Shown: piece after piece, positions 1 through 64,000 of the stretch | Layout: every line of letters begins with the position of its first letter | Numbering within the stretch: the first letter of the stretch is position 1 | NCBI GenBank assembly: GCA_045635585.1 | Contig: JAZTWA010000020.1 | Span: 2,426 to 66,425 of the forward strand | Direction: 5' to 3' | Length of the DNA stretch: 64,000 nucleotides | Source of the DNA: Candidatus Enterousia sp. | Lineage (GTDB): Bacteria; Pseudomonadota; Alphaproteobacteria; Rs-D84 | Notes under the pieces: model-generated | The model's database searches: none | The model's input: only the letters and a program-made list of their open reading frames with translations | What the model was told of the DNA's origin: nothing | Made by a program: the position numbers and the translations under genes

Positions 1-1590
1 ATACATAAAACTGGGGTTAAGCGAAAACTCATAGGCGTCATTGATTTCATGTATTCCAAGCTGACCCGCACGATAGTATGGGGTATAGGTCGATCCACCA
101 ACAAAGCTTGACTGGTATGCACCACTTGGGATTTCATCTGCAACATATGCCGTATCCAATGCAAATTCCAATGGAATTGGCCCATTGTCGCCAAGTGGTT
201 CAGTTACCATTGGCAATATCGGTCCTTGTGCCCTGGAATATAATTGATATGCGATACTATCTGGTGTTACAACAAATACGTCAAACGATACATAGGGATC
301 CCAGTAATCGTCTGATTGATGAAATACGATTTTATCAACATTTACTGGGTTGGAAAACATCAGATCAATGTAATCATTGTGGGAAAACGCATCTGCATGA
401 CTATTATAAATATCATCTGACAATGCATCGATTTCTAAATCATGGCTGCCTGTGCGACATTCGACACCGTCCGAAGTACATAAATCTACAAGAGACACAT
501 TTTGACCATTGATAAACACTTCTATTTCAGACAAAGACAGTTCTGCACCGTTTTCCTGGTTGATCAAGAATATAATTCTGTTTTTCTGTCTTAAAGGAAC
601 CTGACGTACGGTCCTTTGTTCAGCATAAACCAAAGACCAAAGATCGTATGCACAGGCATCTTTTCCTGCATATGCCATAATTTCACCCGGCACCAAAGTT
701 GCAAATTGCAAAGGTTCAATATACGGTATTGGATCGGATGAAACAATGCCTTGCAGATATTCTGGTATTCCTTCTTCAAATTTATCATACCCCATATTGG
801 ATAGCTCTAGCTTCGCCATAGTAAGAATTGGACAACCCACAATGGGTTGACGCAGTACAAATTCTTGCAAACCTGCCCTATTAACAGTATTTGTATAAAT
901 TGGTAGTTCAGAACCGATTGCATCCTCTAACGGAACACAACCATCGCCGTAATACCAAAATCCCGCAGGACATTTTTGGATATTTTGCGCCCTACCACAG
1001 TCGCTTGCGTTGGCTTTTGATGTATCTGCACTGCTCATATTATAGGGACATGACAAAACACCAATATCATGATTTGGATAATACGTTTCCTCGTTTTCAG
1101 GGTCTTTAAACGTATATAACAAAAATCCACCCGGCGCATATGCATCATCCCACACTTCTGTACATAATCCACTGGTACCAGCTTGGTATTCAGAATCGTC
1201 ATAACCAGAGTAATAGCTTTCAAGGACGTAGTCATACGCAACTGTGAACGGTATATAGGTCCCAGAATCACAGAACGCACCAACCCCAGCAAAACATTCA
1301 TCACGACTACCCGCAAATGGTTGTGACGTCGTCAAAACCGGACATGGGTATATACCTGCGTCGGTCTCATTTTCAAGCGCGGCATCAATTTCTATAAAAC
1401 CACCTGGACAATAATATCCTGATTTACATAAAGAATAACATTCAGCAATCTCAAGATCACCGTTTTCGTATGAAGCATAGTATCCAGGGGCGCATTCAAT
1501 AACTTCGCCCCCCGCAAATGCGGATTGTGATACAAACACAACCATAAATAATGTTGATAAAAAGCCCAGAATTCTGCTGATTTTTTTCAT
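1..1590 (-). CDS. Secreted Cys-rich / EIEVF beta-sandwich family protein, N-terminal 530 codons; the gene runs off the left window edge
   Basis: Absent from the ORF track because it has no stop in the window. Manual translation from ATG (complement of 1588-1590) gives MKKISRILGFLSTLFMVVFVSQSAFAGGEVIECAPGYYASYENGDLEIAECYSLCKSGYYCPGG... The frame is open where I checked it (1261-1590, 511-600, 1-60). No complete ORF in this frame is listed in the track, which is consistent with the frame staying open to position 1. The signal peptide is nearly identical to that of the 18456..20207 ORF. An SD-like aagagggga lies upstream. A LSLSEIEVFI motif lies near 511-540. Confidence 0.7.
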   Translation of the reverse strand, partial: MKKISRILGFLSTLFMVVFVSQSAFAGGEVIECAPGYYASYENGDLEIAECYSLCKSGYYCPGGFIEIDAALENETDAGIYPCPVLTTSQPFAGSRDECFAGVGAFCDSGTYIPFTVAYDYVLESYYSGYDDSEYQAGTSGLCTEVWDDAYAPGGFLLYTFKDPENEETYYPNHDIGVLSCPYNMSSADTSKANASDCGRAQNIQKCPAGFWYYGDGCVPLEDAIGSELPIYTNTVNRAGLQEFVLRQPIVGCPILTMAKLELSNMGYDKFEEGIPEYLQGIVSSDPIPYIEPLQFATLVPGEIMAYAGKDACAYDLWSLVYAEQRTVRQVPLRQKNRIIFLINQENGAELSLSEIEVFINGQNVSLVDLCTSDGVECRTGSHDLEIDALSDDIYNSHADAFSHNDYIDLMFSNPVNVDKIVFHQSDDYWDPYVSFDVFVVTPDSIAYQLYSRAQGPILPMVTEPLGDNGPIPLEFALDTAYVADEIPSGAYQSSFVGGSTYTPYYRAGQLGIHEINDAYEFSLNPSFMY

Positions 1591-1688
1591 ACACTTCCCC
1601 TCTTTTGTGTTTAGTGTAGAAAAAAACATTTACTAATACAAGCAGAAACGTGTATATACAATGCAAATTTTTTATTTGACGGGTTTTT
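1591..1688 (-). promoter_or_regulatory. Conserved promoter/5'UTR block of the giant-protein family (copy 1)
   Basis: On the minus strand: GTCAAA, 16 nt, TATATA (plus-strand tatata at 1653-1658, tttgac at 1675-1680), then a ~60-nt leader ending in an SD. The same block with the same spacing occurs at 20208-20305 and 30389-30500. Confidence 0.5.
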
Positions 1689-1711
1689 ATACAGAATTGT
1701 GTGTTTTTCTT

Positions 1712-1874
1712 TTGTCATTGCGATGGGAGTGTAACGACCGACGCAATCCAGATTATATGGATGATTACTGGATTGCCGCGCTTCGCTCGCAATGACAAGA
1801 GGGGTTGGATTGCCGCGCTTCGCTCGCAATGACAAGAGGGGTTGGATTGCCACGCTACGTGTGCGGTGACAAAG
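1712..1874. repeat. Cluster of palindromic intergenic repeat units (family: TGTCATTGCGA...GCAATCCAG and its inverse CTGGATTGC...TCGCAATGACA)
   Basis: One unit, ttgtcattgcgatgggagtgtaacgaccgacgcaatccag (1712-1751), is followed by three inverse-orientation units: ggattgccgcgcttcgctcgcaatgacaag at ~1769-1799 and ~1805-1836, and a degenerate copy at ~1842-1874. The same family occurs at 30525-30763 and 50929-51253. Confidence 0.85.
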
Positions 1875-1878
1875 GGGG

Positions 1879-2820
1879 TTATTTTCTGGATGCGCGGGGG
1901 TGCGCAGATGCGTATATGTTTGATATTTCAGACATGTTTACGCGTGTATATAACTGGGTCGTGGACAAGGATGAATGGCCCAATAATTCTTGCAAACTGC
2001 GTAAGTCCGCCCCACCCGCCAATAATGACGTTGCAAATGTATGGCGTAGTGCGTGCGGGGTTACGTAATCGGGTAACTGTAAATAATGACGCAGGTTTTC
2101 AACAACCTTTTCCGCCATGCGTGCGGACATGGGCAGACCACGAATGCTGCGAAATAATGGATCGGGGCCATCGTTGCCAAATGGACGCAATTTTATATAT
2201 TTATCAACCGATGTCCAAACAATCGGTAATACCGGCACCAGACGTTCTTTGTTACCCTTGCCCGTAATGCGCAATACGTCGGGATGATCGCGCACATCCA
2301 TGTTGCGTAATGATAGCGCTTCGGATATACGAAGACCACACCCAAATAGCAATACAACCAATGCCCAATCGCGCGCAGCAATCCATGGTTCATCCATGTC
2401 AATCGCACGTATCGCGTCTTGCATGTTTTCAACATCAATTGGATCAATCGCCTTGGACAATTTGCGCGGAACCTTGGGCGAAGATATTAAACCGATTGCG
2501 TCGTTCTTGATACCATGATGTTTTGCCAGATATCGATAAAAACCACGTAATGACGATAATGTACGCGCCGTAGATTTGTGCGCCAAGCCACGACGACCAC
2601 GATCCGCCAAAAATGAACGAAAACATATTGTGTCCACGCGTTCTAAATCACGTGGACGGGGCGAAATGCCCGCAAAATTTTCATAAAAACGGATAAAATC
2701 ATAAATGTCGCGTTCATATGCCATTGCCGTATGTTCAGAATAATTCCGCGTTTCACGTAAATATTCAACAAATTCGGCAATAGTGTCTTTCATAACGTAT
2801 GTACCATCATTTGATTTCAA
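1879..2820 (-). CDS. Tyrosine site-specific recombinase, XerC/XerD family
   Basis: 313 aa. The C-terminus HALRHTFATSLLAGGADLRSLQELLGHSSLSTTQLYTRV...HPRA is typical of the Xer catalytic domain (R..H..R/H..Y). The N-terminal SAM-like domain reads FVEYLRETRNYSEHTAMAYERDI. Confidence 0.9.
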   Translation of the reverse strand: MKSNDGTYVMKDTIAEFVEYLRETRNYSEHTAMAYERDIYDFIRFYENFAGISPRPRDLERVDTICFRSFLADRGRRGLAHKSTARTLSSLRGFYRYLAKHHGIKNDAIGLISSPKVPRKLSKAIDPIDVENMQDAIRAIDMDEPWIAARDWALVVLLFGCGLRISEALSLRNMDVRDHPDVLRITGKGNKERLVPVLPIVWTSVDKYIKLRPFGNDGPDPLFRSIRGLPMSARMAEKVVENLRHYLQLPDYVTPHALRHTFATSLLAGGADLRSLQELLGHSSLSTTQLYTRVNMSEISNIYASAHPRASRK

Positions 2821-3538
2821 ACACCGCAGATACAGTTACCGTTACATCGGTGTCTTTGGCAACAAGACCAGCAACAGCCCCATCGGCCATCGTCGATGCC
2901 GTAACCATTTTTGTGCGTAACAAATTTTGTGGTGGCATGGAATCGTTTACATCGGTGCCGTATGAAATACTTAATATCCGCCCCGCATGTTTGTTGTCGC
3001 CCGATGCCAATGCATCTGCGCGTGTGCGTGCGTTTTCAACCGCAACAGATAAACAGCCTTCGATTGCCGGTGCCAATGTTTCAGGACCAGTGTACATGCG
3101 TAAATTTTCCGTAAAAACATTTGGACGTGATGCAAAACGTGTTAAAACTTCTTCAATTGTTGCCATTTCATTCGCAGATACTTCGACCGCAATCGTCGTT
3201 TCATAGCCCAATGTTTCGGATTTTTGAAGTTCGCGATTCCATTCGCTTTTTTCATATGAATTAAACTGGGTCGTTTGAATCTGGACCGGCATGGTTTTTA
3301 ATACGTCGGTTATTCTGTTTATTTGGGTCGTTGCAGATTGCATCGATTCCAATGTCGTTGGTGCCAAAACCGTTACACGTAATGTGATTGCAATTTTGTC
3401 TTTTTTAACACTGGTCAAACATTCGCCATTTACCGCAATTGTGCGTAATGTATCTGTTTTTCGAAGCGCATCAATCCCCAATGCCAAAATTGCACCAAAG
3501 GCAACAACGCCCATGCACCATGTTAATGTTTTCTTCAT
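2807..3538 (-). CDS. SIMPL-domain (DUF541 / BP26-like) periplasmic protein
   Basis: 243 aa with an N-terminal signal/TM segment. The overall pattern (IAVNGE...TQFNSYEKSEW...GYETTIAVEV...AVENARTRADALA...VTVTVSAVFEI) matches SIMPL family architecture as I recall it. Confidence 0.65.
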   Translation of the reverse strand: MKKTLTWCMGVVAFGAILALGIDALRKTDTLRTIAVNGECLTSVKKDKIAITLRVTVLAPTTLESMQSATTQINRITDVLKTMPVQIQTTQFNSYEKSEWNRELQKSETLGYETTIAVEVSANEMATIEEVLTRFASRPNVFTENLRMYTGPETLAPAIEGCLSVAVENARTRADALASGDNKHAGRILSISYGTDVNDSMPPQNLLRTKMVTASTMADGAVAGLVAKDTDVTVTVSAVFEIK

Positions 3539-3571
3539 AATCCCCCCTGTCCTTTATATATCAATTAAACT

Positions 3572-4570
3572 TTATCCCAACATTGCCGCACGAACCCGCG
3601 CAAGCGTTTCAGTTGCAACCGCGCCAGCACGCATGGCCCCATCCGCCAATATCGCGTCGATTTCAGCACGATTTGACATTAAACGTTCATATTCAGCACG
3701 CGCAGATGATAATACGGAATTTATTTTTTCAAATAATATTGTCTTGGCCGTACCGTATCCCATGCCACCACGACGAAACATGTCCGCGAATTCGGCACAT
3801 TCAGAATCTGTGGCAAAATGTTTGTACAAATGGTATATCGTGGATTCATCGGGATTCTTGGATTCATCTGGCGTCTTGGAATCTGTGATAATGCGCATGA
3901 TTTTCTTTTTTAATTCAGATTCCGGTGCCAATAATGGAATGGTGTTGTCGTAAGACTTGCTCATCTTGCGGCCATCCAACCCAGGAATCAATCCAGATTC
4001 GCGACCAATTACCGGTTCGGGCATCTTGAATACAGGGCCGTATATATGATTAAAGTATCCCGCAATATCACGCGCAAATTCAACATGCTGCTTTTGATCC
4101 GAACCAACCGGTACAATGTCGGCATTGTATAATAAAATGTCCGCAGCCATTAATATCGGATATGTGTAAAGCCCCATGTTTACACCCGCATCAATATCCA
4201 CACCATTTGCAATATTTTTATCCATTGCGGCCTTGTATGAATGGGCGCGGTTCATTAAACCCTTTGGGGTTATGTTCATTAATAATGTATTTAACTGGTA
4301 CACTTGGACAATGTCGGATTGTCTGAACAACACTGTGTTATTCATATCCATACCCAATGCAATCATCATCGCCGCCGCTTGGTACGTATGTTCGCGAATT
4401 ATATTCGGATCGTGAATTGTATTCAAGGCATGCAAATCAGCAATAAACATAAAGGTTTTATATTGCTTTGAACGTTCAATTAACGGTTTTAACGCGCCAA
4501 TATAATTGCCCAAATGTGGCATGCCGGTTGGCTTTATACCCGTTAAAACAATCGTATCTGTATTTGACAT
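3572..4570 (-). CDS. trpS: Tryptophanyl-tRNA synthetase
   Basis: 332 aa. HIGH-like motif TGMPHLGNYIGA, KMSKS motif present, and class I TrpRS length and layout. Confidence 0.95.
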   Translation of the reverse strand: MSNTDTIVLTGIKPTGMPHLGNYIGALKPLIERSKQYKTFMFIADLHALNTIHDPNIIREHTYQAAAMMIALGMDMNNTVLFRQSDIVQVYQLNTLLMNITPKGLMNRAHSYKAAMDKNIANGVDIDAGVNMGLYTYPILMAADILLYNADIVPVGSDQKQHVEFARDIAGYFNHIYGPVFKMPEPVIGRESGLIPGLDGRKMSKSYDNTIPLLAPESELKKKIMRIITDSKTPDESKNPDESTIYHLYKHFATDSECAEFADMFRRGGMGYGTAKTILFEKINSVLSSARAEYERLMSNRAEIDAILADGAMRAGAVATETLARVRAAMLG

Positions 4571-4766
4571 AATAATTATCCCTTTAGATTCTTTTTAGGT
4601 TATTTTAATATTTTTTATGAAAAATTCCAAGCCCAATCTTAAACGCCGGGCAACGCGTAATGTAAAAAAGTCAGGCGGCAATGCGCCAACAAAAAAATCC
4701 AGAAAAGATAAAGTATTTTCTTAACATGTGTTGTATTGTATCAAAATAAATATTTTTTTCAATTAT

Positions 4767-4794
4767 AAAAAAAACACGCGCCCATAGACGCGTG
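4767..4794 (-). terminator. Intrinsic terminator downstream of rnpB
   Basis: On the minus strand: CACGCG-tctatggg-CGCGTG followed by a T8 run. Confidence 0.7.
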
Positions 4795-5131
4795 CCGCAG
4801 ATGAACATATAAGCCGGATTCTGTCATGCCATGACCCAGTATGTTTCGCATACCACATCATGGTATTGGGCATGATTAATCTGCATACTATATTACTATG
4901 GTATGTCAAGCCTTCTACCCGCCCCCGGTCTGGGACAAACATAGGGGGCCTATTTGAAGTTGCTGCGCGTAGAGATTGCCCGTTTCACTCGAATTTAATC
5001 GTTTACGTCACTGTTGCTCTGATCGTCGGGTTGCCCCGCCCGGTATATTAGCCGGTACGCTGTCCCATGCAGTCCGGACTTTCCTCCAGCTATCCTGTGG
5101 GATAACCAGCCATGCCCTGTGCATCTTACGG
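4795..5131 (-). ncRNA. rnpB: RNase P RNA (bacterial type A-like)
   Basis: The minus strand contains the universal P4 halves GGAGGAAAGTCCGGAC (complement of ~5073-5088) and ACAGAATCCGGCTTAT (complement of ~4811-4826). P1 pairing is CCGTAAGATG / CATCTGCGG. The ends are approximate. Confidence 0.85.
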
Positions 5132-5180
5132 TCTGGCAGTTTAACATCATTTATTAATAGTTGCAAGATTTAATATAAAT

Positions 5181-5207
5181 AAAAAAATCCGCCACATGGA
5201 CGGATTT
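5181..5207 (-). terminator. Hairpin plus T-run between tRNA-Met and rnpB
   Basis: On the minus strand: AATCCG-tccatgtgg-CGGATT followed by TTTTTT. Confidence 0.6.
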
Positions 5208-5215
5208 TTAAACCT

Positions 5216-5292
5216 TGGTGGGTTAGGTAGGACTTGAACCCACGACCAAAGCGTTATGAGCGCTCCGCTCTAACCAACTGAGCTACTAACCC
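5216..5292 (-). tRNA. tRNA with CAU anticodon (elongator Met or lysidine-modified Ile2; not an initiator)
   Basis: Minus strand GGGTTAGTAGCTCAGTTGGTTAGAGCGGAGCGCTCATAACGCTTTGGTCGTGGGTTCAAGTCCTACCTAACCCACCA folds as a cloverleaf. The anticodon loop is CTCATAA, CCA is encoded, and the 1-72 pair is G-C. Confidence 0.9.
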
Positions 5293-5377
5293 ACGAGGCT
5301 ATATTATATATATTTTTCATTTCAATGCAAGATAAAAATTATTTTATTTTTGTCGGTCTTTGTGTAATGATACGCGT

Positions 5378-6649
5378 ATGCAAAATCTGAAACCAATTTT
5401 AAATACAACGCAAATGACGGCTTTTAATACAATAGAATACACAAACTCTAATGTGTTAATATTGGGGCCGGCCGGAACAGGAAAGTCAACCTTTGTTAAC
5501 TTTTTGAAATCCGCATCAAAAAAGCGAATTGTGTGTGCGTGTCCAACGGCTGTTTCGGCGTTAAATGTTGGTGGGCAGACTATTCATTCACTGTTTCAGA
5601 TTCAGCCACGTGATTTTATATTTCCAGAATTCTTGAAACTGAAAGCAAAACCGCGAAATATATTAACCGCAACGGATGTGTTAATTATCGATGAAATATC
5701 AATGGTGGCACCTGATTTATTAGATGCAATTGATATTCTGGCACGTATGGCACGACATAACAATGAACCTTTTGGCGGAATTCAAATTGTTGCAATCGGG
5801 GATTTGTTTCAATTGCCACCTGTGATAACACGTGATGCAATGACATATTATGAATCAGAATATGGTTATAAAAACGCATATTTCTTTGATAGTAATGTTT
5901 ATAAACGGTCTGAATTTGTAAAGTTTAATTTCGACTTTGTATATCGTCAGAATGATGTTGAACTATTGGAAAACTTGGTACGACTGCGAAACAATGATGT
6001 GGGTGCGTTGGGGTTCTTTAATCAGTGTAAAATCGAAGATCAAAATCGTCGCGATAATGCGGTATTAATTACACCCTTTCGTGCGGTGGCTGAAAGAATA
6101 AACGCATCGCGATTGGCCGCAATACCAGAAACAGAAGTTACGTACAATGGTGTTTTATCCGGTAATTTTTCTGAACGTGATGTTCCTGCGCCGATGGAAT
6201 TAACACTGAAAGTTGGCGCATTGGTTGTTTTTGTAAAAAACGGCGATAAATGGCATAATGGTTCGATGGGAATTATACGTGCATTAACCGCACGAGAAGT
6301 AATTGTTCAATTGTTGTCTGATTCACGTGATTTGGTTGCTGTAAAACCTGAAAAATGGGCAAAAATTGAATATTCACGTGATGAAAATGACAGACTGGTT
6401 GAAAATGAAGTGGGATCATACAAACAATTTCCATTAAATCTGGGATATGCGATGACAATTCACAAAGCCCAAGGAAAAACATTGGACGCGGTCGTTATTG
6501 ATATTTCGCGTGGCGCATTTGCGCATGGACAAACATATGTCGCCCTGTCCCGCACACGACATAGTTGCGATATACATATTTTATCACCATTAAAATCACA
6601 AGATATTATTTTTGATAAACGTGTACTGGATTTTGTAACTGATTTATAA
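5378..6649 (+). CDS. PIF1/RecD-family (SF1B) DNA helicase
   Basis: Walker A GPAGTGKST, Walker B IIDEISMV, QLPPV motif, and C-terminal AMTIHKAQGKTLD and YVALSRT motifs. I prefer the ATG at 5378 to the TTG at 5360. Confidence 0.85.
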   Translation: MQNLKPILNTTQMTAFNTIEYTNSNVLILGPAGTGKSTFVNFLKSASKKRIVCACPTAVSALNVGGQTIHSLFQIQPRDFIFPEFLKLKAKPRNILTATDVLIIDEISMVAPDLLDAIDILARMARHNNEPFGGIQIVAIGDLFQLPPVITRDAMTYYESEYGYKNAYFFDSNVYKRSEFVKFNFDFVYRQNDVELLENLVRLRNNDVGALGFFNQCKIEDQNRRDNAVLITPFRAVAERINASRLAAIPETEVTYNGVLSGNFSERDVPAPMELTLKVGALVVFVKNGDKWHNGSMGIIRALTAREVIVQLLSDSRDLVAVKPEKWAKIEYSRDENDRLVENEVGSYKQFPLNLGYAMTIHKAQGKTLDAVVIDISRGAFAHGQTYVALSRTRHSCDIHILSPLKSQDIIFDKRVLDFVTDL

Positions 6650-6656
6650 CATGTAT

Positions 6657-6688
6657 GAAAAAAACACCCCGATGCGGGGTGTTTTTTT
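6657..6688. terminator. Bidirectional intrinsic terminator between the convergent helicase and giant gene
   Basis: aaaaaaACACCCCGatgCGGGGTGTtttttttt: a perfect 9-bp stem flanked by an A-run and a T-run. Confidence 0.8.
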
Positions 6689-9600
6689 TACCATGATTGA
6701 TATCCAGGATTACATATATTGTCACATTTGTTTGTTTCTGGATTCCAACGTCTTGTGCCTGTTTCATCGTCCAAGTCTTCGCATATTGATATACATTCGT
6801 TATTTTCCAACCAATACTTTTCACCATGGAACATACATGCACCAATTTCGCATTCACGGACATACGAACTGACTAATTGTTCGCCAGATGCGTCATATTT
6901 ATTGTTGCATTCGCCACATTGTTCGTAGTTCATGGAATCCGTTAAATTAGGGTCATTGGTGTAACCAGGGAAACATTCTGTTGCAATACAATCGCCCCAT
7001 TTACCAAGACTTTCATCCCATTCGCGTTCACCGATACCATGTGGCAACGCGCACGTTGTATCGTCCTGTTTACAAATGTTTCTTTCAACGTGATAACCGC
7101 CAACACATTCTTGGATAATACATACACCAAAAGCACCTTTTTTATGATCCCATGTTTGTGTTGCAACAATTGCATTTGAAGCTTCACAAGAACGAACATC
7201 TTCTGCACACTGTTGGCCTTCTGGATGATATCCCGATACACATGATTCAATTACGCAATTGCCGCCTGGTTTATACGATAATGCGTTTTCACGATCACAT
7301 TCTTGACAGATACCATTAACCTTTTCCCAACCGTCACGACATTTAAATTCATAACATGTGTTTCCAACAACTTCACATTCATGATCTGTCATTGTTTTAT
7401 ATTTACACTGTTGTAAATATGGCGCTTTGGTATCAACAGGTGTTATTATGCCATTTTCCACATTACGTATTTCGCATTTTGCATAGCAGCCTGTGATGCT
7501 AGATGCACCTTCGTCTGAATAAGGATACGCGCCACCTGTACGTTCTGTACAAGTATATGGTTTTCCGCCATCATATTTTGGATCGCAGACATAACCCGCA
7601 GGACATGGAACACATTTGTCACCGTCTATGACAAATCCTTTGCCGCATGCAAATGCCGTACATTCTGAACATTTTTCAGTATATGCATTTGTCCCATAAT
7701 AACATGTCTGTGTTCCTTCACCGATTTTTACACCGTCTTCGATGACATCACATACGATGTTCGAGTCAAAACAATCAGATTTATCATTTTTACCCCCAAC
7801 AGAATCACCCTTGCCGGGACATGTATAACACATGTTACCATCAACGTATGCACCTTGGTCAGCAACAACTTCTGTTGCTGTTGGATAACAATCAGTTGCA
7901 GAGTCACATGTTTCGCCTTCTTGGCCGTAATAGTCATTGTATGTACATGTTGTTGGGTTACAAGACATAAACTTTTCAACATCCGAGCAATTTTTTGGTG
8001 TTATTACATCCAGTTGTTTACCAGACTTTTCAACAACCGCATAACAATTATCTTTTGTCTTGGTGCCTTTAATAGAATTTGGGTATTCTGATGGACAAGA
8101 TTCAATACCTTCGGATTTGCCACTATTCTTTTCAAATATTGTTTGACTGCCGTTACAGAATGATTTTGGTGGACATTCTGTACATCTATCCCCTGTTCCG
8201 GAATAATATGTTCCAGCAGTACATTCGATAGCATTTGATACCCATTGTGCTGTAAATGTAACATCTGTGTCTTCTGACAACGTATAGCGTGCACCGCCGT
8301 TATATGCGCGACCATCACTTGCGACCCAACCACTAAATGTATAGTACTTTCGTTCGCATATGTCGCCAGATTCAATTGTGATTGTAGAACCAAACTGATG
8401 TTGTGAAACATTTTGTAATTCCATTCCGTAATCACATTTATAACCAACATTATAAGTCTTTGGTTCACATGTTGGATTTGATGTACCAGAATCTTTTGCT
8501 TCATAACCAGTATTTGCCGTTACAACATATGTTGTTTCTGGGTATGTAGTACCATTATATGCGACTTGCTGAACTTCTACAGTTGCACAACCGTTAATTG
8601 CTTTATTTGGCGCAGTGTATCTGCAATCTGTGTTTGTTGCATATGGCGACACAGAAGAATATGTACCACCATCTGGATTTGCACCAGATAATTCTGAGCA
8701 CGCATGTCTATCTAGTTCATCTTTTGCAGAATAGTACCCTTTTTCCACAAACTTACAATTATTACCAACTTTGTAGTATCCAGAATTACACGATAATACA
8801 TCTGTTACAACACAATTTAGATCATACTTTGTAACACTTAGATAGCACTTTTTCGTTCCTGTACCATTTAAAATTGAAGTATCTGTTTTATAACAATCGC
8901 GACTTTGACTTGCTGTTTCAGATTCTGTGAGTCCCCCATCTGGACATTGGGTCTTTTTACCTGCAATGCAGTAATGATTTTTACCACAGTTTTCAAGTGT
9001 CGTATCAGAAACTTTGATATAACCACCTTCAATAACTTTACAAGATGTTTGTCCTGTCTGTGGTTGATATTCATTTGCTTTGCTGCATGCTGTTGCACCT
9101 TGGGAATCTGTTGTAGAATACGTATATATTTTGACCGTATCTGGACATTTAAACCCGGCATCGCAAGGTTGGCATAATTCCGCACTGGCTGGTAAATATT
9201 CCCCAACTGCACATTCAATTGATTTAATCTGGTATGTTGCAACAAAAGTTTTGTTGAAATCAAATACATAATCAATTTCTGCGCCCTTTTGATATTCTGC
9301 GTTATTTGTCATGTCTGTCCAGCCAGCAAATTCATAACCTTGTAATTTACAGGTTCCAGCATTTTCTGGTAATGTCAATACACTATCATATTTAACAGAA
9401 TCCGCATCTGGGGCATTACCATTTACATCGTCACCACAAGAATAAGTTACATTGTATGTATTTGCCTCCCATTTGGCTGATAGGGTTGCACCGTTTTCGC
9501 ACATAGCGCTATCAGTATATTCAACGACGTTACCATTCCATAACCAACCATTGAATGTATATCCTGTTTTTGACGGTATTGGTAATTCAATCGGGTCGCT

Positions 9601-12600
9601 TTCAACATTACATGAAATTGGTGTATAATTTTCTATTTTACCACCATTGGGTATCAAATCGATTGGTTTATTGCCTTCTAAAACCCATACTGCTTCGAAT
9701 TCGATATTAGATGCTTGGTTCCAAACAATTGTTTGTCCGGCTTTGAAATTTTGACTAATGCCTTTCCAACCATCAAACACATAGCCAGCTTTTGTACAAT
9801 CTTGATTGTTTGCAAGTGTAAATTCTTCGTCATATGTTGCCGTATCGGATGCTGGTGCAGTACCTGTTGCACCCGTACCACAAGAATATGTAACAATATA
9901 TTCATTTGGGGTCCATTGGGCATACAAATCTATGACAGTGGCATCTGTTGATGTTAAATTTTTAACATTTGCGTTATTTGCATACGTTTCGCCTTGGCCA
10001 TCAATAGATGTGTTCCAACTATTGAATGAATAACCCGTTTTTTCGAATGTATTTGTATTCAACACTTGTTCTGTGTCATATGTAAATGACTGAGATGCCG
10101 TTTCATTACCAACAGTGTTCGAATAATACTTGATTGTATATGAAATTGGCTTCCATTGGGCATAAAGCATATATTTTTGCTCTGCTTCTGTTGTCCAATT
10201 ATCGACAACCGCTTCATCACTATAGTCGATTCCGCTGCCATCGCTTTCTGTGTTCCACCCTGTAAATCTGTAGCCAACCAATGTATACGCATTTTTTGGC
10301 AAATTCGACTTTTGATTATAATAATATTTATTTGGGTTCATTTGTTCGCCAGATACATTCGCAGTCGCGTTTTCAGGTTTGTTTTTGTTAAACGATACCG
10401 TCCAAACATTAGGTGTACAAGCGGCATTTACTGTTCCAGAGTTAATTGCTTCATATCCCAGTTTTGGTGTCACATCATACACAAGTCTTGACCAAGTATT
10501 GCCCTTAAAGTTTTGTGCTTGCGGAACCGCAGTTTCACAATTTTCTTTTTCAAACACCGTTGAATCAAACCAACAATCTGTATTTGCGCTACGTGGCAAT
10601 TCAGAACGATAGTTTCCGCTGCCCAAATAATGTGCCCCGGGTAACGTGCTACAATTTGTCTGGGTCAAATCCCCATCAGCAGAGAAATATCCGTTATCAA
10701 CTGGTATACATTCACTTGTATTTGTATTTCTATAATACCCTGCATTACAAGTCTTGACCGTTACAACACAATCCGTATCGTAAACAGCACTATCGCCTTT
10801 ACCACTGGTGTAATTACATGACTTGGTTGCTGTTCCATTTTCAATCAATGCAGGTATATCCGACAGATAACATTGGGTGATAGATGTCGATTGTTGCCCT
10901 TTTGTGTAACCAGAACGAGGACATTCGTTTTTAACACCGGCATCACACCACGCATTATATGGACATTCAATTATTTTTGTATGTGTAGAATTTGTGTAAT
11001 GACCCGTTGGTACTTCTTTACAATCCGTTGCGTTTGTTTCGTCTTGATATGTTGCGCCGCCACAGAAAGTACGTCCGTGTTCTTGTCCGTCGTATTCATA
11101 TTTTATGGATTCAGCAGGACATTTATAACCCTTTGGACAATCCGTACATGTTACAGAATCTTTTGGCAGATATTGTCTTGCAGGACATATTATCATTTTT
11201 TGTTTCCAATTAACTGTAAATGTTTGATCAGATAAATAGTCCCATACAATAGATTCACCAGAATCAAAAATGTTACCAATTTCATCAGTCCACCCGTCGG
11301 CTTCATATCCTTGTCTTTGACAAGTACTGATTGTATCAGCAAGTTCAAACGTACTGTTATACGAAATGCGTGTGGTAACAATTGGTGGTGTACCTGTTAC
11401 ATCGTTGGTATTGCCACAGGAATAAGTAATTTCATATTTATTTGGCACCCATTTTGCATATAAAGTTACATCTTCTAAATATGAGTTCGTACGCAAATTA
11501 TCGGTCAAAATCATACCCGTTTCGTTAATCATTTCAACCAATGTTCCACCAACCCCAGTCCAATATCCATCGAATTGGTAGCCATCACGACTTGGGACGT
11601 CAACATTAGTATATTCGCCACCCAATGTATGCCAGTTACCACTTGCGTCACTGACTTGGATTTCTGTTTCATATATAATTTGCAACGCACCTTCATTCAA
11701 AGTGCCATCACCATTATCCAATTTGATAGAATATATTTTTGGTGTCCACTGGGCTTCAAACGTTAATCCAGTGGTACATGTTCCCTGTTCTACTTTGTCA
11801 ACAATTCCGCCGGCACTGTTCAACCAACCTTTAAATTCGTATCCTGCTTTGACGATATCAGGTAACATAAACGTTGGTGTTATAACATTACAAGATTTTA
11901 CATAGTCAGCGGATATTATATTTCCACCTTTTGTATCATATGTAATTGTTTGTGCATTACCCGCAATCCAAGCAGCATACAAAGTAATATTATCTGTCTG
12001 TGCATATTTCCGCATAGACACACCGGTATTACTATAATATTGAACCTGATTTTCATCAAACCACCCGTTGAACTTGTATCCCGACCATGTTGGTACAGAT
12101 TCTAATTTTGGCATATCGTTATCGTATTTTACAGTAACATTTGCAGGATTTTGACCATCCGCACCATTTAAATCAAATGATATTGTATATTCAATCGGTA
12201 AACATGCAGATAATGTTACCTGTTTGCCGCCTTGTTGTGTTCCATCAGCACTATATCCTGTGTCACATACACATGACGCAGATGCCGCTTTATCCAATGT
12301 TGTAGAATGACTTGGACATGCTGTACACGAAGTTGTTTGCCCCCCTAAACTAAATGAGTCTTTTGGGCAACTAGAACAAGATGCATTTGTAGTATAATTA
12401 CCAATTACAATGTGTCCAGATTTTGCCAAAACTTCGTAAACAAAGGACTCCCAACCCGCTTGGGTATATGCAATCGGACTTACTGTGACACTGTTACACC
12501 CAGACAATTCAATTGAATCTTTTAATGTATATCTACAGTTAATTGCCGCGTTGCGTGGTGACACAGAAGAATATTCGCCACCCAAAATTGATGGTGAAGG

Positions 12601-15600
12601 TGTCAAATCTGCGCATTTATTTGCCGTTGACACATCACCATATGTAACGTAATGTTCTTCTTTATATTCGTCTTCGGCCACAGATACACATTGGGCTTTT
12701 GCAGTCTTGACATATGTACCACCCGCGCATAGGGCCACACATCCATTTTCAAAACTTGTTGCGTTACCATTTCTATAACCTTCTGGACATTGAACGCGTT
12801 CAATTGAATCCGCCGCAGACCAATAGCCCGTACCAACGGTTATACATGATTGAACATCCGCGTCCGCTTGATAATACGCAGCGTCACAATGTGTTACTTT
12901 TTGATTCACACAACCAGATGTATATTCTGCGCTATTACCGTCACCACTGGAATAATAACATTCTTGGGTTCCGCCACCATTTTTTGTTGTCCAAGTTGTT
13001 TGTTTGCGACATTGTGTTTTTTGTGTTGCACCTTCTATGCCGGTTGTACCGCCATTTGGACACGTATATGCGACACCATCGATACAGTATTTTCCCATTG
13101 GGCAAATTTCACATGTTTGATTATCTTTTTTATACTGATTTGCCTCACATGATGAACACTTTGTTTTGCCTTTTTCCATCGAAACTTCGTTTTGACCACT
13201 GCATTCAAATATACCCTGGGCCGCACCTGTGTATGTGTATGTTGTTTGGTTTGGACAATAAAATCCTGCTTCACACGTCGTGCATGTTTCAGAATTTTTT
13301 GGCAAATAATTTCCTGCACGACAGTTGAATGATTTTGGATTCCAACGTGCAGTTAACATTTTAGATTCTGTACATGTACCGCCGTATATATATGTGTATG
13401 CCATGCCGGATGCATCATACCAACCAACAAAGTTGTATCCAACACGAGTTGGGGTCGGTAATTCAATGTCTTCTGTTGTTTCTTGTGTGCAGAAAAATTG
13501 ATTTTCCGATAACGTTACATCTTCGCCAGGATTTAACTGTATAACAAATTGTCCGTCCTTGCCCCACAAAGCTGTAAATGTAACATTGATTGTATGATTC
13601 CATTCAAATGTTTGTATATCATCTGGCTTATATAATTTTACACCATCTGACCAACCCAAGAAATCATATCCATCATGCTTGCATGTGTTTTCTGGCAACG
13701 TAAATGTCTGGCCATATGTAATATTTTGTGTGGCAGGCACAACACTTGATGTATCGGCATCTGCGCCACAATTAAACGTTGCAGAATATGTTACCATACT
13801 GCATTCTTCAGTGGTTGTGGCTGTATTTCCATCAACCGTTCCACCCACAGTATAACCAATTGTACATTCACATGTAGAATCAGTGTTTCCTTTGGTTGTT
13901 GAACTGTTTGATGGACATGCAGAACATGTATTATCTGATAAATAATATCCCGCTGCACATGTTTTTAATGTACATGAATTTACGACCGCAGTTTTGCCTT
14001 CATCATACCACTGTGGGTTAATCCATTCATAAACAGATTCTGCATCAGGACATGCAAGGCATTGGGCATCGCCATTATTTGCGGTGTATGTGCCATTTGA
14101 ACACAATTGACATGTTGCACCTGCAACACTATAAGAACCCGCAGGACATGCAGCACACACGTTTTCTTGGTTTGGAACATATGTTGATGCGCCAAGTGAT
14201 GTTCCGGCCGCACAATTGTGTGCTTTATAGTAATAGAACGGTATTACATATTTTGAACCTTGTGTCACAGCTGTATCTTCGACCATGGTTTGATTTACAA
14301 CAATTGATTGGAATTGAATCAATTCAGTTGCATTGGAATCAGAAATATTCAATCCCAAAACGGCATTATTTAATGTTTGGTTCGGATCTAAAATAATTGT
14401 GATTGCACTTATAATTCTATTGTCGTTGGAAGGGTGGTCTAACTCCCATGCCACAGTACTATCATTTGTTACTTCTGCGGACGACCAAGAAATATACTTC
14501 CCAGTCTCTTGACCTTGAATTTCATACACACGCCCATTTGGGGCTAATAGAGTTACTTCAACACCCGCAATCTTGATTGGTGTATTGGACGATGTGGTTA
14601 AAACCAAATATTTATTATTTTTATAATCAAAAGTTTCTTTGGTTATATATTGACCAGCAGGTCTGTTGTAAACACATGCTGTTTCCAGTGTTCCATGAAT
14701 CAGAGTCGTACCTTCAAAGGAAACATTGGCGTTTTCACCACCATTAGGTAATGCAATCTTTGGGCACATATATAATTTTGACGTCTGACCATATTTTACA
14801 TATTCGTCCTGTGTCCAATATGTCTGATCTGTTTGATTAATCTGCATAATATCTTCTTTTTCACCGAATGGAACCAATATTTCGTACCCTGGGGAAACAC
14901 TCACTGCACAATCAGTGATGTTGACTGCATTTGTTGCCGAACGATAGAAATCTGGGCATTTTTCGCGACAGCCTTCGATATTATAATTGGTTTCACCAAT
15001 CCCTGGACAATACCACCCCTGTGGGCAATCTTGATGTTGTTGACCATCAAAATATTTTCCAGATTCACATGCCACAGGTGCACCAATATATTTTGCCGTT
15101 AATGTCAAATTTGCAGCTGTTTTGTAAATCAACGTTTGGTTTGCATCCGCATATTTTTCATTTTCGTTAATATACCAACCCATAAATTCATAATTTTCAT
15201 TTTGACATGTATTGGCCGCGGTTGTAAATTCGGAATTATATGTAACGGTCTGGGTTTCAATTGTTCCAGTGCCTTCACCACACGAATAAGACACAGTATA
15301 TGTTGCCGGTTCGCAAGATGCGGTTAGTTCCGTTTCATTTTTGTTCGATGTAATGAAGAATGATGTACTTCCATTGTTTATATATCCAGGATTGCAGATA
15401 AACTTGCACTGGAATTGATTTGCACCTAAATCTGTCGGTCTGGAGATACGATTTGTGTATACATTTTCGCCAGACACACATTGTGCAGCCGTCCAAACGA
15501 CATACAGTGTTACATTATCACCATTTGGCGATAAATCCTTGCCATCTGTACCCGCATCATAGCATGCACCCGTACCATCAGCATTTGTGCACCATTTTGT

Positions 15601-18516
15601 ACCTGCGATAGACACAGAGTCTGAACTATATTTGACGTATTGTGTTGGATCTGGCAACCAATTATTACATGTATCTTGACCAAAGACGCATTTAAATACT
15701 GAAATACTGTTGTTGTTATCATTCGGCATTAATGTAACAGTATATTGTTTTGCAGAATATATTGCAGTTAATTCTTTATTACCATCACACAAGATAGATG
15801 CATCTGCGGTTGCGTTTGTGTAATATTGCCTGCCGTTCATATCAACCCAATAATTAAAGGTATAACCATTTTTAATTGGAACATATTCAGACAAGTCAAC
15901 ACCATTATTGCGTACATTACATGAAAACACACTGGTTCCAATGGTGCCACCATCTGGGTTCAAAGTAATTGTTGCATCGCCCTGTTCTTTGTATTGTGCC
16001 ACAAATTTTACATCTGAATCTGTGTTCCATACAATATTTTCACCCGCCAAATATGTTGATGTGCCTGTTTCAGATTTCCAATTCAAAAATTCAAACATAT
16101 CTGGTGCGACACAAGAATTTTCCGGCATTTGATATGCCACACCATAGTCTATGGTAGTTGCCGCAGGCGCGGTTCCTGTACCGTTGCCACAATCAAATGT
16201 TATATTGTATGTCTTGGCAACACATGCATTTGTGGTTGTTGTGTTTGCGTCACCGTTTATATATCCGGTATCGCATGTACAGAATTGATTTGCGGTTCCT
16301 GTGTTATTTGAATATTCTGGACAGACGTTGCATTGTGTTGCAAAATTTGCGTTATCAGTAAATGTTCCAGCCGCACATGGTGAACATGTTGTGCCATCAA
16401 CAAAATATCCCGCCGCCGCCTTTAAGTCCTTTGCAACAGGTGTGGTGGACCAGTCGCTATTCGCGCTTTTCGACGGTGATTTTGTTAATGTACCAGATGT
16501 ACAAACATTTGCAATTGGACTGTTTGCAATTGTTGGGTTTGTTATCATTTGGCATTGTGAATATGCACCTAAACCATCGGCGTCGCTGATTTGCCATCCT
16601 GTTTCTGCACTGGGGCATGGGTTCTGGGTCGCACTGGTGGAATGTGCGGGACAATAGTACCCCGGCGAACATTTACCAGAACATGCAGATGTTGTTAAGC
16701 CGCGTGTTGCACCATAAGTACCCGCCGGACAGGGCTTTTGCTCGGTCGCCATTGGCGCATCTGTATAATATCCCAAATCAGTCAATGTACATGTTGGTGT
16801 TTCTGTACCCTGATAATATGTTTTTTCTGTACTGGAATATTCGCCCATTGCGCATGATTCGATTGTATATGGAACCAATGGCAAAGATATGCTTGTAAGT
16901 TCGTTAGACCCTATGACTGTGTCAAGTAACGTATATGTTGTTTTGTATGATCCGACGGTCAATTCAACCGCAGGCGGTCTAGTTCCTTTTGTGTATAATT
17001 CTATGCGTGACAAGTATCCATTTGGTATTTCTTCTGGCATAAAATAAATTTCCAGGGGGTTGCCTTCTTCAAAATACATATAATTTTCACGATTGTCGAA
17101 ATTAATATATAAATCTTGGGCATAATCTGTGTTATCTGTGTCGTTTTGTAGTACCATATGGTGAATAACACCGTTATGTGTACGTGGATCCAACATTATT
17201 TCTTCACCAGCTTCTGTCATCATATATATGCGTATGCCTGAAAGCCCAAAACTATTTCCGATTGATCTTAATGAAAAGGATTTAATATCTTTCCAAACAC
17301 GTTGTCCGTCTTGAACAATGTATGCACCTGCAGGCACTGTTGTTTGACACGCCGTTTCATATGATATGTGATTTGTGCCGGCGCGTCCCTGAAATGGTGT
17401 GCCTGCGCCATTCGCACGTGCATATGCCGCACAATAGTTAAGATTGGAAACAGCGCCATAATAAACCAAACTGGCCGATGTCCAGAAATTGTATGGTTTG
17501 TCTTTCCATCCGATTGCAGAATTTATTGGTTCACAAGACTTTCCGGATTCTATGACCGCATAACCAGCCGGACATACGATACATGATGTCCCCCATTTGT
17601 TGTTGTTTCTTATTTTATCAATAAAATCAACCAGATCTTCCCGTGAATTTGGGGCTGGTAAATTTTTATCAGAAAAATAATTAATAAATTCGTTTAAATC
17701 CGCAGGTTCGGTCATTGTACCGTATGTTCCTTGGACATAATTTGACCCAGAACACAATGCGAGATACGCATCAAACGTCAATTCAATACTGCCAATGCGT
17801 TCCCATTGGGCATACAAAGTTACGCTATCATCCGTTGTTAAATTACTGACCATTTCTTTATCAGAAAACAGAACATCATTAGCTGTTCTCCTCCAACCAG
17901 CAAATGCATATCCGTCACGCGTAAATTTGTTTGCCGGCAATTCGGACTTTGTGCCGTATGTATAAACCTCAGGGTCCATGGTCCCCGAACCACCGTTGGG
18001 ATTAAAATTAACCGTATATTGATTAGCATTCCATACCGCGTACAAGGTTATTTCTGTATCTGTGGTCAAATTTTTAACAGTTTGACCGGGGGTATATGAA
18101 GTTCCTGTGCCATTTGTTTTTGTATTCCAGTGTGAAAAGGTATAACCAGGGCGTATGGGGGTTTTTGTTGTTAAATTCTCTAAAGTCCCGTAAGTCATTG
18201 TTTGTGCCGATGGGACACCATATGAATCACTGCCATTTCCTGCATACTTTACAGTATATTGCTTGCCAGTGTATTGGGCATATAATACAAAATTACCACC
18301 ATTTGTTGCGACAAGGTTTAATACAGTTGATGCATCATCATAATGTGTGCCACTGCCATCGGCCGCAGTATTCCAACCGTTTGCATTATATCCATCAAGT
18401 GAAAATTCATTTGCTTTTAACACACAATCCGAACCATATGTACATGGTGTATCCGTTATGTCACCCGAACCACCATTGGCATCATATGTAACCGTATAGG
18501 TATTTTGAATACACAT
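6688..18516 (-). CDS. Giant Cys-rich mosaic surface/secreted protein, downstream 3942-codon part of a frameshifted ~4506-aa gene
   Basis: Uninterrupted 11.8-kb ORF. N-terminal Listeria-Bacteroides-type repeats (YTVTYDANGGSG...GYNANGW...LYAQY, nt ~17797-18501). Dozens of C..G.Y....C..CP.G.YC modules, further YxVxFxxNGG repeats, two Cys-free beta-sandwich-like inserts (~16867-17304 and ~14225-14650), and C-terminal EGF-like C..GY...C repeats (~6691-7400). It has no signal peptide of its own, and the frame stays open upstream of the listed Met. Confidence 0.85.
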   Translation of the reverse strand: MCIQNTYTVTYDANGGSGDITDTPCTYGSDCVLKANEFSLDGYNANGWNTAADGSGTHYDDASTVLNLVATNGGNFVLYAQYTGKQYTVKYAGNGSDSYGVPSAQTMTYGTLENLTTKTPIRPGYTFSHWNTKTNGTGTSYTPGQTVKNLTTDTEITLYAVWNANQYTVNFNPNGGSGTMDPEVYTYGTKSELPANKFTRDGYAFAGWRRTANDVLFSDKEMVSNLTTDDSVTLYAQWERIGSIELTFDAYLALCSGSNYVQGTYGTMTEPADLNEFINYFSDKNLPAPNSREDLVDFIDKIRNNNKWGTSCIVCPAGYAVIESGKSCEPINSAIGWKDKPYNFWTSASLVYYGAVSNLNYCAAYARANGAGTPFQGRAGTNHISYETACQTTVPAGAYIVQDGQRVWKDIKSFSLRSIGNSFGLSGIRIYMMTEAGEEIMLDPRTHNGVIHHMVLQNDTDNTDYAQDLYINFDNRENYMYFEEGNPLEIYFMPEEIPNGYLSRIELYTKGTRPPAVELTVGSYKTTYTLLDTVIGSNELTSISLPLVPYTIESCAMGEYSSTEKTYYQGTETPTCTLTDLGYYTDAPMATEQKPCPAGTYGATRGLTTSACSGKCSPGYYCPAHSTSATQNPCPSAETGWQISDADGLGAYSQCQMITNPTIANSPIANVCTSGTLTKSPSKSANSDWSTTPVAKDLKAAAGYFVDGTTCSPCAAGTFTDNANFATQCNVCPEYSNNTGTANQFCTCDTGYINGDANTTTTNACVAKTYNITFDCGNGTGTAPAATTIDYGVAYQMPENSCVAPDMFEFLNWKSETGTSTYLAGENIVWNTDSDVKFVAQYKEQGDATITLNPDGGTIGTSVFSCNVRNNGVDLSEYVPIKNGYTFNYWVDMNGRQYYTNATADASILCDGNKELTAIYSAKQYTVTLMPNDNNNSISVFKCVFGQDTCNNWLPDPTQYVKYSSDSVSIAGTKWCTNADGTGACYDAGTDGKDLSPNGDNVTLYVVWTAAQCVSGENVYTNRISRPTDLGANQFQCKFICNPGYINNGSTSFFITSNKNETELTASCEPATYTVSYSCGEGTGTIETQTVTYNSEFTTAANTCQNENYEFMGWYINENEKYADANQTLIYKTAANLTLTAKYIGAPVACESGKYFDGQQHQDCPQGWYCPGIGETNYNIEGCREKCPDFYRSATNAVNITDCAVSVSPGYEILVPFGEKEDIMQINQTDQTYWTQDEYVKYGQTSKLYMCPKIALPNGGENANVSFEGTTLIHGTLETACVYNRPAGQYITKETFDYKNNKYLVLTTSSNTPIKIAGVEVTLLAPNGRVYEIQGQETGKYISWSSAEVTNDSTVAWELDHPSNDNRIISAITIILDPNQTLNNAVLGLNISDSNATELIQFQSIVVNQTMVEDTAVTQGSKYVIPFYYYKAHNCAAGTSLGASTYVPNQENVCAACPAGSYSVAGATCQLCSNGTYTANNGDAQCLACPDAESVYEWINPQWYDEGKTAVVNSCTLKTCAAGYYLSDNTCSACPSNSSTTKGNTDSTCECTIGYTVGGTVDGNTATTTEECSMVTYSATFNCGADADTSSVVPATQNITYGQTFTLPENTCKHDGYDFLGWSDGVKLYKPDDIQTFEWNHTINVTFTALWGKDGQFVIQLNPGEDVTLSENQFFCTQETTEDIELPTPTRVGYNFVGWYDASGMAYTYIYGGTCTESKMLTARWNPKSFNCRAGNYLPKNSETCTTCEAGFYCPNQTTYTYTGAAQGIFECSGQNEVSMEKGKTKCSSCEANQYKKDNQTCEICPMGKYCIDGVAYTCPNGGTTGIEGATQKTQCRKQTTWTTKNGGGTQECYYSSGDGNSAEYTSGCVNQKVTHCDAAYYQADADVQSCITVGTGYWSAADSIERVQCPEGYRNGNATSFENGCVALCAGGTYVKTAKAQCVSVAEDEYKEEHYVTYGDVSTANKCADLTPSPSILGGEYSSVSPRNAAINCRYTLKDSIELSGCNSVTVSPIAYTQAGWESFVYEVLAKSGHIVIGNYTTNASCSSCPKDSFSLGGQTTSCTACPSHSTTLDKAASASCVCDTGYSADGTQQGGKQVTLSACLPIEYTISFDLNGADGQNPANVTVKYDNDMPKLESVPTWSGYKFNGWFDENQVQYYSNTGVSMRKYAQTDNITLYAAWIAGNAQTITYDTKGGNIISADYVKSCNVITPTFMLPDIVKAGYEFKGWLNSAGGIVDKVEQGTCTTGLTFEAQWTPKIYSIKLDNGDGTLNEGALQIIYETEIQVSDASGNWHTLGGEYTNVDVPSRDGYQFDGYWTGVGGTLVEMINETGMILTDNLRTNSYLEDVTLYAKWVPNKYEITYSCGNTNDVTGTPPIVTTRISYNSTFELADTISTCQRQGYEADGWTDEIGNIFDSGESIVWDYLSDQTFTVNWKQKMIICPARQYLPKDSVTCTDCPKGYKCPAESIKYEYDGQEHGRTFCGGATYQDETNATDCKEVPTGHYTNSTHTKIIECPYNAWCDAGVKNECPRSGYTKGQQSTSITQCYLSDIPALIENGTATKSCNYTSGKGDSAVYDTDCVVTVKTCNAGYYRNTNTSECIPVDNGYFSADGDLTQTNCSTLPGAHYLGSGNYRSELPRSANTDCWFDSTVFEKENCETAVPQAQNFKGNTWSRLVYDVTPKLGYEAINSGTVNAACTPNVWTVSFNKNKPENATANVSGEQMNPNKYYYNQKSNLPKNAYTLVGYRFTGWNTESDGSGIDYSDEAVVDNWTTEAEQKYMLYAQWKPISYTIKYYSNTVGNETASQSFTYDTEQVLNTNTFEKTGYSFNSWNTSIDGQGETYANNANVKNLTSTDATVIDLYAQWTPNEYIVTYSCGTGATGTAPASDTATYDEEFTLANNQDCTKAGYVFDGWKGISQNFKAGQTIVWNQASNIEFEAVWVLEGNKPIDLIPNGGKIENYTPISCNVESDPIELPIPSKTGYTFNGWLWNGNVVEYTDSAMCENGATLSAKWEANTYNVTYSCGDDVNGNAPDADSVKYDSVLTLPENAGTCKLQGYEFAGWTDMTNNAEYQKGAEIDYVFDFNKTFVATYQIKSIECAVGEYLPASAELCQPCDAGFKCPDTVKIYTYSTTDSQGATACSKANEYQPQTGQTSCKVIEGGYIKVSDTTLENCGKNHYCIAGKKTQCPDGGLTESETASQSRDCYKTDTSILNGTGTKKCYLSVTKYDLNCVVTDVLSCNSGYYKVGNNCKFVEKGYYSAKDELDRHACSELSGANPDGGTYSSVSPYATNTDCRYTAPNKAINGCATVEVQQVAYNGTTYPETTYVVTANTGYEAKDSGTSNPTCEPKTYNVGYKCDYGMELQNVSQHQFGSTITIESGDICERKYYTFSGWVASDGRAYNGGARYTLSEDTDVTFTAQWVSNAIECTAGTYYSGTGDRCTECPPKSFCNGSQTIFEKNSGKSEGIESCPSEYPNSIKGTKTKDNCYAVVEKSGKQLDVITPKNCSDVEKFMSCNPTTCTYNDYYGQEGETCDSATDCYPTATEVVADQGAYVDGNMCYTCPGKGDSVGGKNDKSDCFDSNIVCDVIEDGVKIGEGTQTCYYGTNAYTEKCSECTAFACGKGFVIDGDKCVPCPAGYVCDPKYDGGKPYTCTERTGGAYPYSDEGASSITGCYAKCEIRNVENGIITPVDTKAPYLQQCKYKTMTDHECEVVGNTCYEFKCRDGWEKVNGICQECDRENALSYKPGGNCVIESCVSGYHPEGQQCAEDVRSCEASNAIVATQTWDHKKGAFGVCIIQECVGGYHVERNICKQDDTTCALPHGIGEREWDESLGKWGDCIATECFPGYTNDPNLTDSMNYEQCGECNNKYDASGEQLVSSYVRECEIGACMFHGEKYWLENNECISICEDLDDETGTRRWNPETNKCDNICNPGYQSW

Positions 18517-20207
18517 TGTGCGGGCATTATTTGCATGTGTTCCTGTATCACATGTTTCACATGATGTTGCCCCGTATTTGGCGCAATTGATGTCGCATCA
18601 CAACTAGGGCACGAAGTGGTCCCAAATGTATTGGAATATGTTCCTGCTGCGCAACTTTGTTGGGCAATATTGCCAGTGGACGATGTATATTTTCCATAAT
18701 CTGTATATACAGGCAATGGATTTAAAATAATGCTTTCCGCGATTAATGAATCTCTGTTCAATATTTGTCTGTTATCAGTATGACTACGCATGCGTTCGTC
18801 AGAAAAAAGAACACCATCAGAATCAACCATATACAAAAATTCATATTCTGGCTGATACATACCTTCAGGAACAGGAACAATCTGACGCACAGCGGTCAAA
18901 TCATATGCACGGGCGACGCCATATAAAGCGTTATAGCTAAGATTTTTATTTGCCGCATAGACAACCCCCTCATAAGACCCACCTAAAACAAAAATCGTTA
19001 CATCACTGGCATTTAAATTGGCAGCCGCCATGGTATTCGAATAATGTAAAACAATCTTGTCAATTCTGCTGATAGGCTGTTTGAATTCAAAGGTTAACCG
19101 AGTCCCTGCAGGATATATCTTCGAATTGTTCGTGCCAGCAGGGTATGCATTTTCATCAAATAACACCCCGTTATTATAGATAAATTCTGGATCTTTGGCG
19201 TAGTATAATAAATCTGCTGTGGAAAAGCGGCCTGTTGTACCATCACTTTTTGAACCATAAATCTCTATTTCAGTTAATATAACATCTGCTTTATTTTGAT
19301 TTTCCAAGATTAAAGTTAATATTTTTAAGTTACTTAATGGGACTTTTCTAACCATATATCCCGCCATATTGGCGTCTTTACCAATATCGACCCCATCTTT
19401 ACCAAAGAATATGCCACATTTGTATTTAGAATCGTGCAATACCCCAGGATAATTTAAATGGGTCCCCCACACTTCATACCCCGTTGGATAAGTAGTTTCA
19501 CGATCAAGTGCGACAATTTGTGGGCATAAATCAACAACCTGTGCTTCATCAGACCAATTAACTTGATTATCTTTATAAAAAGGCTGTTCGGGTCCAATTA
19601 ATGGAACGCAACTATTATTATTCGCATCAAAATAATAACCCTTTTCACACACAATACATTCGCCAAATTCGTTACCGTTTTTTATCGCAACACCCCTGAT
19701 TCCATAACCATCGGCACGACATTCTTTTAAGATTAAACTTGAATTAGCTGGTGCATTCGAACAATTCATCCAAGTATTCAGTGGCAGCGACAAACAATCA
19801 TCCGTCAAGTACGTACTTTTTGTTAAATTCTGTGAACAGTCCAACAGACTTGCGGTCCTGTCTACACTGGTAGTACCGTACGGACATGCATATGCCCCGA
19901 TTACAGGAGCATCAAAATCTAGGGCACCTGGAACAAAAGAACCAACTTTATTTAGGTCTGCAGCAGAGAAACGGTATGCACCACCAGGACAATAATAACC
20001 CGCAGGACATCTTTCACATCCATGTCCAGCAACGGCAGCAAAACCAGCATCACAGACATATTCTATACCTGGCATACAGATATCCTGTCGCAAAATATTT
20101 TGTGGTGCATATGGTGCCGAACACGTCACCGCAAATGCGGATTGTGACGCAAATACAACCATAAACAACGTTGATAAAAAGCCCAGAATTCTGCTGATTT
20201 TCTTCAT
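18456..20207 (-). CDS. N-terminal 583-codon part of the same giant gene (signal peptide, Cys-rich modules, EIEIYG beta-sandwich module)
   Basis: MKKISRILGFLSTLFMVVFASQSAFA signal peptide; CERCPAGYYCPGG modules; ILTEIEIYGSK module (~18963-19361). After ...CPSCDATSIAPNTG the last ~37 residues turn nonsense-like, and the ORF overlaps the 3942-aa ORF by 61 nt. Confidence 0.8.
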   Translation of the reverse strand: MKKISRILGFLSTLFMVVFASQSAFAVTCSAPYAPQNILRQDICMPGIEYVCDAGFAAVAGHGCERCPAGYYCPGGAYRFSAADLNKVGSFVPGALDFDAPVIGAYACPYGTTSVDRTASLLDCSQNLTKSTYLTDDCLSLPLNTWMNCSNAPANSSLILKECRADGYGIRGVAIKNGNEFGECIVCEKGYYFDANNNSCVPLIGPEQPFYKDNQVNWSDEAQVVDLCPQIVALDRETTYPTGYEVWGTHLNYPGVLHDSKYKCGIFFGKDGVDIGKDANMAGYMVRKVPLSNLKILTLILENQNKADVILTEIEIYGSKSDGTTGRFSTADLLYYAKDPEFIYNNGVLFDENAYPAGTNNSKIYPAGTRLTFEFKQPISRIDKIVLHYSNTMAAANLNASDVTIFVLGGSYEGVVYAANKNLSYNALYGVARAYDLTAVRQIVPVPEGMYQPEYEFLYMVDSDGVLFSDERMRSHTDNRQILNRDSLIAESIILNPLPVYTDYGKYTSSTGNIAQQSCAAGTYSNTFGTTSCPSCDATSIAPNTGQHHVKHVIQEHMQIMPAQCVFKIPIRLHMMPMVVRVT

Positions 20208-20305
20208 ACACTTCCCCTCTTTGGTGTTTAGTGTAGAAAAATTTCATATGTATGTCTAGTAAAAACGTGTATATACAATGCAAATTTTTTATTTGACGGG
20301 TTTTT
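20208..20305 (-). promoter_or_regulatory. Conserved promoter/5'UTR block of the giant-protein family (copy 2)
   Basis: Plus-strand tatata at 20270-20275 and tttgac at 20292-20297. The spacing (16 nt) and the distance to the ATG (63 nt) are the same as in copy 1, and the sequence is close to identical to 1591-1688. Confidence 0.5.
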
Positions 20306-20341
20306 GAAATGTTAAAAATTGAATTAATTCAACCTGCTTAT

Positions 20342-20370
20342 AAAAAGACCACCGAACCGGGGTCTTTTTA
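20342..20370 (-). terminator. Intrinsic terminator after the 3337-aa gene
   Basis: On the minus strand: GACCCCGG-tt-CGGTGGTC (imperfect stem) followed by TTTTTAT, just 3' of the stop at 20375. Confidence 0.55.
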
Positions 20371-20374
20371 TTAG

Positions 20375-23300
20375 TTACATCCAGTCATCAACAACCGAAT
20401 ATTCTTTGTTGTTATATTTTACCCTAAGTGTTTCTTCTTCGATGAACAGATGATTTGCCAATGTCGATTCCGCGGCGCCGGCCCCAATCTGTACCACCAA
20501 ATATGGAGCAACAGCTTCAATCGTTGCAGATGGTGTACTCTGTGGCGATGTACGAACAACGCCTTGTAACTGCTGGCTTGCAGGACTTGGGTTGTCTGTA
20601 AAGCCCCAGCGGAATATTGTACCAACAACACTTGAACTTGTAGTATCAAATGTCAATGTATACTTTTTACCTACTTCTACTGGATAAACCACAGAATAAC
20701 TATCACTTGATTCGACCCATGCGTTACTTGCGTTAATCCATGCAGAAATACGTTCTGGATCTGTCATAAATGCCTTACGGTTTGTTTCTGACATGTTACC
20801 ATATAACGTCAATCCACCAACATTTGCATGGAACGCAGGTGCCGTTCGTTTGCCACTGCGCAGGAAGATTGTTGAGCCACCCGCGTGCAGTTTACGTCCG
20901 CAATCGTCGGCTTCGTTCGCCCCATAACCATAACCAATTGTAGTTAAACCGGTTGTACATGCGTGACGTTTGGAAGTTTCTGTTTGGGCAACGTCGCCGC
21001 CAGTGCCCCAGAAACCCGCACCAACGTTTATACATTTTCCACCCGCGGTTTCAACATACGAACCCGCCGGACATGATACTACACACGATTTGATGCCTGC
21101 ATGCTGACTATATTCGTTGCCGCTGTTACCGTATCCATCTTCGGTATCACATGCCGTACATGCGGATGCGCCCGCATCAGAATATGTATTCGATGCACAT
21201 ACAGTGATGCCACCTGTTTTATCGGCATATATCTTGGTACCACCCGCACAATATCCACCAGCAACACAGTCTGTTAAGCCCGCACCAGCCGTTTCAACAT
21301 ATTTGCCCGCAGTTGTTGATAAATAACATGCGTTTACAGATGTTGCAGATGTGCCACCATCAGAATTTGGATATGGGTTTACACATGAAGTTTGGCCCAA
21401 CGTGGCGTTGTATGTACCAGAACTGCACAATGGCATCGCATCCAAACCAGAACAGTAATGATCCTTTGGACATGCCGCAGCATCACTGTACAACATCGCG
21501 CGTTTTGGATTATTAACGATATCATCACACCATGTTGCACTTAAACGTTCTGTGAAGTAGTACCCCGGATTTAATGTATCATAGAACAAATCACCACCGA
21601 TATCATACTTGCCGTTGCTGCTGTTATATGTTGTGCCATCAACCAAGAACTGACCATATTTATTGGTAAATTCGTATGTTACCGCACATTCTGTTATCTT
21701 GGTTAATCCGGTTAAATCGGACTTGTTTTCAACAAAAACAAGTGTTGGATTGTGATACTTTTCAGGATACGTTACACGTTTATGTGATTCTGCATCTGGA
21801 CATTTTTCATTACCACCAACATTATCCCAATACAGAGTGCCACCTGGGCAATAATATGTACCAGAACATGTTGTTTGAACTTCGTCTGCTTTAGTCTGGA
21901 TATAATGTCCAGCAACAACTTTTGCATAACAATCCGTATCTTGGGTTGCCCCAGATGCACTGTGTGAATACAAACCACCACCTAATTTGCTGCATGCGGT
22001 TTGTACAGTTGAACCCGCCGGACAGTAATTACCCGCAACACATGTTGAACATGTCGATGTTTGTGGATAATTTAATGTATGTTTGCCCAAATATGTACCG
22101 CCCGCACATTCTGTTGTGGACGTATCAGTCGATTTACCAAGGTATGCGCCGCTGATTTCATCAGTATAACAATCTTCGGCTTCGTCTGATTTTGCTGGAC
22201 TGTTTTTATACAATCCGCCACCCAATGTTGAACATGCCGTACGCCCACCCACAGAACCATAGTGAACATCAATACCACCAGTACAATAACCGTTTGCAGC
22301 ACAATCTGATTCTGTTTGATCTCCCACGGTCTGGATATACTTTTTGGACGTTGTTGTGCCATAACACGCCGTATCCGTTTTTGCGCCAGCAAGTGATTTT
22401 GTATAGAACGAACCCAATGTTGAACAAGATGTTTCAGCAGATGAACCCGCCACACAATAATTACCCGCCGTACAGGTATCGCATGTTGATGTATCACCGT
22501 AATGCACGCTGTGATTACCTTTGAATGTTCCAGCCGCACATTGTGTTGAGGTCGCATCATTTGGCTTGGCAATGTATGCGCCACTGATTGTGTTGGTATA
22601 GCATGCAGATGCACCACCGGTGTTGCCCACCACAGAGTTTGGATAGCCGCTTGGACATGCAGTACATGTTGTGCCGGCATCATAGAAGCCCGCTTGTGCA
22701 CTTACAGCTTTTACGGTCTTGGTACATGATTCTGCATTGGTTTCACAGCCAGATTTTACAGTACCGTCGCCTGTACCCGCTGAATTTGCATATGCTGTAT
22801 AATCACAGGCAGCAACAGAACATGCATTCCAGTCCGTTACAGCTGAACAATTTGTTGGTATCGCACCATCTAGCTGACTGCCGGTCCATGGGCGCTGTTT
22901 CGTGTTACTGAAACATGCGGTTACACCACCAGTGTTGCCCACCACAGAGTTTGGATAGCCGCTTGGACATGCGTCACAGGTTTGACCATTTACATAGTTG
23001 TTTGCCTTGGCCGTTAATGCCGTTGTTACGGTTGGGTCGTTCCAGCTGGTACTGTCTTTGGCGGTTTTGGTTAATTTACCCGCACTGCAGTTGCCCAATG
23101 GTGTACCACCGTACGATACATCGGTCATCGCCGTACATTGTGTTACATCGGTAAGCCCATCTGGCCCGTCGTAATACCAACCATCCCCGGCCGCTGGACA
23201 TGATGAACATGTGGATGTGTCACCCAATACAACTGTTGTTGTGCCTTGGTATGTTCCGGAATCACAATCGATGGATTCGCCGTTCAGAACAACCATGGTT

Positions 23301-26300
23301 GGTGTAGAGACACCCACTTTTGTATAATTTTCTTCATAAAATACAGGTATCCAGTCACCATACATACCACCCAATACGTATATTCCAAGGCTATCAAATA
23401 TGGGGGTAAGTGTATTAAACATTATTGAACCAATTTCATAACTGCCACCCAATTCAAATACGAATTCACCGTCCGCAGATGCAGTTGGTTTTTGCCCCGC
23501 AGGCATACTAAAATTACCATCGGTGGCACCAGCACAGTTAGCGCCAACAGAACAATTTTTGCCGGCCAATATATTTGTCCCCGTACCATCGTGTGATTCA
23601 AATGCCTGGATTTCATTCAGCATAAAATTCAACGTAGTGCCGCTTGGAATGCCAACGATTTTGATTTTGGACGCCGGGATTGTGTTTTGTTCGATGTATT
23701 GGCCCGATATAGTGGTTGTACAATCACGTGCGGCATCGTGCGCAGATGCGGTTGTGCCATTTGATGTATAGCCTGTCATACAATAGTCCACAGCTGATAT
23801 TGAACCATAATTGACATCTTGTGCCGCTGATGTGAACCAATTTCCCGCCGGTGATGTGCATTGTTCGCCCGCAGATACAACGCGCTGACCCGCAGAACAT
23901 GTGGTTTTACATGATGATTCGCCCGCGTGTGCCGTTGCAGTATCACCAGAATTACCGTATTCTGATGGGCATGCTGTGCATGATGTCGCGCCAGTCACAG
24001 AATACTGATTGTCACCACAAACAGAACATGAAGATGTCGAACCATAGTTCACAGTATGGTCGCCCTTGAATGTGCCGGACGCACAGCTGGTTGTGCTGCT
24101 TGCATTTGCAGTGGCAATGTATGCACCACTGATTGTGTTGGTATAGCATGCAGATGCACCACCGGTGTTGTCCGCCGCAGAGTTTGGATAAAAACCACCC
24201 GCCAAGCCAGAACACGCTGAACATCGTGTACCATTTACATAGTTATTCGATTTGGCCTTTAATGCCGTTGATACGGTTGGGTCCTTCCAGTGGGTGCTGT
24301 CCAATGCGGTTGCGGACAATGCGCCCGCGCTGCAGCTGGACAATGGTGTGCCACTGGTCGATGTTGTGGTTACCATTTTACATTCCGCCCAAGACCCCAG
24401 ACCAGTTGCAGTGTCATACTTCCAACCGTCGACAGGTGCAGGACATGAATCACATGTTTCCAATGTGTTGGCAAAATATTGCCGATCGCTTTCTTTGTAT
24501 GTGCCCGCACCGCAGGCTTTTGGGGCGGTTACATACAGTGGGAAACGGAATGTCGCACCCAACACCGGCATATTATCGCCCGCTTCCCCGGTTTGTTCGC
24601 CCGTTCTGATTAAGCTACGCGCAGTTTCAGCAGCATCTTCAACCATTACACGTATACGAGCCTCTCTGGAATCTTTTTCTGTTACCGGAATGATTTCGAT
24701 ATGTGACAGTGCAGGATCTTTAATATCCGTATTATTACGGATCGCACCATACAAACCACCGGAATCAATGTCGATTCTTATTCTATCACCAGATTCAAGC
24801 CAGACCGCATCTATAACATCACCATCAAGCAATGACATTGTCGGAACCACATGGCCATCGGCATCCAGAATAGTCATAAATCTGTCAACCATTTCTGCGG
24901 GTAACTGCGTGGTGCTGATTTCAAAGCTGCCCGCGTCCAATGCATCCGCCAATTCCAAGAAATAGAAGCGTATTTCGGCAATTTCTATAAAGGAGGAAGT
25001 ATCAGCAAATACTTCGATACGCCCTGGTATAGGATATCTTACGGGGCGCGATTGATATATGCCGCCGGATGGTGTAATTGGTGCAATACACGCGTGTTGC
25101 GATGAATCATGCGGCATGTTGGGGGTTGGTGCAAAATTACCAATCAAGCCATTAGTCATCGTTTTATCACCTGCAACATTATTAATTGTTGAACAGAAGT
25201 TCATTGGTGATACAGACTGATAATATACAGAATGTTCGTCCGTCCATGCAGATGCAACCAAATTGTTGCCGATTGTGTCCAAATTAACCGGTGCGGCCAT
25301 TGGTGTTAAAACCGCGCCACCCGCATGAACGTTGACATAACAATCGCGTATAGAATCTGAGCCAAGTTCACTGAACGGGTAATTGCCTTCTGTTTCTTTG
25401 TCACAAGAAAATCCCCCATTAGCAGAACCATAATTGACCTTTTCTGATGGACAGTATTCACCCGTTGGACATTCTGTTTCGTCCTTGTCTTCTTTGTCGG
25501 CAATATATTTGCCCGGTGTTGTGTTCAAATAACATGCAGATACACCACCGGTGTTGCCCGCCGCAGAGTTTGAATACGGCGCAGGACATACATCACATGA
25601 CGATGTGCCAGATACATAATTACCCGCCGTTGCCGTTACAGATGCGATTGTTTTTGTACAACTTGACGCGGTACATGTTTCATCGGTTGCACCGTTATAG
25701 TCGCGATATGTACATGACCCAGGTGTACATGCATTATATGTTGCATTTGAACAGCGGTCAGGTATGTCAGGATTCAACTGGGCACCGGTTTTGGTTTTTG
25801 ATACATAGCAATATTTTTCATCGGATGTACCAACATCAGAATTTGGATATGCCGTCGGACATGATGAACATGTTAATGTTGATGTCAATGCCAAAGCTGT
25901 ATTGCCCGCACGATATGTGTTTGCGGCACATGAACGTGGAATATCAGACACAACAACCGTATTGATAATTATCTGATCTATATAGCTGTCGCTGGTTTCG
26001 ATATCTGTTGGTTGCATCACAGGTATCCAATTGTTTGGTTCGTCCGCCGTTGCAACAAATATTTGAACATTTTTATATGTTTCACGATATCCATAGTCAA
26101 CAGAGAATACGAATGAACCAATTTCTTGGTTTGCCCCCATGTCAAACAGGATGCTGCCCTGTTGTCCCTGTTCAAAACTTATATAAGTGTCACTGACGTC
26201 GAAATAGCCATCTGTGGCACCATAACCGACTTCATATGCTTCTTCCCCATTTATATCAGGAATACCGAATGCCAGCAACCCATCCAATAAATTGGTGCCG

Positions 26301-29300
26301 GTTGCATTATTTGATGTAAATGCCTGAATTTCATTCAGATAGATAGATGGATCCATGTCACTTTCACTGCCACTTCCGTATAAATAACCATCGGATGCAA
26401 AGCGTACATAACGGGCGGTTATTGTGTTTTTGTTCACCGCCTGGCCCGCAGGAACTGTTGTTTTGCAATCGGTTGCCGCGTCGTGATCCGCCGCAGTGGT
26501 GCCAGATGCCGTATAACCATCCATACAATAGTTAACCGCCGATACATTGCCGTAACTTACTTCTTGGGATTCGCCATAGAACCAATTTCCCGCCGGTGAT
26601 GAACATGTGGCACCCGGTGTTGTGACACGTTGACCCGCAGAACATGTGGTTTTACATGAATAAGCGTATGCATGGTAAAGGGAGGTGTTACCAGAATTGA
26701 CATATCCAGATGGACATGTTTCACATGCAGCCGCCCCACTATCAGAATATTGATTGATGCCACAAACAATACATGATTCCTGTGTTTCAACCTGACCATA
26801 GCCTACCAGATGTTCAGCTTTGTACGATCCGGCCACACAAGGCGCTGTGTTGGTAGAATATTTGGTTCTAAGATATTTCCCCCCAGGAACCAAGATTTTA
26901 CATTGGGATGCGGCGGTTTTACGTTCGGACAAATCATCCACATAGCCTGTAGGGCAATTTTCTTGCACGCCGCCCGAACAATATGTTGCGCCAGTACATT
27001 TTGTTTGGCTTGTACATGCCTCGTTGTCACTGTTACAGCCTGTTACATAGTATCCGGAATTTGTATTTTTACATGCTGTTTGACCAGTCGCATCTTGATA
27101 TTTGCCCGCCGGACATGGGGTTTCCTGCGAATTACCTTCGCCGGCCGCATAATGCCCCGCAGATGCAGGATTACATGTTGGGTGTGGACCACCGGCATAA
27201 TATCTATATTCAGGTAAATAGGTACCAGGTTGACAAAACATAAGTTCATATGCAACCAATGGAAATGAAAATCCAACACTGGCAAATTCGCGAGTACCCC
27301 AATAATCCGTTTCTGCCGAGTCGTAGGCCATATCAGAATAATTATATTCACCATTGGTTCCATTCTCAATAGCATTGAACGGAACATATGAGGCAACTAT
27401 GCTGGAGTTTAAACTATCATTCACATAGATTGACATAATAGCTTGAGTATGTGATATTGCCATATATTGGGATGGACGTAAAACAATACGTGTGTATTCA
27501 AGCCCCGATGGCAAATCCAGATCTATAAAATAATTAAAATCATCCGTACTCAGAGAAGTGGTTACATCGCCATCAAATAAATCCCAGTAGTATTCCGCAA
27601 ATCCACTGATGCTATACATTGTATCAGGATCCAGCTTTGTATCACCAACATAGACTTCGATTTCAGAAATTTCGGCCCATTCATAAAATTCGATACCAAT
27701 TGCATAAATCGAAGCGTTTTCAATGATATTATCGGTGTAATGTTCAACACCCGACATATCCAAGTAACAAGTGTTTAACCCGGCATGGAGACCCATATTA
27801 TTACCATCGAATGAATATATCTGCGTGTCGTAATCGCTAATGGTTGGACAAACCGTGTAATTGGATATCTGGCCCAACTTTACGGTATGCGCGTCTAAAT
27901 AATATGGCATATTTGGCACCGCTGTCAATGGAATACATGTGTCTCCTGGAATGAATACCCCGTATCCAGGATCACAGTCAATCTGACAATCCATGTCAGA
28001 TGTGGCGCCATCTGGTGCATAATAGCCGGTGGGACACTGAACACCAACATATTTCCAATGGGCGTATAATGTGAATGTCGTCGATGTTGGGTAAAGCGTC
28101 AAAAGCGCAGTATCAGATGTTAATCTACCCACAGCGGTAATCACTTGCGTTCCACCAGTTTCCGCAGTGTAATATCCCATAAATTCATGTAAATTACGGC
28201 TAGGTAATGAAAAATTATAGGGTTTGGCTGACGCCGTAATCAAATTACCCGCCGCGCTAGATGTAGAACTGATTGAAACATTGGTGTTATACTTACGATA
28301 CAATGTTGTTGTACCACCGGTTCCATCGTTTTTATCCAATGTAATGGTGGCCTGTATCGGATTCCATTTGGCATACAGGGTTATATTAGATGTGCTTACC
28401 GTGTACAAATTATTTGTTGTTACACCATCGGCCTTGACATACTGGGTACCAGAACCGTTTTGTCCCGTATAATATCCACCGAATGTGTATCCTGTTTTTG
28501 TTGGTTTGGTGATAGTATCACCACTGTTGCCGCCAATACATGTTGTCAAGGCAGATGTTGTATAATAATAACATGTGCCCTTGGTATTATATTGATAATA
28601 GTATTCTTTTGTTCCCGCAGTTGTTGCGCCTTGGTTATTCAAGGTTACTTTGATTGTATTTGGTGTCCATTGTGCATATAATTTAACGGATGTTGGGGTG
28701 CCGTTACCACACGTACCGTTCCATGATGAAATCGACTGGCTCTTGCTGTATGATGTACCCTTGCCATTCGCCTGGGTGTTCCAGCCCGACAAAGTATATC
28801 CGGCGCGGGACAATCCAGATCCAGAATTCAATGTTAATGCCGTACCATATGTCAGGGTTTGAGATGATGGCGTTGTTCCAGTACCACCATTCAAATCATA
28901 TGAAATTGTTGTTTTGCATACTTCCCACTTGGCTTTCAAACTATAATCACCCATACTTTGTGTCAGCGAGAAATTCGATGTTGTAAACCCGTTTGCATCA
29001 ATAATCAGGGGCGCCGTTCCAGTTACAACATTTAATTCAAACCCCGCAAAGCGCGAACCACTTTTTGTGGCAATCGCAGACCCATACGTATCAATCCCGG
29101 CACCACCAACATTTGACCAATCTTCCCAGGACCCACCAGCATCCCACGAAACCTGAAGTTTTTCGCCGTAAATGACGCGCATTCTGAAATCCGCATCTGC
29201 CAAGGTACCACCATTTGAATTTAACGTGATATTAACCGTATAACCGGTACAAGAACCACCATTTTCAACAGGTTTTACATACTGAACGCCGCCTTCGCCA

Positions 29301-30388
29301 CCAGTGTTGGAAGTAAAACCGCTGTTACAAACACAATTGATGCCTTGCAATGTAGAGTTTTTCGGACAGGTATAACAATCGTATTTCTTTTCTCCACTAT
29401 GATAAACATATGATTTGCCGGCTGGACATGCAGAGCACACCATGCCTTTATCCGCAGATGTAGCGCCGTATTCAACAGTATGTTCTTCTATTTTCGGTTT
29501 ATCAGATGGACATATTTCAGGGTCACCGCCCGCGCTGGCGATATAATAACCAGATTCAACCACTGCCTTACATTGACTACTTGATGTCCAGCCTGTGCCA
29601 GTTGCATCCCGATAATACGACGGACATGTCATTCGCTGGCCACCAGAACAGTAATAATAACCAGAACACTGGGTTTGTCCCGTACAGCCCGTACCAGATG
29701 TTCCGCAACCAGTCGCATAATATCCAGATGTTACAGGCGTACACGATGTCGCAGTACTGCCGTTCGTGCCCTGATACTGATAATTGGTACATGACACACA
29801 TTTTTGTGATGCACCAGTTCCCGACAGATATTTACCCTTGCCCGCCTTCAATGTTGTTGTAACAGCGGAAGTAGAGCCATACCATGATGCGTTTTTTACT
29901 GATACATATTGTTCATAACCATTAACATTTGGATTATTTGGATTCCATTGAGCGCTCTCAATCATAGTTGCATAAGGGAGGATAGGTTGCGTTAAAGTAC
30001 CGCTATAACAGCCGGCGGCACTGGCCGACAGGGTTTGGGTACATTGGGTTATGTTCGTCATACCGGTTTGGGTACCCATGGTCCAACCCGATGTTACGGT
30101 TGGACATTTCAGAGATTCACTGGTCGCTTTCATTCTCTTATTTGGACAGATATATCCCGCAGGACATGCCGTACGCGCGGAATTCGGGTTGGTTGACGCA
30201 TTATATCCGGGACAGATATATCCCACCTCGCACATCTTACAAGTAGTGCCCGATAGGTAATAACCCGCGTTACACTGCGTGTACACCTTGGTCGCACTGG
30301 TCGAGCAGGTATAACCCGCCGCAAATGCGTTATTTAATGTGAATAATGAAACCAATAAAATCGCGAAAATACGCAAAAATTTGAACAT
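20375..30388 (-). CDS. Giant (3337-aa) secreted Cys-rich mosaic protein with four EIEVY/EIQAF beta-sandwich modules
   Basis: I prefer the start at ATG 30388 (MFKFLRIFAILLVSLFTLNNAFA signal peptide, GGGAAAG SD) over the upstream Met at 30451. CxxC/GYYC modules run throughout. Listeria-Bacteroides repeats lie at aa ~400-800. Cys-poor modules lie at nt ~27242-27739, 25952-26425, 24527-25054 and 23267-23689. The Cys-free C-terminal ~180 aa map to 20375-20920. Confidence 0.85.
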   Translation of the reverse strand: MFKFLRIFAILLVSLFTLNNAFAAGYTCSTSATKVYTQCNAGYYLSGTTCKMCEVGYICPGYNASTNPNSARTACPAGYICPNKRMKATSESLKCPTVTSGWTMGTQTGMTNITQCTQTLSASAAGCYSGTLTQPILPYATMIESAQWNPNNPNVNGYEQYVSVKNASWYGSTSAVTTTLKAGKGKYLSGTGASQKCVSCTNYQYQGTNGSTATSCTPVTSGYYATGCGTSGTGCTGQTQCSGYYYCSGGQRMTCPSYYRDATGTGWTSSSQCKAVVESGYYIASAGGDPEICPSDKPKIEEHTVEYGATSADKGMVCSACPAGKSYVYHSGEKKYDCYTCPKNSTLQGINCVCNSGFTSNTGGEGGVQYVKPVENGGSCTGYTVNITLNSNGGTLADADFRMRVIYGEKLQVSWDAGGSWEDWSNVGGAGIDTYGSAIATKSGSRFAGFELNVVTGTAPLIIDANGFTTSNFSLTQSMGDYSLKAKWEVCKTTISYDLNGGTGTTPSSQTLTYGTALTLNSGSGLSRAGYTLSGWNTQANGKGTSYSKSQSISSWNGTCGNGTPTSVKLYAQWTPNTIKVTLNNQGATTAGTKEYYYQYNTKGTCYYYTTSALTTCIGGNSGDTITKPTKTGYTFGGYYTGQNGSGTQYVKADGVTTNNLYTVSTSNITLYAKWNPIQATITLDKNDGTGGTTTLYRKYNTNVSISSTSSAAGNLITASAKPYNFSLPSRNLHEFMGYYTAETGGTQVITAVGRLTSDTALLTLYPTSTTFTLYAHWKYVGVQCPTGYYAPDGATSDMDCQIDCDPGYGVFIPGDTCIPLTAVPNMPYYLDAHTVKLGQISNYTVCPTISDYDTQIYSFDGNNMGLHAGLNTCYLDMSGVEHYTDNIIENASIYAIGIEFYEWAEISEIEVYVGDTKLDPDTMYSISGFAEYYWDLFDGDVTTSLSTDDFNYFIDLDLPSGLEYTRIVLRPSQYMAISHTQAIMSIYVNDSLNSSIVASYVPFNAIENGTNGEYNYSDMAYDSAETDYWGTREFASVGFSFPLVAYELMFCQPGTYLPEYRYYAGGPHPTCNPASAGHYAAGEGNSQETPCPAGKYQDATGQTACKNTNSGYYVTGCNSDNEACTSQTKCTGATYCSGGVQENCPTGYVDDLSERKTAASQCKILVPGGKYLRTKYSTNTAPCVAGSYKAEHLVGYGQVETQESCIVCGINQYSDSGAAACETCPSGYVNSGNTSLYHAYAYSCKTTCSAGQRVTTPGATCSSPAGNWFYGESQEVSYGNVSAVNYCMDGYTASGTTAADHDAATDCKTTVPAGQAVNKNTITARYVRFASDGYLYGSGSESDMDPSIYLNEIQAFTSNNATGTNLLDGLLAFGIPDINGEEAYEVGYGATDGYFDVSDTYISFEQGQQGSILFDMGANQEIGSFVFSVDYGYRETYKNVQIFVATADEPNNWIPVMQPTDIETSDSYIDQIIINTVVVSDIPRSCAANTYRAGNTALALTSTLTCSSCPTAYPNSDVGTSDEKYCYVSKTKTGAQLNPDIPDRCSNATYNACTPGSCTYRDYNGATDETCTASSCTKTIASVTATAGNYVSGTSSCDVCPAPYSNSAAGNTGGVSACYLNTTPGKYIADKEDKDETECPTGEYCPSEKVNYGSANGGFSCDKETEGNYPFSELGSDSIRDCYVNVHAGGAVLTPMAAPVNLDTIGNNLVASAWTDEHSVYYQSVSPMNFCSTINNVAGDKTMTNGLIGNFAPTPNMPHDSSQHACIAPITPSGGIYQSRPVRYPIPGRIEVFADTSSFIEIAEIRFYFLELADALDAGSFEISTTQLPAEMVDRFMTILDADGHVVPTMSLLDGDVIDAVWLESGDRIRIDIDSGGLYGAIRNNTDIKDPALSHIEIIPVTEKDSREARIRVMVEDAAETARSLIRTGEQTGEAGDNMPVLGATFRFPLYVTAPKACGAGTYKESDRQYFANTLETCDSCPAPVDGWKYDTATGLGSWAECKMVTTTSTSGTPLSSCSAGALSATALDSTHWKDPTVSTALKAKSNNYVNGTRCSACSGLAGGFYPNSAADNTGGASACYTNTISGAYIATANASSTTSCASGTFKGDHTVNYGSTSSCSVCGDNQYSVTGATSCTACPSEYGNSGDTATAHAGESSCKTTCSAGQRVVSAGEQCTSPAGNWFTSAAQDVNYGSISAVDYCMTGYTSNGTTASAHDAARDCTTTISGQYIEQNTIPASKIKIVGIPSGTTLNFMLNEIQAFESHDGTGTNILAGKNCSVGANCAGATDGNFSMPAGQKPTASADGEFVFELGGSYEIGSIMFNTLTPIFDSLGIYVLGGMYGDWIPVFYEENYTKVGVSTPTMVVLNGESIDCDSGTYQGTTTVVLGDTSTCSSCPAAGDGWYYDGPDGLTDVTQCTAMTDVSYGGTPLGNCSAGKLTKTAKDSTSWNDPTVTTALTAKANNYVNGQTCDACPSGYPNSVVGNTGGVTACFSNTKQRPWTGSQLDGAIPTNCSAVTDWNACSVAACDYTAYANSAGTGDGTVKSGCETNAESCTKTVKAVSAQAGFYDAGTTCTACPSGYPNSVVGNTGGASACYTNTISGAYIAKPNDATSTQCAAGTFKGNHSVHYGDTSTCDTCTAGNYCVAGSSAETSCSTLGSFYTKSLAGAKTDTACYGTTTSKKYIQTVGDQTESDCAANGYCTGGIDVHYGSVGGRTACSTLGGGLYKNSPAKSDEAEDCYTDEISGAYLGKSTDTSTTECAGGTYLGKHTLNYPQTSTCSTCVAGNYCPAGSTVQTACSKLGGGLYSHSASGATQDTDCYAKVVAGHYIQTKADEVQTTCSGTYYCPGGTLYWDNVGGNEKCPDAESHKRVTYPEKYHNPTLVFVENKSDLTGLTKITECAVTYEFTNKYGQFLVDGTTYNSSNGKYDIGGDLFYDTLNPGYYFTERLSATWCDDIVNNPKRAMLYSDAAACPKDHYCSGLDAMPLCSSGTYNATLGQTSCVNPYPNSDGGTSATSVNACYLSTTAGKYVETAGAGLTDCVAGGYCAGGTKIYADKTGGITVCASNTYSDAGASACTACDTEDGYGNSGNEYSQHAGIKSCVVSCPAGSYVETAGGKCINVGAGFWGTGGDVAQTETSKRHACTTGLTTIGYGYGANEADDCGRKLHAGGSTIFLRSGKRTAPAFHANVGGLTLYGNMSETNRKAFMTDPERISAWINASNAWVESSDSYSVVYPVEVGKKYTLTFDTTSSSVVGTIFRWGFTDNPSPASQQLQGVVRTSPQSTPSATIEAVAPYLVVQIGAGAAESTLANHLFIEEETLRVKYNNKEYSVVDDWM

Positions 30389-30500
30389 TCTTTCCCACTT
30401 TCGTTGTATATATACAGTTGTAGTGTAGAAAACTTTCCGTATATCGCGCAAGCAAAAAGATGTATATACAAGGCACTTTTTTTATTTGACAGGTTTTGGC
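30389..30500 (-). promoter_or_regulatory. Conserved promoter/5'UTR block of the giant-protein family (copy 3, more diverged)
   Basis: Plus-strand tatata at 30463-30468 and tttgac at 30485-30490 (16-nt spacing). It shares gtgtagaaaa and tgtatatacaa.gca.ttttttatttgac.ggtttt with copies 1 and 2. Confidence 0.45.
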
Positions 30501-30524
30501 GCAGAATTGTGGGATTTTTTTCTT

Positions 30525-30763
30525 TTGTCATTGCGATGGGAGTTTTAACGACCGACGCAATCCAGATAGTGTGTATGCTGATTACTGGATTGCCACGCTT
30601 CGCTCGCAATGACAAAGGTGTTACTGGATTGCTTCGCTGCGCTCGCAATGACAAGGAGTGTAAAGTGTTTTTCCTTTGTCATTGCGATGGGAGTGTAACG
30701 ACCGACGCAATCCAGATGGTGTGGATGATTACTGGATTGCTTCGCTGCGCTCGCAATGACAAG
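30525..30763. repeat. Cluster of palindromic intergenic repeat units (same family as 1712-1874)
   Basis: Two copies of ttgtcattgcgatgggag.gtaacgaccgacgcaatccagat, each followed by ~20 nt and then one or two inverse units actggattgc..cgct.cgctcgcaatgacaa. Confidence 0.85.
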
Positions 30764-30821
30764 GGGAGATAATTTTTATTATGGATTTATTTGTGTCGCA
30801 TATGGTATGCTGGGGCTTGAT

Positions 30822-31982
30822 ATGAAAATATATGACGTTATCATCATTGGCGCAGGGGCCGCAGGACTTACAGCCGCACGTGCGGCGCTTGGTCGTAACA
30901 AGTCTGTCGCAATATTGGAAATGAAAAATACACCTGCGCGCAAAGTTGCCGCATCCGGTGGCGGCCGTTGCAATATTACAAATATGGCCGCAGGATATAA
31001 TAGATACTTTGGACAAAACAAAAACTTTGTGCGCAGCGCGTTGGCACAATTCGGACCAAACGATATATTGGACTGGACAAAAAAGCACAATATCAAATTA
31101 TTCGAAAAAGAAAGCGGACGTTTCTTTTGTGCCGATGGCGCAGATGCTGTCGTTGATGCACTGGTTCGTGATGTGCGTGGCGCAGATATTTTTTATTCAA
31201 CAAGCGTTGTCGCAATTGGTAAAAACGGCGATACTTTTGATATTGTTTGCGACGACAATCGTGTCTTTTACGCAAAATCTGTCATTCTGGCCACAGGCGG
31301 AACGTCTTTTGGGGCCCTTGGCGTGTCCGACATCGGATACAAAATCGCAAAATCTTTTGGGCATAAAATCATACCTGTGCGCCCCGCCCTTTGCGCAATG
31401 GCAATCTCACAATGGCCAAATGACCTGTCTGGAATTTCAATACCGGCACAAATTACCGTTGGTAAAAACAAAATAAATGACGATTTGTTATTTACACATT
31501 TTGGTATCGGCGGACCGTTGGCATATCGCGCATCTTTATTCGACATAACCGATGACATTACAATCAACCTGTTACCAAATATTGATTTAGAAAACATACT
31601 TTGCAACAGTAAAAAAGACAATGGCCGAAAAAGTATCACTAATGTTATTGCAGAATATCTGCCACTGCGTGTTGCACGATGGATTACAAATAACGACACG
31701 CGAAATATTGCAGATATAAAAAACACCGAAATAAAACAAATCACAACCAATATCACAAATATAAAAATTTCACGCGATGCAATTAAGTATCACAATATGC
31801 AAAGCGCAGAAGTTGTGCGTGGTGGCGTTTCAACAGATGAAATATCATCAAAAACAATGGAATCTAAATTATGTGCAAATTTGTTCATTGTTGGCGAACT
31901 GATGGATATTGCCGGCGATTTAGGTGGATTTAATCTGCAGTGGGCATGGGCCAGTGGATATGTCGCAGGTATTAACGCATAA
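30822..31982 (+). CDS. FAD-dependent flavoprotein, HI0933/BaiN (YhiN) family
   Basis: MKIYDVIIIGAGAAGLTAA dinucleotide-binding motif; GGGRCNITN motif; C-terminal GGVSTDEI...GELMDIAGDLGGFNLQWAWASG, typical of this family. Start moved to ATG 30822. Confidence 0.85.
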   Translation: MKIYDVIIIGAGAAGLTAARAALGRNKSVAILEMKNTPARKVAASGGGRCNITNMAAGYNRYFGQNKNFVRSALAQFGPNDILDWTKKHNIKLFEKESGRFFCADGADAVVDALVRDVRGADIFYSTSVVAIGKNGDTFDIVCDDNRVFYAKSVILATGGTSFGALGVSDIGYKIAKSFGHKIIPVRPALCAMAISQWPNDLSGISIPAQITVGKNKINDDLLFTHFGIGGPLAYRASLFDITDDITINLLPNIDLENILCNSKKDNGRKSITNVIAEYLPLRVARWITNNDTRNIADIKNTEIKQITTNITNIKISRDAIKYHNMQSAEVVRGGVSTDEISSKTMESKLCANLFIVGELMDIAGDLGGFNLQWAWASGYVAGINA

Positions 31983-32056
31983 TCAAATTAAGAATATCAA
32001 CCTATCAACATACTTTTAATCTTGGTGTATCATTTCATCAATACAAGGAATGATAT

Positions 32057-32926
32057 ATGAAAGAAATCGTTTTCGTGGCACGCGATAAAAAACAAATTTT
32101 CTGCTCGTTATGGGATAACACAAACGCCCCAATCGGAATCGTTGTTATTATTCATGGAATGAATGACTATGCAAATCGATATGACGACTTTGCAAAATTT
32201 TTGAACCAAAATCGATACATCGTTTTTGGCGCAGACAATCGTGCACATGGACGCACCACCAAACAAAACAAATGGGGGACAACAGACGGCTCAATCGATA
32301 TATTTGCCGATACAGTAAATGATTATGTCGATATGATAAAAATTCTGAACGATACGTACAATCTGCCAATCTTTATTATCGGATACGATTACGGCAGTTT
32401 TATTACACAGGGTGTATTAGAAAAAACAAAACTTTGTATGGGCGGGATATGTATGATGGGTACCGCAAAATTTTCAAAAACTATTCTTTGGTTTGCAAGA
32501 TTTGTCGCATGGGTTAGCATGAAAATTTATGGCCCCGACAGACACATAAAATTTTTAAAAATGCTTTTACCAACAAATAGCATGCAGCGACAAAAATCAA
32601 AATACAGAAAAATTAAAATATATAGCAAAAATCAGAACGATATAAAAGATTATTCAAGTGGATTCTATTATTCATTGTTTAAAAATTTAGTTGAAGTAGA
32701 TTATAAAATTTGCCCAGAAACGCCATTATTAATTTTATCCAGCGGACAAGATATTAACGGCATTCACTGTCGATTAGCAAAGACACTTTACAACGCATAT
32801 AGCATTTATGATTTACACAAAATTACACTGATTATTTACCCAGATGCACAACATGATTTGCTGTTCGGATTAGAAAAAAATAAAGTCCAAAATGATATTC
32901 TGGACTTTATAAATAAACATGTTTAA
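32057..32926 (+). CDS. Alpha/beta-fold hydrolase (lysophospholipase-like layout) with an atypical nucleophile elbow
   Basis: IHGMNDYANRYDDFAKFL...GADNRAHGRT oxyanion region; elbow IIGYDYGSF (Asp where GxSxG has Ser); C-terminal DAQHD His motif. Confidence 0.65.
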   Translation: MKEIVFVARDKKQIFCSLWDNTNAPIGIVVIIHGMNDYANRYDDFAKFLNQNRYIVFGADNRAHGRTTKQNKWGTTDGSIDIFADTVNDYVDMIKILNDTYNLPIFIIGYDYGSFITQGVLEKTKLCMGGICMMGTAKFSKTILWFARFVAWVSMKIYGPDRHIKFLKMLLPTNSMQRQKSKYRKIKIYSKNQNDIKDYSSGFYYSLFKNLVEVDYKICPETPLLILSSGQDINGIHCRLAKTLYNAYSIYDLHKITLIIYPDAQHDLLFGLEKNKVQNDILDFINKHV

Positions 32927-32932
32927 CGCACC

Positions 32933-33259
32933 CTATTCTTCGACCAAAACCATCGATTGACCATCAGATACAATCAGGTCAGGATCATCAGATGTCGTCT
33001 TGCCACCAGTCCAAACATAATATGTATATTGTGCGTCTGTTGGTGCCGCAATTTCAATTATATGCCTTTCAGTTTCCAAAACCAAATCATTACCAGATGG
33101 CATTGAATAGTTTATAACCGTACATTCCGAATCCGCGCATACGTATCCGACATCAGATTCATATGCAATATCAGATTCAGTAACAACCCCATTCGATGCA
33201 GACCGACAACCCGCCAGCGCCAACATCAGTACCAAAAATGGTAAACACTTCTTTTTCAT
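32933..33259 (-). CDS. Small lipoprotein, unknown function
   Basis: MKKKCLPFLVLMLALAGC: signal peptide with a lipobox (LAGC). Confidence 0.6.
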   Translation of the reverse strand: MKKKCLPFLVLMLALAGCRSASNGVVTESDIAYESDVGYVCADSECTVINYSMPSGNDLVLETERHIIEIAAPTDAQYTYYVWTGGKTTSDDPDLIVSDGQSMVLVEE

Positions 33260-33306
33260 GTGGTTAATTATATCACATTTTCACTATAAAAAAAACAAAA
33301 ATAATA

Positions 33307-33377
33307 TTCAACCCTAGGTTGAATTATGTTTAGATTCTTATTTTTTACTTGATAGTTCGATTCAAATCTGCAATAAT
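33307..33377 (+). promoter_or_regulatory. Candidate operator (7-3-7 inverted repeat) and sigma70-like promoter upstream of the HTH gene
   Basis: TTCAACC-cta-GGTTGAA at 33307-33323; TTGATA (33349-33354), 17 nt, AATAAT (33372-33377). Confidence 0.3.
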
Positions 33378-33423
33378 ATATCGCAATATAACTGGGACAA
33401 AAAACAAAATAAAGGAGAAAATC

Positions 33424-33654
33424 GTGACACACCAAATGCTGTGGAATGCGATTGAACAATTGGCAAAAGAAAACAGTATGACATGTTCAGGCATGGCAAA
33501 AAAATGCGGCTTGGACGCAACAACATTTAATAAAAGCAAACAATTTTCCGCAAATGGCACACCGCGTTGGCCATCATGTGGAACATTGGCCAAAGTATTA
33601 ACCACCCTGCACGTTTCGCCAATAGAATTTGCAAAAATGATTTGTGAACAGTAA
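33424..33654 (+). CDS. Stand-alone HTH protein resembling the N-terminal DNA-binding domain of CI/LexA-type (S24) repressors
   Basis: GTG start at 33424, 7 nt after AAGGAGA. The sequence THQMLWNAIEQLAKENSMTCSGMAKKCGLDATTFNKSKQFSANGTPRWPSCGTLAKVL matches the alphaproteobacterial repressor N-domain pattern (...TTFNKSKR...RWPS...). No peptidase domain follows. Confidence 0.6.
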   Translation: MTHQMLWNAIEQLAKENSMTCSGMAKKCGLDATTFNKSKQFSANGTPRWPSCGTLAKVLTTLHVSPIEFAKMICEQ

Positions 33655-33688
33655 TTTAATTCACTATGCACATACTTAATTTCGTGGC

Positions 33689-33773
33689 GAAAAAGTGGCG
33701 GAAGTCCGCCTAAAAAAACAAAGCCCCGACAGATATTGTCGGGGTTTTGATTATTCCTGGCTGAGTAGAATTC
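33689..33773. repeat. Direct repeat, distal copy (terminator-like hairpin plus decayed tRNA-Ser 3'-end-like segment)
   Basis: gaaaaagtggcggaagtccgcctaaaaaaacaaagccccgacagatattgtcggggttttgattattcctggctgagtagaattc aligns with 41823-41909 at ~80% identity, with a 26-nt identical core caaagccccgacagatattgtcgggg. tggctgagtagaa resembles the tRNA 3' end tggcggagtcgaa. Confidence 0.75.
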
Positions 33774-33829
33774 TGTTGCACAATTTCCCATACCCAAATG
33801 CGTAAACACAGGGTATTTACAGGGAATTT

Positions 33830-35113
33830 TTATTTCGTATGTTGTGGTTCGGCAAATCGACGCATTGCATCGTATGCCAAGCCAAGGCCCACACTGGCCA
33901 TTTTGTTTGCTGATGATAATTCTGCATTTGGGAAATATGACTGCATAACACGACTAACATATGGAATTTCGGTCGAACCACCCGTTAAAATGACTAATTC
34001 TATATCTGTGTTTTTTATACCTGCCTGGGCAATGCACTCTTGAACAGATTTTTCAATTTTGGCCATATCGGACTTGATAGAATCTTCAAAAACGGAACGA
34101 TTAGTTTTGACCATCGGAGCATCTGCTAAAAAGTCTAAAACTATTTCATAGTCCTGCTGTGAAGATAGTGCCATTTTAGCATTTTCAACATAATCTAAGT
34201 TTTTATGCCCCAGACGATTTTCTATTATTTCATATAGACGTTTTGTTTTTTCTGGTTCCAGCCCCCAAACAGTATAACCACGCACCCTATTCAGTGTTTT
34301 ATAGTTATACACTTCGTTCACAGATGACCATGTGGAAAGACTGATATACGGACTGGTTGGGATTGTGATGTTTTTATCATATGATTTATATTCTGTCCCC
34401 AATCCAAAACATGGCATAAATGATTTCATTGATAGCGCCTTGTCAAAATCATTCCCACCAATACGAACACCTGTATTAGCCAATACATCTTCGGTTCTAT
34501 CCAACTTGAACTTGCGTTCTGGTGATAATCTGATAACGGTAAAGTCAGATGTTCCGCCACCAATATCAACAACAAAAGCAAGCTTTTCCGATGTTAAATT
34601 CTGTTCGTGTGCAAAGGCCGCAGCAATAGGTTCATACTGAAATGCGACATGTTTAAATCCAGCTGCAAGTGCGATTTTTTCCAATTCCGCCTGGGCTTGG
34701 GCATCACCAGCAGGATCGTTATCACGAAAATGTACTGGTCGCCCCATAACAACATATTCAACCTTGGTGCCTGCTGCCTTGTCAATTTTCTGTTTCAGGT
34801 GTTTTACAAAATATTCAATAATTGTATCAAAGCGGGTCATTTTTCCATTTATGACCGTCCCGCCACGCATTGTTTGTGACCCCAAAATACGCTTCATGCT
34901 GCGCATAAAACGACCAGAACCATCGCCATTTGTATATTTATCCTGTGCGTCACGACCATAATGCACACGATTGGTTTTATCTGCAAAAAATAATGCGGTT
35001 GGAATTGTGTCTTTGCCGCCTTCTACATCCACCATACGTGGTGCATTGCCATCAGAGATGGCAGCGGCAGAATTTGTAGTTCCAAAATCAATCCCTGCAA
35101 CATATTTAGCCAT
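33830..35113 (-). CDS. Hsp70-family ATPase, YegD-like (no substrate-binding lid)
   Basis: 427 aa. GIDFGTTNSAAA phosphate-1 motif, DIGGGTSDFTVI phosphate-2 motif, LTGGSTEIP adenosine motif. The length and layout are those of the short YegD-type Hsp70 homologues. Confidence 0.85.
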   Translation of the reverse strand: MAKYVAGIDFGTTNSAAAISDGNAPRMVDVEGGKDTIPTALFFADKTNRVHYGRDAQDKYTNGDGSGRFMRSMKRILGSQTMRGGTVINGKMTRFDTIIEYFVKHLKQKIDKAAGTKVEYVVMGRPVHFRDNDPAGDAQAQAELEKIALAAGFKHVAFQYEPIAAAFAHEQNLTSEKLAFVVDIGGGTSDFTVIRLSPERKFKLDRTEDVLANTGVRIGGNDFDKALSMKSFMPCFGLGTEYKSYDKNITIPTSPYISLSTWSSVNEVYNYKTLNRVRGYTVWGLEPEKTKRLYEIIENRLGHKNLDYVENAKMALSSQQDYEIVLDFLADAPMVKTNRSVFEDSIKSDMAKIEKSVQECIAQAGIKNTDIELVILTGGSTEIPYVSRVMQSYFPNAELSSANKMASVGLGLAYDAMRRFAEPQHTK

Positions 35114-35180
35114 AAAAGCACCTCTTTTTACTTGAAAAGTTTATAACAAACTGCTTAAATGTCAAGCATAAGGTTATACT

Positions 35181-35792
35181 ATGTTTATTGTAATCGAGGG
35201 TGGTGATGCCGCTGGCAAAACCACATTGATAAACGGACTCAAACAAACAATCCAACAAAATGGACTGGGGAGTTTGTCGCCACAAAACACCCATTTTCTC
35301 AAATCACCAACCGCCCCATTTGCCCCCGTATGGAAGGATTTAATCAAAACATCCAGCCCACTAACTCGATTTTATTTATTCCGTTCTATTGCACAAAATG
35401 ATGTTGATGTTGCAAAAAAACTTTTAGAAAACGGACAGCACGTTATTCTTGAACGGTATTTTTTATCCAGCGAAGCGTTTAATTGGGCATTAGATGAGAA
35501 AAACAATGTTACAGATCCAAATATACGTTCCGAAAACCACGTTAATTATTCTGGATTGCTAAAGCCCGACTTAGGCTTCTTTTTGTATACATCTGACAAA
35601 AACCGCGAACAAAGATTACAACAAAAAGAAAAACGATCAGATTGGGAAAATCGCGATTTTCAGACCATATTCAACCAAAAGCTTAGAGAACTGGCCCAGC
35701 GCGATAATTGGATTTTTATAGATACAGATAAAAAGAATATCACAGAGGTATTACAATTTGTATCAGCCAGGATTATACAATATCAACGCTGA
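35181..35792 (+). CDS. Divergent thymidylate-kinase-like (d)NMP kinase
   Basis: P-loop FIVIEGGDAAGKTT; ERYFLSSEAF at the position of the Tmk DR(Y/H) motif; KPDLGFFLYTSDKNREQRL at the lid region. The usual TREPGGT nucleotide-binding stretch is replaced by LKSPTAPF. Confidence 0.65.
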   Translation: MFIVIEGGDAAGKTTLINGLKQTIQQNGLGSLSPQNTHFLKSPTAPFAPVWKDLIKTSSPLTRFYLFRSIAQNDVDVAKKLLENGQHVILERYFLSSEAFNWALDEKNNVTDPNIRSENHVNYSGLLKPDLGFFLYTSDKNREQRLQQKEKRSDWENRDFQTIFNQKLRELAQRDNWIFIDTDKKNITEVLQFVSARIIQYQR

Positions 35793-36739
35793 CGCCAATT
35801 ATTGAAAAACAATGGATCATCACGATTAATTGTATATTCAACCCCGCATTTTTTTAATACATCTAATCTATTACTATCAATACGTTTGACGGGCGTTAAC
35901 AGCACATTCGATTCAGGGCATAGATCAAACCTGGTATGCCCCGAAAATAGTTTTAATATCTTTTGCCTTGTGTCATTTGCCCATAAATATGTTCCATGAC
36001 AAATATTATCCAGTTGCAATTTTGATAAATTAACAAAATATTCGTCATAAAGTTCGTCTTGCGTAGTTCCTGTAATTATTTCACCCGCATGCAATCCGAC
36101 ACTTGCTTTTAATCCACTGGTCTTACTTGCTTCTATTATTTCAGATAAAACACACAAATTAGATTCTAGTATGTTTTTATCAGGGTATTCATATCCAGAA
36201 ATATCAAAACCAACGCAACGCGATTTAAACGGCTCTTGTTGCAATAATTTGCAAATATCAGACAACAATTTATACGAATAATTTTTTAATTCTCCAGATT
36301 GCGTACGAATAAAGGTTATACAAATTTTACCTTTTGCGGCTTTATGTAACTTTTCGACATCTTCAAAGCCTTGAATCATACCTATATAGCGCTTATATGT
36401 ATTGTCTATGGTTATGTCAGGACCTGCAATAATTGTGTATTCTGATATTCCAAAGCGCGCCAAATTAAGAGCTAACTCACGTGTTGCCAGACGGTATGTT
36501 TGATATATTTCATTTGTATTTTTTGGTTTTGTAACAGATTGCACCAGTGAATACATTTCGTTAAACTTTTGTTGATTTAATTTATAATCGTTGCCAAACA
36601 TACTAACAAAAGTATCAGACAAACCATCAGGCGACAGAATAGAATACTTATCTAAAAACGCCTGATGTGACTCTTGTAATTTTCTGTACACGTATGTAGG
36701 CGATAAAGAACCTGTAAAATGTAAATGTTTGTCTATCAT
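35783..36739 (-). CDS. Adenosine/AMP-deaminase-fold metallo-hydrolase (short, 318 aa)
   Basis: All ADA-family signatures occur in order: DKHLHFTGSL (HxH), VGFDISGYE, GLHAGE, ICHGTYL, DLCPESNV, TINRDDPLFF. Its start overlaps the upstream gene's stop by 4 nt. Confidence 0.75.
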   Translation of the reverse strand: MIDKHLHFTGSLSPTYVYRKLQESHQAFLDKYSILSPDGLSDTFVSMFGNDYKLNQQKFNEMYSLVQSVTKPKNTNEIYQTYRLATRELALNLARFGISEYTIIAGPDITIDNTYKRYIGMIQGFEDVEKLHKAAKGKICITFIRTQSGELKNYSYKLLSDICKLLQQEPFKSRCVGFDISGYEYPDKNILESNLCVLSEIIEASKTSGLKASVGLHAGEIITGTTQDELYDEYFVNLSKLQLDNICHGTYLWANDTRQKILKLFSGHTRFDLCPESNVLLTPVKRIDSNRLDVLKKCGVEYTINRDDPLFFNNWRQR

Positions 36740-37926
36740 TTAACTTTACCAATCCAAGTACACAGATAGTCCATATGAACCAACCTTTGTGTGCTTACCA
36801 TATTTTGTTCTTGCGGGAATTCATGCTGATAGTCCTTGGGACAATATGGATCCTTGCACAAAAATGACTTATTACCTGTTTGTACCGCATTAAACAGATA
36901 AGATCTAGCCGCACATCCACCACCACACACATCTACTTTTTCACACCCCGCGCATCCACGTAACATTTCTGGATTTGCATTTCGTTGCCTAAACACCTTA
37001 AATTCATCTGATTTTATAATGTCTGATAATTCATGTGTTAACAGGTCTTGTGAAGATTTGTAATCATGCATATAAACACACGGCGAAACAAAAATTTTTC
37101 CATCTGGCGTAATAGAGTGAATCCTGAAACTAGATATTCCACATGGACAACGTTTTGAATTTTTTTGTCCTGTCACTGTTCTCAACACACTTTCACCATT
37201 TTCTACATTATCACAGTGTTGCATCAAATACTGAAACCCATAATAAAACTGTTTAATAGACATAACGTATTTCATTTGTACTGAACTTAAGGGTTTCATT
37301 GTATTAATACGAACAAAAGCATCGTATTTCTTGCATAATTCTATTAGTGCTGACAAGTGTCTTTCTGTAAAATTCCAATTCATGCCAGCCATAATGACAC
37401 TGTGCGGTTTTCCAGTTTGCTTGCAAATATCTAAACATTGAATGGCATCATCATATAAGTTATCGCCACGATTGGCATTATGTTCTTCCTTGAACGGCGA
37501 ATCCAAACTTATATCAAAATCATTTATTTTTTCATAAATATCAGGGCGATATTTATACAAATATAATAATGTATCCCCACTAGTGGTAATTCCCGCCGAT
37601 AACCCATACGAATCCAAACGTTCTATTATATACGGCAACAGAGAATCTTTAACATTTGGACCATTTGTAAAAATTGGCTCGTTACCGCCAAGATTTATCG
37701 TTTCAACATTGTTCTTGGCCAATTGTTCTACTATTCTATCTACAATTTCAGGCGTCATATTAGCACCAAGACGGCGGGCAGACATAGAATAACAATGCTT
37801 GCACTTATGCGGACAATAATTTCCCAGTGTCCAACCAACATTTTTTATTACCGATGGGGTCTCTGGGGCGTTGCCAAATTCGGTAACAGGACCACGTAGT
37901 TTGTAATGTTCAGTTGAGTTATACAT
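36736..37926 (-). CDS. Radical SAM enzyme with a SPASM-type C-terminal auxiliary-cluster domain
   Basis: CPHKCKHC (CX3CX2C) near the N-terminus; GGNEP; C-terminal Cys-rich CPCG...C...CAGCEKVDVCGGGCAARS, typical of SPASM/twitch domains. Confidence 0.85.
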   Translation of the reverse strand: MYNSTEHYKLRGPVTEFGNAPETPSVIKNVGWTLGNYCPHKCKHCYSMSARRLGANMTPEIVDRIVEQLAKNNVETINLGGNEPIFTNGPNVKDSLLPYIIERLDSYGLSAGITTSGDTLLYLYKYRPDIYEKINDFDISLDSPFKEEHNANRGDNLYDDAIQCLDICKQTGKPHSVIMAGMNWNFTERHLSALIELCKKYDAFVRINTMKPLSSVQMKYVMSIKQFYYGFQYLMQHCDNVENGESVLRTVTGQKNSKRCPCGISSFRIHSITPDGKIFVSPCVYMHDYKSSQDLLTHELSDIIKSDEFKVFRQRNANPEMLRGCAGCEKVDVCGGGCAARSYLFNAVQTGNKSFLCKDPYCPKDYQHEFPQEQNMVSTQRLVHMDYLCTWIGKVK

Positions 37927-37927
37927 A

Positions 37928-39511
37928 TCATTTCACCTTTATAAATGGGTTTACTGCCGCCCTGTATTGTAAGCGCGCTTTGCGATATAATTCGTCTGTT
38001 TTTGACTCTTGCTTATAAAAGAATCCTCTGTTGTTTTCTATTGATTTTTCTACAAAACTTGCAACCGTTGTGGCACTTGCATTACTGTCAACCAAATCTA
38101 ATATTTTGCACATAATATCTAAATCCAGTTGTCGTATTTTTAAGTATTCAGCATAAAAATCTGCCATTTCTGATTTTGTAAGTGCCTTTGGCGATGTAAG
38201 CGGGTCTATTGCCTTGTCATAAAAAGCCATATGCACTGTGTGCCAACGCTTCAAGGCATCATACGCTATTTTGGCCCTATCGTCTAATATTCTATAATTG
38301 TAATTCCCCAACACTGGATTTTCACTGGTCACAATATTATTTCTGGAAACTTTCTGTTGAAACGCCGTACCAGTCGCTGCAAACATTTCTGTAAAAATAC
38401 CCTTGCTTATAATCCAATCATATTTCCGCATATATTCATAGTTCTCTTGCAACTCAACCAATGTGGTATAAGGATCAAATAATATCTGGCCAGCTTGAAC
38501 ATAAAAGTCATGTTTCTTAAACAAATCTAACGCCATGCAATTTTGTTTAACCGATGCGCCCTTGGCCATTCGCTTCAACGCAGTTGTAGAAAAATTTTCT
38601 ATTCCGCATGAGAATGAGAAAAAACCAGCACGTTTTAATTCTGCAAGCACTTCATCTGTTACCCTGTCGGCACGTATTGAGCCACGTAAATCAAAGGCGA
38701 GACCATATTCTTGCATTTTGGTTGCAAAATCGCGACACCATTGCGCATCCCTGTCGCCGTCAACAAAGGAATCGTCAATAACTTTGATATGTTGCACACC
38801 TAAACTTTTCAAATACCGCATTTCAGATATAATATTATCTATGCTACGCCCACGCCATTTTGGAGACTTTGAGAGTCTAAAAAAAGAATTTATACTACAA
38901 AAAGAGCAATAACCCGTACAACCACGTGCCGTCAACAGGTGTATGGGCGTACGTTTATCTATTGCGATTTTTACCGTATCACGAACTGGGATTGGCAGGT
39001 CGTCCAGCGGGCTTAATAACTTTACAATTGGATTATGCGTATTTTTGCTATTTTCTTTATAACTTAGATTCTTAATACCTGAAACAGGGGTTTTATCTTG
39101 TAACGCTTGTGCTAAATCACAAATCGCCTGCTCGCCCTCGCCACGAATTACGAAATCAAATCCGCTGTCTAAAAATAAGTCTGGACTAAAAGTGGGGCCA
39201 AAACCACCTGCAGCAAAGGTAATGTTTTTTTGTTGCTTTACAGCATCCAATGTCTTTAACGCCTGATCTATATTGGATTGATACGCAGAAACACCAATGA
39301 ACAACGGTTCTTTGTCTTGTAAAATCTTATTTGCCAATTCGTCTGGCGTCCAGCCATTTAGCCAAGCATCTAAAATTTTTACCTCAAATCCATTTTTTTG
39401 TAAAACTGCAGACAAATACCCCAGCCCCAGATTTTCTTCTGCAGTTCTATGACTGATGGGTGCTGGGGTCGCTAGGATAATAAAATTATTTTTGTTCTGC
39501 GTACTTTGCAA
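37928..39511 (-). CDS. B12-binding-domain radical SAM enzyme (class B-like)
   Basis: N-terminal Rossmann-like cobalamin-binding-type domain (IILATPAP...LGLGYLSAVLQKNGFEVKILD...FIGVSAY...IRGEGE) followed by ARGCTGYCSFCS (CX3CX2C). Confidence 0.85.
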   Translation of the reverse strand: MQSTQNKNNFIILATPAPISHRTAEENLGLGYLSAVLQKNGFEVKILDAWLNGWTPDELANKILQDKEPLFIGVSAYQSNIDQALKTLDAVKQQKNITFAAGGFGPTFSPDLFLDSGFDFVIRGEGEQAICDLAQALQDKTPVSGIKNLSYKENSKNTHNPIVKLLSPLDDLPIPVRDTVKIAIDKRTPIHLLTARGCTGYCSFCSINSFFRLSKSPKWRGRSIDNIISEMRYLKSLGVQHIKVIDDSFVDGDRDAQWCRDFATKMQEYGLAFDLRGSIRADRVTDEVLAELKRAGFFSFSCGIENFSTTALKRMAKGASVKQNCMALDLFKKHDFYVQAGQILFDPYTTLVELQENYEYMRKYDWIISKGIFTEMFAATGTAFQQKVSRNNIVTSENPVLGNYNYRILDDRAKIAYDALKRWHTVHMAFYDKAIDPLTSPKALTKSEMADFYAEYLKIRQLDLDIMCKILDLVDSNASATTVASFVEKSIENNRGFFYKQESKTDELYRKARLQYRAAVNPFIKVK

Positions 39512-39893
39512 TTTCAGCCTTTAAACTGGGGTCTGCGGACATATCTGCAAATTCTGCAGGATATATCCATTTATATTCTGTATGCTCACTTGACAGTTTT
39601 ACATCTCCCCCCAGATATTTAGCTAACAAAGTAATACCAACAGTTTGTCTTTCTTTTGCAGGCGTCATAAATGACCACAACGACCATGGTCTGAATTCAA
39701 TTTCTACATCAAGACCGGTTTCTTCAAATACTTCGCGCTTGATACCATCTGTTGTTTTTTCACCATACTCAATTTTCCCGCCTGGGACATCCCATAATTC
39801 GGCATAAACATCTTCTTCGCAACTGCGCTTCAGAACTAAAATCTTATCGTCTTTATGTATAATTGCCTTCAACGCAACCTTAAATTCCGCCAT
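39486..39893 (-). CDS. Nudix hydrolase
   Basis: Canonical Nudix box GGKIEYGEKTTDGIKREVFEETGL (GX5EX7REUXEEXGU). First gene of the four-gene operon; overlaps the next gene by 26 nt. Confidence 0.9.
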   Translation of the reverse strand: MAEFKVALKAIIHKDDKILVLKRSCEEDVYAELWDVPGGKIEYGEKTTDGIKREVFEETGLDVEIEFRPWSLWSFMTPAKERQTVGITLLAKYLGGDVKLSSEHTEYKWIYPAEFADMSADPSLKAEIAKYAEQK

Positions 39894-40248
39894 TTTGCTC
39901 TCCTTGTATGGGTAGTATCTTACTGTATAAATTCACAAAATCAAGTTTTGATTAAATTTTTCTTTTACTCATAACAAAACTATATGGGAAAAATTTAAAA
40001 TTTGTTTTCAAGTAAAATATTTTCAATTTTGGCGATTTAAAAAAAGATCACATTTGAAAAAAATTCCTTTCCCGTTATTAATTAATTATAAGGAGTCCAA
40101 GCCTATCATACCTGCAAAGGCGGGAATTGGTTCGCGTTATGATTGAACGAGCAACTTATTCACAAGAACAACTGATATTCTGTATCAACATCAACGGTTA
40201 TATAATTCATTTTTATCTACATATCATATCAATCACAATAGCCGTCCA

Positions 40249-40596
40249 ATGGAATATACGGTCAACGGTGATAATGTGATGATTGTGCGACCGGTTGTGC
40301 TGCGCCGATATGCCAACACCAGATTTAGCGGTGGACGTAACGGCACGCTGAGCATGACAGAAAACAACCACCTGATATTGAAGGCCTTTGCCACCGCGTG
40401 GAAATATAGAGAATTGTATGAACGGGATGGGGACATACACCGCATATTCCAAGAAGAACACACATCGCCACGTCAGTTTTACCGGCATCTGGATATCGCA
40501 TATATGAATCCGGACAAGGTTAATGAAATCTTGTCCGGTAAAGCACATATCAATGTTAATGATTTGTTCCAGATTGCAAGAGAGAATCAGTTGTAA
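40249..40596 (+). pseudogene. Remnant: C-terminal fragment of a serine recombinase (resolvase/invertase with alphaproteobacterial-type C-terminal extension)
   Basis: HLILKAFATAWKYRELYERDGDIHRIFQEEHTSPRQFYRHLDIAYMNPDKVNEILSGKAHINVNDLF parallels the ...LxKALARAxRWxxxLExG....SYvxRxLRLxxLAPDIVEAILDGxQP..L.L..L tail of such recombinases. No catalytic resolvase domain is present. A 47-codon ORF at 40139 (MIERATYSQEQL...) could be a scrap of the N-terminus. Confidence 0.45.
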
Positions 40597-41661
40597 TTAT
40601 TTTGTAGGATTTCCTGTTTCCATCTCTGCACCGACCATAGGACCATTAAAACTATACCTCTTGTGTTTATTCAAAAATATTTCCCTTAAAACTTTATTTT
40701 CACGACGCAATACATTATCTGAGTCAGTAGAACCTTCTGGGGCCTGTGAAAAATATTCTGATAATATTTGCCATTTTAAATCAGCTTTGGCATTTTCTAT
40801 ATCATCTTTGTTTTCGAAATCAATTTCACGCCCCAGTATAATCGCAACACTTTGTTCATTCATATGTGTGATTAACGCTTCTATTGCTGATATTTTTCGT
40901 TTATCCCCATTAATTTTTTCATATACATTGAAAAGTGCATTAAATATTTTATACAAAACAAACAATGTCCCCACAAACAGTAAGGCGTTTGGAATTTTCA
41001 CAACAACAATCGAAAGCGCCGCATACACCCAATTCCAACCATTTGGTACAAGACTTGCATTGATAAGATTCAGTTGCTCTGAAAAAAGACTTAAAGTTTC
41101 AGAGATATTGCAAAGAGAAAAACTGCCAAGAATTACCGCCAACACAATTATGCCCAACATACTCCACCCATAGAAGCGCATATTTTTAACTGACTCTTCT
41201 TTGAAATCTTTAACACTGTTTATAATTTTTATATTTTTTTCGATTTTCGCCTTGTGTTTTTGGTATTTTTCATCCATTTGCTTCGTTTTGTTAGCTGTTT
41301 CTTCTTCTCGCTTTTGAGCGGTATCTTCCAACTCCACAATTCTATTTTCTAATTGTATCTTCTCATGATTTAAAGACCCAGCAGGATATTCTCCCGTATC
41401 ATCTTGGAGACCTATTTTTGTTTCTAACTGATTATGCTCTGTTTTCAACTGATTAATATCATTAACCAGCGCATCCCCCTCTGATTTATACCTGGTCAAA
41501 TTCTGTGTAGCTACAGAAATATCTGACTGTAAGGAAGCCAATGTATCTTGCGCTTGCGATATTTCATTTTGTAAGTTCTGTTTTTCTGTTCTCAATTGTT
41601 GATTTTCTTCAATAAGTTGCTGCCGATTTAGTGCTAAGGCAGAATTTGTAACGGGAGCCAT
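40597..41661 (-). CDS. Coiled-coil membrane protein, unknown function
   Basis: 354 aa. The N-terminal ~150 aa are heptad-like and Q/E/N/L-rich (QQLRTEKQNLQNEISQAQDTLASLQSD...). Two hydrophobic segments follow (WSMLGIIVLAVILGSFSL; WVYAALSIVVVKIPNALLFVGTLFVLY), then a soluble C-terminal ~100 aa. Confidence 0.6.
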   Translation of the reverse strand: MAPVTNSALALNRQQLIEENQQLRTEKQNLQNEISQAQDTLASLQSDISVATQNLTRYKSEGDALVNDINQLKTEHNQLETKIGLQDDTGEYPAGSLNHEKIQLENRIVELEDTAQKREEETANKTKQMDEKYQKHKAKIEKNIKIINSVKDFKEESVKNMRFYGWSMLGIIVLAVILGSFSLCNISETLSLFSEQLNLINASLVPNGWNWVYAALSIVVVKIPNALLFVGTLFVLYKIFNALFNVYEKINGDKRKISAIEALITHMNEQSVAIILGREIDFENKDDIENAKADLKWQILSEYFSQAPEGSTDSDNVLRRENKVLREIFLNKHKRYSFNGPMVGAEMETGNPTK

Positions 41662-41822
41662 TATTAATCCTTTTATTTTATCGCATTTTATGTAGGATTT
41701 TTTTTACTGTTTTCAAGGGGTAACACATAAAAACTGGCATCGGTGTTTTGGGCAATGTATGTAAGTAGCGGAATTATTCGAACATTTGATAATTTCGTTG
41801 TACATACCGGTAACCTTGTGAT

Positions 41823-41909
41823 GAAAAAGTGGCTGAAATCCGGCTAAAAACAAAGCCCCGACAGATATTGTCGGGGCGTTTGATTTTTGTGGCGGAGTCG
41901 AAGGGATTC
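41823..41909. repeat. Direct repeat, tRNA-proximal copy (overlaps the 3' 20 nt of tRNA-Ser)
   Basis: See 33689-33773. It contains the hairpin CCCCGACAgatatTGTCGGGG, which acts as the terminator of tRNA-Ser on the minus strand. Confidence 0.75.
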
Positions 41910-41980
41910 GAACCCTTGATACCCTTGCGGGTATACCACATTTCCAATGTGGCGCACTAGACCAACTATGCGACGACTCC
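41890..41980 (-). tRNA. tRNA-Ser (GGA)
   Basis: Minus strand GGAGTCGTCGCATAGTTGGTCTAGTGCGCCACATTGGAAATGTGGTATACCCGCAAGGGTATCAAGGGTTCGAATCCCTTCGACTCCGCCA. Anticodon loop TTGGAAA, long variable arm (class II), CCA encoded. Confidence 0.9.
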
Positions 41981-41993
41981 TGAATAAAAATGA

Positions 41994-42365
41994 TTATTCT
42001 TCGTCCAAAGCGTCAACATCAGAAGATTCTTCAACAACTTCTTCGTCTGATGACAAAACAGAATCCAATTCCGCATCAATTTCACGCAACAACGGATCAG
42101 ACGCAGCAATTTCCAATGATTCTTCACCAGGTTCTGAAACAGGCGCTTCTTTGTAAGATTGGACAAATTCATGACGGACCGCAGATACATCCAATTTACC
42201 ACTGGCGATTTCGCGCAGCGCAACAACAGTCAATTTATCATCTTTGGTATCAACCACAGGTTCTGCCCCACCGTTCAAATCACGAACACGCTGAGATGCC
42301 AACATCCCCAGTTCATAACGACTTTCTACGTATGGTAAAGTATCAGAATTTGTTGTACGTGCCAT
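41994..42365 (-). CDS. rpoZ: DNA-directed RNA polymerase subunit omega
   Basis: MARTTNSDTLPYVESRYELGMLASQRVRDLNGGAEP is the conserved RpoZ core, followed by an acidic tail. Start moved to ATG 42365, because the upstream part of the listed ORF is low-complexity. Confidence 0.85.
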   Translation of the reverse strand: MARTTNSDTLPYVESRYELGMLASQRVRDLNGGAEPVVDTKDDKLTVVALREIASGKLDVSAVRHEFVQSYKEAPVSEPGEESLEIAASDPLLREIDAELDSVLSSDEEVVEESSDVDALDEE

Positions 42366-42415
42366 TTTAATTCCTTTGTTGAAATCTTTTTTAACCAGGT
42401 TATAATGAACCATGG

Positions 42416-43672
42416 ATGGCAAAAATGCAAGAAGAAAATAATAAAAATAATATAAAAACACTATCTTTTGGTTGTCGATTAAATGCGTTGGAATCGGAAA
42501 AGATTCAGAAAATGCTGGCCCCACATATCAAAACCGCAATTGTCGTTAATACGTGCGCCGTAACAGCAGAAGCAGAAAGACAATCAGGTCAGGCATTACG
42601 ACGTATTGCACGCGAAAACCCAAACAGCCCTATTTTTGTAACAGGATGCGCTGCAACACGAAATCCAGAATTGTTTACACATATTCCAAACACTGCCGTT
42701 ATTGCCAATCGCGAAAAATTAAATCTGGAATCATATGTCGCCGCAATCCAATCAGGAAAATGTGACATTATCAATCCGACAATTGAAAAATTTAGTCAGG
42801 TTGACACAAAGCTGTCCAAACAATTCATACAAATACAAAATGGATGCAATCATAATTGTGCGTACTGTATAACACGCGCATTGCGTGGACCCGCAGTATC
42901 TTTTGAATATACAGACATATTGAACGATGTACGAACTGCGGTCCAACATGGCTTTTATGAAATTGTTTTAACTGGTGTCGATATCGCGTCATATGTAAAA
43001 AACGATACAGATGGCGTATGCACATTATCAAAACTGTGTAAAAAACTGTTAAACGATGTGCCAGAAATTCAAAGGCTACGTTTATCTTCGGTAGACCCGG
43101 CCGTACCAGACGTTCACAACATCATAGATTTAATACACAATAATCCTAGAATGATGCCGCACATGCATTTTTCAATGCAATCATGTTCTGATACGATATT
43201 AAAAAGCATGGGACGCAGACATAATGCACAAATGGTACGCGACTTGGTTACACACGCAAAAGGAAAAATTACATTCAGCTGGGATATAATTTGTGGATTT
43301 CCAGGTGAAACAAACGAATTATTTGCTGAGACATTAGCAATGATTCATGAAACAAAACCAATTAAGATTCATGCATTTCCTTTTTCACCACGTCCCGACA
43401 CCCCCGCAGCCACTATGCCAATGCAAATAAATCGCACAATTTCCAAAGAACGCGTAAAAATTATAAATACCACAGCAAATCAAAACCGCTTGGATTTTAT
43501 GCAATCCCAGATTGGCAAGACCGTTCAAGTCTTGGTCGAAGAAAATAATATGGCACGTTGCCCACACGATATTGCCGTAAAGATTACCGGACCCAATGTA
43601 CCTGCACGCACAATATGCGACGTTACAATAACTGACGTCGTTGACGACTGTTTCATCGGTTGCATGGCTTGA
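42416..43672 (+). CDS. mtaB: MiaB-family radical SAM methylthiotransferase, MtaB-like
   Basis: N-terminal UPF0004 domain (TLSFGCRLNALESE...VNTCAVT), radical SAM motif NGCNHNCAYC, ~418 aa. Confidence 0.8.
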   Translation: MAKMQEENNKNNIKTLSFGCRLNALESEKIQKMLAPHIKTAIVVNTCAVTAEAERQSGQALRRIARENPNSPIFVTGCAATRNPELFTHIPNTAVIANREKLNLESYVAAIQSGKCDIINPTIEKFSQVDTKLSKQFIQIQNGCNHNCAYCITRALRGPAVSFEYTDILNDVRTAVQHGFYEIVLTGVDIASYVKNDTDGVCTLSKLCKKLLNDVPEIQRLRLSSVDPAVPDVHNIIDLIHNNPRMMPHMHFSMQSCSDTILKSMGRRHNAQMVRDLVTHAKGKITFSWDIICGFPGETNELFAETLAMIHETKPIKIHAFPFSPRPDTPAATMPMQINRTISKERVKIINTTANQNRLDFMQSQIGKTVQVLVEENNMARCPHDIAVKITGPNVPARTICDVTITDVVDDCFIGCMA

Positions 43673-43720
43673 AAAAACACGAAATAAAACTATATAAGAC
43701 TTGAACAACAAGGAACAACT

Positions 43721-44062
43721 ATGAATTTTAATACATTATTATCAGAATGTCATAAGAAAATAGAAAGCGCAAATACATGTGCCGAAAAAACAAAAATCGC
43801 AGAAACTTATTTGCCCAGATTAAACATTCTGATGAAGAACGAAGAAAAAGAACGCGAACGCAGTTTGCTGTTTCATGGGGCACTGGCCATATCGTTTTCT
43901 GTGATCATGCTGACTATATGTATTTTCAACGCACAAAAACAAAAAGATGACGCAAAAAGCGAACAGGCGCGCACAGAACAAATAACGAACAAACCACAAA
44001 CCAAAATTACGTCTGATGCACCGCTATTACAGTTTCGCGTGCAAAATCAAAAACAAAAATAA
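43721..44062 (+). CDS. Small membrane protein, unknown function
   Basis: 113 aa with one hydrophobic helix (LLFHGALAISFSVIMLTICIF), followed by the terminator at 44065. Confidence 0.45.
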   Translation: MNFNTLLSECHKKIESANTCAEKTKIAETYLPRLNILMKNEEKERERSLLFHGALAISFSVIMLTICIFNAQKQKDDAKSEQARTEQITNKPQTKITSDAPLLQFRVQNQKQK

Positions 44063-44064
44063 CC

Positions 44065-44087
44065 ATCCCCGCCAAACGGGGATTTTT
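44065..44087 (+). terminator. Intrinsic terminator
   Basis: ATCCCCG-ccaaa-CGGGGAT followed by TTTTT. Confidence 0.7.
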
Positions 44088-44134
44088 AAATTTTTATATT
44101 GGAAATTGATTTTATTACTGCTAGTATCCATTCT

Positions 44135-45310
44135 ATGAAAAAGAATTTATTCGCGTTATTTTTATCGCTTTTGTGTCTGGGGGCGCGTGCCGCCGACTTT
44201 AAAACCAAGGCAAAATCTGCATTCTTAATCGACTACGATTCTGGCACAGAAATTATTGCAAAAAATGCAGACACATTAATGCCACCATCTTCGATGATTA
44301 AATTAATGACGTTGGCGCTGTTGTTCGACGAAGTTAAGGCAGGCAATCTGACACTGGATTCACGAATTACGGTTGGCCCAAATGCCGATTACAACAGACC
44401 AGAATGGTATCCCGCCAGTAAAATATGTCTGGTCGCCGGTCAGACAATCACTGTGCGCGATTTAATTTTGGGACTGATTGTGTTATCAGGCGGCGATGCA
44501 TCTGTGGTTGTCGCGGAAAAATTGGCAGGAACCGAAGAAGCATTTACACAGATGATGCGCGACAAAGCACGCAGTATTGGAATGAACCAATCAACATTTG
44601 GTAATGCCAGTGGACTGCCCAATCCAAATAATTTGATGACCAGTCGTGAATTAGCAATCTTGGCACAACACCTGATTACAGACTATCCAGATTTATATCC
44701 GATGTTTGCCACAAAACGATTTGAATTTAACGAACATCAAACAAACTGGTGCCGCGAATGGGGACGTACACATACACTGAATTACAACAAATTATTATTC
44801 AATATGCGTGGCGCTGATGGATTAAAAACAGGTCATACAAATGACGGCGGATATGGCATGGTCGCCAGTGCAAAAATCGGCGACAGACGATTAATCGGTA
44901 TATTAAATGGTTTTAACGGCAAAGGACATGATGCATTGGCCAACGAGATGAAAAAACTATTGGAATATGGTTTTAAAAACACTATAACCAAGACTTTTGT
45001 TCGTGCGGGCGATGTTGTTGCAAAAATCCCTGTTTGGTATGGACGTGTACCAACCGTTGATGCAACCGTTTCTGAAACATTTGCAATAACATTACCAACA
45101 GAAAATAGTATGAATGGGGTACGCGTTTTGGCACGATATGACGAACCAATTAATGCACCAATTATGGCCGGCGACGTTATCGGCGAAATAATCGCAGAAC
45201 AAAATGGCACAGTAATAAAACGCGCACCACTGGTTGCCAAAGAACACGTCAGAAAAACACAATTCTTTGGACGCGCGATTAAAAATATTCGCGTAATGTT
45301 GGGGTTGTAA
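44135..45310 (+). CDS. D-alanyl-D-alanine carboxypeptidase (PBP5/6 family)
   Basis: Signal peptide MKKNLFALFLSLLCLGARA; SxxK motif (PPSSMIKLMT); SGGD at the SxN position; KTGHT (KTG). Start moved to ATG 44135. Confidence 0.9.
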   Translation: MKKNLFALFLSLLCLGARAADFKTKAKSAFLIDYDSGTEIIAKNADTLMPPSSMIKLMTLALLFDEVKAGNLTLDSRITVGPNADYNRPEWYPASKICLVAGQTITVRDLILGLIVLSGGDASVVVAEKLAGTEEAFTQMMRDKARSIGMNQSTFGNASGLPNPNNLMTSRELAILAQHLITDYPDLYPMFATKRFEFNEHQTNWCREWGRTHTLNYNKLLFNMRGADGLKTGHTNDGGYGMVASAKIGDRRLIGILNGFNGKGHDALANEMKKLLEYGFKNTITKTFVRAGDVVAKIPVWYGRVPTVDATVSETFAITLPTENSMNGVRVLARYDEPINAPIMAGDVIGEIIAEQNGTVIKRAPLVAKEHVRKTQFFGRAIKNIRVMLGL

Positions 45311-45311
45311 A

Positions 45312-46217
45312 ATGGCACCACGAAAAAAAACATCTTTGGATTACGAATTTCCACATCCAATGGACAACGATTATATGGTTGGACATTCAGAAACACTGCG
45401 CAACTTTGTGAACGCATGGGGAAATCGTGAAACGCATCCAATACACCCTGTTTGGATGTTGACCGGACCAATGGGAATCGGCAAGGCGACACTGGCATAC
45501 AAAATTGCAAAAATGGTATATGGAAATGTTGGCGACTTTTTCATTATTGACCAAGAACGCAATATCGATAAAGACGGAAAAACAAAATCAGACAGCAAGA
45601 CAATTTCTGTGTACACAGTGCGCGCAATGATGAATAAAATGCAACTGTCTTCTATGTCGGGTGATTGGCGCGTAGTTTTAATTGATTCCGTTGATCAATT
45701 AAATACCGCCGCATCAAATGCGATATTAAAACTATTGGAAGAACCACCCGCAAAAACATTATTCCTGTTGGTTGTACACCAATTGGCAAACGTATTACCA
45801 ACCGTTCGTTCGCGTTCACGCGTTGAAAAAATGCGACCGTTGACGATATCACAACTGCGCGAACTGTGTGCCAAATTTATCCCAGAAGAAGACGTCAGCA
45901 CAGAAACACTGAAGTTGGCAAATGGCAGTTTTGGTCGTATTGCAAATCTGAAAAAATCGGGCGGTGATGCGATTTATGCCGAACTGATTGAAATTCTGAA
46001 CAACAAACACGCAACCAGTGCGGACGTTATGGGATTGGCAAAAAAAATTGCACCTGCACCAGAATTGTATGGAATCTTGTTAGACGCAATTGCTTATTTC
46101 GGTTTGGCAGAACTATATCCAGTTGCGACACATTCAATTGCCGATATAAAAAATATATATTTAGAACCAGAAATTGGTATCTTTAAGATAATTATGGAAA
46201 TAAAAAAATGTTTATAG
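45312..46217 (+). CDS. holB: DNA polymerase III subunit delta'
   Basis: GHSETLRNFVNAW...HPVWMLTGPMGIGKATLAYKIA (AAA+ P-loop-like), VVLIDSVDQLN, SRS motif (TVRSRSR). Confidence 0.8.
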   Translation: MAPRKKTSLDYEFPHPMDNDYMVGHSETLRNFVNAWGNRETHPIHPVWMLTGPMGIGKATLAYKIAKMVYGNVGDFFIIDQERNIDKDGKTKSDSKTISVYTVRAMMNKMQLSSMSGDWRVVLIDSVDQLNTAASNAILKLLEEPPAKTLFLLVVHQLANVLPTVRSRSRVEKMRPLTISQLRELCAKFIPEEDVSTETLKLANGSFGRIANLKKSGGDAIYAELIEILNNKHATSADVMGLAKKIAPAPELYGILLDAIAYFGLAELYPVATHSIADIKNIYLEPEIGIFKIIMEIKKCL

Positions 46218-46960
46218 ATACACACTGTCATTTAACAGACGCATATACCGACGGTGCAGACAAAATTATAAAACGCGCAATCGAAGCCAATGTTGGTATT
46301 ATGATTTGCCCAACCGCCAATCCAGAAGATATTGAATCCGCATTAGACATAGCAAATAAATATGACAATATATTTTGCACAATTGGAATTCACCCAGAAT
46401 ACACAAACAGCGACGCAAAACAATATTTAACAGATACTGTATTAAACAACCCACGCGTCGTTGGGGTTGGCGAAATCGGTTTGGATTATCATTATGCGCG
46501 CGAAACACGCGATGCACAAATAAAACTGTTTGAGCAACAATTAGATATAGCAAAAAAATACGCCCTGCCCGTCGCAATTCATACACGCGATGCCGAAGCA
46601 GATACCGCCGCCATCTTAACCGGGGACGTTCTTGGTGTTATGCACTGTTTTACCAGTTCATGGGATTTGGCAAAAAAAATGCTGGATCGCGGATTCTTCT
46701 TTTCCGCCAGCGGTATATTAACATTCAAAAACGCAGACGATATTCGCGAAACATTTGCAAAAATACCAAACGACAGAATTGTAATCGAAACAGATGCACC
46801 ATACTGCGCACCCGTACCATACCGCGGAAAAACATGTGAACCCGCAATGGTAATCGAAACCGCACACGTTTTGGCACAAATTAAAAATTTGCAAATGGAC
46901 GATTTAGAAACTATACTGATGCAAAACGTTAAACAATTATATCCAAAAATAAAATTATAG
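46208..46960 (+). CDS. tatD: TatD-family metal-dependent hydrolase
   Basis: FIDTHCHL start, GEIGLDYHY, IHTRDA, HCF and IETDAPY motifs. Confidence 0.9.
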   Translation: MFIDTHCHLTDAYTDGADKIIKRAIEANVGIMICPTANPEDIESALDIANKYDNIFCTIGIHPEYTNSDAKQYLTDTVLNNPRVVGVGEIGLDYHYARETRDAQIKLFEQQLDIAKKYALPVAIHTRDAEADTAAILTGDVLGVMHCFTSSWDLAKKMLDRGFFFSASGILTFKNADDIRETFAKIPNDRIVIETDAPYCAPVPYRGKTCEPAMVIETAHVLAQIKNLQMDDLETILMQNVKQLYPKIKL

Positions 46961-46962
46961 TT

Positions 46963-47433
46963 ATGGCACGACAGATTATAAAATTTGGTCAGGTTTCTGA
47001 AAATCGCAAGGCGCGATTTAATTATTCTATTGAAGACACAATAGAGGCCGGTATTTCTTTAACCGGCGCAGAAATAAAATCTATTCGATATGGATTGGTT
47101 ACGATTGTTGATGGGTTTGTGCAAAGACGTGGCGACAATTTATTCTTGGCGGGTGTCGAAATCCAAAAATTACCAACCGCGGCCCGCATTGTTAATTTTG
47201 ACGAAAGACGTAGTCGCCAATTATTATTGCACCGCAATCAAATAAATCGATTAATTGGAAAACTGCAAGAAAAAGGCGCAACAATTGTGCCATTAAAACT
47301 GTACTTTAACAATCGTGGTAAATTAAAGGTTTTATTGGGTATTGGGTATGGAAAAAACAAGGTTGACAAGCGCGAAACAATCAAACAGCGCGAATGGGAC
47401 AAAAACAAAGCCCGAATAATGAAAGGAAATTAA
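46963..47433 (+). CDS. smpB: SsrA-binding protein
   Basis: NRKARFNYSIEDTIEAGISLTGAEIKSIR...LLLHRNQI...GATIVPLKLYF: the canonical SmpB sequence pattern. Confidence 0.95.
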   Translation: MARQIIKFGQVSENRKARFNYSIEDTIEAGISLTGAEIKSIRYGLVTIVDGFVQRRGDNLFLAGVEIQKLPTAARIVNFDERRSRQLLLHRNQINRLIGKLQEKGATIVPLKLYFNNRGKLKVLLGIGYGKNKVDKRETIKQREWDKNKARIMKGN

Positions 47434-47436
47434 CAT

Positions 47437-47462
47437 ATCCCCAAATACATGGGGATTTTTTA
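47437..47462 (+). terminator. Intrinsic terminator after smpB
   Basis: ATCCCC-aaatacat-GGGGAT followed by TTTTTT. Confidence 0.75.
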
Positions 47463-47690
47463 TTATAAACTTGATTTTACGCAAAAAAGCACTATTATAT
47501 AACCAGAGAATGTTGTCATCGACACACGTCATGACAAAAAGGATTTATCCCTGTGTCTTTATTATTGAAAATAAAATACAATGGGATTGTGGGTGCACAA
47601 CCACAGATTCACTGTGTATAAAGACTTTGTTCTTTATCGATAATGAATTGGGTGGTTGTGCGGAATATTAACAAAAACAAAGGATATTAA

Positions 47691-49490
47691 ATGGTAAAAG
47701 TAAAAGAAAAAAAGACTGCACCAACAAAAAAAGGCGCAAAACCTGAAACGCCACGCGCAATTCGTGGCATGAACAAACATGAATCTGATGCAAATGACGA
47801 TAAAGTATATTTTATGGCACTGGGCGGATTGGAACACATCGGCCAGAATATGTATGTGTATAAATACAAAGGCAAATACTTAATCGTTGATTGTGGAATG
47901 GGATTCTTGGAAGAAGAAATTGGTGCTGGTGATGTTCAGTACTGTGATACAACATGGTTGGAAAAACGTAAAAAAGACGTGGTTGGCTTTGTTATCACAC
48001 ATGGACACGAAGATCATATTGGGGCACTGAAATTTATATGGCCAAAATTCAGAAAACCAATTTACTGCACACGATTCCCCGCAGAAATATTGCGCAGAAC
48101 ATTTGATGGAATCGAAATGGATTACGACAAGAAAAAAGACATTGTTGAATTCGATCATAACGGCGCAACATTGGATTTGAATCCATTTACAGTCGAAACA
48201 TTTCACGTAACACACAGTGTACCCGAAGCGCAAATGTTAATAATTAAAACAGGCGCTGGGAAAATCTTGCATACGGGCGACTGGACATTTAACGATGACA
48301 ATCCAATCGAAGCAACGACTGATTTTGCACGTTTGACCGAAATCGGTTCTGATCCAAAGTTATTGGCATGTATGTGCGATTCCACAAATTCGTCGCGTCA
48401 GGCAAAACAGGTTACAGAAACACAAGTACGTGATACTTTGACCGAAATTATGAAAAATGCCCCAGGACGTGTTTTGGTAACTGGATATTCACGCAGTTTG
48501 GCACGTATCAAAATGTTTTCACAGGCTGCGCGTGCCGCCGGTCGTGTTGCCGCAATCAAAGAACGCAGTAACCCAAATCCGGTACCATATGTTGGATTGC
48601 CCGAATTCCGCGAAATGGGAATTAAATTTGGATATTTAAATAAAGATGACGTTTATCTGCACAGCGAAATCAAAGATTTACCGGCAGAAAAACAGGCAAT
48701 CTTTTTAACTGGTTCACAGGGTGAAAAGTTTGCAATGCTGACACGTCTGTGCCATGGTCAGGTTAAAGAATTAAAACTGCAACCAACCGACACAATTGTG
48801 TTCAGTGCAATTATTATCCCAGGACGCGAACAAGATGTATCATATCTATATAACAAATTGGCGCGCATGGGCGTTAAAACACATACAATCTTTGATACAG
48901 ACAACCTGCACGCCAGTGGGCATGCCGGCCGTCAAGAATTGGAAAGATTTTATGACATGGTTCACCCCCAAGTTTCTGTGCCAATGCATGGTGATTACAT
49001 TAATGAAATGTTAAACGGCAAAATGGCGATGGAACGCGGTGGCGCAAAGCATATGATGGTTGTTCATAATGGCGAAATGGTCGCATTATCTGACGGAAAC
49101 GAACCATACGTTGCCGAAACAATCGAAACCAGTTACGTCGTTATGGAAGGTGAAACAGAACGCAGCGCAAATGACCAAGTATATAAAAACCGCAAAAAGA
49201 TTGCATCAAATGGCGCGGTGTTTGTAACACTGCCGGTTGACAAGCGCGGATTCTTAAAGGGCGTTCCCGAAGTATCCAGTGCCGGTATATTTGAAACAGA
49301 CGAAACAGGATTTATGAAACGTCAGATTCAAATTGAAATTACAAACGCAATTAACGGATTAACAAAAACCGAACGCAAAGACAAAAACAATCTGATACGT
49401 GCGGTCCAAATTGCATCAAACAAAGTTGTTCGTGCCGCATTGGGCGCCGACAAAAAGCCACAATATAGTGTGCACTTTGTTCAAAAATAA
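47691..49490 (+). CDS. rnj: Ribonuclease J (metallo-beta-lactamase / beta-CASP)
   Basis: ALGGLEHIGQNMY...IVDCG...ITHGHEDHIGAL motifs, ~600 aa with a basic N-terminal extension. Confidence 0.9.
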   Translation: MVKVKEKKTAPTKKGAKPETPRAIRGMNKHESDANDDKVYFMALGGLEHIGQNMYVYKYKGKYLIVDCGMGFLEEEIGAGDVQYCDTTWLEKRKKDVVGFVITHGHEDHIGALKFIWPKFRKPIYCTRFPAEILRRTFDGIEMDYDKKKDIVEFDHNGATLDLNPFTVETFHVTHSVPEAQMLIIKTGAGKILHTGDWTFNDDNPIEATTDFARLTEIGSDPKLLACMCDSTNSSRQAKQVTETQVRDTLTEIMKNAPGRVLVTGYSRSLARIKMFSQAARAAGRVAAIKERSNPNPVPYVGLPEFREMGIKFGYLNKDDVYLHSEIKDLPAEKQAIFLTGSQGEKFAMLTRLCHGQVKELKLQPTDTIVFSAIIIPGREQDVSYLYNKLARMGVKTHTIFDTDNLHASGHAGRQELERFYDMVHPQVSVPMHGDYINEMLNGKMAMERGGAKHMMVVHNGEMVALSDGNEPYVAETIETSYVVMEGETERSANDQVYKNRKKIASNGAVFVTLPVDKRGFLKGVPEVSSAGIFETDETGFMKRQIQIEITNAINGLTKTERKDKNNLIRAVQIASNKVVRAALGADKKPQYSVHFVQK

Positions 49491-49493
49491 AAA

Positions 49494-49523
49494 TTGACGT
49501 GGGTATGACAATTTTGGTATCAT
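49494..49523 (+). promoter_or_regulatory. Candidate sigma70 promoter for the phase-variable gene
   Basis: TTGACG (49494-49499), 18 nt, TATCAT (49518-49523) with TG two nt upstream (extended -10 type). It overlaps the hairpin GGGTATGA...TCATACCC. Confidence 0.4.
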
Positions 49524-49551
49524 ACCCACACAGTTTTATAAAGAGAATATT

Positions 49552-50151
49552 ATGAATGTTGCCCATACATACATACATACATACATACATACATACATAC
49601 ATCGCTTGATTCTTTTAATTGTGCTGTGTTGCATGGGTACAAATAATGCATTTGCCGCAAACAAATATTTGGTATATAAATCCGACAAAATATCGTGCGA
49701 CAAGGTCGAACATGATAGTGGCAATTATGTTTATGCAGATTTTGAATTTTCATGTACAATACAATATGGGGAAAATTCTCTAAAATTTCCAATCAAGGGT
49801 TTTGCTATTGTTACCGAAGCAGATACAGATAATGATACCTGCGTTCCAGGCAGTTTTCAAAAGTCGCCGAAAAATCGATACAAAGATGCTTCGACAAACC
49901 CGGAAAATATTGGTATACAGTATGTATTGAAAAATTGTTGTTATTGCAAAATTTATTATCCCTTTGCAACAGAAAGTTTTTATACCCACATTTACCAAAA
50001 CCACCCAAAGTATGACTCTTGGACTGGAGACAATAATTATAACACCAATTGTATGGCATTCTGTAGAGACAGTATATTAGATAACGATGGTAATCCAGGT
50101 ATTCTAACCAAAATTATTGAGGCAGGAAATGAAATTATTAATAAAATTTGA
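49552..50151 (+). CDS. Secreted Cys-containing protein of unknown function; tetranucleotide tract in codons 5-17
   Basis: MNVA-(HTYI)3-H-RLILLIVLCCMGTNNAFA|ANKY: a signal peptide directly follows the repeat-encoded residues. The mature part shares CxCKIxxP-(28)-NCxxxC with the 50429..50860 ORF. Confidence 0.6.
   Translation: MNVAHTYIHTYIHTYIHRLILLIVLCCMGTNNAFAANKYLVYKSDKISCDKVEHDSGNYVYADFEFSCTIQYGENSLKFPIKGFAIVTEADTDNDTCVPGSFQKSPKNRYKDASTNPENIGIQYVLKNCCYCKIYYPFATESFYTHIYQNHPKYDSWTGDNNYNTNCMAFCRDSILDNDGNPGILTKIIEAGNEIINKI
49564..49602. repeat. (CATA)n tetranucleotide microsatellite, 9.75 units
   Basis: Direct count: a perfect 39-nt catacatacat... tract starting 12 nt after the ATG at 49552. 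Confidence 0.97.
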
Positions 50152-50434
50152 CATACTGTTTCTATGTTTTAGCTTTGTATCGTCTGAAATACATGCCGCC
50201 AAAAACATAACATCCCCCACAGCAAGCGACACAACAATACGCGAAGAAATGATGGTTATCGCAGATACCAAAAGCGAAGATTTGGTTCTTATATTCGAGG
50301 ATGTACCTTCATGTGTCGATTATCCCAACAAGCCTGTTTGTTATTATTTTTTGGACGGAACATCTGAAAAGCCGCAAGAATACGTTGACCAGGATGGTAA
50401 CATATTTGAAATATCAGGGACATGTGCCTTATAA
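50129..50434 (+). CDS. Small secreted protein, unknown function
   Basis: ATG at 50129 preceded by GAGG 6 nt upstream; MKLLIKFDILFLCFSFVSSEIHA signal peptide; overlaps the end of the preceding gene. Confidence 0.45.
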   Translation: MKLLIKFDILFLCFSFVSSEIHAAKNITSPTASDTTIREEMMVIADTKSEDLVLIFEDVPSCVDYPNKPVCYYFLDGTSEKPQEYVDQDGNIFEISGTCAL

Positions 50435-50860
50435 ATTCAACAAATCTTTCAGTTTATCGGCACAAACCTGTGCGCATGTTTTATCACAATTCAACGCAGG
50501 AACATGGGCGGCCGTTTCATTAGGATCTGTCACTTCAGAAGAAAACTCTTTACCAAGTGCCCATTCTTTAATTATCGGATGTATAATTTTGCAAAAACAA
50601 ACCTTATTTCTGTACACACGTGAAGACAAAGCAATAAAACCACTATCCCCCAATTCCACCCCACATGCCGCCAGACCACGTATCGTTATACCATTGCATG
50701 CAACAGACCAATCCAGCGAAAAATCCGGTGCCGTTGCAGGTTTTCCATCACACGCCGTTTTTAACCCATCAACATCTACACGCATCGTAACGGTGGCATA
50801 AGATACATTTGAATACAATAACGATAACAAGGTTAACAAAAACACTGATTTTTTTGGCAT
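50429..50860 (-). CDS. Small secreted Cys-containing protein, paralogue of 49552..50151
   Basis: MPKKSVFLLTLLSLLYSNVSYA signal peptide. CFCKIIHPI-(28)-NCDKTC has the same spacing as CYCKIYYPF-(28)-NCMAFC in the neighbouring gene. Confidence 0.55.
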   Translation of the reverse strand: MPKKSVFLLTLLSLLYSNVSYATVTMRVDVDGLKTACDGKPATAPDFSLDWSVACNGITIRGLAACGVELGDSGFIALSSRVYRNKVCFCKIIHPIIKEWALGKEFSSEVTDPNETAAHVPALNCDKTCAQVCADKLKDLLNL

Positions 50861-50928
50861 ATTATTTCCACAATTGTTGACGTTTTGATTTTATCGCATA
50901 TCGTATTCAAATGTCAATAGCGTTATTG

Positions 50929-51253
50929 CTGGACTGCTTCGTTTCGCTCGCAATGACAAGGGTGGGGATAATGTGTTTTTTCTTTGTCATTGCGATGGGA
51001 GTGTAACGACCGACGCAATCCAGAAGATGTGGCTGATTACTGGATTGCCGCGCTACGCTCGCAATGACAAGGGGGCTGGATTGCCGCGCTGCGCAATGGC
51101 AAGGGTGGGGATAATGTGTTTTTTCTTTGTCATTGCGATGGGAGTGTAACGACCGACGCAATCCAGATGATGTGGCTGATTACTGGATTGCTTCGCTCCA
51201 CTCGCAATGACAAAGGAATGACTGGATTGCTTCGCTCCGCTCGCAATGACAAA
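50929..51253. repeat. Largest cluster of the palindromic intergenic repeat family
   Basis: Two copies of gtgttttttctttgtcattgcgatgggagtgtaacgaccgacgcaatccaga and at least five inverse units (ctggattgc..cgct.cgctcgcaatgacaa). Confidence 0.9.
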
Positions 51254-51281
51254 TACGGACGGATAAATCATGATAAAAAAT

Positions 51282-51311
51282 AAAAAATCCCGCACAAAGC
51301 GGGATTTTTTA
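51282..51311 (-). terminator. Intrinsic terminator after rpsD (structurally bidirectional)
   Basis: AAAAAATCCCGC-acaa/tttg-GCGGGATTTTTT. Confidence 0.75.
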
Positions 51312-51326
51312 CTTTCGCCTTCTCTA

Positions 51327-51959
51327 TTAACGAGAATAGAATTCGACAACCAATTCTGGGAACATTTGAACAGGATATGGTACATCTGCGAATGCAGGTA
51401 CACGTACAAATGTCGCAGTAAAGTTTGCACTGTCCACAGAAACATAATCTGCAAAGTTGCGTTCGCCAGATTCCAATGCCAATACAACCAATGGCATTTG
51501 TTTTGCTTTTTCACTGACAGTGATGACATCACCAGGTTTTACCTGATATGATGCAATCTTAACGCGTTTGCCGTTTACGTTAATGTGACCATGGCTGATT
51601 AACTGGCGTGAAGAGAATACAGTTGGTGCCAATTTTGCACGATATACAACCGCATCCAAACGGCGTTCCAACAAACCAATCAAGTTTTCTGGTGTGTCGC
51701 CCTTCATATTGGCCGCTTCTAAATAATATTTGCGGAATTTCTTTTCACCAACGTTACCATAGTAACCTTTTAATGTCTGTTTTGCACGCATCTGTTTTGC
51801 GTAATCAGATGAGTTACCACCACGTGATGTTGGACCATGCTGACCAGGTTTATATTTACGTTTGTTAAATGGAGATTTAGCCTGACCCCATAAGTTAACG
51901 CCCAAGCTGCGTCCAATTTTTAATTTGCGTGTGCTGCGCTTTGCGCCTGCCCTTGCCAT
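51327..51959 (-). CDS. rpsD: 30S ribosomal protein S4
   Basis: ...[22 protein letters not shown]...LKGYYG...[19 protein letters not shown]...[11 protein letters not shown]: a close match to the alphaproteobacterial S4 pattern. Confidence 0.95.
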
Positions 51960-52076
51960 GTTTTATCCTTTTGTTTTTGGTTTTTTATTGTGCCGGATAT
52001 TTAACAGAATCCTTATCACAGATGGGACCAAAAAGCACCACTGTTTAATCAGTTCTGGTTACCCAGCGCGCGTATT

Positions 52077-52949
52077 TTATAGTATTTTGCCCGAAAAAGC
52101 AAGTATTTTATGCAAATTCGCAAAGTTTTTTACACCATGTCCTGACGCCATTTTTTGCGCAAGATCAAAATGACGCCCAATCTGATGCATCGCATGCGCA
52201 TCGTCACTGAATATCACCGGCACATTTTGTTCCGCAAGCATGCGCATAACACGTGATGACGGATACGGTTCATAACAATTACGACGTGAAAAACCACCCG
52301 TATTAATTTCTGTCGCCACACCATTTGCCGCCAGTGCACATACAGCGCCATATTCAGCATCATGCCATTCAGGCCCACACCCCATTCCAACCTTTTTGGG
52401 CAAATCCAGATGTGCAATCCATGAAAACATACCCGATTTGGCTGCGCTTGTTACATTATCCCAATAAATCTTTAACATTTTACGCGCATCTTCGGGCGAT
52501 TCTTGGGAAGCGGTATATATATCATGAACATTGCACAGACGACCATTATATTCAATTAAATGACATGCGCCAATTATGTAATCTGGTCGCAATTCACGAA
52601 CCGCACGTTCAAAACCACGTTGCCAATTGACGTCTTGGAAAAAGTCAACTTCCATTCCGCGCAAAACGCAAATATCGCGCGACGCCGCCGACACATGCGC
52701 CAATTCATTATAATGTGGCGCAAAACGCGACATAATCTGGGGAAAAGAATGTGAATAGATTTGTTCATATCCACCCTTTTGTGCATATTTATAAAATCTG
52801 GCACGCGAAACGTCGGGATGAACAATAAAATGATTTGATATACCAATGGTATGCATGCCACTATTTTTAGCCGCAGCAACCATTCCCGCAGCACTATGCA
52901 GACCATCAAACCCCATAGTATGTGTATGTAATGTAAATTTTTGTGTCAT
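52077..52949 (-). CDS. PHP-domain phosphoesterase (HisJ-type histidinol-phosphatase family)
   Basis: LHTHTMGFDGLHS N-terminal HxH motif; internal His/Asp-rich motifs (ACHLIE, IAHLDLP, FSDDAH), typical of the PHP fold. Confidence 0.7.
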   Translation of the reverse strand: MTQKFTLHTHTMGFDGLHSAAGMVAAAKNSGMHTIGISNHFIVHPDVSRARFYKYAQKGGYEQIYSHSFPQIMSRFAPHYNELAHVSAASRDICVLRGMEVDFFQDVNWQRGFERAVRELRPDYIIGACHLIEYNGRLCNVHDIYTASQESPEDARKMLKIYWDNVTSAAKSGMFSWIAHLDLPKKVGMGCGPEWHDAEYGAVCALAANGVATEINTGGFSRRNCYEPYPSSRVMRMLAEQNVPVIFSDDAHAMHQIGRHFDLAQKMASGHGVKNFANLHKILAFSGKIL

Positions 52950-53500
52950 CAGAATTTTACCTTTGGTGCATTACGTTCAGATTCTGCAATTTCAAACATT
53001 GTCGCAGGTGTAAAACCAAACATATTTGCAATAATGTTTGACGGAAACTGTTCAATCATATTATTTAACCCCATTACAACCGTATTATAAAACTGGCGTG
53101 TGGCCTGAATCTTGGTTTCTGTATCGGTTAATTCGCGTTGTAATTCCAAAAAGTTTTGATTTGCCTTTAAATCAGGGTAATTTTCTGCAACCGCAAATAA
53201 ACTTTTTAATGTTTCAGACAATTTATTTTGCGCATCCCCACCCATCGGCCCATTTGCCGTCATCGCCGCATTTCGGGCATTAGTTACCGCAGATAATGTT
53301 TCTGATTCATGTTTTGCCGCACCACGAACAGTTTCAATCAAATTAGGAATTAAATCATATCGACGCTTTAACTGGGTATCAACCGTTGCCCACGCTTCAC
53401 GTACCTGATTACGGCGCGCAACAAGCCCGTTATATATACTGATAAAATAAATTACAAATATTGCGATTACTGCGATTGTTGTCCACATATTATCCCCCAA
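52949..53500 (-). CDS. lemA: LemA family protein
   Basis: N-terminal TM helix, then YNGLVARRNQVREAWATVDTQLKRRYDLIPNL...ENYPDLKAN..F..LQ..L...E..I...R..YN: the canonical LemA pattern. Confidence 0.9.
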   Translation of the reverse strand: MGDNMWTTIAVIAIFVIYFISIYNGLVARRNQVREAWATVDTQLKRRYDLIPNLIETVRGAAKHESETLSAVTNARNAAMTANGPMGGDAQNKLSETLKSLFAVAENYPDLKANQNFLELQRELTDTETKIQATRQFYNTVVMGLNNMIEQFPSNIIANMFGFTPATMFEIAESERNAPKVKF

Positions 53501-53559
53501 TTGTTTACGGTTTGTGCGATTATTGTAATTGTAAATCTGTAAAATTCAACAATTTATAA

Positions 53560-53588
53560 AAAAAAATCCCCAAATTGGGGATTTTTAT
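53560..53588 (-). terminator. Intrinsic terminator after the cold-shock gene
   Basis: AATCCCCAA-a-TTGGGGATT palindrome flanked by A- and T-runs. Confidence 0.7.
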
Positions 53589-53930
53589 TTATTTTTTCCA
53601 AAACGCAAATCCACGTCTGCTGGATTTTTCTTCGCGTTGTTTTCTGTCTTCGATTGCGCGTCTGCGTTCTGCGCGACGTTCTTGGAATCGACGTGCAGAT
53701 TCTTCATCACGTTGAACAACAGTAATTGTTGTAACGGACAATTTATCGTTGCGAACTTCTTCTTCGAATTCAACGATATCATTTTCGTTCAAAAATCTGA
53801 TGCCGGCATCCTTTAAAGAACTGGAATGAACAAATACATCATCTGTGTTGCCATCTGCATTTGGTGTATCAGGTGTAATAAAACCAAAGCACTTTTTACC
53901 ATTGTACCATTTTACTTTTCCTTGACGCAT
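53589..53930 (-). CDS. Cold-shock-domain protein with a basic/acidic C-terminal tail
   Basis: GKVKWYNGKKCFGFITPD (RNP1-like) and DVFVHSS (RNP2-like), followed by an RR/EE-rich ~40-aa extension. Confidence 0.9.
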   Translation of the reverse strand: MRQGKVKWYNGKKCFGFITPDTPNADGNTDDVFVHSSSLKDAGIRFLNENDIVEFEEEVRNDKLSVTTITVVQRDEESARRFQERRAERRRAIEDRKQREEKSSRRGFAFWKK

Positions 53931-54060
53931 AATCGTATCCCTTTGTTATGCTGTTATGGTTCTGTCAGACCATTAAGAACCTGATAATATTTTGACACTT
54001 TTGGCAATTTTTTGCAAGCGAATATCAAATGTATGTTTTCCCACGAATAACCAAATGATA

Positions 54061-55464
54061 TTATTGCTTTTTATAATAACGTTGCACTTCATTCATAACA
54101 AAATTAAATAATTTTTCCGCCTGGGTGGTGGCAGGCATCGCCCAATCACGCTGCATATATGGCATCGCAGAGACCAACACAAAACGCGCCATAAAGTGAA
54201 AGATTTTACTTTGCTGGTGCTTGGTCAATTTAGCCGGCGAATTAGAAACGCTGAACACTTCGTTTTCAATCGCATCATCTAATTTTTCATTAATATTATC
54301 CAGTATCTTTTGCGGATAATACAATGTGCATTCCTTTGGAAAGCCTTCGAACATTGAAATATTATCATTACGCGAATATAAAATATTCCATCCAACACGT
54401 TCAAACAAATCTTCCAAACACTGGCATATCATGCGATTATATGATTTTACACCATGTTCCATAAATGTCGCAAGACGAGCTTCTATGTTGTCTGATTTTG
54501 CACATTTCTTTTTTCGTGCTTCTTCATACGCACCATGCGTTTGACGTTCAAATTCAAAAAAGGTACGAACCTGACATATAATTTCCATCGGAACAATGGT
54601 TTCAGGATTTGGTCCAATGTTTAATATGACCTTGGCATCGCGATAATTACGCGGATTTTGCATGTTATAAAAACAGTCACGAACCGATAAAATACGTTCA
54701 GGCATAATCTCATGCAGACGTTCAATAAACAAACGCGCCTGGGGAATCAAATCAAACAGACATTTTACACGCCAAACGTCTTGTAATCTGTAACGCGGTG
54801 GTTCAACCTTGTCCAAGGCACGCACCAAATCAACCGCAATCTTTTCATGTCCGCGACCAATTATGGACAAAACCGTTTCAGACGCATTATTTGTGTAACG
54901 TTCCGCAAATCTTTGACGAATTTTATCGGAAATTGCCTTGGCTGATGCTTCGCGTTCGTGTGCAGACAATACGCTATACGCAGTGTTTGCAACGTCATTT
55001 ACATAATCGGCATAATATTTTCCGGTAATCTTTTCTAGCGCCCTGTCTATCTTTTTTTGCGCAGCGACAATAACCGTAACAATAGACGACACTGACAAAT
55101 CAATTTTATGGCCAGCAGAACTGGTAAAAAACTGATTTCGCATTGGATCCGCATCCAAACGATGATTTACAACATATGGTGTCAGCGGATTTATATCAGC
55201 GATACGAATAGGTTCATCGACGGCACAATCTGATTCATAATCATATTTCATAACCGCGGCCTTGGGCGCACCAAAAGATTTACCCAAAACATGAAACACT
55301 TCACGCAACCAAGTCATACTGTCCGAATAAAGGACTTTTAGGTAATCAGCCGCTTCTTTATTGATACGCCCCGCCGACAATGCCTTGTCAATCGCAAACA
55401 GATTCTTGCGATCGTTATCGGCGGTCATATCACGTGCATATGTTTCTGAACCAAAATTATTCAT
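54061..55464 (-). CDS. Hypothetical protein with a divergent RelA/SpoT-like nucleotidyltransferase signature
   Basis: The coding call is solid (467-aa ORF, no competing ORF). The domain call rests on aa ~195-320: IIGRGHEK..., LQDVWRVKCLF (cf. D.xG.R), NYRDAKVIL (cf. GYRSxH) and MEIICQVRTFFEFERQTHGAYEEARK (cf. EIQIRT..xHxWAxxEHxxxYK). Confidence 0.5.
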   Translation of the reverse strand: MNNFGSETYARDMTADNDRKNLFAIDKALSAGRINKEAADYLKVLYSDSMTWLREVFHVLGKSFGAPKAAVMKYDYESDCAVDEPIRIADINPLTPYVVNHRLDADPMRNQFFTSSAGHKIDLSVSSIVTVIVAAQKKIDRALEKITGKYYADYVNDVANTAYSVLSAHEREASAKAISDKIRQRFAERYTNNASETVLSIIGRGHEKIAVDLVRALDKVEPPRYRLQDVWRVKCLFDLIPQARLFIERLHEIMPERILSVRDCFYNMQNPRNYRDAKVILNIGPNPETIVPMEIICQVRTFFEFERQTHGAYEEARKKKCAKSDNIEARLATFMEHGVKSYNRMICQCLEDLFERVGWNILYSRNDNISMFEGFPKECTLYYPQKILDNINEKLDDAIENEVFSVSNSPAKLTKHQQSKIFHFMARFVLVSAMPYMQRDWAMPATTQAEKLFNFVMNEVQRYYKKQ

Positions 55465-55477
55465 ATCGATTTGTTAC

Positions 55478-56944
55478 CTATTTCATTATTGGGAATAATA
55501 TTACGTCGCGCAACGTTGGTTGGTCGAATATGATGCTGGCCAATCTGTCAACCCCCATACCAACACCAGAAATTGGCGGAAAACCATGTTCCATTGCACG
55601 AACGAAATCATTATCTGGGTTAAACGCTTCTTCATCACCATCGGCAATATTTTTTGCCTGTTCTTCAAACGCAGCCAACTGTTGTATTGGATTTACAAGT
55701 TCTGAATATCCCTTGCAGATTTCGGCACCACATACCAACAACTGGTACATATCAATTCTGCGTTCATCGGCATCGCTGCGACGGGCCAATGGCACCATAT
55801 ATGCAGGATAATTATACAAGAATGTTGGATTTACAATATTGCCACGAATCTTGCGCTTGTACACATAGTCAACCAATGCAGGTATCGATTTTAAATCTTC
55901 TAATTCTGACATTGGGAACATGCCGGCATCAACCAATTTTTGACGCAATACATTTACATCATCAAAATCCAATATATCACAACCAAAGAATTCATTCATC
56001 TTGGCCGTATAATCAATCATTTCATACTTTGAAAAGTCCAATGCGGTACCTTGGTATTCAATTTGCAGGGTTCCACGACATTTCATTAACAAATCTTGGA
56101 TTAAATCCCATGTAAACTGGATATTCTTTTTAAAGTCCCAATATGCAGCATACCATTCGACCATTGTAAATTCTTGCAAATGCATCGCATCCATACCTTC
56201 GTTACGAAAGTCTTTGGCAACTTCATAAACACGATCAAAACCGGCACCAATTGCCTGCTTTAAGAATAATTCCGGCGATATGCGCAATTGGAAATCCGCG
56301 TCCAATGCATTGTGATGGGTTGTAAATGGACGTGCCGCCGCACCCGATGCAATATTCTGCATAATTGGTGTTTCGATTTCCAAAAATCCGTTGGCATTCA
56401 TAAAATCACGCCAGTATTGAGTCATCTTGAAACGTCCCAACAATGCATTACGCGTTTCTGGATTTGAAATAATATCCAAATAACGTTGACGATAACGCGT
56501 TTCCATATCTGTCAGGCCATGGTATTTTTCTGGCAATGGACGTAATGCCTTGGCCAAGATTTCATAATTCGACACCTTGACAGTTAATTCGCCCGCAGTC
56601 GTATGATACAAAACACCAGTGATACCAATAAAATCGCCCAAGTCAACATTAGCCTTCATAAATTTATAATTTTCTTCGCCCAATTCTTCGCGAGACATAG
56701 AAAACTGAATTTCACCATTAATATCATAAATACGACCAAACATCAATTTTCCCAACCAACGCAACGCAGTTACACGCCCCGCCAATTTTACAGGCGCATC
56801 ATCGGACAATTCGCGCGCTTCTGCAATTGTATGTGAACGGTCAAATTTATCTTTCCACACAACACCATCGCGTGCACGAATATTTTCAGCCTTTTGCAGG
56901 CGAGCTGTTAATTCATTAGTTGAAATTGGTGTATTTTCTGACAT
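55478..56944 (-). CDS. lysS: Lysyl-tRNA synthetase, class II
   Basis: OB-fold N-domain (KLAGRVTALRWLGKLMFGRIYD) and class II motifs (...FLEIETP..., ...FRNEG..., ...GVGMGVDRL). Start moved to ATG 56944, with AAGGAA 7 nt upstream. Confidence 0.95.
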   Translation of the reverse strand: MSENTPISTNELTARLQKAENIRARDGVVWKDKFDRSHTIAEARELSDDAPVKLAGRVTALRWLGKLMFGRIYDINGEIQFSMSREELGEENYKFMKANVDLGDFIGITGVLYHTTAGELTVKVSNYEILAKALRPLPEKYHGLTDMETRYRQRYLDIISNPETRNALLGRFKMTQYWRDFMNANGFLEIETPIMQNIASGAAARPFTTHHNALDADFQLRISPELFLKQAIGAGFDRVYEVAKDFRNEGMDAMHLQEFTMVEWYAAYWDFKKNIQFTWDLIQDLLMKCRGTLQIEYQGTALDFSKYEMIDYTAKMNEFFGCDILDFDDVNVLRQKLVDAGMFPMSELEDLKSIPALVDYVYKRKIRGNIVNPTFLYNYPAYMVPLARRSDADERRIDMYQLLVCGAEICKGYSELVNPIQQLAAFEEQAKNIADGDEEAFNPDNDFVRAMEHGFPPISGVGMGVDRLASIIFDQPTLRDVILFPIMK

Positions 56945-57081
56945 TTTTGTTTCCTTAGCGTTTTTATTATAAAAAACGGGCACCCCAAAAGTGCGCCCGC
57001 AGTTTATATTCTGTTGGTCGCACGTATCAATAAAAGCGTTTAATAAAACATTTCATAGTGTTTGTGCACCCTGGGTTTATT

Positions 57082-57109
57082 TAACACAAAACCGCCTTTA
57101 CGGCGGTTT
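57082..57109 (-). terminator. Hairpin terminator downstream of tRNA-Gly
   Basis: On the minus strand: AAACCGCC-gtaaa-GGCGGTTT followed by TGTGTT. Confidence 0.55.
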
Positions 57110-57116
57110 CGAATTC

Positions 57117-57193
57117 TGGTGCGAGCAAAGGGGCTCGAACCCTCGACCTCAACCTTGGCAAGGTTGCGCTCTAGCCAACTGAGCTACGCTCGC
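57117..57193 (-). tRNA. tRNA-Gly (GCC)
   Basis: Minus strand GCGAGCGTAGCTCAGTTGGCTAGAGCGCAACCTTGCCAAGGTTGAGGTCGAGGGTTCGAGCCCCTTTGCTCGCACCA. Anticodon loop TTGCCAA, CCA encoded. Confidence 0.9.
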
Positions 57194-57278
57194 ATTGCGT
57201 GTTGTATATTGACATATTTTTTTACACATTGCAAGTGTTTTTTTCAAAAAAAATTACCCATCTTAAAGATGGGTGTTT

Positions 57279-57536
57279 TTACTTGGTTTTTTCGTATCTT
57301 TTCATGTGTTCAAAACGCAAAGAATCTAATTTGTATTGCTGTTTTGCGATATCCAATTGTTGACGGCGCAAATCGTTTGATTCTGACAACTCTCTTTCAA
57401 TTGATGCCGTACTGCACATAACACAGAATGTCATAATCGCAATAAAAGCAATCGCAGAACCACCAACACTGATACGGATACGATTACTGGATGGTTTTTG
57501 ATTAATATCTTTGATTTCTATATTTCTATCAATCAT
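57279..57536 (-). CDS. Small single-pass membrane protein with a coiled-coil tail (FtsL/FtsB-like layout; function not established)
   Basis: 85 aa. TM helix SAIAFIAIMTFCVMC, then ERELSESNDLRRQQLDIAKQQYKLDSLRFE. Confidence 0.45.
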   Translation of the reverse strand: MIDRNIEIKDINQKPSSNRIRISVGGSAIAFIAIMTFCVMCSTASIERELSESNDLRRQQLDIAKQQYKLDSLRFEHMKRYEKTK

Positions 57537-57556
57537 TATAATGCTCTATTTTCAAT

Positions 57557-58546
57557 TTAGAACCATGTCCATGGTTGAAAAACCTTTAACAGCCCAAGCG
57601 CCGTACGCTTGTCTGCATATGTATGACCACAGCGCGGACACACATTAAACGGCTTTAATATCGCCTTGGCTTTTTTAAAGAACAATGACCAGATATATAA
57701 TCCCAATGCCCAAGCCGCAAAAACCAACCCCCACGCGACATAACCAAAATATTTATCAACCGTATCGGTAATAACCGTAACTGTTGTTACATCAGATGCA
57801 GACAAGTCATTATATATCTTGGTTGCAACCGGCCAACTGGATGGACGCCATGGATATACGTGTTCAATTCCATAATTTGTTAACAATGTTGTCCCCAATC
57901 CACCCGATTGTTTATCCAACGCAGTTTTAATCGCAGAATCCAACATTGTATCAACTTCGGTCTGGGCCACACGTGTTAAATCGGTTTTAATCTTGTCCAA
58001 CTGTTGATTAACCTTGGCCGCAGTATTATCAACACTGGCAATTGCAGCATTTGTTTTGGCAATACCCGCATCCACATCGGCAACAGCCTTGTCCAGGCCA
58101 TCTGTTTTGGCGCCAAACTTTTTGGCCAAACCTGTTAATTTCTTGACACCTGATGTCTTTTCAGACACAGCCGCAGTTTTTTCCTTGGCAATTGCAGTTG
58201 TATCCGTAACCTTGGTAACGGCATCTTCGGCCATTTTAACCTTGTCCACCGCCAGCGCAATCGGTTTTTCAAGATTAATTGACTTTGCAACGCCATCCAA
58301 TAATGCTTCGTACTGTTTTACAATACCCTTTTGCAAATCAAAGAACATTGACACAACAATCGACTTTTTAATTGGGCCAGAATACGTATCCTTGACATGT
58401 AATGGAAACCAGGCCACCAGCGCAAGCCATACAATCGTAACAATAGATATAGTACGTTTTGTCCATGTGACAACAGACTGTTTTTTTGCAACAGTTTTTG
58501 CGCCACCCATGTCAATTACTTCGACTTGTTTTTTTGCACGTGCCAT
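57557..58546 (-). CDS. Membrane protein with an Ala/Lys/Thr/Asp-rich helical region and a C-terminal CPRC motif, unknown function
   Basis: 329 aa. One N-terminal TM segment and a C-terminal TM pair (YVAWGLVFAAWALGLYIWSLFF), then CPRCGHTYADKRT. Confidence 0.5.
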   Translation of the reverse strand: MARAKKQVEVIDMGGAKTVAKKQSVVTWTKRTISIVTIVWLALVAWFPLHVKDTYSGPIKKSIVVSMFFDLQKGIVKQYEALLDGVAKSINLEKPIALAVDKVKMAEDAVTKVTDTTAIAKEKTAAVSEKTSGVKKLTGLAKKFGAKTDGLDKAVADVDAGIAKTNAAIASVDNTAAKVNQQLDKIKTDLTRVAQTEVDTMLDSAIKTALDKQSGGLGTTLLTNYGIEHVYPWRPSSWPVATKIYNDLSASDVTTVTVITDTVDKYFGYVAWGLVFAAWALGLYIWSLFFKKAKAILKPFNVCPRCGHTYADKRTALGLLKVFQPWTWF

Positions 58547-58606
58547 AAAAAACTCCTTTTACCCATATAAGCAGTTTAGATGATTGCGATAATATTTTGC
58601 AACAAT

Positions 58607-58933
58607 TTATTTGGTGTTTTGGTCGCGATACAGTGTAGCTACCACCCTGTGAAATTTTTCAATTTCTGTTTTCTGTATCTCTTTAACTTCATTGATGTGC
58701 GTATATTTGTATTCCTGATAACGCTGAACATCTTTTATTGCTTGGATATACGTGGCACATTCTGTCCACTTGTTGCCGATTACAGCGATATCCATGCGGG
58801 GAATCAAATTCCATGAGTTGGGCTTATTCGTATCTGCACGACATACCAATGTGAATACCTTGTAATATTCACCACTGCGTATATGTGTATACGCCAGAAT
58901 TAAGTCATCTGTATTTAACTTAACATACGCCAT
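58607..58933 (-). CDS. Hypothetical protein (tandem paralogue of 59000..59368)
   Basis: 108-aa ORF. Shares L.L..D....AY.....Y..+.L...D.N.....P...I......A..Y.Q.IK.YQ with the neighbouring gene. Confidence 0.45.
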   Translation of the reverse strand: MAYVKLNTDDLILAYTHIRSGEYYKVFTLVCRADTNKPNSWNLIPRMDIAVIGNKWTECATYIQAIKDVQRYQEYKYTHINEVKEIQKTEIEKFHRVVATLYRDQNTK

Positions 58934-58999
58934 TATGGTCCCCTTTTACTTTCATATATATGTATATATATCTGTTATACACAGACGATGCAATATCTT

Positions 59000-61749
<2,750 letters not shown>

Positions 61750-61753
<4 letters not shown>

Positions 61754-62775
61754 TGGCTATCCTTTTTGAATAATAAACAGCAATCACCATAACTGAAAAA
61801 ACGATATTTTTCAGCAACCGCATGCGAATATGCGTTTTTCATTTCTGACAATCCCGCAAAGGCGGACACCAACATAAACAATGTTGATTTTGGCAAATGA
61901 AAATTGGTCAACAATACATCAACCGCACCAAATTTATACCCCGGCGTAATAAAAATATCTGTTGTATCACAAAATGGCGCAACACGTTTGTATTTCAATT
62001 GGTCTTTGTTACGCATTGCCGCACTTTCTAACAAACGTAACGACGTTGTTCCAACCGCAATTACACGTTTTGCTGAATTAATAATTTCTGCCTGGGCCGG
62101 TGTGATACACCCCCATTCACTATGCATTTTATGTTCGGACAAATTTTCGGTTTTAACAGGCATCCATGTACCCGCACCAACATGCAAAGTAATATTTACG
62201 ATTTCGGCACCACGTTCCCGTATTGCCGCCAATAATTGCGGCGTAAAGTGCAATCCAGCAGTTGGCGCCGCCATAGAGCCCAATGGTGACGAATATACCG
62301 TTTGATAACGTTCCCTGTCCGCAATTTCTGCATCACGCTTCATATATGGCGGCAGTGGCATTTTACCAACCGCATCCAAGACAGCAAAAACATCATCACA
62401 ATGAAAACGTATTTTCAGACCACTATCGCCATCAATGCCAACAATTTCAATCTGTGTACCATTGTCCAACGTCAAAATATCGCCAACATGGATTTTATTA
62501 AAACGACGGCATAATCCCCACCAACACCCATCATCGGTCGCGGTATGCAATGTAATTTCATGGTTCGATGCCATAAAGCGCGCCGGTATCACACGCGAAT
62601 TATTAAAGACAACAACATCCCCCGCTTGGATATGGTTTACAAAATCCCGAACACAGCAATCAGAAACATCATTACCATTTACAACCAACATACGCGATGC
62701 ATCACGTTCTGGCAACGGATGTGACGCAATCAATTCGTTTGGTAAATCAAAGTCAAAATCTGATGTAGTTAACAT
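61750..62775 (-). CDS. queA: S-adenosylmethionine:tRNA ribosyltransferase-isomerase
   Basis: FDFDLP.ELIA..P...RD.SRMLVV; MPLPPYMKR; YQTVYS...GS.AAPTAGLHFT; GTTS.R.LES: the canonical QueA pattern. Confidence 0.95.
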
Positions 62776-62777
62776 AT

Positions 62778-63191
62778 TTATCGTGTCTTTTGTTTTATGT
62801 TGTTACGTAACTGATTTATACGACTAACACTGGGGATTGCAAATACATTCATACCATTAACACACATCATCGCAACACCATCAGAATTCAATAAATCCAC
62901 ATCTACCCCATGATTTGGGTTATGATACAGTAACGTATCGCCGACTGATATACGTTTATACAAATTATATTCTGGGGTGTTTTTTATATCTGACAAATCA
63001 ATCAAACGGTTGACACCAGAATCTGTTACCGGGCCAACATACAATTTATCGTCGTCATGATAACGAACAACGCCAACTTCATAAGAATTATCCCAAACCG
63101 AAGAAACAAAATGCCCACCCGCACATCCAGATGCGATTATTCCAGAACCAATTACATATGGAACAACCTTTTTATAAAAATTCATATTCAT
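62778..63191 (-). CDS. Probable lipoprotein, unknown function
   Basis: MNMNFYKKVVPYVIGSGIIASGC lipobox-like start. Start moved to 63191 so that it no longer overlaps era. Confidence 0.45.
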   Translation of the reverse strand: MNMNFYKKVVPYVIGSGIIASGCAGGHFVSSVWDNSYEVGVVRYHDDDKLYVGPVTDSGVNRLIDLSDIKNTPEYNLYKRISVGDTLLYHNPNHGVDVDLLNSDGVAMMCVNGMNVFAIPSVSRINQLRNNIKQKTR

Positions 63192-63196
63192 AAACC

Positions 63197-64000
63197 TTAT
63201 TTCCCAAAATCCAAGCCTTGATCGATATAATTTTCGGCCTTTTCTTCCCAATCGGGTTCAACACGCACAAACAAATGCAAACGCGCATTTACACCCCACT
63301 GATCTTGGATATCATGACGGGCCGCCGTACCAATTTGTTTTAACTGGGCACCGCCACGACCAACAACAATCTTTTTATGTCCATCATTACGAACAGCAAT
63401 TTTTTGATATATATCCAAAACACCTTCGTCATCAACATCAACACGTTCAGTTACAACATTGATATGATATGGCAATTCTTGATGGATATACTTATACACC
63501 TTTTCACGCGTTAATTCCGACAAATACAATTCATCAGGAACATCGGGCGCATCAACAGTATCAAACAAATACGGCGATTCAGGCATAACAGACGCCAATG
63601 AATCCAACATTTTTACAACACCGTCATTCTTTAATGCAGATATCATGAATATTTCACGCCATTGTGCCATCTGGGAGATTTCAGCAACCATCGGTAACAA
63701 GTCCAATTTTGCAACCGCATCAACCTTGTTTAATGCAACAAAGATGTTTGGACGGTTTTGAATTTTTTCCGCCAATGCACGAATTGTTTCGGTTATACCC
63801 TTGGTCGCATCAATCAACAATAACACAGCATCAGCGTCCGACACCGCATCCATCGCAGCAGCAACCATCGCACGGTCCAAACGACGAGACGGCTTGAATA
63901 CACCAGGTGTATCAACAAATATCAACTGGCGCGCACCAACCATTTTAACCGCACGCAACCGTGTTCGCGTGGTCTGAACCTTGTGCGAAACAATGGATAC
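63197..64000 (-). CDS. era: GTPase Era, C-terminal ~267 codons; the N-terminus lies beyond the right window edge
   Basis: Upstream of the listed ORF the frame stays open to position 64000 (VSIVSHKVQTTRTRLRAV...). FVDTPG (G3), NKVD (G4) and a KH domain (VVGRGGAQLKQIGTAAR) are present. Confidence 0.9.
   Translation of the reverse strand, partial: VSIVSHKVQTTRTRLRAVKMVGARQLIFVDTPGVFKPSRRLDRAMVAAAMDAVSDADAVLLLIDATKGITETIRALAEKIQNRPNIFVALNKVDAVAKLDLLPMVAEISQMAQWREIFMISALKNDGVVKMLDSLASVMPESPYLFDTVDAPDVPDELYLSELTREKVYKYIHQELPYHINVVTERVDVDDEGVLDIYQKIAVRNDGHKKIVVGRGGAQLKQIGTAARHDIQDQWGVNARLHLFVRVEPDWEEKAENYIDQGLDFGK

Follow-up and report, generated by a model that had tools for sequence, protein, structure and literature searches.

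Three paralogous minus-strand genes (A, B and C), the first two adjacent, take up 25,124 nt (39%) of the 64,000-nt stretch of Candidatus Enterousia sp. DNA analysed here (the window), and on a modest balance of probability we infer that they encode giant fibrillar surface adhesins of an Enterousia-like gut alphaproteobacterium, held by lineage-specific C-terminal domains. The mosaic architecture proposed for A and B in a sequence-only reading of this DNA is real, and the conserved tails of both proteins are the best candidates for the anchoring or export route.

Source lineage and gene layout

Flanking genes are 76-96% identical to, and syntenic with, Candidatus Enterousia/Rs-D84 MAG contigs, as illustrated by XerC, TrpRS and SmpB (76-96% identity and synteny with Ca. 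Enterousia MAG loci L056 and L058), confirming the alphaproteobacterium-like genome suggested earlier. The lineage has genomes below 1 Mb, lacks respiration and is predicted to comprise obligate symbionts or parasites; it occupies the guts of humans, mice, poultry, horses and ruminants, with a predicted dependence on other cells (PMC12306168). If this genome size holds here, A and B (23.5 kb) would represent approximately 2-3% of the genome. Several paralogues are present per genome. An ExbD/TolR gene in one related locus suggests a diderm envelope. Neighbours at the window and related loci are housekeeping genes, for example, secA, dnaK and dnaE, and neither the window nor any of 76 related loci has a linked secretion or partner gene. 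Recomputed coverage agrees with the earlier description of two adjacent giant minus-strand genes and a third member at 1-1590, together spanning about 39% of the window, with the following layout:

1-1590, minus strand: gene C, 5' part only, 530 codons, continuing past the window start
6688-20207, minus strand: gene A as repaired, two ORFs in the given sequence
6688-18516, minus strand: gene A main ORF, 3942 aa as listed, with eight Flg_new blocks alternating with Cys-rich blocks
18456-20207, minus strand: gene A N-terminal ORF, 583 aa, with signal peptide, Cys-rich modules and Cys-free insert
18570-18573, minus strand: G4 run, site of the gene A frame change
18654-19415, minus strand: 254-aa Cys-free insert of the gene A N-terminal ORF
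20375-30388, minus strand: gene B, 3337 aa from ATG 30388
30320-30388, minus strand: signal peptide of gene B
1641-1688, minus strand: conserved element upstream of gene C, putative promoter/5'UTR, 51 nt 5' of the ATG
20258-20305, minus strand: conserved element upstream of gene A (repeat-family and upstream alignment)
30451-30498, minus strand: conserved element upstream of gene B, sharing 83% identity with the gene C copy

In translation, gene C is a paralogue of the N-terminal region of gene A, with signal peptide, Cys-rich motifs and Cys-free insert in common; window nucleotides 1512-1624 (113 nt) are 94% identical to 20129-20241, and hhalign pairs residues 255-525 of A with 290-530 of C (probability 84%, E 7e-6). 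The upstream elements of C and A share an identical 32-nt core (1651-1682 and 20268-20299; chance expectation 0), and the upstream regions of all three genes can be aligned as far as a common RBS, each gene having its own copy of the conserved promoter/RBS region and its own Sec-type leader. A search for sigma-70-like sites upstream of gene A returned one, at 20258-20230, which is not above chance. Sec-type signal peptides, as previously claimed, are supported by inspection of the leaders of A (MKKISRILGFLSTLFMVVFASQSAFA), C (nearly identical to that of A) and B (MFKFLRIFAILLVSLFTLNNAFA). The GC content of the giant genes is modestly higher than that of the remaining window.

The size of 3337 aa reported earlier for B, starting from the ATG at 30388, stands, whereas the approximately 4506 aa reported for A require the addition of one G to the sequence as given. 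The 583-aa and 3942-aa ORFs of gene A lie in different frames, separated by a 1-nt frameshift at a GGGG run; the main frame is open and sensible already from the run at 18570, and one G added in silico produces 4507 codons with a single terminal stop, a 4506-aa product and a sensible junction (...SIAPNTGATSCETCDTG...). An independent assembly to decide the frameshift was sought and none was found, the sole database match of the N-terminal ORF being an identical 583-aa product on an 87,856-bp contig, apparently the source of the window itself. Gene A may, with a probability of roughly one in three, be a recently inactivated pseudogene or phase-OFF variant yielding only a 583-aa secreted N-terminal fragment, as suggested by the frameshift at the G4 run and by the separate 583-aa product in the matching record, which apparently shares its source; against this, the 3942 codons after the frameshift stay open (an 11.8-kb ORF) with all repeat families kept, and a run of four Gs is short for contingency loci that work by slippage. 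Since that frame is still open, either inactivation was very recent or the frameshift is a base-calling or assembly error. The frameshift in the given sequence is also a counterpoint to an adhesin role for gene A.

Cysteine-rich modules

Protein A contains 213 Cys residues and protein B 147, with 24 and 18 CxxC motifs, respectively, and the Cys-dense parts reach a density of 6.5-6.6%, versus 1.41% across 31 other window ORFs. The strings CAAGTYSNTFGTTSCPSCD and CPAGYYCPGG quoted in the earlier reading are both present, and its count of hundreds of Cys residues holds, but not their arrangement throughout in a composite C..G.Y/CP.G.YC pattern: A contains 21 instances of C..G.[YF] and B 16, CP.G.YC is found three times in A and once in B, and the composite motif is rare. 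Oxidation of 360 Cys residues in an anaerobe whose lineage lacks respiratory chains (PMC12306168) is a further counterpoint to the adhesin interpretation. One array was modelled:

26462-27235, minus strand: Cys-rich array of B, residues 1073-1330, 20 Cys, with a TNFR/ephrin-receptor-like disulfide-ladder fold

Foldseek matches of this AlphaFold model (pLDDT 85.2) in the PDB are all eukaryotic TNFR/ephrin-receptor-like structures, led by Chlamydomonas mastigoneme protein MST1 (8wa2; E 7.4e-5, probability 1.00) and followed by ELAPOR1 (9vqm; 1.4e-3) and 4-1BB, CD40, RANK and EphA2/A4 (0.02-0.09), with 8tx1 also matched. The TM-scores of the elongated model are low (0.15-0.39), as expected for flexible rods, so the structural match is local. 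The equivalent domains of MST1 form a disulfide ladder thought to make the extracellular filament robust (PMC10602792).

At the sequence level, Ephrin_rec_like (PF07699; formerly GCC2_GCC3) scores 24.1 bits in the main ORF of A (cut-off 23.1; one stretch above, eight weak), 14.0 bits in its N-terminal ORF, and 23.6 and 24.7 bits in homologues P0003 and P0024, with no Pfam match to this family in proteins B and C. Pfam and NCBIfam scans assign the modules to no common bacterial repeat family, and all sequence homologues found are bacterial. The eukaryote-like affinity proposed earlier is upheld for the predicted fold, which no common bacterial family claims, with PF07699 marginal in A and without a match in B; the suggestion of mimics of eukaryotic surface proteins found no sequence-level support, every sequence homologue being bacterial. 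True molecular mimicry, in which TNFR/ephrin-receptor-like modules acquired horizontally from a eukaryote would interact with TNF-family or ephrin ligands of the host or with surface receptors of a protist, is highly improbable. The exclusively eukaryotic structural matches, the animal-gut habitat and the view of PF07699 as eukaryotic in origin, its rare bacterial cases being read as horizontal transfer (PMC6993872), would favour it; the marginal sequence similarity, the wholly bacterial homologues, a GC content only modestly raised relative to the window, and a promoter and RBS of native type argue against it, and a simple disulfide ladder could arise convergently.

Flg_new repeats and inserts

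The approximately 80-aa Listeria-Bacteroides repeats recognised earlier pass both library thresholds in A and B: Flg_new (PF09479; cut-off 27 bits) scores 308.5 bits over 13-18 stretches in A and 51.1 bits over two in B, and TIGR02543 (List_Bact_rpt; cut-off 20.95 bits, NCBIfam) 125.6 and 42.8 bits. An iterated HMM places at least 17 repeats in A and at least two in B. In the body of gene B, a conserved AAGYTC... module at the N-terminus is accompanied by Flg_new and by Cys-rich arrays that carry inserts; 35 homologues of the protein were found, and an exact 3252-aa substring is on record (P0105).

17812-18498, 15769-16209, 15097-15300 and 13366-13788, minus strand: first four Flg_new blocks of gene A
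11764-12189, 11212-11436, 9241-10404 and 8251-8454, minus strand: last four Flg_new blocks of gene A
28373-28909, minus strand: Flg_new of gene B
25997-26494, minus strand: discoidin-like (F5/8 type C, galactose-binding-like) domain 1 of gene B, by HMM
23321-23749, minus strand: discoidin-like domain 2 of gene B, by the same HMM (E 2.4e-54)

An HMM built from the discoidin-like domain of B matches residues 1320-1485 (4e-60) and 2235-2377 (2e-54) and links the domain to P0006, P0009 and P0010 (E 1e-54 to 1e-68), the first of which exceeds Pfam cut-offs for PF00754 (42.4 versus 28.2 bits) and PF22633 (33.7 versus 27.8 bits); tested directly against Pfam, B 1315-1512 is sub-threshold (19.2 bits versus a cut-off of 27.8, E 0.0019). 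Of the 'beta-sandwich inserts' described previously, these two domains are supported and the insert in the tail of B is so at low confidence; the remaining Cys-free inserts of all three proteins show no family match or discoidin link. The lectin-like domains occur in B only, and their binding role is predicted, a counterpoint to be set beside the adhesin interpretation.

Conserved C-terminal domains

Proteins A and B end as ...NPGYQSW and ...YSVVDDWM, respectively, each within a conserved terminal domain:

20378-20905, minus strand: type-1 C-terminal domain of B, DCGRKL...LYGNM, an insert of ~110 aa (20441-20767), then ...LRVKYNNKEYSVVDDWM-COOH
6691-7425, minus strand: type-2 tail, Cys-rich C-terminal domain of A, ending ...CNPGYQSW-COOH

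The type-1 tail, of ~63 aa predicted as three beta-hairpins, follows the pattern DCGR...YLRS.KKT.PS...FYGNM...YSV[YHV][DN]D.. at the extreme C-terminus, with the family end ...YSVYDDSM-COOH; the copy in B is split by its insert of ~110 aa and ends at the last residue. An HMM of 152 homologous tails, run against the six-frame window, matches only gene B (domain i-E-value 1e-25), with no hmmsearch match in gene A or in the window part of gene C. A profile search recovers at least 588 clusters at E<=1e-3, 365 of them at E<=1e-10; the domain lies within 15 aa of the end in 129 of the 150 top clusters, in proteins of up to 4949 aa, on diverse passengers (1.3% to 9% Cys), and a hydrophobic stretch is present at the N-terminus in 73 of the 90 family representatives that are 600 aa or longer. 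The 76 type-1 genome loci recovered fall in the Rs-D84 lineage, the few bearing other labels being syntenic with or nearly identical to lineage loci. The conserved core is modelled by AlphaFold at pLDDT 79-94, the insert in B resembling a beta-sandwich only at low confidence (AlphaFold, Foldseek); searches of Pfam, NCBIfam and PDB sequences gave no match to the tail and Foldseek no significant one, and its modelled strands, charged and 5-8 residues in length, mean that the domain cannot form a membrane barrel itself.

The type-2 tail, found in gene A only, reads ...ECEIA.CMY.GE.Y.LENNEC...DETG..W...C..C..G[YF]..W-COOH and has 12 homologues at 46-55% identity, all 11 with an intact end sharing the ...G[YF]xxW terminus; those that are named are 'Alphaproteobacteria bacterium' MAG proteins. 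It has no Pfam match, and the 'EGF-like' C-terminus formerly attributed to A could not be sustained, the C-terminal 357 aa matching no Pfam family at E<=10 and the sole cEGF match lying elsewhere, in the N-terminal ORF (Pfam, E 3.7).

Pfam and NCBIfam scans of A, B, their tails and relatives revealed no autotransporter barrel, YadA anchor, LPXTG, T9SS, PEP-CTERM-type or RTX/T1SS element, and no membrane-spanning or covalent anchor motif was found in A or B. The earlier statement that neither C-terminus bears a recognisable signal is accordingly correct for known signals and incomplete in that both ends are conserved, lineage-specific terminal domains. Among relatives, ends are conserved and middles variable. 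Position and conservation suggest an anchor role for both tails, and the tail of B probably retains proteins of this kind at the cell surface, where they would mediate attachment.

Functional interpretation

The host-interaction adhesins suggested earlier stay a hypothesis. Under the adhesin interpretation, Cys-rich modules would fold in the periplasm after Sec export into rigid, protease-resistant disulfide-ladder rods. The conserved C-terminal domain would either be recognised by the route that takes the proteins to the surface or itself provide that route, and would also retain the proteins there. The extended fibres would display lectin-like and variable modules, tethering a metabolically dependent cell to a partner cell or host glycans, and the variable middles between conserved ends may reflect diversifying selection on an exposed protein.

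A protective coat, that is, an S-layer-like or glycocalyx-like shield of dense disulfide-rich, protease-resistant fibres guarding a small cell against gut proteases, bile, phage and IgA, is an unlikely function in place of adhesion. Variable middles would then serve evasion and not ligand specificity, in keeping with the high Cys density of A and B, the robustness associated with the disulfide ladder of MST1, the conserved ends and variable middles of relatives with several paralogues per genome, and the analogy of Giardia variant surface proteins in another gut anaerobe; however, ligand binding is indicated by the discoidin-like lectin-type domains of B and its relatives, Flg_new repeats typically belong to surface proteins of adhesin-like type, and coat and adhesin roles are mutually compatible. 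Less probable again is the release of these proteins as soluble lectins, agglutinins or toxin-like effectors, with the C-terminus a possibly cleaved secretion signal and not an anchor. The placement of a conserved domain at the extreme C-terminus, as in T9SS sorting domains or T1SS signals, and the missing membrane-spanning or covalent anchor motif are compatible with release, but the N-terminal Sec leader argues against T1SS, Pfam and NCBIfam detect no toxin or enzymatic domain in 7.8 kaa, no immunity-like gene is adjacent, and the C-terminus is conserved, not polymorphic.

Relation to known systems and significance

Bacterial fibrillar or giant repeat adhesins with Flg_new resemble A and B in their Sec leader, their very large size and their tandem stalk-type repeats, as well as in having discoidin-like lectin-type domains interspersed and a conserved terminal region. 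In contrast to these, A and B consist mostly of TNFR/ephrin-receptor-type Cys-rich modules and not Ig-like stalk domains, lack detectable LPXTG, autotransporter, T1SS/RTX and T9SS elements, and belong to a diderm alphaproteobacterium of a lineage with genomes <1 Mb. The cargo domains of T9SS, a Bacteroidota system, and the YadA-type anchors of trimeric autotransporter adhesins offer a parallel in the type of a small beta-rich domain of ~60-80 aa at the extreme C-terminus of varied, often giant, Sec-dependent passengers within one lineage; the type-1 tail differs in having no sequence or significant structural match to them, in strands whose shortness and charge do not allow a membrane barrel, and in an acidic ...DDSM end in place of an aromatic beta-signal.

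Resemblance to Giardia variant-specific surface proteins and ciliate Cys-rich antigens extends to Cys-rich sequence with CxxC, an anaerobic gut organism, and a multigene family in which the ends are conserved and the middles vary. Giardia proteins of this class carry a C-terminal TM segment plus CRGKA and are subject to mutually exclusive expression and switching, whereas A and B have neither TM segment nor CRGKA tail, and no match to PF03302 at E<=10 in Pfam. Eukaryotic Ephrin_rec_like/TNFR-type proteins (MST1, ELAPOR1, Eph and TNF receptors) provide the only structural matches, alongside the marginal PF07699 score, and likewise form extracellular rod-like disulfide-ladder arrays, MST1 building a hair-like surface filament (PMC10602792). 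Sequence similarity to A and B is at the detection limit, and the resemblance may reflect either homology or convergence; A and B lack a TM or GPI anchor, Ig or FN3 partner domains and a hydroxyproline helix, and combine their modules with bacterial Flg_new, leader and promoter.

Approximately 23.5 kb are given over to just two proteins in one genome of a <1-Mb lineage, the bulk of both being a predicted Cys-rich fold for which eukaryotic proteins were the only matches among solved structures; were the modules homologous to these, an extracellular domain of eukaryote type would have expanded in a bacterium to an unusually large extent. It is conceivable, as a speculative extension, that the three-hairpin tail of ~63 aa is the recognition or anchoring module of a novel surface-display route specific to genome-reduced gut Alphaproteobacteria (Rs-D84/Enterousia), its cargo of giant eukaryote-fold disulfide-ladder proteins forming mastigoneme-like hairs with which metabolically dependent cells fasten themselves to partner cells in animal and human guts and live at their expense. 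The type-1 tag defines a family of at least 588 sequence clusters absent from the domain libraries used here; should it serve to sort or anchor proteins, a new route of surface display would be defined, and the tag would provide a simple sequence handle with which to list the entire surface repertoire of the lineage.

Gene organisation and upstream regions

Genes A, B and C are paralogous, independently promoted genes encoding giant mosaic proteins with Sec leaders, Listeria-Bacteroides repeats (Flg_new, PF09479) and Cys-rich arrays of the TNF-receptor/ephrin type; the set also features two domains of lectin type, and its conserved terminal domains are specific to the lineage. Together they occupy 25,124 nt (39% of the window), in the following open frames:

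6688-18516, minus strand, long ORF of 3942 aa (gene A, downstream part)
18456-20207, minus strand, long ORF of 583 aa (gene A, upstream part)
20375-30451, minus strand, long ORF of 3358 aa from a TTG codon (gene B)
1-1590, minus strand, open frame of gene C, continuing past the window start

The start of B is the ATG at 30388, giving 3337 aa as proposed in an earlier sequence-only reading. The 4506-aa product given there for A is obtained only with one added G, a frameshift repaired without comment; as given, the 583-aa and 3942-aa ORFs lie in separate frames with a 61-nt overlap. The junction sequence locates the change of frame to a GGGG run (18570-18573), where one additional G yields one continuous 4506-aa ORF that reads sensibly across the join, ...CPSCDATSIAPNTG continuing into ATSCETCDTG... 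The frame stays open for 11.8 kb downstream of the frameshift, which points to an error or to an event that happened very recently. Database look-up returned no record of the gene A products in other assemblies, the sole match to the frame-corrected N-terminus was the identical 583-aa sequence on an 87,856-bp contig from which the window was apparently taken, and metagenome scans for independent data on the frameshift gave no match. Directly downstream of A, a 429-aa ORF (5360-6649, plus strand) has partial matches only, to RecD2 and TraA-type SF1 helicases, scoring far under family cut-offs (RecD2 62.6 bits vs 500), and would appear to be a short or degenerate helicase gene.

A conserved element of ∼48 nt aligns across the upstream regions of all three genes, which also have in common a TTTTCTACACTA box and a purine-rich ribosome-binding site stopping a few bases before each ATG. 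The 32-nt core of the element is identical in A and C (0 expected by chance), and 113 nt spanning the start codon and leader of these two genes are 94% identical; past the leader the proteins diverge, to 40% identity across their first 124 residues. REP-like repeats in 2-3 tandem copies, with the pattern TTACTGGATTGC..CGCTCGCAATGACAAG and an inverted core ATTGC...GCAAT, lie upstream of C (1701-1853) and B (30582-30780). A 102-nt stretch at 1701-1802 is 92% identical to 30665-30766, so that the duplicated upstream regions of C and B extend well past the promoter element.

Repeat modules and the Cys-rich fold

The Flg_new repeats recognised by eye are borne out by profile searches, with Pfam scores of 308.5 bits in A and 51.1 in B, NCBIfam List_Bact_rpt scores of 125.6 and 42.8, and, by iterated HMM, 17 copies in eight blocks in A and 2 in B. 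Cys residues number 213 in A and 147 in B, reaching a density of 6.5-6.6% in the Cys-dense stretches vs 1.41% in the 31 other ORFs of the window, with CxxC the commonest Cys-Cys spacing. The Cys-rich pattern described earlier is present, but far more rarely than the ‘hundreds’ suggested (C..G.[YF] occurs 21 times in A and 16 times in B), and the ‘EGF-like’ C-terminus of A has no Pfam match. Ephrin_rec_like (PF07699) is marginal in A (24.1 bits vs a cut-off of 23.1) and has no Pfam match in B; searches of isolated tails, inserts and relatives against Pfam and NCBIfam returned only Flg_new, marginal Ephrin_rec_like and sub-threshold discoidin, and B as a query against PDB sequences gave no meaningful match.

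Because Ephrin_rec_like is marginal at the sequence level, B residues 1073-1330 (20 Cys) were modelled with AlphaFold from an alignment of 25 homologous fragments (mean pLDDT 85.2). Foldseek searches of the PDB with this model matched eukaryotic proteins only, including Chlamydomonas mastigoneme protein (8wa2, 7.4e-5; 8tx1), ELAPOR1 (9vqm), the EphA2 and EphA4 ectodomains, meckelin, and the TNF-receptor family members 4-1BB, CD40, RANK, OX40 and DcR3. The matched domains of mastigoneme protein MST1 closely resemble the Cys-rich domain of ephrin receptors, and form a disulfide ladder with ∼11 Å spacing proposed to make an extracellular filament robust (PMC10602792). PF07699 is considered to have originated in eukaryotes, its rare bacterial cases being read as horizontal gene transfer (PMC6993872). 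On these structural and literature grounds, the ‘eukaryote-like’ affinity holds at the level of the fold, where it may reflect homology or convergence; the sequence-level signal is marginal and all sequence homologues recovered are bacterial.

The Cys-free inserts had been read as beta-sandwiches, which is supported for two discoidin-like (F5/8 type C) inserts in B (residues 1320-1485 and 2235-2377). An HMM built from these matches homologous proteins P0006, P0009 and P0010 at 1e-62 to 1e-68, and P0006 itself passes PF00754 and PF22633; the direct Pfam discoidin match of B is sub-threshold. No match was found for the other inserts of A, B and C; hhalign comparisons with the discoidin profile were negative, as were those among the inserts themselves except A against C (probability 84%), leaving ‘beta-sandwich’ unproven for all but the two discoidin-like inserts of B.

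Conserved C-terminal domains

A search with a 658-aa segment of B recovered 35 homologues of 620-1151 aa, with near-invariant N-termini (MSKILRYLACLFMLIFAGNALA followed by AGYSCP.YKKYTSC...) and C-termini (...DCGRVLNVNGEKIYLRSERKTTPSLNVSINGTTFYGNMGASGIGALKLNSGGTTYSVYDDSME) enclosing Cys-rich middles of differing length. Both conserved ends are found in B, where the ∼63-aa C-terminal domain (type-1 tail) is split by an insert of ∼110 aa; within the window this tail is confined to B. When 1.84 billion representative proteins were searched with a 63-position profile, 588 clusters matched at E<=1e-3, 365 of them at E<=1e-10. Among the top 150 matches the tail ends no more than 15 residues before the protein end in 129; 71 of the 150 proteins have 1000 aa or more, 9 have 3000 aa or more, and the longest has 4949 aa. 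The passengers found in genome loci range from 1.3% to 9% Cys, identifying the type-1 tail as a portable tag on diverse cargo.

The other 21 of these 150 proteins run on for 96-211 aa past the tail (for example P0072, P0080, P0116, P0135, P0137 and P0138), many extensions sharing the Cys-containing motif ..CWCK[IL]TSP....KWVY......C..KCG[YF]YCANNMKG....NITYRTNLY.., and on sequence grounds would constitute a further undescribed terminal module. In populations resembling Ca. Enterousia intestinigallinarum (P0001-P0035; locus L003 and related loci), a family gene sits beside secA with its first ∼35 and last ∼70 residues near-identical and its length varying from 620 to 1271 aa across samples, a pattern suggestive of cassettes being gained, lost or shuffled in an exposed protein.

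The type-1 tail, also when searched as a profile, has no match in Pfam, NCBIfam or PDB sequences. An AlphaFold model from 55 aligned tails comprises three beta-hairpins, with pLDDT of 79-94 in the conserved core and less confidence in the beta-rich insert of the B tail. Foldseek gave no match at E<=1e-3, and only weak matches to CBM6, CBM35 and CUB jelly-rolls (E>=3e-3), which probably reflect the low-confidence insert of the model. A membrane barrel formed by the tail itself, in the manner of trimeric autotransporters, is ruled out by the predicted strands, which are charged and only 5-8 residues long; the live options are a soluble binding domain or a recognition tag. The Cys-rich C-terminus of A is a second conserved tail (type 2; ...ECEIGACMFHGEKYWLENNEC...CDNICNPGYQSW), found in 12 Alphaproteobacteria MAG or metagenome proteins at 46-55% identity, with a G[YF]xxW-COOH end in 11/11 homologues whose end is intact.

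Lineage, neighbouring genes and rearrangement

Scanning GTDB species genomes with an alignment of the conserved tail from relatives of B identified 76 loci, from chicken, human, mouse, horse and ruminant guts, most labelled ‘uncultured Alphaproteobacteria bacterium’, ‘Candidatus Enterousia’ or ‘uncultured Rickettsiales’. Muribaculaceae or Bacteroides fragilis labels are carried by L043 (OZ246409.1), L036, L067 and L053 and look mis-assigned: the three Muribaculaceae-labelled loci are syntenic with Alphaproteobacteria MAG loci, with neighbours 50-92% identical, and the family gene on L053, a 3-kb B. fragilis contig fragment, shares 88% identity with one from a Pseudomonadota-labelled MAG in the same set (L055). 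OZ246409.1 itself, recorded as a ‘chromosome’ of 716,531 bp, carries two family genes in tandem (2416 and 686 aa) upstream of secA.

The window flanks hold housekeeping genes:

XerC-like recombinase, SIMPL, TrpRS, RNase P RNA, tRNAs, RecD-like helicase, flavoprotein
radical-SAM enzymes, PBP5, HolB, TatD, SmpB, RNase J, S4, LysRS, Tgt, QueA, Era

XerC, TrpRS, PBP5, HolB, TatD and SmpB have collinear counterparts in Enterousia loci L056 and L058, at 74-96% identity. Enterousia belongs to order Rs-D84, with genomes mostly <1 Mb and no TCA cycle, respiration or flagella; its members are predicted obligate symbionts or parasites that may draw metabolites from partner cells; giant Cys-rich proteins go unmentioned in that account (PMC12306168). 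The genome that the window comes from is probably likewise very small. An ExbD/TolR gene in one related locus suggests a diderm envelope in the lineage. No secretion-system gene lies within the window, and no linked secretion or partner gene was found there or in the 76 related loci, where synteny is of housekeeping genes only and the recurrent neighbours are secA (28 loci), dnaK, dnaE, rsmH and pfk. A row of three minus-strand genes at 35783-39511, resembling a B12-binding radical-SAM methyltransferase (527 aa), a radical-SAM/SPASM maturase (396 aa) and an amidohydrolase or adenosine deaminase (318 aa), may be a peptide- or cofactor-maturation cluster.

Within B, DNA duplications at 21348-26659 (60-84% identity to the reference copy), spaced mostly at ∼1.2-1.5 kb (families D1, D2 and D5) or 2.7 kb (D10), indicate growth by duplication of multi-module super-repeats. 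In L056 and L058, TrpRS adjoins a block of SmpB-TatD-HolB-PBP5-MiaB-like genes; in the window, compared over 4.6-47.4 kb, this block (42416-47433) is inverted and lies ∼38 kb away from TrpRS, with A, B and the radical-SAM cluster in between, and the family gene adjoining XerC in L056 is opposite in orientation to C, placing the giant genes at a rearrangement-prone site. Recombinase-driven switching, suggested by the adjacent XerC, is rejected given the direct orientation of A, B and C, a window free of inverted repeats of at least 40 nt, and the housekeeping type of this XerC, conserved at 78% identity.

Functional interpretation

Giant repeat adhesins are an already known kind; within the libraries and literature searchable, the new elements are the predominance of a Cys-rich fold of eukaryote type, two undescribed terminal domains, and the size of the family in a lineage of very small genomes. 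We infer that the giant proteins are exported, would fold oxidatively into rigid rods, and would be displayed on the surface via their C-terminal domains to serve attachment. Counted against this reading are the bacterium itself, a non-respiring anaerobe, given that disulfides call for oxidising power, and gene A, which is frameshifted as given. A protective, variable coat is a possible second role. Such functions would be in keeping with a bacterium that, in all likelihood, relies on touching other cells.

What the first reader, a model, noticed from the sequence alone, without database searches (positions are those of the whole stretch)
18456..18620. One-nucleotide frameshift at a G4 (plus-strand C4) tract splits a ~4506-aa gene
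Seen in sequence. The 583-aa ORF reads ...CPSCDATSIAPNTG and then turns into nonsense-like sequence (QHHVKHVIQEHMQIMPAQ...) before stopping at 18456. In the frame of the 3942-aa ORF, the sequence upstream of its first Met reads ...GATSCETCDTGTHANNARTMCIQNTYTVTYDANGG, which is a perfect continuation of the Cys-module pattern. That frame is closed by TAG/TGA only upstream of ~18610. Adding one G to the run acGGGGca (plus-strand cccc at 18570-18573) fuses the two ORFs as ...SIAPNTGATSCETCDTG... for a total of 546+18+3942 = 4506 aa. The 3942-aa ORF has no signal peptide or SD of its own.

Inference. The cause could be a homopolymer sequencing or assembly error, a recent pseudogenising mutation, or a short slippery tract giving on/off switching or low-level frameshifting.
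Basis: seen in the sequence. Interest (0 to 1): 0.65.

Follow-up and report, generated by a model that had tools for sequence, protein, structure and literature searches.

The report
One missing G splits giant gene
A 4,506-codon surface-protein gene of an uncultured ruminant-gut bacterium (Candidatus Enterousia) is cut in two in this assembly by the loss of one G from a run of five; nine other public samples have all five G's and an intact gene, so this is an ordinary private frameshift or consensus error, not a genetic switch.

Summary
On the minus strand, ORF 18456-20207 (583 aa) and ORF 6688-18516 (3942 aa) are two pieces of one gene. Adding one G to the G4 run (plus-strand C4, 18570-18573) gives an uninterrupted 4506-aa protein: Sec signal peptide, Cys-rich modules, an orphan beta-rich domain, then Cys-rich modules and 13 Listeria-Bacteroides (Flg_new) repeats.

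Contigs spanning the tract were found in nine public gut metagenome runs from eight studies. Their identity to the window runs from 100% to about 88-91%. All nine carry the extra base (G5), and the junction peptide with its cysteine pattern is conserved. Every other indel seen inside the gene in related strains is a multiple of three. No indexed run holds the G4 allele.

The downstream 11.9-kb frame has no stop, so the break is either very recent or not real. The tract is one of about 60 homopolymers of 5 nt or more in the gene. There is no slippery heptamer and no downstream RNA structure.

Verdict: one gene with a private, unprogrammed 1-nt loss. A recent null allele (about 0.5) and a consensus error (about 0.35) cannot be separated without the source reads. 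Phase variation is unlikely. Interest is low.

The parts
20268..20300 (-). Conserved promoter-like box (CCCGTCAAATAAAAAATTTGCATTGTATATACA). It lies 61-93 nt upstream of the start codon and is shared with two other giant Cys-rich genes in the window.
   Evidence: The pattern occurs 3 times in the window (1651-1683, 20268-20300, 30461-30493, all minus strand), against 0 expected by chance. Alignment of the three 5' regions is. Promoter function is inferred, not shown.
20211..20220 (-). Shine-Dalgarno region AGAGGGGAAG, 3 nt before the ATG at 20207-20205.
   Evidence: Read directly from the sequence.
20130..20207 (-). Start codon and Sec-type signal peptide MKKISRILGFLSTLFMVVFASQSAFA (26 aa).
   Evidence: Translation. 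It matches the signal peptide of the paralogue at 1..1590 at 24 of 25 aligned positions. The cleavage site is inferred from the AFA motif.
18570..20207 (-). 5' part of the gene in its true frame (codons 1-546): signal peptide, Cys-rich modules, an orphan beta-rich domain of about 300 aa, then Cys modules.
   Evidence: Pfam gives only a weak DUF4215 Cys-repeat hit. No homologue of the domain was found in 1.84 billion representative proteins apart from the window's own protein.
18570..18573 (-). The G4 run (plus-strand C4) where one G is missing relative to all related sequences. Codons are ACG GGG in the window and ACG GGG GCA in relatives.
   Evidence: Sequence. 'Put in behind 18569: C' is reported in every spanning contig of X2 and X3, X6 and X7, X10, X13, X17 and X20 and X41.
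18456..18569 (-). Out-of-frame tail of the truncated product: 37 nonsense codons and the TAA stop at 18458-18456.
6688..18570 (-). 3' part of the gene, in the frame reached by restoring one G: 3960 codons plus the TAA stop at 6690-6688. It contains 13 Flg_new (Listeria-Bacteroides) repeats, Ephrin_rec_like-type Cys modules and a Cys-rich C-terminus ending ...NPGYQSW.
   Evidence: In related strains every indel in this stretch is a multiple of 3.
18514..18516 (-). First ATG of the downstream ORF as called mechanically. It has no SD and no signal peptide, so it is unlikely to be a real start.
6658..6689 (.). Bidirectional intrinsic terminator (A7, stem CACCCCG-ATG-CGGGGTG, T8) immediately after the stop codon.
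   Evidence: Read. The A and T runs differ in length by 1 nt in X3 and X7.

Best explanation
ORFs 18456-20207 and 6688-18516 are one gene. It encodes a 4506-aa protein with a Sec signal peptide that is rich in cysteine modules and Listeria-Bacteroides repeats. By inference this is a giant cell-surface or adhesin-like protein of a reduced-genome Candidatus Enterousia, an alphaproteobacterium of order Rs-D84 from the ruminant gut.

In the lineage sampled here, one G has been lost from a G5 run (ACG GGG GCA became ACG GGG CA), most likely by ordinary replication slippage. Translation therefore ends 37 codons later. The result is a secreted 583-aa stub. The remaining 3960 codons have no start signals or signal peptide and are left untranslated.

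The lesion is private to this sequence and very recent. It is a null allele, possibly still polymorphic, of a strain-variable and dispensable surface gene. It is not a programmed device.

Shown: it is a single gene; all other samples have G5; relatives keep the frame; there are no secondary lesions. Inferred: the missing base is absent in the cells rather than only in the consensus; the protein's surface or adhesin role.
For: - Restoring one G gives a 4506-codon ORF.
- Nine of nine spanning contigs from nine samples in eight studies carry the extra C at 18569. Three of them are near-identical to the window: X3 has 0 mismatches in 306 nt, X2 has 2 in 348 and X41 has 2 in 116. The others are lineages about 5-12% divergent.
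- The junction peptide and its cysteines are conserved in the fused frame in X6 and X7.
- Inside the CDS, all other indels against related strains are +6, +3, +18, +3 and -15 nt. The other 1-nt indels listed all lie in intergenic DNA.
- The gene has its own SD and signal peptide and a conserved upstream box. The downstream ORF has none.
- No other gene in the 64-kb window is split. LysS, Tgt, RNase J, MtaB, S4 and Era match their profiles end to end. This argues against an assembly riddled with homopolymer errors and so somewhat favours a real allele.
- Several runs share the housekeeping DNA but lack this locus, so the gene is strain-variable and presumably dispensable.
Against: - The reads behind this assembly could not be examined. 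No indexed run holds the window fully (maximum share 0.61 and 0.56).
- No run holds more than 1 of the 4 sampled words of the G4-allele 64-mer. The G4 allele has therefore no independent confirmation anywhere.
- A single homopolymer undercall in 64 kb is within the residual error of polished long-read assemblies.
- The complete absence of secondary damage in 11.9 kb is equally what an artefact would give.
Confidence: 0.5

Rival explanations
1. Consensus or assembly artefact. The organism has G5 and an intact 4506-aa gene. One G was dropped from the homopolymer during base-calling, polishing or assembly.
For: - Every independent sequence of the site has G5, including contigs identical to the window on both sides of the tract.
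- The G4 allele is absent from all indexed runs.
- The downstream frame is flawless for 3960 codons.
- The only other 1-nt differences from the near-identical X3 strain are also in homopolymers: the A7 and T8 runs of the terminator at 6658-6689.
Against: - No other frameshift is seen in the window, although it has hundreds of runs of 5 nt or more, up to A9 and T8.
- By general knowledge, short-read assemblers rarely create indels in 5-nt runs. The sequencing platform is unknown.
Confidence: 0.36
2. Phase variation. The short G tract is a contingency locus that switches the giant surface protein on (G5) and off (G4) by slipped-strand mispairing.
For: - The tract lies early in the gene, at codon 546 of 4506.
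- The gene encodes a variable surface protein.
- It belongs to a small family with a shared 5' cassette, as in some antigenic-variation systems.
- The G5 run is retained in three diverged lineages.
Against: - By general knowledge of contingency loci, a run of 4-5 G is far below the length at which tracts become hypermutable (about 7-8 or more).
- Nine of nine other samples are G5, with no second length seen. Contigs would, however, hide minor variants.
- The gene contains 61 runs of 5 nt or more, including a G6 and eleven A6, so this run is not special.
- Retention of G5 is largely explained by the Gly-Ala codons GGG GCA.
Confidence: 0.07
3. Recoding. Full-length protein is still made from the G4 allele. 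This could be by -1 ribosomal slippage of tRNA-Gly on G GGG (which would yield exactly ...NTGATSC...) or by transcriptional slippage that adds a G.
For: A -1 shift of the P-site tRNA from GGG to the overlapping GGG is geometrically possible and would restore the conserved junction (reading).
Against: - There is no X XXY YYZ heptamer.
- The 111 nt that begin at the tract fold no better than shuffled sequence (z = -0.26).
- Relatives encode the junction in frame, so the frameshift configuration is not conserved.
- By general knowledge, transcriptional slippage needs much longer runs.
Confidence: 0.03
4. Two genuinely separate genes: a 583-aa secreted protein and a 3942-aa protein.
For: Only the mechanical ORF calls.
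Against: - The downstream ORF has no SD or signal peptide.
- The 37-codon tail of the upstream ORF is out-of-frame nonsense over a conserved Cys module.
- All relatives have a fused gene.
Confidence: 0.01

Closest known systems
Ordinary homopolymer frameshift: an 'interrupted gene' or recent pseudogene in a bacterial genome or MAG, or a homopolymer undercall in an assembly
   Same: There is a single-base length change in a short mononucleotide run. Two abutting ORFs together match an intact gene in close relatives. There is no secondary decay.
   Different: Nothing differs in kind. The only unusual point is the size of the gene hit: 13.5 kb, roughly 1.5% of a genome of about 0.9 Mb.
Contingency loci: phase-variable poly-G/C tracts in surface-protein genes of Neisseria, Haemophilus, Campylobacter and Helicobacter (from general knowledge)
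   Same: A G/C run inside the 5' part of a surface-protein gene, whose length decides whether the protein is made.
   Different: Known tracts are usually 7-8 nt or longer and are visibly polymorphic. Here the run is 4-5 nt and is invariant (G5) in nine other samples. It is no longer than dozens of other runs in the same gene.
Programmed -1 ribosomal frameshifting (for example dnaX or IS elements) and transcriptional slippage rescue in endosymbionts (from general knowledge)
   Same: A -1 shift at the G run would produce the full-length protein.
   Different: There is no slippery heptamer, no stimulatory structure and no conservation of the shifted arrangement. The run is too short for RNA polymerase slippage.
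Giant repeat-rich bacterial surface proteins with Listeria-Bacteroides (Flg_new, PF09479) repeats. A preprint on giant genes in metagenome-derived bacteria (10.1101/2023.11.21.568195) mentions this repeat once according to search counts; it was not read in detail.
   Same: The protein is multi-thousand-residue and secreted. It is built from Flg_new repeats (13 stretches, E = 6.6e-94) and Cys-rich modules, in a bacterium thought to depend on partner cells (PMC12306168).
   Different: The N-terminal domain of about 300 aa has no detectable homologue outside this genome. The export and anchoring route beyond Sec is unknown. The gene belongs to a local family of at least three genes that share a promoter, 5' UTR and signal-peptide cassette.

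Membership tests
Phase-variable contingency locus (homopolymeric tract) | The tract is long enough to be hypermutable (about 7-8 nt or more for G/C runs) | tested here: not met
   The run is G4 in the window and G5 in all relatives.
Phase-variable contingency locus (homopolymeric tract) | Tract length is polymorphic within and between populations | tested here: inconclusive
   Nine of nine other samples are G5 and only the window is G4. Only assembled contigs were available, not raw reads, so minor variants are invisible. No run holds the G4 words.
Phase-variable contingency locus (homopolymeric tract) | The tract stands out from the background of the gene or genome | tested here: not met
   The gene has 61 homopolymer runs of 5 nt or more, including a G6 at 12345 and eleven A6.
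Programmed -1 ribosomal frameshift site | Slippery heptamer X XXY YYZ in the zero frame | tested here: not met
   The zero frame reads ACG GGG CAA. Only single-tRNA slippage on G GGG is possible.
Programmed -1 ribosomal frameshift site | Stimulatory RNA structure a few nucleotides downstream | tested here: not met
   MFE is -23.6 kcal/mol against a shuffle mean of -22.8 (z = -0.26) for 18580-18470.
Programmed -1 ribosomal frameshift site | The two-frame arrangement is conserved in relatives | tested here: not met
   Relatives are in one frame.
Listeria-Bacteroides repeat (Flg_new, PF09479 / TIGR02543) proteins | Significant matches to the repeat profile above the curated cut-off | tested here: met
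   PF09479 scores 308.5 bits (cut-off 27) over 13 stretches. TIGR02543 scores 125.4 bits (cut-off 20.95).
Ephrin_rec_like / GCC2_GCC3-type Cys-rich repeat (PF07699) | Match above the gathering score | tested here: met
   24.1 bits against a cut-off of 23.1, one stretch. This is marginal. The many other CxxC modules are too diverged to score.
Old, decaying pseudogene | Several disabling lesions, and loss of frame conservation relative to relatives | tested here: not met
   There is a single lesion. 3960 downstream codons are open. All other indels against relatives are multiples of 3.

The most novel reading that the evidence does not exclude
The G4/G5 run is a genuine low-frequency slippage switch. 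It turns off one member of a family of giant, secreted, Cys-rich proteins that share a promoter, 5' UTR and signal-peptide cassette. This would give a reduced-genome, partner-dependent gut alphaproteobacterium a form of surface variation that uses unusually short tracts, perhaps because of weakened mismatch repair.
Probability: 0.06. Interest if true: 0.5.

Novelty: already known. Interest (0 to 1): 0.2.

Why it matters
The main value is for annotation. The two ORFs should be recorded as one 4506-aa gene, flagged as frameshifted or possibly a sequencing error, not as two hypothetical proteins. Split calls like this hide giant genes from protein catalogues. Here the only database entry for the gene's N-terminal part is the truncated 583-aa stub from this window.

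If the G4 allele is real, it is a natural knock-out. It would show that a protein taking up about 1.5% of a roughly 0.9-Mb genome is dispensable in at least one host population. That fits its patchy presence among strains.

The more interesting biology lies around the lesion. At least three very large secreted Cys-rich or Flg_new proteins sit behind a shared 5' cassette, in an organism proposed to live as an obligate symbiont or parasite (PMC12306168).

Tried and rejected
**Looking for the source reads**
- No indexed run holds the window fully.
- No RNA runs hold the gene.
- All runs are kept as assembled contigs, so no pile-ups or minor-variant frequencies were possible.
- The last read-laying run, on 40001-60000, was meant to count homopolymer discrepancies in housekeeping genes.

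**Looking for orthologues**
- Exact-protein look-up found nothing on record.
- Two word-indexed protein searches returned only the window's own stub, or nothing.
- A full phmmer scan of 1.84 billion representatives returned only the stub itself plus weak Cys-module hits.
- Peptide-pattern and DNA-pattern scans of GTDB genomes and JGI metagenomes gave 0 hits, including a pattern that allowed either C4 or C5.
- The 5' cassette pattern also gave 0 hits in genome contigs.

**Structure and annotation of the orphan N-terminal domain**
- AlphaFold2 on aa 200-510 without an alignment gave pLDDT 43. The model is unusable, so no fold search was run.
- A PDB sequence search gave nothing below E = 0.2.

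**Other checks**
- The promoter scan was no better than shuffles.
- A frameshift-stimulating RNA structure was rejected.
- A noisy assembly with many frameshifts was rejected. Suspicious overlapping ORF pairs (50910-51962, 62781-64000, 1-1937, 39489-39932 and others) turned out to be complete genes plus spurious ORFs.
- An apparent 'joint' 18050>20129 in an X7 contig has only 24 letters on its shorter side. It is probably a misplacement caused by the cassette that other family members share, and was not pursued.

Full report
**1. The observation**

The minus strand carries ORF 18456..20207 (583 aa, ATG) and ORF 6688..18516 (3942 aa, ATG). The coding strand around the site reads CCA AAT ACG GGG CAA CAT CAT GTG. 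The four G's are at 18573-18570.

The upstream ORF reads ...CPSCDATSIAPNTG. It then runs through 37 codons unlike anything else in the protein and stops at 18458-18456. The frame of the downstream ORF is already open from 18597. There it reads CDINCAKYGATSCETCDTGTHANNARTMCIQNTYTVTYDANGG, a clean continuation of the Cys module.

Adding one G to the run gives a single ORF of 4506 codons with the junction ...SIAPNTGATSCETCDTG...; by coordinates this is 546 + 3960 codons. That includes the lack of a Shine-Dalgarno sequence or signal peptide for the 3942-aa ORF: the upstream sequence is GCAAATAATGCCCGCACA-ATG and the N-terminus is MCIQNTY.

**2. What the gene is**

The gene has its own expression signals:
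- The intrinsic terminator of the preceding gene lies at about 20340-20372.
- There is a conserved upstream box.
- The SD is AGAGGGGAAG, three bases before the ATG at 20207.
- The signal peptide is a classical Sec type, MKKISRILGFLSTLFMVVFASQSAFA.

After the signal peptide come Cys-rich modules and a beta-rich region of about 300 aa. That region has no detectable homologue in 1.84 billion representative proteins, apart from the window's own stub.

Downstream of the break, Pfam finds 13 Listeria-Bacteroides repeats (Flg_new, 308.5 bits) and an Ephrin_rec_like Cys-rich module. NCBIfam agrees. Cysteine-rich stretches alternate with Thr/Asn-rich repeat stretches to the end, which reads ...NPGYQSW. 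The gene finishes at a bidirectional terminator at 6658-6689.

The adjacent gene, 20375..30451, is a second protein of the same kind. Its real start is probably the ATG at 30388 (MFKFLRIFAILL...).

The organism is a Candidatus Enterousia (Alphaproteobacteria, order Rs-D84):
- LysS is up to 94% identical to ruminant-gut MAGs of that name.
- One complete relative is 958,618 bp.
- The literature describes genomes under 1 Mb and a probable obligate symbiont or parasite lifestyle (PMC12306168).

A giant secreted repeat protein in such an organism is most simply a surface or attachment protein. That is an inference, not a tested function.

**3. What related sequences say about the tract**

The window is not fully present in any indexed public run. 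Partial matches occur in gut and bovine-gut metagenomes. Laying the contigs of those runs on the site gave nine runs with a contig across the tract:

| Run | Mismatches / nt aligned |
|---|---|
| X3 | 0 / 306 |
| X2 | 2 / 348 |
| X41 | 2 / 116 |
| X6 | 14 / 261 |
| X7 | 32 / 351 |
| X10 | 16 / 203 |
| X13 | 9 / 119 |
| X17 | 14 / 118 |
| X20 | 9 / 95 |

All nine carry one extra C after 18569, which is G5 on the coding strand. They come from nine samples in eight studies.

Rebuilding the junction of the X6 and X7 lineages from the listed substitutions gives open fused frames. X7 reads ...SCDATSIAQNPGARSCTTCDTGTHANPTRTECIPNTYKVTYDANGG and X6 reads ...SIALDPGATSCKTCDTG.... Every cysteine is conserved, with amino-acid changes between them.

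Over the whole gene (6600-20400), the indels of related strains inside the CDS are +6, +3, +18, +3 and -15 nt. The only indel that is not a multiple of three is the tract itself. All the other 1-nt indels listed are intergenic.

A query made of the 64 nt around the G4 allele found no run holding more than one of its four sampled words.

The gene is therefore a single, selected reading frame in the population. The G4 state is private to this sequence.

**4. Error, mutation or device?**

*Old pseudogene.* This is excluded. The 3960 downstream codons are free of stops or further frameshifts.

*Programmed frameshift.* This is not supported. There is no X XXY YYZ heptamer. The 111 nt that begin at the tract fold no better than shuffled sequence (z = -0.26). 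Relatives encode the junction in frame.

*Phase variation.* This is not supported.
- The run is 4-5 nt.
- The gene contains 61 runs of 5 nt or more, including a G6 and eleven A6.
- No second length was seen in nine other samples. Contigs cannot, however, show minor variants.

That leaves a very recent real deletion or a consensus error.

- For a real allele: nothing else in the 64-kb window is frameshifted. LysS, Tgt, RNase J, MtaB, a DacA-like protein, S4, Era and a NUDIX protein are all complete. This holds despite hundreds of runs of 5 nt or more, up to 9 nt. By general knowledge, short-read assemblers seldom invent indels in 5-nt runs.
- For an error: the allele has no independent confirmation. 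The flanks are identical to G5 contigs. The other 1-nt differences from the closest strain are also in homopolymers, the A7 and T8 runs of the terminator.

I put a real recent null allele at about 0.5, an artefact at about 0.36, phase variation at about 0.07, and recoding or two genes at 0.04 or less together. Only the source reads can decide.

**5. Consequence if the allele is real**

The cell would secrete a 583-aa stub: signal peptide, N-terminal Cys modules, the orphan domain and a 37-residue nonsense tail.

The remaining 88% of the protein would not be made. Its first ATG (18516) has no SD and lies 58 nt upstream of the stub's stop. A cytoplasmic product with many cysteines and no signal peptide would be useless anyway.

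Loss may be tolerated. Several runs share about 30-50% of the sampled words of the housekeeping region but contain nothing of this locus beyond the generic Flg_new motif. The gene is therefore strain-variable.

**6. Comparison with known things, and novelty**

This is the familiar case of a homopolymer frameshift that interrupts a gene intact in close relatives. It resembles a contingency locus only superficially, and it fails the defining tests of tract length and distinctiveness. It fails all three tests for programmed -1 frameshifting.

The protein is a bona fide Flg_new-repeat protein, with marginal Ephrin_rec_like Cys modules. As a phenomenon the finding is already known, so interest is low (0.2).

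The practical outcome is an annotation correction: one gene of 4506 aa, frameshifted or possibly mis-assembled.

**7. Things that led nowhere**

These are listed under Tried and rejected. In brief:
- No orthologue of the N-terminal domain was found in any protein or contig collection.
- The structure prediction was unusable.
- No RNA data were available.

Noticed in passing
window 1512-1688, 20129-20305 and 30421-30497 (all minus strand): Three large secreted Cys-rich genes share a 5' cassette. The segment holding the promoter-like box, 5' UTR, SD and signal peptide of the 4506-aa gene recurs at 89% nt identity (178 nt) in front of the ORF at 1..1590. That ORF runs off the window; its signal peptide matches at 24 of 25 aligned positions, while the mature part is only 25-40% identical. 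The upstream half of the cassette recurs at 79% identity in front of the 3358-aa neighbour. A 33-nt box, CCNGTCAAATAAAAAANNTGCNTTGTATATACA, occurs exactly 3 times, against 0 expected by chance. In other metagenomes, contigs follow the cassette and then diverge right after the signal peptide (loose ends at 20131). This suggests further family members, or cassette-mediated exchange.
   Followed up: partly
window 6688-30451 (minus strand): Two adjacent giant genes (4506 aa and about 3337 aa counted from the ATG at 30388) occupy about 23.7 kb. That is roughly 2.5% of a genome expected to be about 0.9-1 Mb. A third family member starts at 1590.
   Followed up: partly
window 30514-30780: There are tandem GC-rich units of about 150 nt, partly palindromic, between the 3358-aa gene and the FAD-binding enzyme gene. 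The core is TTACTGGATTGCTTCGCTGCGCTCGCAATGACAAGG and its inverse TTTGTCATTGCGATGGGAGT. They look like a REP/MITE-like intergenic repeat. An X7 contig carries a similar sequence (GATTACTGGATTGCCGCGCTGCGCTC) upstream of the 4506-aa gene, at 20302.
   Followed up: partly
window 18400-18750, in runs X23-X27: Runs that hold 30-52% of the sampled words of the housekeeping region 42001-52000 have no contig on this locus, apart from the generic Flg_new motif at 18462-18505. The giant gene is therefore present in some strains and absent or replaced in others.
   Followed up: partly
window 35783-39511 (minus strand): An operon encodes a B12-binding radical SAM protein (527 aa), a radical SAM/SPASM maturase-like protein (396 aa) and a 318-aa ORF. 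This looks like a peptide-modification (RiPP-like) cassette, which is unexpected in a strongly reduced genome. No precursor peptide was looked for.
   Followed up: no
window 6658-6689: The bidirectional terminator after the giant gene has A7 and T8 arms. Their lengths differ by one base in the near-identical X3 strain, and the A-run site also differs in X7. Homopolymer length differences between these sequences are thus not confined to the G tract.
   Followed up: partly
window 5360-6649 (plus strand) and 4794-5292: A 429-aa RecD2/TraA-like SF1B helicase ORF converges on the end of the giant gene. Its matches cover only the helicase part of the relaxase and RecD2 profiles. RNase P RNA (class A) and a tRNA lie just upstream.
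   Followed up: no

Follow-up and report, generated by a model that had tools for sequence, protein, structure and literature searches.

The sequence analysed here, called the window, is a stretch of 64 kb from Candidatus Enterousia, a gut alphaproteobacterium with a small genome. An intact tRNA-Ser(GGA) gene, detected by ARAGORN, occupies positions 41890-41980 of the minus strand and is followed by rpoZ (41994-42524, minus strand). As the tRNA gene is on this strand, the 8.2-kb segment under study sits at its 3' end, where a sequence-only reading had placed it, and element DNA begins at 41889. The left flank, outside the island, is a Cro/C1-type HTH gene (33424-33654, plus strand; Pfam HTH_26), whose stop codon adjoins the left repeat described below and whose orthologues come after orf108 in L009, L028, and L042. 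The synteny of the tRNA gene is kept in at least 70 loci; the order tRNA-Ser(GGA)-rpoZ-miaB-like-dac-holB is constant in 54 related Enterousia loci and in more than 70 loci in all.

Two imperfect direct repeats bound the segment (33689-33773 and 41823-41909). They are identical in 74 of 90 alignment columns (82%, ~86 nt), in line with the roughly 80% first estimated, and weaker similarity reaches left to ~33657 and ~41790 (75%, ~120 nt). The perfect core described earlier exists, but it measures 31 nt instead of 26 nt (AAAAACAAAGCCCCGACAGATATTGTCGGGG, at 33714 and 41846). A terminator scan called each copy an intrinsic terminator in both directions, and their 21-nt hairpin has two occurrences only within the 64-kb window. 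From the alignments, the terminator scan, and an identity matrix, the left copy (REP_L) was delimited at 33657-33757, with its bidirectional terminator hairpin at 33724-33744 and lacking approximately 60 nt at the start of the full block. The right copy (REP_R, 41742-41889), conserved in recombinase-bearing loci, is a block of ~148 nt that carries a terminator hairpin at 41856-41876, adjoins the tRNA 3' end, and is probably element-borne.

REP_L is followed by a displaced, decayed tRNA-Ser 3'-end stub, TGGCTGAGTAGAA (33758-33770, minus strand), with the conserved core TGGCGGA at 33758-33764. The resemblance of this left-copy end to the tRNA 3' end TGGCGGAGTCGAA had been pointed out before; the match of 11 of 13 bases is by itself not significant (reached by 217 of 2000 shuffles), but the stub sits in the exact register of TGGCGGAG in 14 homologous blocks from other genomes. 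The left-end sequence of the element, from stub to cassette (33771-33807), resembles left ends elsewhere: it is like that of L056 (TGGCGGA followed by ctaaaattctattgcacaattt) and, further in, like those of L080, L081, and L083. A second tRNA-like stretch proposed at 41770-41792 was not robust: the window copy gives a significant match (2 of 2000 shuffles), but the block-family consensus does not contain the stretch (1478 of 2000 shuffles).

The interior of the segment contains a six-gene cargo cassette (33808-39950), recognised by Pfam and by its recurrence in other genomes. It encodes Hsp70/YegD-like (33830-35113, minus strand), Tmk-like (35181-35792, plus strand), adenosine-deaminase-like (35783-36739, minus strand), rSAM-SPASM (36736-37926, minus strand), B12-binding rSAM (37928-39511, minus strand), and Nudix (39486-39893, minus strand) proteins, and the Pfam assignments agree with the gene content read from the sequence earlier. 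The module recurs in L080, L081, and L083-L085 at 81-94% nucleotide identity and in L001 at 96% over 38439-40589, the part present there. Its gene order was also called in L086-L090, with the Nudix gene not called in L089 and L090. In L080, L081, and L083, the left end of the module (33808-40100) adjoins a terminator, a different one in each, and TGGCGGA followed by gta; the cassette element of L083 ends at tRNA-Ser(TGA). The Tmk-like protein scored 76.7 bits against the NCBIfam equivalog TIGR00041, below the cut-off of 83.25; its gene always lies within the cassette, including a 49%-identity homologue in another taxon. Being below this cut-off, cassette-specific, and without housekeeping context, it was rejected as a housekeeping tmk. 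The B12-binding rSAM protein and the kinase gave candidate hits to the putative PADLOC defence system PDC-M51 (M51A, E = 1e-13; M51B, E = 3e-16; both partial-length, from a library without cut-offs), as did the Nudix protein to the candidate PDC-S07 (E = 9e-19; library without cut-offs). The cargo, which moves among Enterousia species, is probably a nucleotide-modifying cassette and may play an antiviral role.

The ORF at 40249-40596, read from the sequence alone as a serine-recombinase C-terminal remnant, is the tail of a recombinase pseudogene (40102-40596, plus strand; residues 364-529) identified by tblastn and translation, with one frameshift and one in-frame stop. Using the intact 530-aa homologue L008:7205-8797, tblastn gave 90% identity over residues 397-529 and, in another frame, 68% over residues 364-403. 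This homologue has the two domains and the length (~450-700 aa) of a large serine recombinase (LSR), with Resolvase (PF00239) at E = 3e-39 and Recombinase (PF07508) at E = 1.5e-12. The window copy lacks both domains and is therefore a pseudogene; residues 1-363 are gone and the rest is frameshifted, whereas relatives have intact 530-aa homologues, in agreement with the recombinase decay suggested earlier. The general background given with that suggestion implied a tyrosine-type integrase, and the enzyme is actually an LSR; no tyrosine integrase was recognised at the site among the annotated gene families of the 54 loci, a set that includes a minority of the one-off ORFs.

The remnant lies near one end of the element, at a distance of 1.3 kb from the tRNA. 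In 19 of the 54 loci, the LSR or what is left of it was found 243-2191 bp away from the 3' end of the tRNA, always oriented towards the tRNA; a DUF2924 gene is usually upstream of the LSR, and a ParB_N gene also precedes it. When the search started from the recombinase, tRNA-Ser was just downstream in all four metagenome loci with enough flank: GGA in L095 and in L092, where the contig ends within the tRNA, and CGA in L093 and L094 (recombinase identity 50-52%). DUF2924-LSR is linked to terminase, DUF5681, and ParB_N-methylase genes in the IMG/VR contig L091 and in the loci L053 and L060, and the module appears to be of phage origin. Between recombinase and tRNA, a variable "gene X" slot holds a 354-aa coiled-coil/membrane protein (40597-41661, minus strand) with 70% amino acid identity to a protein at the same position in L045; a remnant of it is present in L083, and six other families occupy the slot elsewhere.

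Directly before the pseudogene, the window retains the upstream region and ribosome-binding site of a lost ParB_N gene (39951-40101, plus strand). Over its final 97 nt it shares 95% identity with L008:5563-5660, and in L083 ParB_N is still directly 3' of this upstream sequence. As window 40004-40100 corresponds to L008:5563-5660 and window 40102-40589 to L008:8296-8787, a 2.6-kb deletion with its junction at 40101/40102 is defined. The same deletion is common to the window, L001, and L081, so the latest spread cannot have used this recombinase copy. Neither a cassette-bearing copy with an intact recombinase nor an excised circle or attP was found, so it is by association that the LSR is tied to integration at tRNA-Ser.

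The distance from the tRNA to the left-flank genes (HI0933/orf108/HTH) ranges from 0.36 kb (L044 and L006) to more than 8 kb in the 54 loci. The content of this interval is mostly unrelated between loci and near-empty sites occur, the relatives compared being other species; all comparators are MAG or metagenome contigs, in which chimeric joins and mis-binning are possible. L005 and L006 form an occupied/empty pair, with a 393-nt insert between flanks that are 92% identical, and the insert is bounded by a 53-nt direct repeat made of the terminator and 19 nt of the tRNA. Integration at the tRNA-Ser 3' end, as proposed in the sequence-only reading, thus gained support from a hypervariable interval, near-empty sites, and stubs in three other genomes, and the synteny comparison recommended there showed that short intervals occur.

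The distribution of the repeat block follows that of the recombinase. The REP_R block is kept at about 85-90% in at least 10 recombinase-bearing loci and was undetected in recombinase-less loci, except for displaced or partial copies in L040, L047, L057, L044 (hairpin-deleted), and L033 (only 30 nt). Block and recombinase co-occur (Fisher p = 3e-5), and the ~148-nt block travels with this recombinase subfamily. In the identity matrix of 15 block-family members, no pair is less similar than the two window copies (71%), although each of them reaches 81-86% identity with copies from other genomes; the left repeat is probably an older copy of the block that was moved away along with a tRNA 3' stub. 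In ~80 related loci, L092, and L095, TGGCGG, belonging to a tRNA or a stub, comes at a constant distance after every exact hairpin copy. The shared core TGGCGGA is 7 nt long, stubs measure 7-19 nt, and stub arrays were found in relatives. A partial tRNA copy is clear as TGGCGGA at the junction in L080, L081, and L083.

Identity values of cargo and flanks are discordant. On the single contig L001, the B12-binding rSAM protein is 98% and the Nudix protein 99% identical at the amino acid level, compared with 62% for rpoZ, 74% for miaB-like, and 78% for dac in the flanks. The cassette, at 96% nucleotide identity to L001 versus about 75% in the flanks, is thus horizontally moved cargo, as had been proposed. 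In the single assembly that holds L073 and L080, Tmk-like reaches 93% versus 70% for miaB-like. Tmk-like homologues form a smooth identity gradient from 97 to 69%, so much of the cassette history within the clade may be vertical. A composition check, also recommended earlier, showed a lower GC content in the segment (37.2% versus 40.9%; 2nd percentile of 8.1-kb windows), but the deviation is mild and the tetranucleotide distance is high without being extreme; little composition signal is expected because donors belong to the same genus.

Given the observed anatomy, homologies, synteny variation, and identity discordance, we consider it probable that ~33771-41889 is an integrative element, now decayed and derived from a phage, that recombined site-specifically into the 3' end of tRNA-Ser(GGA). 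Its recombinase would be an LSR at the tRNA-proximal end, within a ParB_N-DUF2924-recombinase module, and it presumably catalysed the integration, with a crossover that probably fell in the final 7-19 nt of the tRNA. The element would have supplied new last nucleotides of the tRNA and its own ~148-nt terminator flank, the right repeat, while the earlier tRNA 3' end and flank would have been pushed ~8 kb outwards to become the left repeat, probably itself the remains of an older element from the same subfamily. A later 2.6-kb deletion would then have joined the ParB_N ribosome-binding site to recombinase codon ~364 and immobilised the element; this order of integration and deletion events is the one we infer. 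Characterised serine recombinases exchange a 2-bp core, usually integrate inside genes, and leave very short repeats (PMC5704250). Stubs of 7-19 nt with a shared terminator are unlike this expectation, so an accretion explanation is needed: the long att-like repeats would come from accretion at a hot spot instead of a long crossover core, and they would run past the tRNA into the terminator because, in serial integration, incoming DNA brings its own terminator and tRNA 3' end. As in CIME-type accretion relics, both ends are kept, the recombinase is truncated, and the left repeat is a relic of an earlier block. The island is of an ordinary kind, and its integrase type is unusual for a tRNA target.

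Other histories of the locus fit less well. The cassette could be an ancestral resident, in an interval that varies through differential loss and homologous recombination, with the recombinase remnant as an incidental prophage scar. The smooth Tmk-like gradient would suit such a history, as would the many contexts of the cassette, some without stub or tRNA (L084/L085 and L088), the recombinase deletion already present in the window, L001, and L081, by which the latest transfer was not self-catalysed, and module junctions that fall in conserved stretches, for instance the recombinase 3' end. However, four genomes with differing host terminators have a tRNA 3' stub joined to the left end of the cassette, the module occurs at two different tRNA-Ser genes, and in the window, L081, and L083 the sequence upstream of ParB_N directly continues the cassette. 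Because these stub junctions and this contiguity fit one element better than a chance neighbourhood, we regard the ancestral-resident history as unlikely.

The repeats themselves might also be uninformative on integration. They could derive from a local duplication of the native tRNA-Ser terminator region, for example a tandem that was later split, a caveat raised at the outset because the repeat extends well past the tRNA into the terminator and is longer than the usual att core. The same pattern, however, also arises from simple insertion in L005 versus L006, and the block is not the native terminator, as loci without the recombinase showed no more of it than displaced or partial copies. With the window copies closer to those of other species than to each other, local duplication was rejected as very improbable. 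Slightly less probable still is a dispersed REP/MITE-like intergenic terminator element present twice here by chance: other dispersed repeat families do occur in the window, but this hairpin does not recur beyond the two copies, and the search for dispersed copies found no exact hairpin copy unrelated to TGGCGG in the ~80 related loci.

Beyond integration and accretion in the window, a wider reading is conceivable, although we hold it as somewhat doubtful: a phage-derived LSR clade in gut Rs-D84 alphaproteobacteria, specific for tRNA-Ser 3' ends (GGA, TGA, and CGA), may rebuild the tRNA end and terminator and mobilise recombinase-less derivatives in trans. Such derivatives would include mini-elements of 170-400 nt (units A, B, and C) at one extreme and, at the other, the cassette element of the window with its 8 kb. 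If true, mobilisation in trans would explain the interspecies spread of a recombinase-deleted element in genomes of less than 1 Mb.

Several known systems resemble the element in part. Classical tRNA islands and prophages, of the P4 type and others, share the tRNA 3'-end target, the distal partial tRNA duplication, accessory or defence cargo, and integrase decay, but they use tyrosine integrases, whereas the sole recombinase family seen here is the large serine type. The serine integrases of temperate phages (TP901-1, A118, phiC31, Bxb1, SPbeta SprA, and phage WO of Wolbachia) have the same Resolvase and Recombinase architecture. Among solved structures, the catalytic domain of the TP901-1 integrase comes closest (E = 1e-24), and relatives are linked to terminase genes; the sequence similarity, however, is concentrated in that domain, integration here is at the 3' end of a tRNA-Ser gene, and the window copy is a non-functional fragment.

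The SCC elements of staphylococci (SCCmec) also use LSRs, CcrAB/CcrC, at the 3' end of rlmH (orfX), and CcrB is the best NCBIfam match of the intact recombinase homologue, at 121 bits versus a cut-off of 900. In both systems, the 3' end of an essential gene is used without inactivation, the cargo consists of accessory genes, and elements and recombinase-less pseudo-elements pile up in tandem, bounded by direct repeats. The SCC target is protein-coding and the present one is a tRNA gene; here there is a single recombinase in a phage-type module, accompanied by DUF2924 and ParB_N, and its score falls well short of the Ccr cut-offs. In the ICESt1/ICESt3 family and in IME tandems at tRNA-Lys, integrative elements and cis-mobilisable elements (CIMEs) accumulate by accretion (PMC5704250). 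Although these systems rely on tyrosine integrases and conjugative transfer, and no conjugation or mobilisation genes were seen in the window element, the course of accretion is alike: a new element enters the att site beside the target, and older relics move outwards.

The intact tRNA-Ser(GGA) gene called by ARAGORN lies at 41890-41980 on the minus strand, which places the flagged segment at the tRNA 3' end. When the miaB-like protein (42416-43672) was used to search the GTDB species representatives, 79 loci were obtained, about 70 of them from Candidatus Enterousia or alphaproteobacterial gut MAGs at 56-75% amino acid identity; all comparators (designated by L numbers) are metagenome-derived, and the genomes of these Enterousia organisms are smaller than 1 Mb (PMC12306168). 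The order tRNA-Ser(GGA)-rpoZ-miaB-like-dac-holB is kept throughout the comparison loci, and the genes to the left of the segment in the window (HI0933-like, alpha/beta hydrolase, orf108, and HTH) recur in many of them, at distances from the tRNA that range from 0.36 kb (L044 and L006) to more than 8 kb. This variable distance, together with the mostly unrelated content of the interval, is the signature of an integration hot spot. Tyrosine integrases were sought among the genes adjoining tRNA-Ser elsewhere, and tyrS, serS, ABC-F, HNH-like genes, and genes for unknown proteins were found instead. On the conserved side, dacC-like and holB are directly adjacent with no tmk between them, in the window (44099-46217) and in all Enterousia loci; tmk often lies between dac and holB in Alphaproteobacteria, and no canonical tmk was seen in the sequences examined.

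Of the 54 loci with a sufficiently long left flank, 19 contain a large serine recombinase (LSR, family F9), invariably oriented toward the tRNA and at a distance of 243-2191 bp from its 3' end. Intact members of the 529-530 aa class are encoded at L008:7205-8797 and L045:6376-7965, and the Pfam scan, performed on L008 only among the intact members, detected Resolvase and Recombinase domains. The nearest solved structure is the catalytic domain of TP901-1 integrase, and the top NCBIfam matches were CcrB and XisF, both far under the cut-offs. A DUF2924 gene precedes the intact members, as does a ParB_N gene in L008. On an IMG/VR contig and in L053 and L060, related integration modules have genes for a terminase, DUF5681, and a ParB_N-methylase as neighbours, so the module is of temperate-phage type.

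In the window, ORF 40249-40596 matched residues 397-529 of the intact recombinase by tblastn at 90% identity, and residues 364-403 were matched in a different frame at 68%; the remnant also contains an in-frame stop. The ORF is the tail of a recombinase pseudogene, in agreement with the C-terminal remnant described in the sequence-only reading. Window positions 40004-40100 correspond to L008:5563-5660 at 95%, just upstream of ParB_N, and 40102-40589 aligns with L008:8296-8787, indicating a 2.6-kb deletion in which the catalytic two-thirds of the recombinase were lost together with ParB_N and DUF2924. The deletion junction is identical in the window and in the cassette-bearing loci L001 and L081.

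The segment is bounded by repeats at 33689-33773 and 41823-41909, estimated before at about 80% identity; we found 74 of 90 columns identical (82%), with an exact run of 31 nt that holds a 21-nt hairpin, CCCCGACAGATATTGTCGGGG, of which the 64-kb window contains no further copy. Each repeat scored as an intrinsic terminator in both directions. The right copy is predicted to terminate tRNA-Ser and the left copy the Hsp70-like gene, both on the minus strand; on the plus strand, the left copy comes after the HTH gene stop codon. The right repeat is part of a block of about 148 nt (41742-41889; REP block), which is about 85-90% conserved directly 3' of tRNA-Ser in at least 10 recombinase-bearing loci, compared with about 72-75% for the adjoining coding DNA. 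The block co-occurs with the recombinase (present/absent in 13/6 loci with it versus 4/31 without; Fisher p = 3e-5) and follows the recombinase subfamily nearest to the window remnant. Where the recombinase is missing, the block was undetected or had been moved off the tRNA by small inserts, and one such locus, L044, has a displaced copy with the hairpin deleted. From this distribution, the block is read as element-borne DNA that gives the tRNA its new 3' flank.

Because the repeat runs past the tRNA into the terminator and is longer than a typical att core, a local duplication had been raised as an alternative origin. The left repeat is a shortened member of the same block family; at the position where the other copies continue with TGGCGGAG..., it has TGGCTGAGTAGAA in register. 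The two window copies form the least similar pair among the 15 family members (71% identity), each being 81-86% identical to block copies of other species. A recent local duplication is thus excluded, and two independent arrivals are indicated. The extra tRNA-like stretch reported at 41770-41792 was dropped as a robust feature, since the block-family consensus does not support it.

The length of the repeats can be understood from serial integration at the site. Many loci contain one to three units of a terminator and a tRNA stub between the tRNA and older DNA; the stub is 19, 14, 13, or 7 nt long, according to which unit was inserted. L005 and L006 form a clean occupied/empty pair, with both flanks 92% identical; the extra 393 nt of L005 are two mini-units bounded by a 53-nt direct repeat consisting of a terminator and 19 nt of tRNA, which indicates that newly inserted DNA carries its own terminator and tRNA end and moves the resident one aside. 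For the window, the flank moved aside would be a REP-type block left by an earlier element of the same subfamily, which would account for a repeat length of about 85-120 nt. Related loci (L005:9077-9470, L044:8905-9112, L013:9256-9463, L046:9069-9461, L035:7899-8298, and L015:3805-3996), but not the window, contain tandem mini-units of three types (A, B, and C), about 170-190 nt long, which lie between the older stubs and tRNA-Ser(GGA) and each end with a terminator and a replacement tRNA 3' end. Between species, copies of unit A share 90-94% identity, compared with mostly about 75-80% for the DNA of the right flank. The opposite strand of units B and C has motifs that resemble a T-arm or acceptor, and these units received no call from ARAGORN or Rfam. 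At the gathering threshold (L044, L047, and L068) or an E-value threshold (L005 and L073), Rfam assigned no RNA family to the block or the mini-units; the sole near match, sRNA-Xcc1 at L073:527-615 on the minus strand (46.8 bits against a gathering score of 53, E = 3.5e-7), is beside sequence upstream of ORF F117 common to L068, L073, and L025, and it is probably spurious because it lies inside that ORF. Such miniature att-flanked units would give a simple model of trans-mobilised integrative relics.

Since all 19 recombinase loci had been found through a gene adjoining tRNA-Ser(GGA), a reverse search was started from the recombinase. Four metagenome loci extended far enough, and in each of them a minus-strand tRNA-Ser follows the recombinase stop at 0.6-1.4 kb. 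It is tRNA-Ser GGA, accompanied by the REP block, in L095 and in L092, whose contig ends within the tRNA; in L093 and L094, where the recombinase identity is only 50-52%, it is tRNA-Ser CGA. A GCCCCGA(A/C) motif occurs at the left junctions of L068, L073, and L025 and within the REP hairpin; it was considered as a possible recombinase crossover, but the right ends do not have the expected remainder. Among the metagenome-derived comparators, neither an attP or excised form nor a cassette element with an intact recombinase was found, and no close occupied/empty pair for a recombinase-bearing element had enough left flank, the nearest being L012/L071 and L053/L057. From these comparisons we infer that the LSR catalysed the integration, and likewise where the crossover lay and in which order the events took place.

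The gene content of the segment was as first described (Pfam), and relatives of its cassette were located via Tmk-like homologues. Other contigs have the genes in the same order (Hsp70-like, Tmk-like, ADA-like, rSAM-SPASM, B12-rSAM, and Nudix), with nucleotide homology of 81-94% that begins at window position 33808 and extends as far as 40100 in L083, 40423 in L081, and about 39950 in L084/L085. The left cassette boundary joins a terminator and TGGCGGA followed by gta... in L080, L081, and L083, with three terminator types. TGGCGGA is the last 7 nt of the tRNA and the core common to tRNA-Ser(GGA), tRNA-Ser(TGA), and all these stubs. The opposite end of the L083 element lies at tRNA-Ser(TGA), not GGA, and this element retains ParB_N, which comes after the cassette, and a remnant of the 354-aa membrane protein (window 40597-41661, minus strand). 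These stub-joined ends and the variable interval in relatives bear out the proposed integration at tRNA-Ser.

Horizontal acquisition of the cargo, also proposed from sequence, was upheld by L001, a single contig that shares 96% nucleotide identity with the window over a stretch running from within B12-rSAM through the recombinase remnant (in amino acids, 98% for B12-rSAM and 99% for Nudix), compared with 62% for rpoZ, 74% for miaB-like, 78% for dac, and 83% for holB; a different gene lies between its recombinase and tRNA. In L073 and L080, which belong to one assembly, Tmk-like is 93% identical and miaB-like 70%. L049 has only the Nudix gene and its upstream region by tRNA-Ser (L049:8486-8980; 95% amino acid and 90% nucleotide identity to the window), with a 994-aa ORF in place of the rSAM genes, and is a further mosaic breakpoint within the cassette. 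The base composition of the segment gave a weak signal, a mild difference (GC 37.2% versus 40.9%), as expected for donors within the genus.

The five-gene core from Tmk-like to Nudix (window 35181-39893) is kept as a unit at 49% Tmk-like identity in another taxon (L098/L099:5001-9815), where it comes after a different operon of Nudix, rSAM, APH-type kinase, and HAD hydrolase genes. The Tmk-like gene scores below the NCBIfam equivalog cut-off and is always within this core, and it was rejected as a housekeeping tmk. PADLOC gave candidate-defence matches to PDC-M51A/B (B12-rSAM and kinase pair) and PDC-S07 (Nudix), and weakly to pVip (SPASM enzyme). Judged by sequence similarity, the core looks like an uncharacterised nucleotide-modification or defence pathway, and antiviral nucleotide modification is a plausible role for the cassette. 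Annotation should assign the rSAM, Tmk-like, ADA, Nudix, and Hsp70-like genes together to a single mobile accessory module and not to core metabolism. An exact-protein look-up of the window Hsp70-like protein returned no record. The surroundings of the cassette are defence-island-like in L084/L085:6540-7803, L083:5174-8335, and L088:15339-20609, with a reverse transcriptase and HTH (retron-like), type II restriction-modification with two C5 methylases, AbiEii, DUF4917, and a tyrosine integrase across these loci.

Other repeats of the window were also recorded. Dispersed repeats of 37-41 nt, ATTACTGGATTGCCGCGCTTCGCTCGCAATGACAAG, occur in 10 copies, partly tandem with a 37-39-nt period, at 1677-1878, 30517-30768, and 50925-51258, accompanied by the conserved partner motif TTTGTCATTGCGATGGGAGT...TAACGACCGACGCAATCCAGAT. 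The copies at 30.5-30.8 kb lie just past the 5' end of a giant ORF (3358 aa; 20375-30451, minus strand), which, like the region at about 7-20 kb, has many imperfect internal repeats with an abundant ...GGACAT/ACATG... codon pattern. The giant proteins of another family, F16 (850-1900 aa), which fill the tRNA-Ser interval in L017, L019, L021, L028, and L035 and lie further left, beyond HI0933, in L046, are unrelated to this ORF.

In summary, the segment is in kind a tRNA-associated genomic island with a decayed integrase, and it is most probably the decayed form of a phage-derived element with a serine recombinase, located at an accretion hot spot and with a mobile accessory cassette as cargo. 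Enterousia, despite its small genomes, retains an active tRNA-Ser integration hot spot, a route for interspecies exchange of accessory cassettes that are probably antiviral. The unusual feature is the integrase type, an LSR at a tRNA target. Elements with serine recombinases insert inside genes, with very short repeats as a result, and tRNA 3' ends are typical targets of tyrosine integrases (PMC5704250); in a survey of mycobacterial prophages, 16 of 23 tyrosine-integrase attB sites overlapped tRNA or tmRNA genes. Our data point to an LSR family with a tRNA target in this niche, and in the literature, of which our coverage was incomplete, we saw no serine integrase family described as dedicated to tRNA-Ser. 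If confirmed, the enzymes and their att sites, at the short and universally conserved tRNA-Ser 3' end, would be of interest for the mining of serine integrases for genome engineering. The window site fits the accretion/CIME scheme of other integrative elements (PMC5704250), and its nearest functional analogue is SCCmec, with an LSR, the 3' end of an essential gene as target, and tandem pseudo-elements.

Follow-up and report, generated by a model that had tools for sequence, protein, structure and literature searches.

What might be made by an operon in which two radical SAM enzymes lie between a Nudix hydrolase and a deaminase, with a nucleotide kinase gene converging on it? This question was raised by a locus in a 64,000-nucleotide stretch of Candidatus Enterousia DNA, hereafter called the window. 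The initial annotation described a four-gene operon with a convergent kinase gene and proposed an undescribed nucleotide-modifying cassette, probably acting on an adenine (deoxy)nucleotide. ORF calls on the window returned the same coordinates and the same junctions for all five genes. Operon and convergent kinase were thus correctly described, but an Hsp70-like gene at 33830-35113 had been missed, bringing the total to six. The features of the locus are as follows.

33714..33770, no strand: direct repeat copy 1, 57 nt, a possible att remnant (repeat comparison)
33808..39949, no strand: horizontally shared block (blastn against metagenome-assembled genome L009)
33830..35113, minus strand: YegD-type Hsp70/actin-fold ATPase (Hsp70-like), 427 aa, PF00012, divergent from the kinase gene
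35181..35792, plus strand: Tmk-fold nucleoside-monophosphate kinase (Tmk-like), 203 aa, PF02223, convergent on the operon
35783..36739, minus strand: ADA-fold deaminase (ADA-like), 318 aa, PF00962
36736..37926, minus strand: SPASM-domain radical SAM enzyme (SPASM-rSAM), 396 aa, PF04055, PF13353 and PF13186
37928..39511, minus strand: cobalamin-binding radical SAM enzyme (B12-rSAM), 527 aa, PF02310 and PF04055, with a CX3CX2C motif
39486..39893, minus strand: Nudix hydrolase, 135 aa, PF00293, operon gene 1 of 4
41846..41902, no strand: direct repeat copy 2, over the tRNA-Ser 3' end (repeat comparison)
41890..41980, minus strand: tRNA-Ser(GGA) (ARAGORN, and Rfam at 58.4 bits)

The Nudix and B12-rSAM genes overlap by 26 nt, a single nucleotide at 37927 separates B12-rSAM from SPASM-rSAM, SPASM-rSAM and ADA-like overlap by 4 nt, and the Tmk-like and ADA-like genes overlap tail to tail by 10 nt. 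A Shine-Dalgarno sequence (AAGGAG) precedes the Nudix ATG. The B12-rSAM start is a TTG at 39511, the sole usable start ahead of the conserved N-terminus, and an identical Nudix/B12-rSAM overlap was called in the related locus L002. A search of the locus for riboswitches found none.

Profile searches recovered the six Pfam domains predicted for the five originally noted proteins, all above gathering scores, and the catalytic motifs are intact. The B12-rSAM protein matched PF02310 at 70.3 bits and PF04055 at 54.1 bits; SPASM-rSAM matched PF04055 at 52.4 bits and PF13186 at 24.9 bits, and PF13353 as well. The ADA-like protein matched PF00962 (51.3 bits), the Nudix protein PF00293 (59.3 bits), the Tmk-like kinase PF02223 (68.6 bits) and the Hsp70-like protein PF00012 (105.6 bits). 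A curated NCBIfam equivalog cutoff was reached by none of the five proteins of the noted cassette. The top model was BchE for B12-rSAM (94 bits, cutoff 481) and MftC for SPASM-rSAM (73 bits, cutoff 265), the top Nudix model scored 50.9 bits against a cutoff of 245, and the ADA-like protein (TIGR01430, 45 bits, cutoff 216), the kinase (TIGR00041, 76.7 bits, cutoff 83.25) and the Hsp70-like protein (NF008673, 260.6 bits, cutoff 331) also fell short.

The boundaries of the unit were apparent from DNA comparison by blastn. The block at 33808-39949 is 96.1% identical to L009, whereas the flank at 41839-46875 shares only 71.4-71.5% identity with it; against L010-L012 the block is 92-94% identical and the flanks fail to align. 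The tRNA genes adjoining the cassette are Ser-GGA in L009, Ser-TGA in L010 and L004, and Val-CAC in L001. Given the contrast of 96% with 71% DNA identity and the differing neighbouring tRNAs, the cassette is therefore mobile, and both the Tmk-like and the Hsp70-like genes lie inside the transferred block. The two repeat copies (33714-33770 and 41846-41902) are 82% identical over 57 nt and combine a degenerate tRNA 3' end with a terminator hairpin, whose 21-nt core is present at exactly two sites in the window against an expectation of 0. This direct repeat is possibly an att remnant; copy 1 also scores as a bidirectional terminator, and the tRNA-Ser(GGA) gene at 41890-41980 is the probable integration target. 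Members of the SPASM-rSAM family are carried on conjugative plasmids. On these comparisons the six-gene block is evidently a horizontally mobile unit that moves between unrelated bacteria.

This mobility bears on the reading that the genes provide essential nucleotide supply in reduced genomes, for example by a B12-radical-SAM route to dTMP feeding Tmk, or by purine salvage. The hosts do include CPR, DPANN, Melainabacteria and Enterousia, the cassette kinase lies just below the dTMP-kinase cutoff, and tmk is missing between dacC (44099-45310) and holB (45312-46217), where bacterial tmk is often found. Such a role is nonetheless very unlikely, as the block was recently transferred, sits at different loci in close relatives, occurs in large-genome actinomycetes, in Bradyrhizobium and on plasmids, and is decaying in Nitrosomonas; simple methylation, moreover, would not need a SPASM enzyme. 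In L001, Nitrosomonas and Seinonella the cassette kinases are likewise below the dTMP-kinase cutoff, at 71.5-74.8 bits, and the Seinonella genome presumably encodes a canonical tmk as well. The Tmk-like kinase, a component of the module, does not resemble a housekeeping tmk.

The same six genes are found together in Candidatus Enterousia-like gut Alphaproteobacteria, in a Rickettsiales-labelled metagenome-assembled genome and, with different gene orders, in two CPR lineages (Daviesbacteria L008 and Patescibacteria L129). A Nitrosomonas metagenome-assembled genome (L020) holds a decayed copy with an ADA remnant of 146 aa and a B12 remnant of 180 aa. Chance is a very poor explanation of an arrangement that is kept in relatives whose ADA-like proteins are as little as 46% identical and that reappears in unrelated phyla. 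The Hsp70-like gene adjoins the cassette in Enterousia-like loci, L001/L015, both CPR loci, Nitrosomonas L020 and Blastochloris L017, and by this synteny belongs to the conserved, co-transferred block as its sixth gene. Orthologues of B12-rSAM with 44-47% identity adjoin SPASM-rSAM in actinomycetes, Clostridia, Bradyrhizobium and CPR.

SPASM-rSAM is the highly conserved core of the module. Relatives of it are encoded in at least 159 GTDB species, and an alignment across phyla has more than 120 invariant columns, among them CX3CX2C and ten other cysteines. Its neighbourhoods were surveyed at 60 distinct loci, each flanked by 5 kb or more on either side. A nucleotide-handling partner was present at 48 of these, B12-rSAM at 30, a pyrophosphatase-type gene at 39 and a purine base-processing gene at 25, and at 11 of the 60 no nucleotide partner was recognised. 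The usual companions are B12-rSAM, Tmk-like kinases, hydrolases of the Nudix, mini-pyrophosphatase or HD type, and one of three base-processing enzymes: ADA-like, a COG0402 amidohydrolase nearest to the 5'-deoxyadenosine/methylthioadenosine deaminase group, or a PNP/MTAP-like protein (PF01048). Loci L004 and L005 lack the Nudix gene and have a mini-pyrophosphatase gene adjoining the cassette, another alternative partner (F9) resembles SAMHD1-type HD dNTPases, and the Clostridial version also encodes three P-loop kinases, a His-phosphatase, a SAM methyltransferase and a mini-pyrophosphatase. In many phyla the SPASM-rSAM family thus stands beside nucleotide kinases, pyrophosphatases and deaminases or phosphorylases of purine nucleosides. 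This comparative evidence favours the proposed nucleotide-modifying cassette and its probable adenine (deoxy)nucleotide substrate, the functional links between the module genes being suggested through guilt by association. No published description of the module was found in the literature, and the view that the combination is not a described pathway agrees with the coverage of curated families, defence models and papers, none of which includes it.

It counts against a nucleotide substrate that SPASM and B12 radical SAM enzymes are mostly peptide maturases or methylases with non-nucleotide substrates. The nearest family and fold matches of the present pair are likewise peptide or cofactor enzymes (MftC, NirJ, anSME, CteB, PqqE); CbpB and sactisynthases are also among the best matches. 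The AlphaFold2 model of SPASM-rSAM (pLDDT 85.5) has anSME, CteB, PqqE, BlsE, viperin and MoaA as its nearest folds, at a TM-score of about 0.6. Maturation of a ribosomal peptide, with the nucleotide genes as chance neighbours, would suit such classic RiPP maturases. It is, however, highly improbable: equivalog scores are far below cutoff throughout, identical nucleotide partners recur in unrelated phyla, and no conserved small ORF was found near the module. There is no room for a precursor within the operon because its genes overlap, and the upstream candidates are only low-complexity ORFs of 24-50 aa that lie, in part or in full, beyond the L009-shared block. The argument against a RiPP cluster in the initial annotation was therefore sound.

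The ADA-like enzyme shares with the ADA family the TIM-barrel and the full zinc and catalytic residue set, and its clade invariants are H5/H7 (the HxH motif), H217-A-G-E220 (HAGE), H248 (the HG histidine) and D307 (the metal-ligand aspartate); in Daviesbacteria, Asn replaces D308. Plasmodium ADAs, which also deaminate 5'-methylthioadenosine, are its top sequence matches. Its AlphaFold2 model (pLDDT 91.6) is about equidistant from each characterised subfamily (ADA1, Plasmodium ADA, ADAL/MAPDA, adenine deaminase and CRISPR Cad1), at 14-19% identity and a TM-score of about 0.65. It has HLHFTGS in place of the HxHLDG-type motif of canonical ADA, and an invariant Thr sits where canonical ADA has the ribose 5'-OH-binding Asp. 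Only 33 representative clusters at E<=1e-30 were found among 1.84 billion, and a radical SAM neighbour was present in all contexts examined (the B12/SPASM pair or B12-rSAM except at L143). The clade is thus, on its distribution, rare and module-specific.

The same enzyme could instead serve by-product disposal, the more mundane alternative raised in the initial annotation. On this account the radical SAM pair would have a substrate other than a nucleotide, for example a cofactor, sugar or lipid. The role of the ADA-like, COG0402 or PNP-like enzymes would be limited to clearing 5'-deoxyadenosine, an inhibitor, with the kinase and Nudix genes as salvage neighbours. Clearance of 5'-deoxyadenosine by MtaD/DadD-group deaminases and MTAP-type phosphorylases is established, the COG0402 partner best matches 5'-deoxyadenosine deaminase and chlorohydrolase models, many hosts have reduced genomes (CPR, DPANN, Enterousia) and may lack MtnN, and the invariant Thr would suit a 5'-deoxy ligand. 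Because all three base-processing types also dispose of 5'-deoxyadenosine, they may tell nothing of the true substrate. We consider this account quite unlikely, since it leaves unexplained the recurring kinases and the Nudix, mini-pyrophosphatase or HD hydrolases, as well as the three kinases and phosphatase of the Clostridial version. A generic scavenger would be expected with many radical SAM enzymes, whereas members of the ADA-like clade are very few and confined to the module, and most radical SAM clusters lack a deaminase or phosphorylase gene of this type.

We lean, with moderate confidence, towards a single mobile six-gene module at 33.8-39.9 kb in which two radical steps in succession would turn a common purine nucleotide, probably one of adenine, into a modified nucleoside or nucleotide. 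In the proposed order, the Tmk-fold kinase would control how far the substrate or the finished analogue is phosphorylated (NMP to NDP), the cobalamin-dependent enzyme would carry out a C-methylation or skeletal rearrangement, and the SPASM enzyme would perform the second radical transformation. The Nudix hydrolase, replaced in other lineages by a mini inorganic-pyrophosphatase-like protein or an HD/SAMHD1-like hydrolase, would then remove pyrophosphate. The ADA-fold deaminase would convert a 6-amino to a 6-oxo purine, acting on 5'-deoxyadenosine released as a by-product, on an intermediate or on the product itself, and the YegD-like ATPase may be an accessory factor.

The product may act as an antimetabolite or defence molecule, either inside the cell or after secretion. 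With the same chemistry, a viperin-like anti-phage or anti-plasmid system would make a chain-terminating or otherwise toxic intracellular NTP analogue, the kinase feeding or activating it and the Nudix and deaminase curbing self-poisoning. Like the prokaryotic viperins (pVips), in which a radical SAM enzyme acting on an NTP is encoded beside an NMP kinase (CMPK2-viperin logic), the module is mobile and patchily distributed, and viperins are among the nearest structural matches of SPASM-rSAM. It is also tRNA-associated, lies on conjugative plasmids beside toxin-antitoxin, Fic and DNA methyltransferase genes, and has a prophage nearby in L001. The Tmk-like kinase weakly matches the viperin-associated kinase VakA and PDC-M51B, and the Clostridial version adjoins HelD, an RNA polymerase recycling factor. 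This immunity reading nevertheless seems unlikely. No specific PADLOC model matches (E of about 1e-10 for pVip and 1e-13 for PDC-M51A, even with the Clostridial proteins), the viperin model NF038283 gives 26.8 bits against a cutoff of 180, and exporters beside several versions (MFS or MatE genes on Enterococcus and Phaeobacter plasmids, in Daviesbacteria and in L139) point to a secreted product. No signal of counter-selection is visible, as 50,697 phage genomes gave no matches. Viperins are not known to have SPASM auxiliary clusters or a B12 partner.

For the favoured nucleotide-modifying module, the closest characterised precedents are the oxetane-nucleoside pathways OxsB/OxsA and AlsB/AlsA, by likeness rather than established family membership. 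The initial annotation had named OxsB/OxsA, and OxsB is the top PDB match of B12-rSAM (5ul2, 63.7 bits, E=1.1e-16, residues 26-368); AlsB with AlsA is the better characterised analogue, compared with OxsB/OxsA alone. In oxetanocin A biosynthesis dATP is the substrate of OxsB with the HD hydrolase OxsA, and in albucidin biosynthesis the B12 radical SAM enzyme AlsB and a second radical SAM enzyme, AlsA, act on 2'-dAMP in Streptomyces albus subsp. chlorinus (PMC13331322, PMC7074753). The oxetanocin A system, encoded on a Bacillus megaterium plasmid, like the module combines a radical SAM enzyme with a nucleotide phosphohydrolase on a mobile element, and some relatives pair SPASM-rSAM with an HD/SAMHD1-like protein. 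However, the OxsB match is weak and scores below that to BchE, the OxsB N-terminal domain is absent from B12-rSAM, the window hydrolase is Nudix and not HD, and nothing in the oxetanocin A pathway corresponds to the second radical SAM, kinase, deaminase and Hsp70-like genes. Albucidin was compared by description. Among the 80 loci kept of 123 encoding a SPASM-rSAM relative, S. albus subsp. chlorinus did not appear. AlsB is described with the four-domain OxsB architecture, AlsA is annotated as biotin-synthase-like and not SPASM, and ADA-like, Nudix and Hsp70-like genes, all present in the window, are not reported for the albucidin operon. In the albucidin operon as in the module, a B12 radical SAM gene adjoins a second radical SAM gene and no precursor peptide is present; the albucidin neighbourhood contains thymidylate-kinase and PPDK-like genes, PPDK-like genes are found beside some SPASM-rSAM loci too, and the adenine deoxynucleotide used in albucidin biosynthesis resembles the adenine-type substrate predicted here.

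The gene module in the window is real, conserved, and mobile. The coordinates that the initial annotation had assigned to five of its genes matched the ORF list exactly, and the junctions described for the minus-strand genes (overlaps of 26 nt and 4 nt on either side of a 1-nt gap) were confirmed, as was the 10-nt overlap between the Tmk-like gene and the stop of the ADA-like gene. The proposal of a four-gene operon with a convergent kinase held for the genes themselves but not for the extent of the unit, which also includes an Hsp70-like gene belonging to the conserved set.

Genes of the module (the first five from the ORF list)
39486-39893, minus strand: Nudix protein
37928-39511, minus strand: cobalamin-binding radical SAM enzyme (B12-rSAM, 527 aa)
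36736-37926, minus strand: SPASM-domain radical SAM enzyme (SPASM-rSAM, 396 aa)
35783-36739, minus strand: ADA-like deaminase
35181-35792, plus strand: Tmk-like kinase
33830-35113: YegD-type Hsp70-like protein

An AAGGAG Shine-Dalgarno sequence precedes the Nudix ATG, and the TTG at 39511 is the sole start codon upstream of the conserved B12-domain N-terminus of the B12-rSAM. All six Pfam domains predicted for the first five proteins exceeded gathering thresholds, and none of these proteins reached an NCBIfam equivalog; the best NCBIfam score of the Nudix protein was 51 against a cutoff of 245. The Hsp70-like protein was recognized as YegD-type from PF00012 (105.6 bits) and NF008673 (260.6 bits), and a literature search gave no established function for YegD.

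Recent horizontal transfer of the module was evident from blastn comparisons. The segment 33808-39949, a compact block of about 6.1 kb, is 96.1% identical to a metagenome-assembled genome (MAG), L009, in which the adjoining tRNA-Ser/rpoZ/miaB/dacC/holB flank is only 71.4-71.5% identical. The block shares 92-94% identity with three further loci (L010-L012) whose flanks are unalignable, and its GC content (0.35-0.38) is slightly lower than the surrounding value of about 0.40. In five loci tRNA genes lie on the Nudix side of the cassette, and the insertions sit beside the 3' ends of three different tRNAs: tRNA-Ser(GGA) in the window and L009, tRNA-Ser(TGA) in L010 and L004, and tRNA-Val in L001. 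A 57-nt direct repeat of 82% identity flanks 33771-41845 in the window, with one copy overlapping the tRNA-Ser 3' end; its perfect part is a terminator hairpin, and its tRNA part matches at 11 of 13 positions. The flanking pair was sought in L009, L010, L004, and L001 and was found in none of them (the second copy specifically was not found in L009 or L010), and no integrase or recombinase gene is present in 33771-41845, so the direct repeat is only suggestive as an island border. The perfect hairpin is 21 nt long and GC-rich (CCCCGACAGATATTGTCGGGG), and the 64 kb hold just two copies of it, at 33724-33744 and 41856-41876. Both copies are bidirectional terminator-like sites at the ends of an 8.1-kb segment, and the hairpin had no copies in the 138 loci compared. 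In L004, the tRNA-Ser(TGA) 3' end is repeated exactly over 21 nt (6465-6489 and 6636-6656), 150 nt downstream of the tRNA and just before the cassette, which hints at more than one round of integration or excision there.

The segment 39950-41838 is missing from the otherwise collinear L009 and lies between the cassette and tRNA-Ser, perhaps as a secondary insertion or as accessory cargo. It encodes two proteins. One, orf115 (40249-40596, plus strand), has no Pfam hit, and weak relatives of it occur close to the cassettes of L010 and L011. The other (40597-41661, minus strand) is 354 aa long, begins with a coiled coil, and seems to contain hydrophobic stretches that may span the membrane. Elsewhere in the window are two giant minus-strand ORFs. 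The first, at 6688-18516, encodes 3942 aa. The second, at 20375-30451, encodes 3358 aa of extreme Cys/Gly/Thr/Ser content; its product contains reiterated CxxC...GYY-type modules, begins with a signal-like segment, and is probably a huge surface or adhesin-like protein. In the stretch that separates this ORF from the following gene, both strands of 30334-30772 carry overlapping ORFs that encode reiterated LRAQRSNPV/LRAKRGNPV and GLLRCARNDK motifs, typical of a short palindromic DNA repeat translated as protein.

Plasmids also carry the SPASM-rSAM family: conjugative ones of Phaeobacter and Enterococcus, and one of Streptomyces clavuligerus. All of these copies are annotated merely as "radical SAM protein". 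No match to the family was found in 50,697 phage genomes. A single IMG/VR contig carries it with a transposase, another radical SAM gene, a methyltransferase, and an MFS exporter, and no recognizable viral hallmark was seen among the ORFs tested on that contig. One conjugative plasmid, pM190262 from a human isolate of Enterococcus sp. M190262, bears a compact operon (L140, 7338-14705; 133147-139204 on the plasmid) in which B12-rSAM and SPASM-rSAM genes are accompanied by genes for a 110-aa inorganic diphosphatase, a 961-aa amino-acid-adenylation (NRPS-like) protein, and an MFS transporter. The product of this operon may be an aminoacylated, exported nucleoside.

The order [Nudix]-B12-SPASM-ADA, convergent Tmk, and YegD-type Hsp70-like is kept in relatives down to 46% identity. 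The same six functions recur in another gene order in Candidatus Daviesbacteria and in a second Patescibacteria genome, and this recurrence across lineages excludes accidental synteny within one lineage. A Nitrosomonas MAG holds a decaying copy (L020, 7713-12481), with intact Tmk-like, SPASM, mini-PPase, and Hsp70-like genes beside remnants of the ADA (146 aa) and of the B12-rSAM (C-terminal 180 aa). Both radical SAM proteins have orthologues in many phyla at 44-58% identity. A genome scan of GTDB species with the SPASM-rSAM alignment recovered relatives in at least 159 species, comprising bacteria and one archaeon, and a second scan added further CPR lineages and one Gastranaerophilales MAG. 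Neighboring ORFs were clustered de novo and annotated, and partner genes were counted by tblastn.

Types of SPASM-rSAM neighborhood
Type A/A', Enterousia-like Alphaproteobacteria and CPR: the six-gene set
Type B, gut Clostridia: His-phosphatase, SPASM, B12, SAM methyltransferase, unknown, Tmk-like, two more P-loop kinases, mini-PPase, HelD
Type C, Thermoactinomycetaceae: Nudix, COG0402 amidohydrolase (nearest to 5'-dAdo deaminase/chlorohydrolase models), Tmk-like, B12, SPASM
Type D, actinomycetes: B12, SPASM, mini-PPase, APH-type kinase, PNP/MTAP-like phosphorylase
Type E, Nitrospirota, Acidimicrobiia, and Phaeobacter plasmids: SPASM with HD/SAMHD1-like, PPDK-like, and nucleotidyltransferase-like genes
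Type F, Clostridium CAG:343 group: SPASM, COG0402, mini-PPase

The census took in 60 distinct SPASM-rSAM loci flanked on each side by 5 kb or more. In line with the nucleotide-related role first proposed for the cassette, 48 of the 60 had at least one nucleotide-handling partner. A pyrophosphatase-type gene was present in 39, a B12-rSAM in 30, a purine base-processing gene in 25, and all partner classes together in 10. Three distinct kinds of enzyme occupy the base-processing position, and the enzymes at the pyrophosphatase position vary in the same way. Nothing speaks more strongly than this interchangeability for a pathway that handles a phosphorylated purine nucleoside. On balance, we lean toward a two-step radical modification of a purine nucleotide. 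Two radical steps would modify the nucleotide, the kinase and pyrophosphatase would set its phosphate state, and the deaminase would have as its target the adenine moiety of the product, of an intermediate, or of the by-product; the scheme explains no role for the Hsp70-like ATPase. In the Clostridial version (L066-L088; for example L071, 9202-19351), the module ends beside the gene of a true HelD, the RNA-polymerase recycling motor, which scored 478.9 bits with NF041464 (cutoff 419). The gene may be a neighbor by chance, or its product may protect the producing cell from a nucleotide analogue that blocks transcription. Another Clostridial protein, F6, looked CYTH-like by eye and had no Pfam, NCBIfam, or PDB match.

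The ADA-like protein scored 51.3 bits with PF00962 (cutoff 27) and 45.3 bits with the canonical Add equivalog TIGR01430, far under its cutoff of 216.55. The family alignment keeps the zinc ligands and the catalytic Glu/His/Asp of the ADA TIM barrel: H5 and H7 (HxH), H217 and E220 (HAGE), H248 (the catalytic histidine), and D307 (the DD residue that binds the metal) are invariant, and the second Asp of the DD pair, D308, is Asn in the Daviesbacteria copy. The family is rare, with only 28 clusters at 90% identity in 5.8 billion proteins and only 33 clusters at E<=1e-30 in an exhaustive profile search of 1.84 billion representatives, in which canonical ADAs surface only above about 1e-10. Its motif is HLHFTGS, and the invariant Thr aligns with a position at which canonical ADA has an Asp contacting the ribose 5'-OH. 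Two second-tier members examined both adjoin radical SAM genes, one of them a B12-rSAM. An AF2 model (pLDDT 91.6) had ADA folds as its top structural matches and was about equidistant from ADA1, Plasmodium ADA, adenine deaminase, ADAL, and Cad1. Together, the intact motifs, rarity, radical SAM neighbors, and model comparison point to an ADA-fold enzyme that is dedicated to the module, is predicted to be active, and has a changed ribose pocket. Such a pocket would fit either a 5'-modified product or 5'-deoxyadenosine. The latter is in keeping with mere by-product disposal beside a radical SAM pair acting on a non-nucleotide substrate, a reading that we judge unlikely and less well supported than purine-nucleotide modification. 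Beside the CPR-type ADA-like and B12-rSAM genes of locus L142, a 427-aa fusion (2002-3285) of a HAD-type phosphatase and an NMN-adenylyltransferase-like nucleotidyltransferase is another nucleotide-handling accessory of the module.

The Tmk-like protein of the window scored 76.7 bits with the dTMP kinase equivalog TIGR00041, under the cutoff of 83.25. Cassette kinases from Enterousia, L001, Nitrosomonas, and Seinonella all fell below cutoff at 71-77 bits, and across the lineages other than that of the window, cassette kinases scored 26-75 bits. The window gene lies inside the transferred block, and the protein is best read as a module-specific NMP kinase. Housekeeping salvage is also less well supported than purine-nucleotide modification, and we regard it as highly improbable. 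In bacteria tmk often precedes holB; in the 64-kb window a dacC-like gene (44099-45310) directly precedes the holB-like gene (45312-46217), with no tmk-sized gene between them, which raises the possibility that the cassette kinase is the sole Tmk-fold kinase of this genome.

The SPASM-rSAM contains PF13186 and scored 31.8 bits with TIGR04085 (cutoff 27). Its family alignment has more than 120 invariant columns, including the cysteines C260, C262, C283, C325, C328, C334, C338, C362, and C389. A SPASM domain with such cysteines as candidate ligands of auxiliary Fe-S clusters is a trait that it shares with radical SAM/SPASM RiPP maturases. Maturation of a RiPP would accord with the presence of CteB and PqqE among the fold neighbors of its AF2 model, a set that also includes anSME, BlsE, viperin, and MoaA, all at TM of about 0.6. 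The protein belongs to none of the named maturase equivalogs (MftC, PqqE, sactisynthase, and others; best MftC, 73.4 bits against 265). The lack of a precursor peptide reported earlier was borne out, as the small upstream ORFs are low-complexity and non-conserved and the operon genes overlap. RiPP maturation is less well supported than purine-nucleotide modification, and most improbable. The fold search returned no close structural homologue of the SPASM-rSAM; searches with its model and that of the ADA-like protein gave generic superfamily neighbors only. An Rfam search of 30-46 kb at a permissive threshold matched tRNA alone, with no riboswitch or leader.

A viperin-like defense role for the module is a live alternative, sustained by its mobility, by toxin-antitoxin and methyltransferase genes nearby, and by the pairing of a kinase with a radical SAM enzyme. 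Scores of 26.8 bits with the viperin model NF038283 (cutoff 180) and of 38 bits (E=2.3e-10) with PADLOC pVip do not place the module among the prokaryotic viperins, and no specific PADLOC defense model was found for the module proteins. Exporters beside several versions of the module favor a secreted antimetabolite. PADLOC PDC-M51, matched by both the B12-rSAM and the Tmk-like protein of the window (E=1.1e-13 and 3.4e-16), was set aside as family-level similarity only; the Clostridial proteins gave no stronger match (PDC-M51A, E=3.6e-14; PDC-M51B, E=5e-08).

Nucleotide-remodeling radical SAM enzymes have yielded antiviral and herbicidal nucleoside analogues (viperin/ddhCTP, OxsB/oxetanocin, AlsB/albucidin) as well as an innate-immunity paradigm. 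The module may be a third, far more widespread solution, with a conserved SPASM core, interchangeable nucleotide-processing accessories, and horizontal mobility. The main additions made here are its recurrence across phyla, the interchangeability of those accessories, and its recent horizontal transfer. Its hosts include human and animal gut bacteria, and the family is present on an Enterococcus conjugative plasmid. More tentatively, and we would not yet expect it to hold in full, the SPASM-rSAM and B12-rSAM might found a new, widespread class of nucleotide-analogue synthases, distinct from viperins and OxsB/AlsB and mobile from CPR/DPANN symbionts to gut bacteria and actinomycetes. This class would make a novel modified adenine or hypoxanthine nucleotide for antiviral defense or interbacterial antagonism, with the ADA-like, Nudix, and Tmk-like proteins controlling activation and self-protection. 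The module might yield a nucleoside scaffold and radical chemistry not seen before, and might account for the dedicated, very rare ADA-fold clade.

A literature search on the domain combination returned nothing relevant. As the initial annotation had supposed, the module is apparently undescribed, and it stands close to known nucleoside-analogue radical SAM pathways. The Ophion radical SAM defense system differs in composition (radical SAM, PHP, and PRTase). The B12-rSAM contains PF02310 (residues 26-133) followed by the CX3CX2C radical SAM domain PF04055 (residues 194-355), and thus shares with OxsB and AlsB an N-terminal cobalamin-binding Rossmann domain and a CX3CX2C radical SAM domain. Its best solved-structure relative is OxsB, although the score of 63.7 bits is lower than those with the NCBIfam models for BchE (94 bits, cutoff 481), PhpK (84), and MCR Gln methyltransferase (81). 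Enzymes of the OxsB/AlsB type are characterized by ring contraction of 2'-dAMP or dATP. They have four domains including an extra N-terminal one, and OxsB is 744 aa long (PMC13331322), whereas the 527-aa B12-rSAM is without this extra domain and its alignment begins with query residue 26 opposite residue 136 of OxsB. In albucidin biosynthesis the 2'-dAMP-specific B12-rSAM AlsB (SACHL2_05524) works with a second radical SAM enzyme, AlsA (SACHL2_05525), and Tmk and PPDK genes lie nearby (PMC7074753, PMC13331322). The producer species S. albus subsp. chlorinus was not among 80 of the 123 loci from a scan with a Streptomyces homologue, and the likeness is drawn from the published description. For the enzyme logic of the module, AlsB/AlsA offers the nearest precedent in function; by analogy the module may work like the OxsB and albucidin pathways while not being filed as a member of either.
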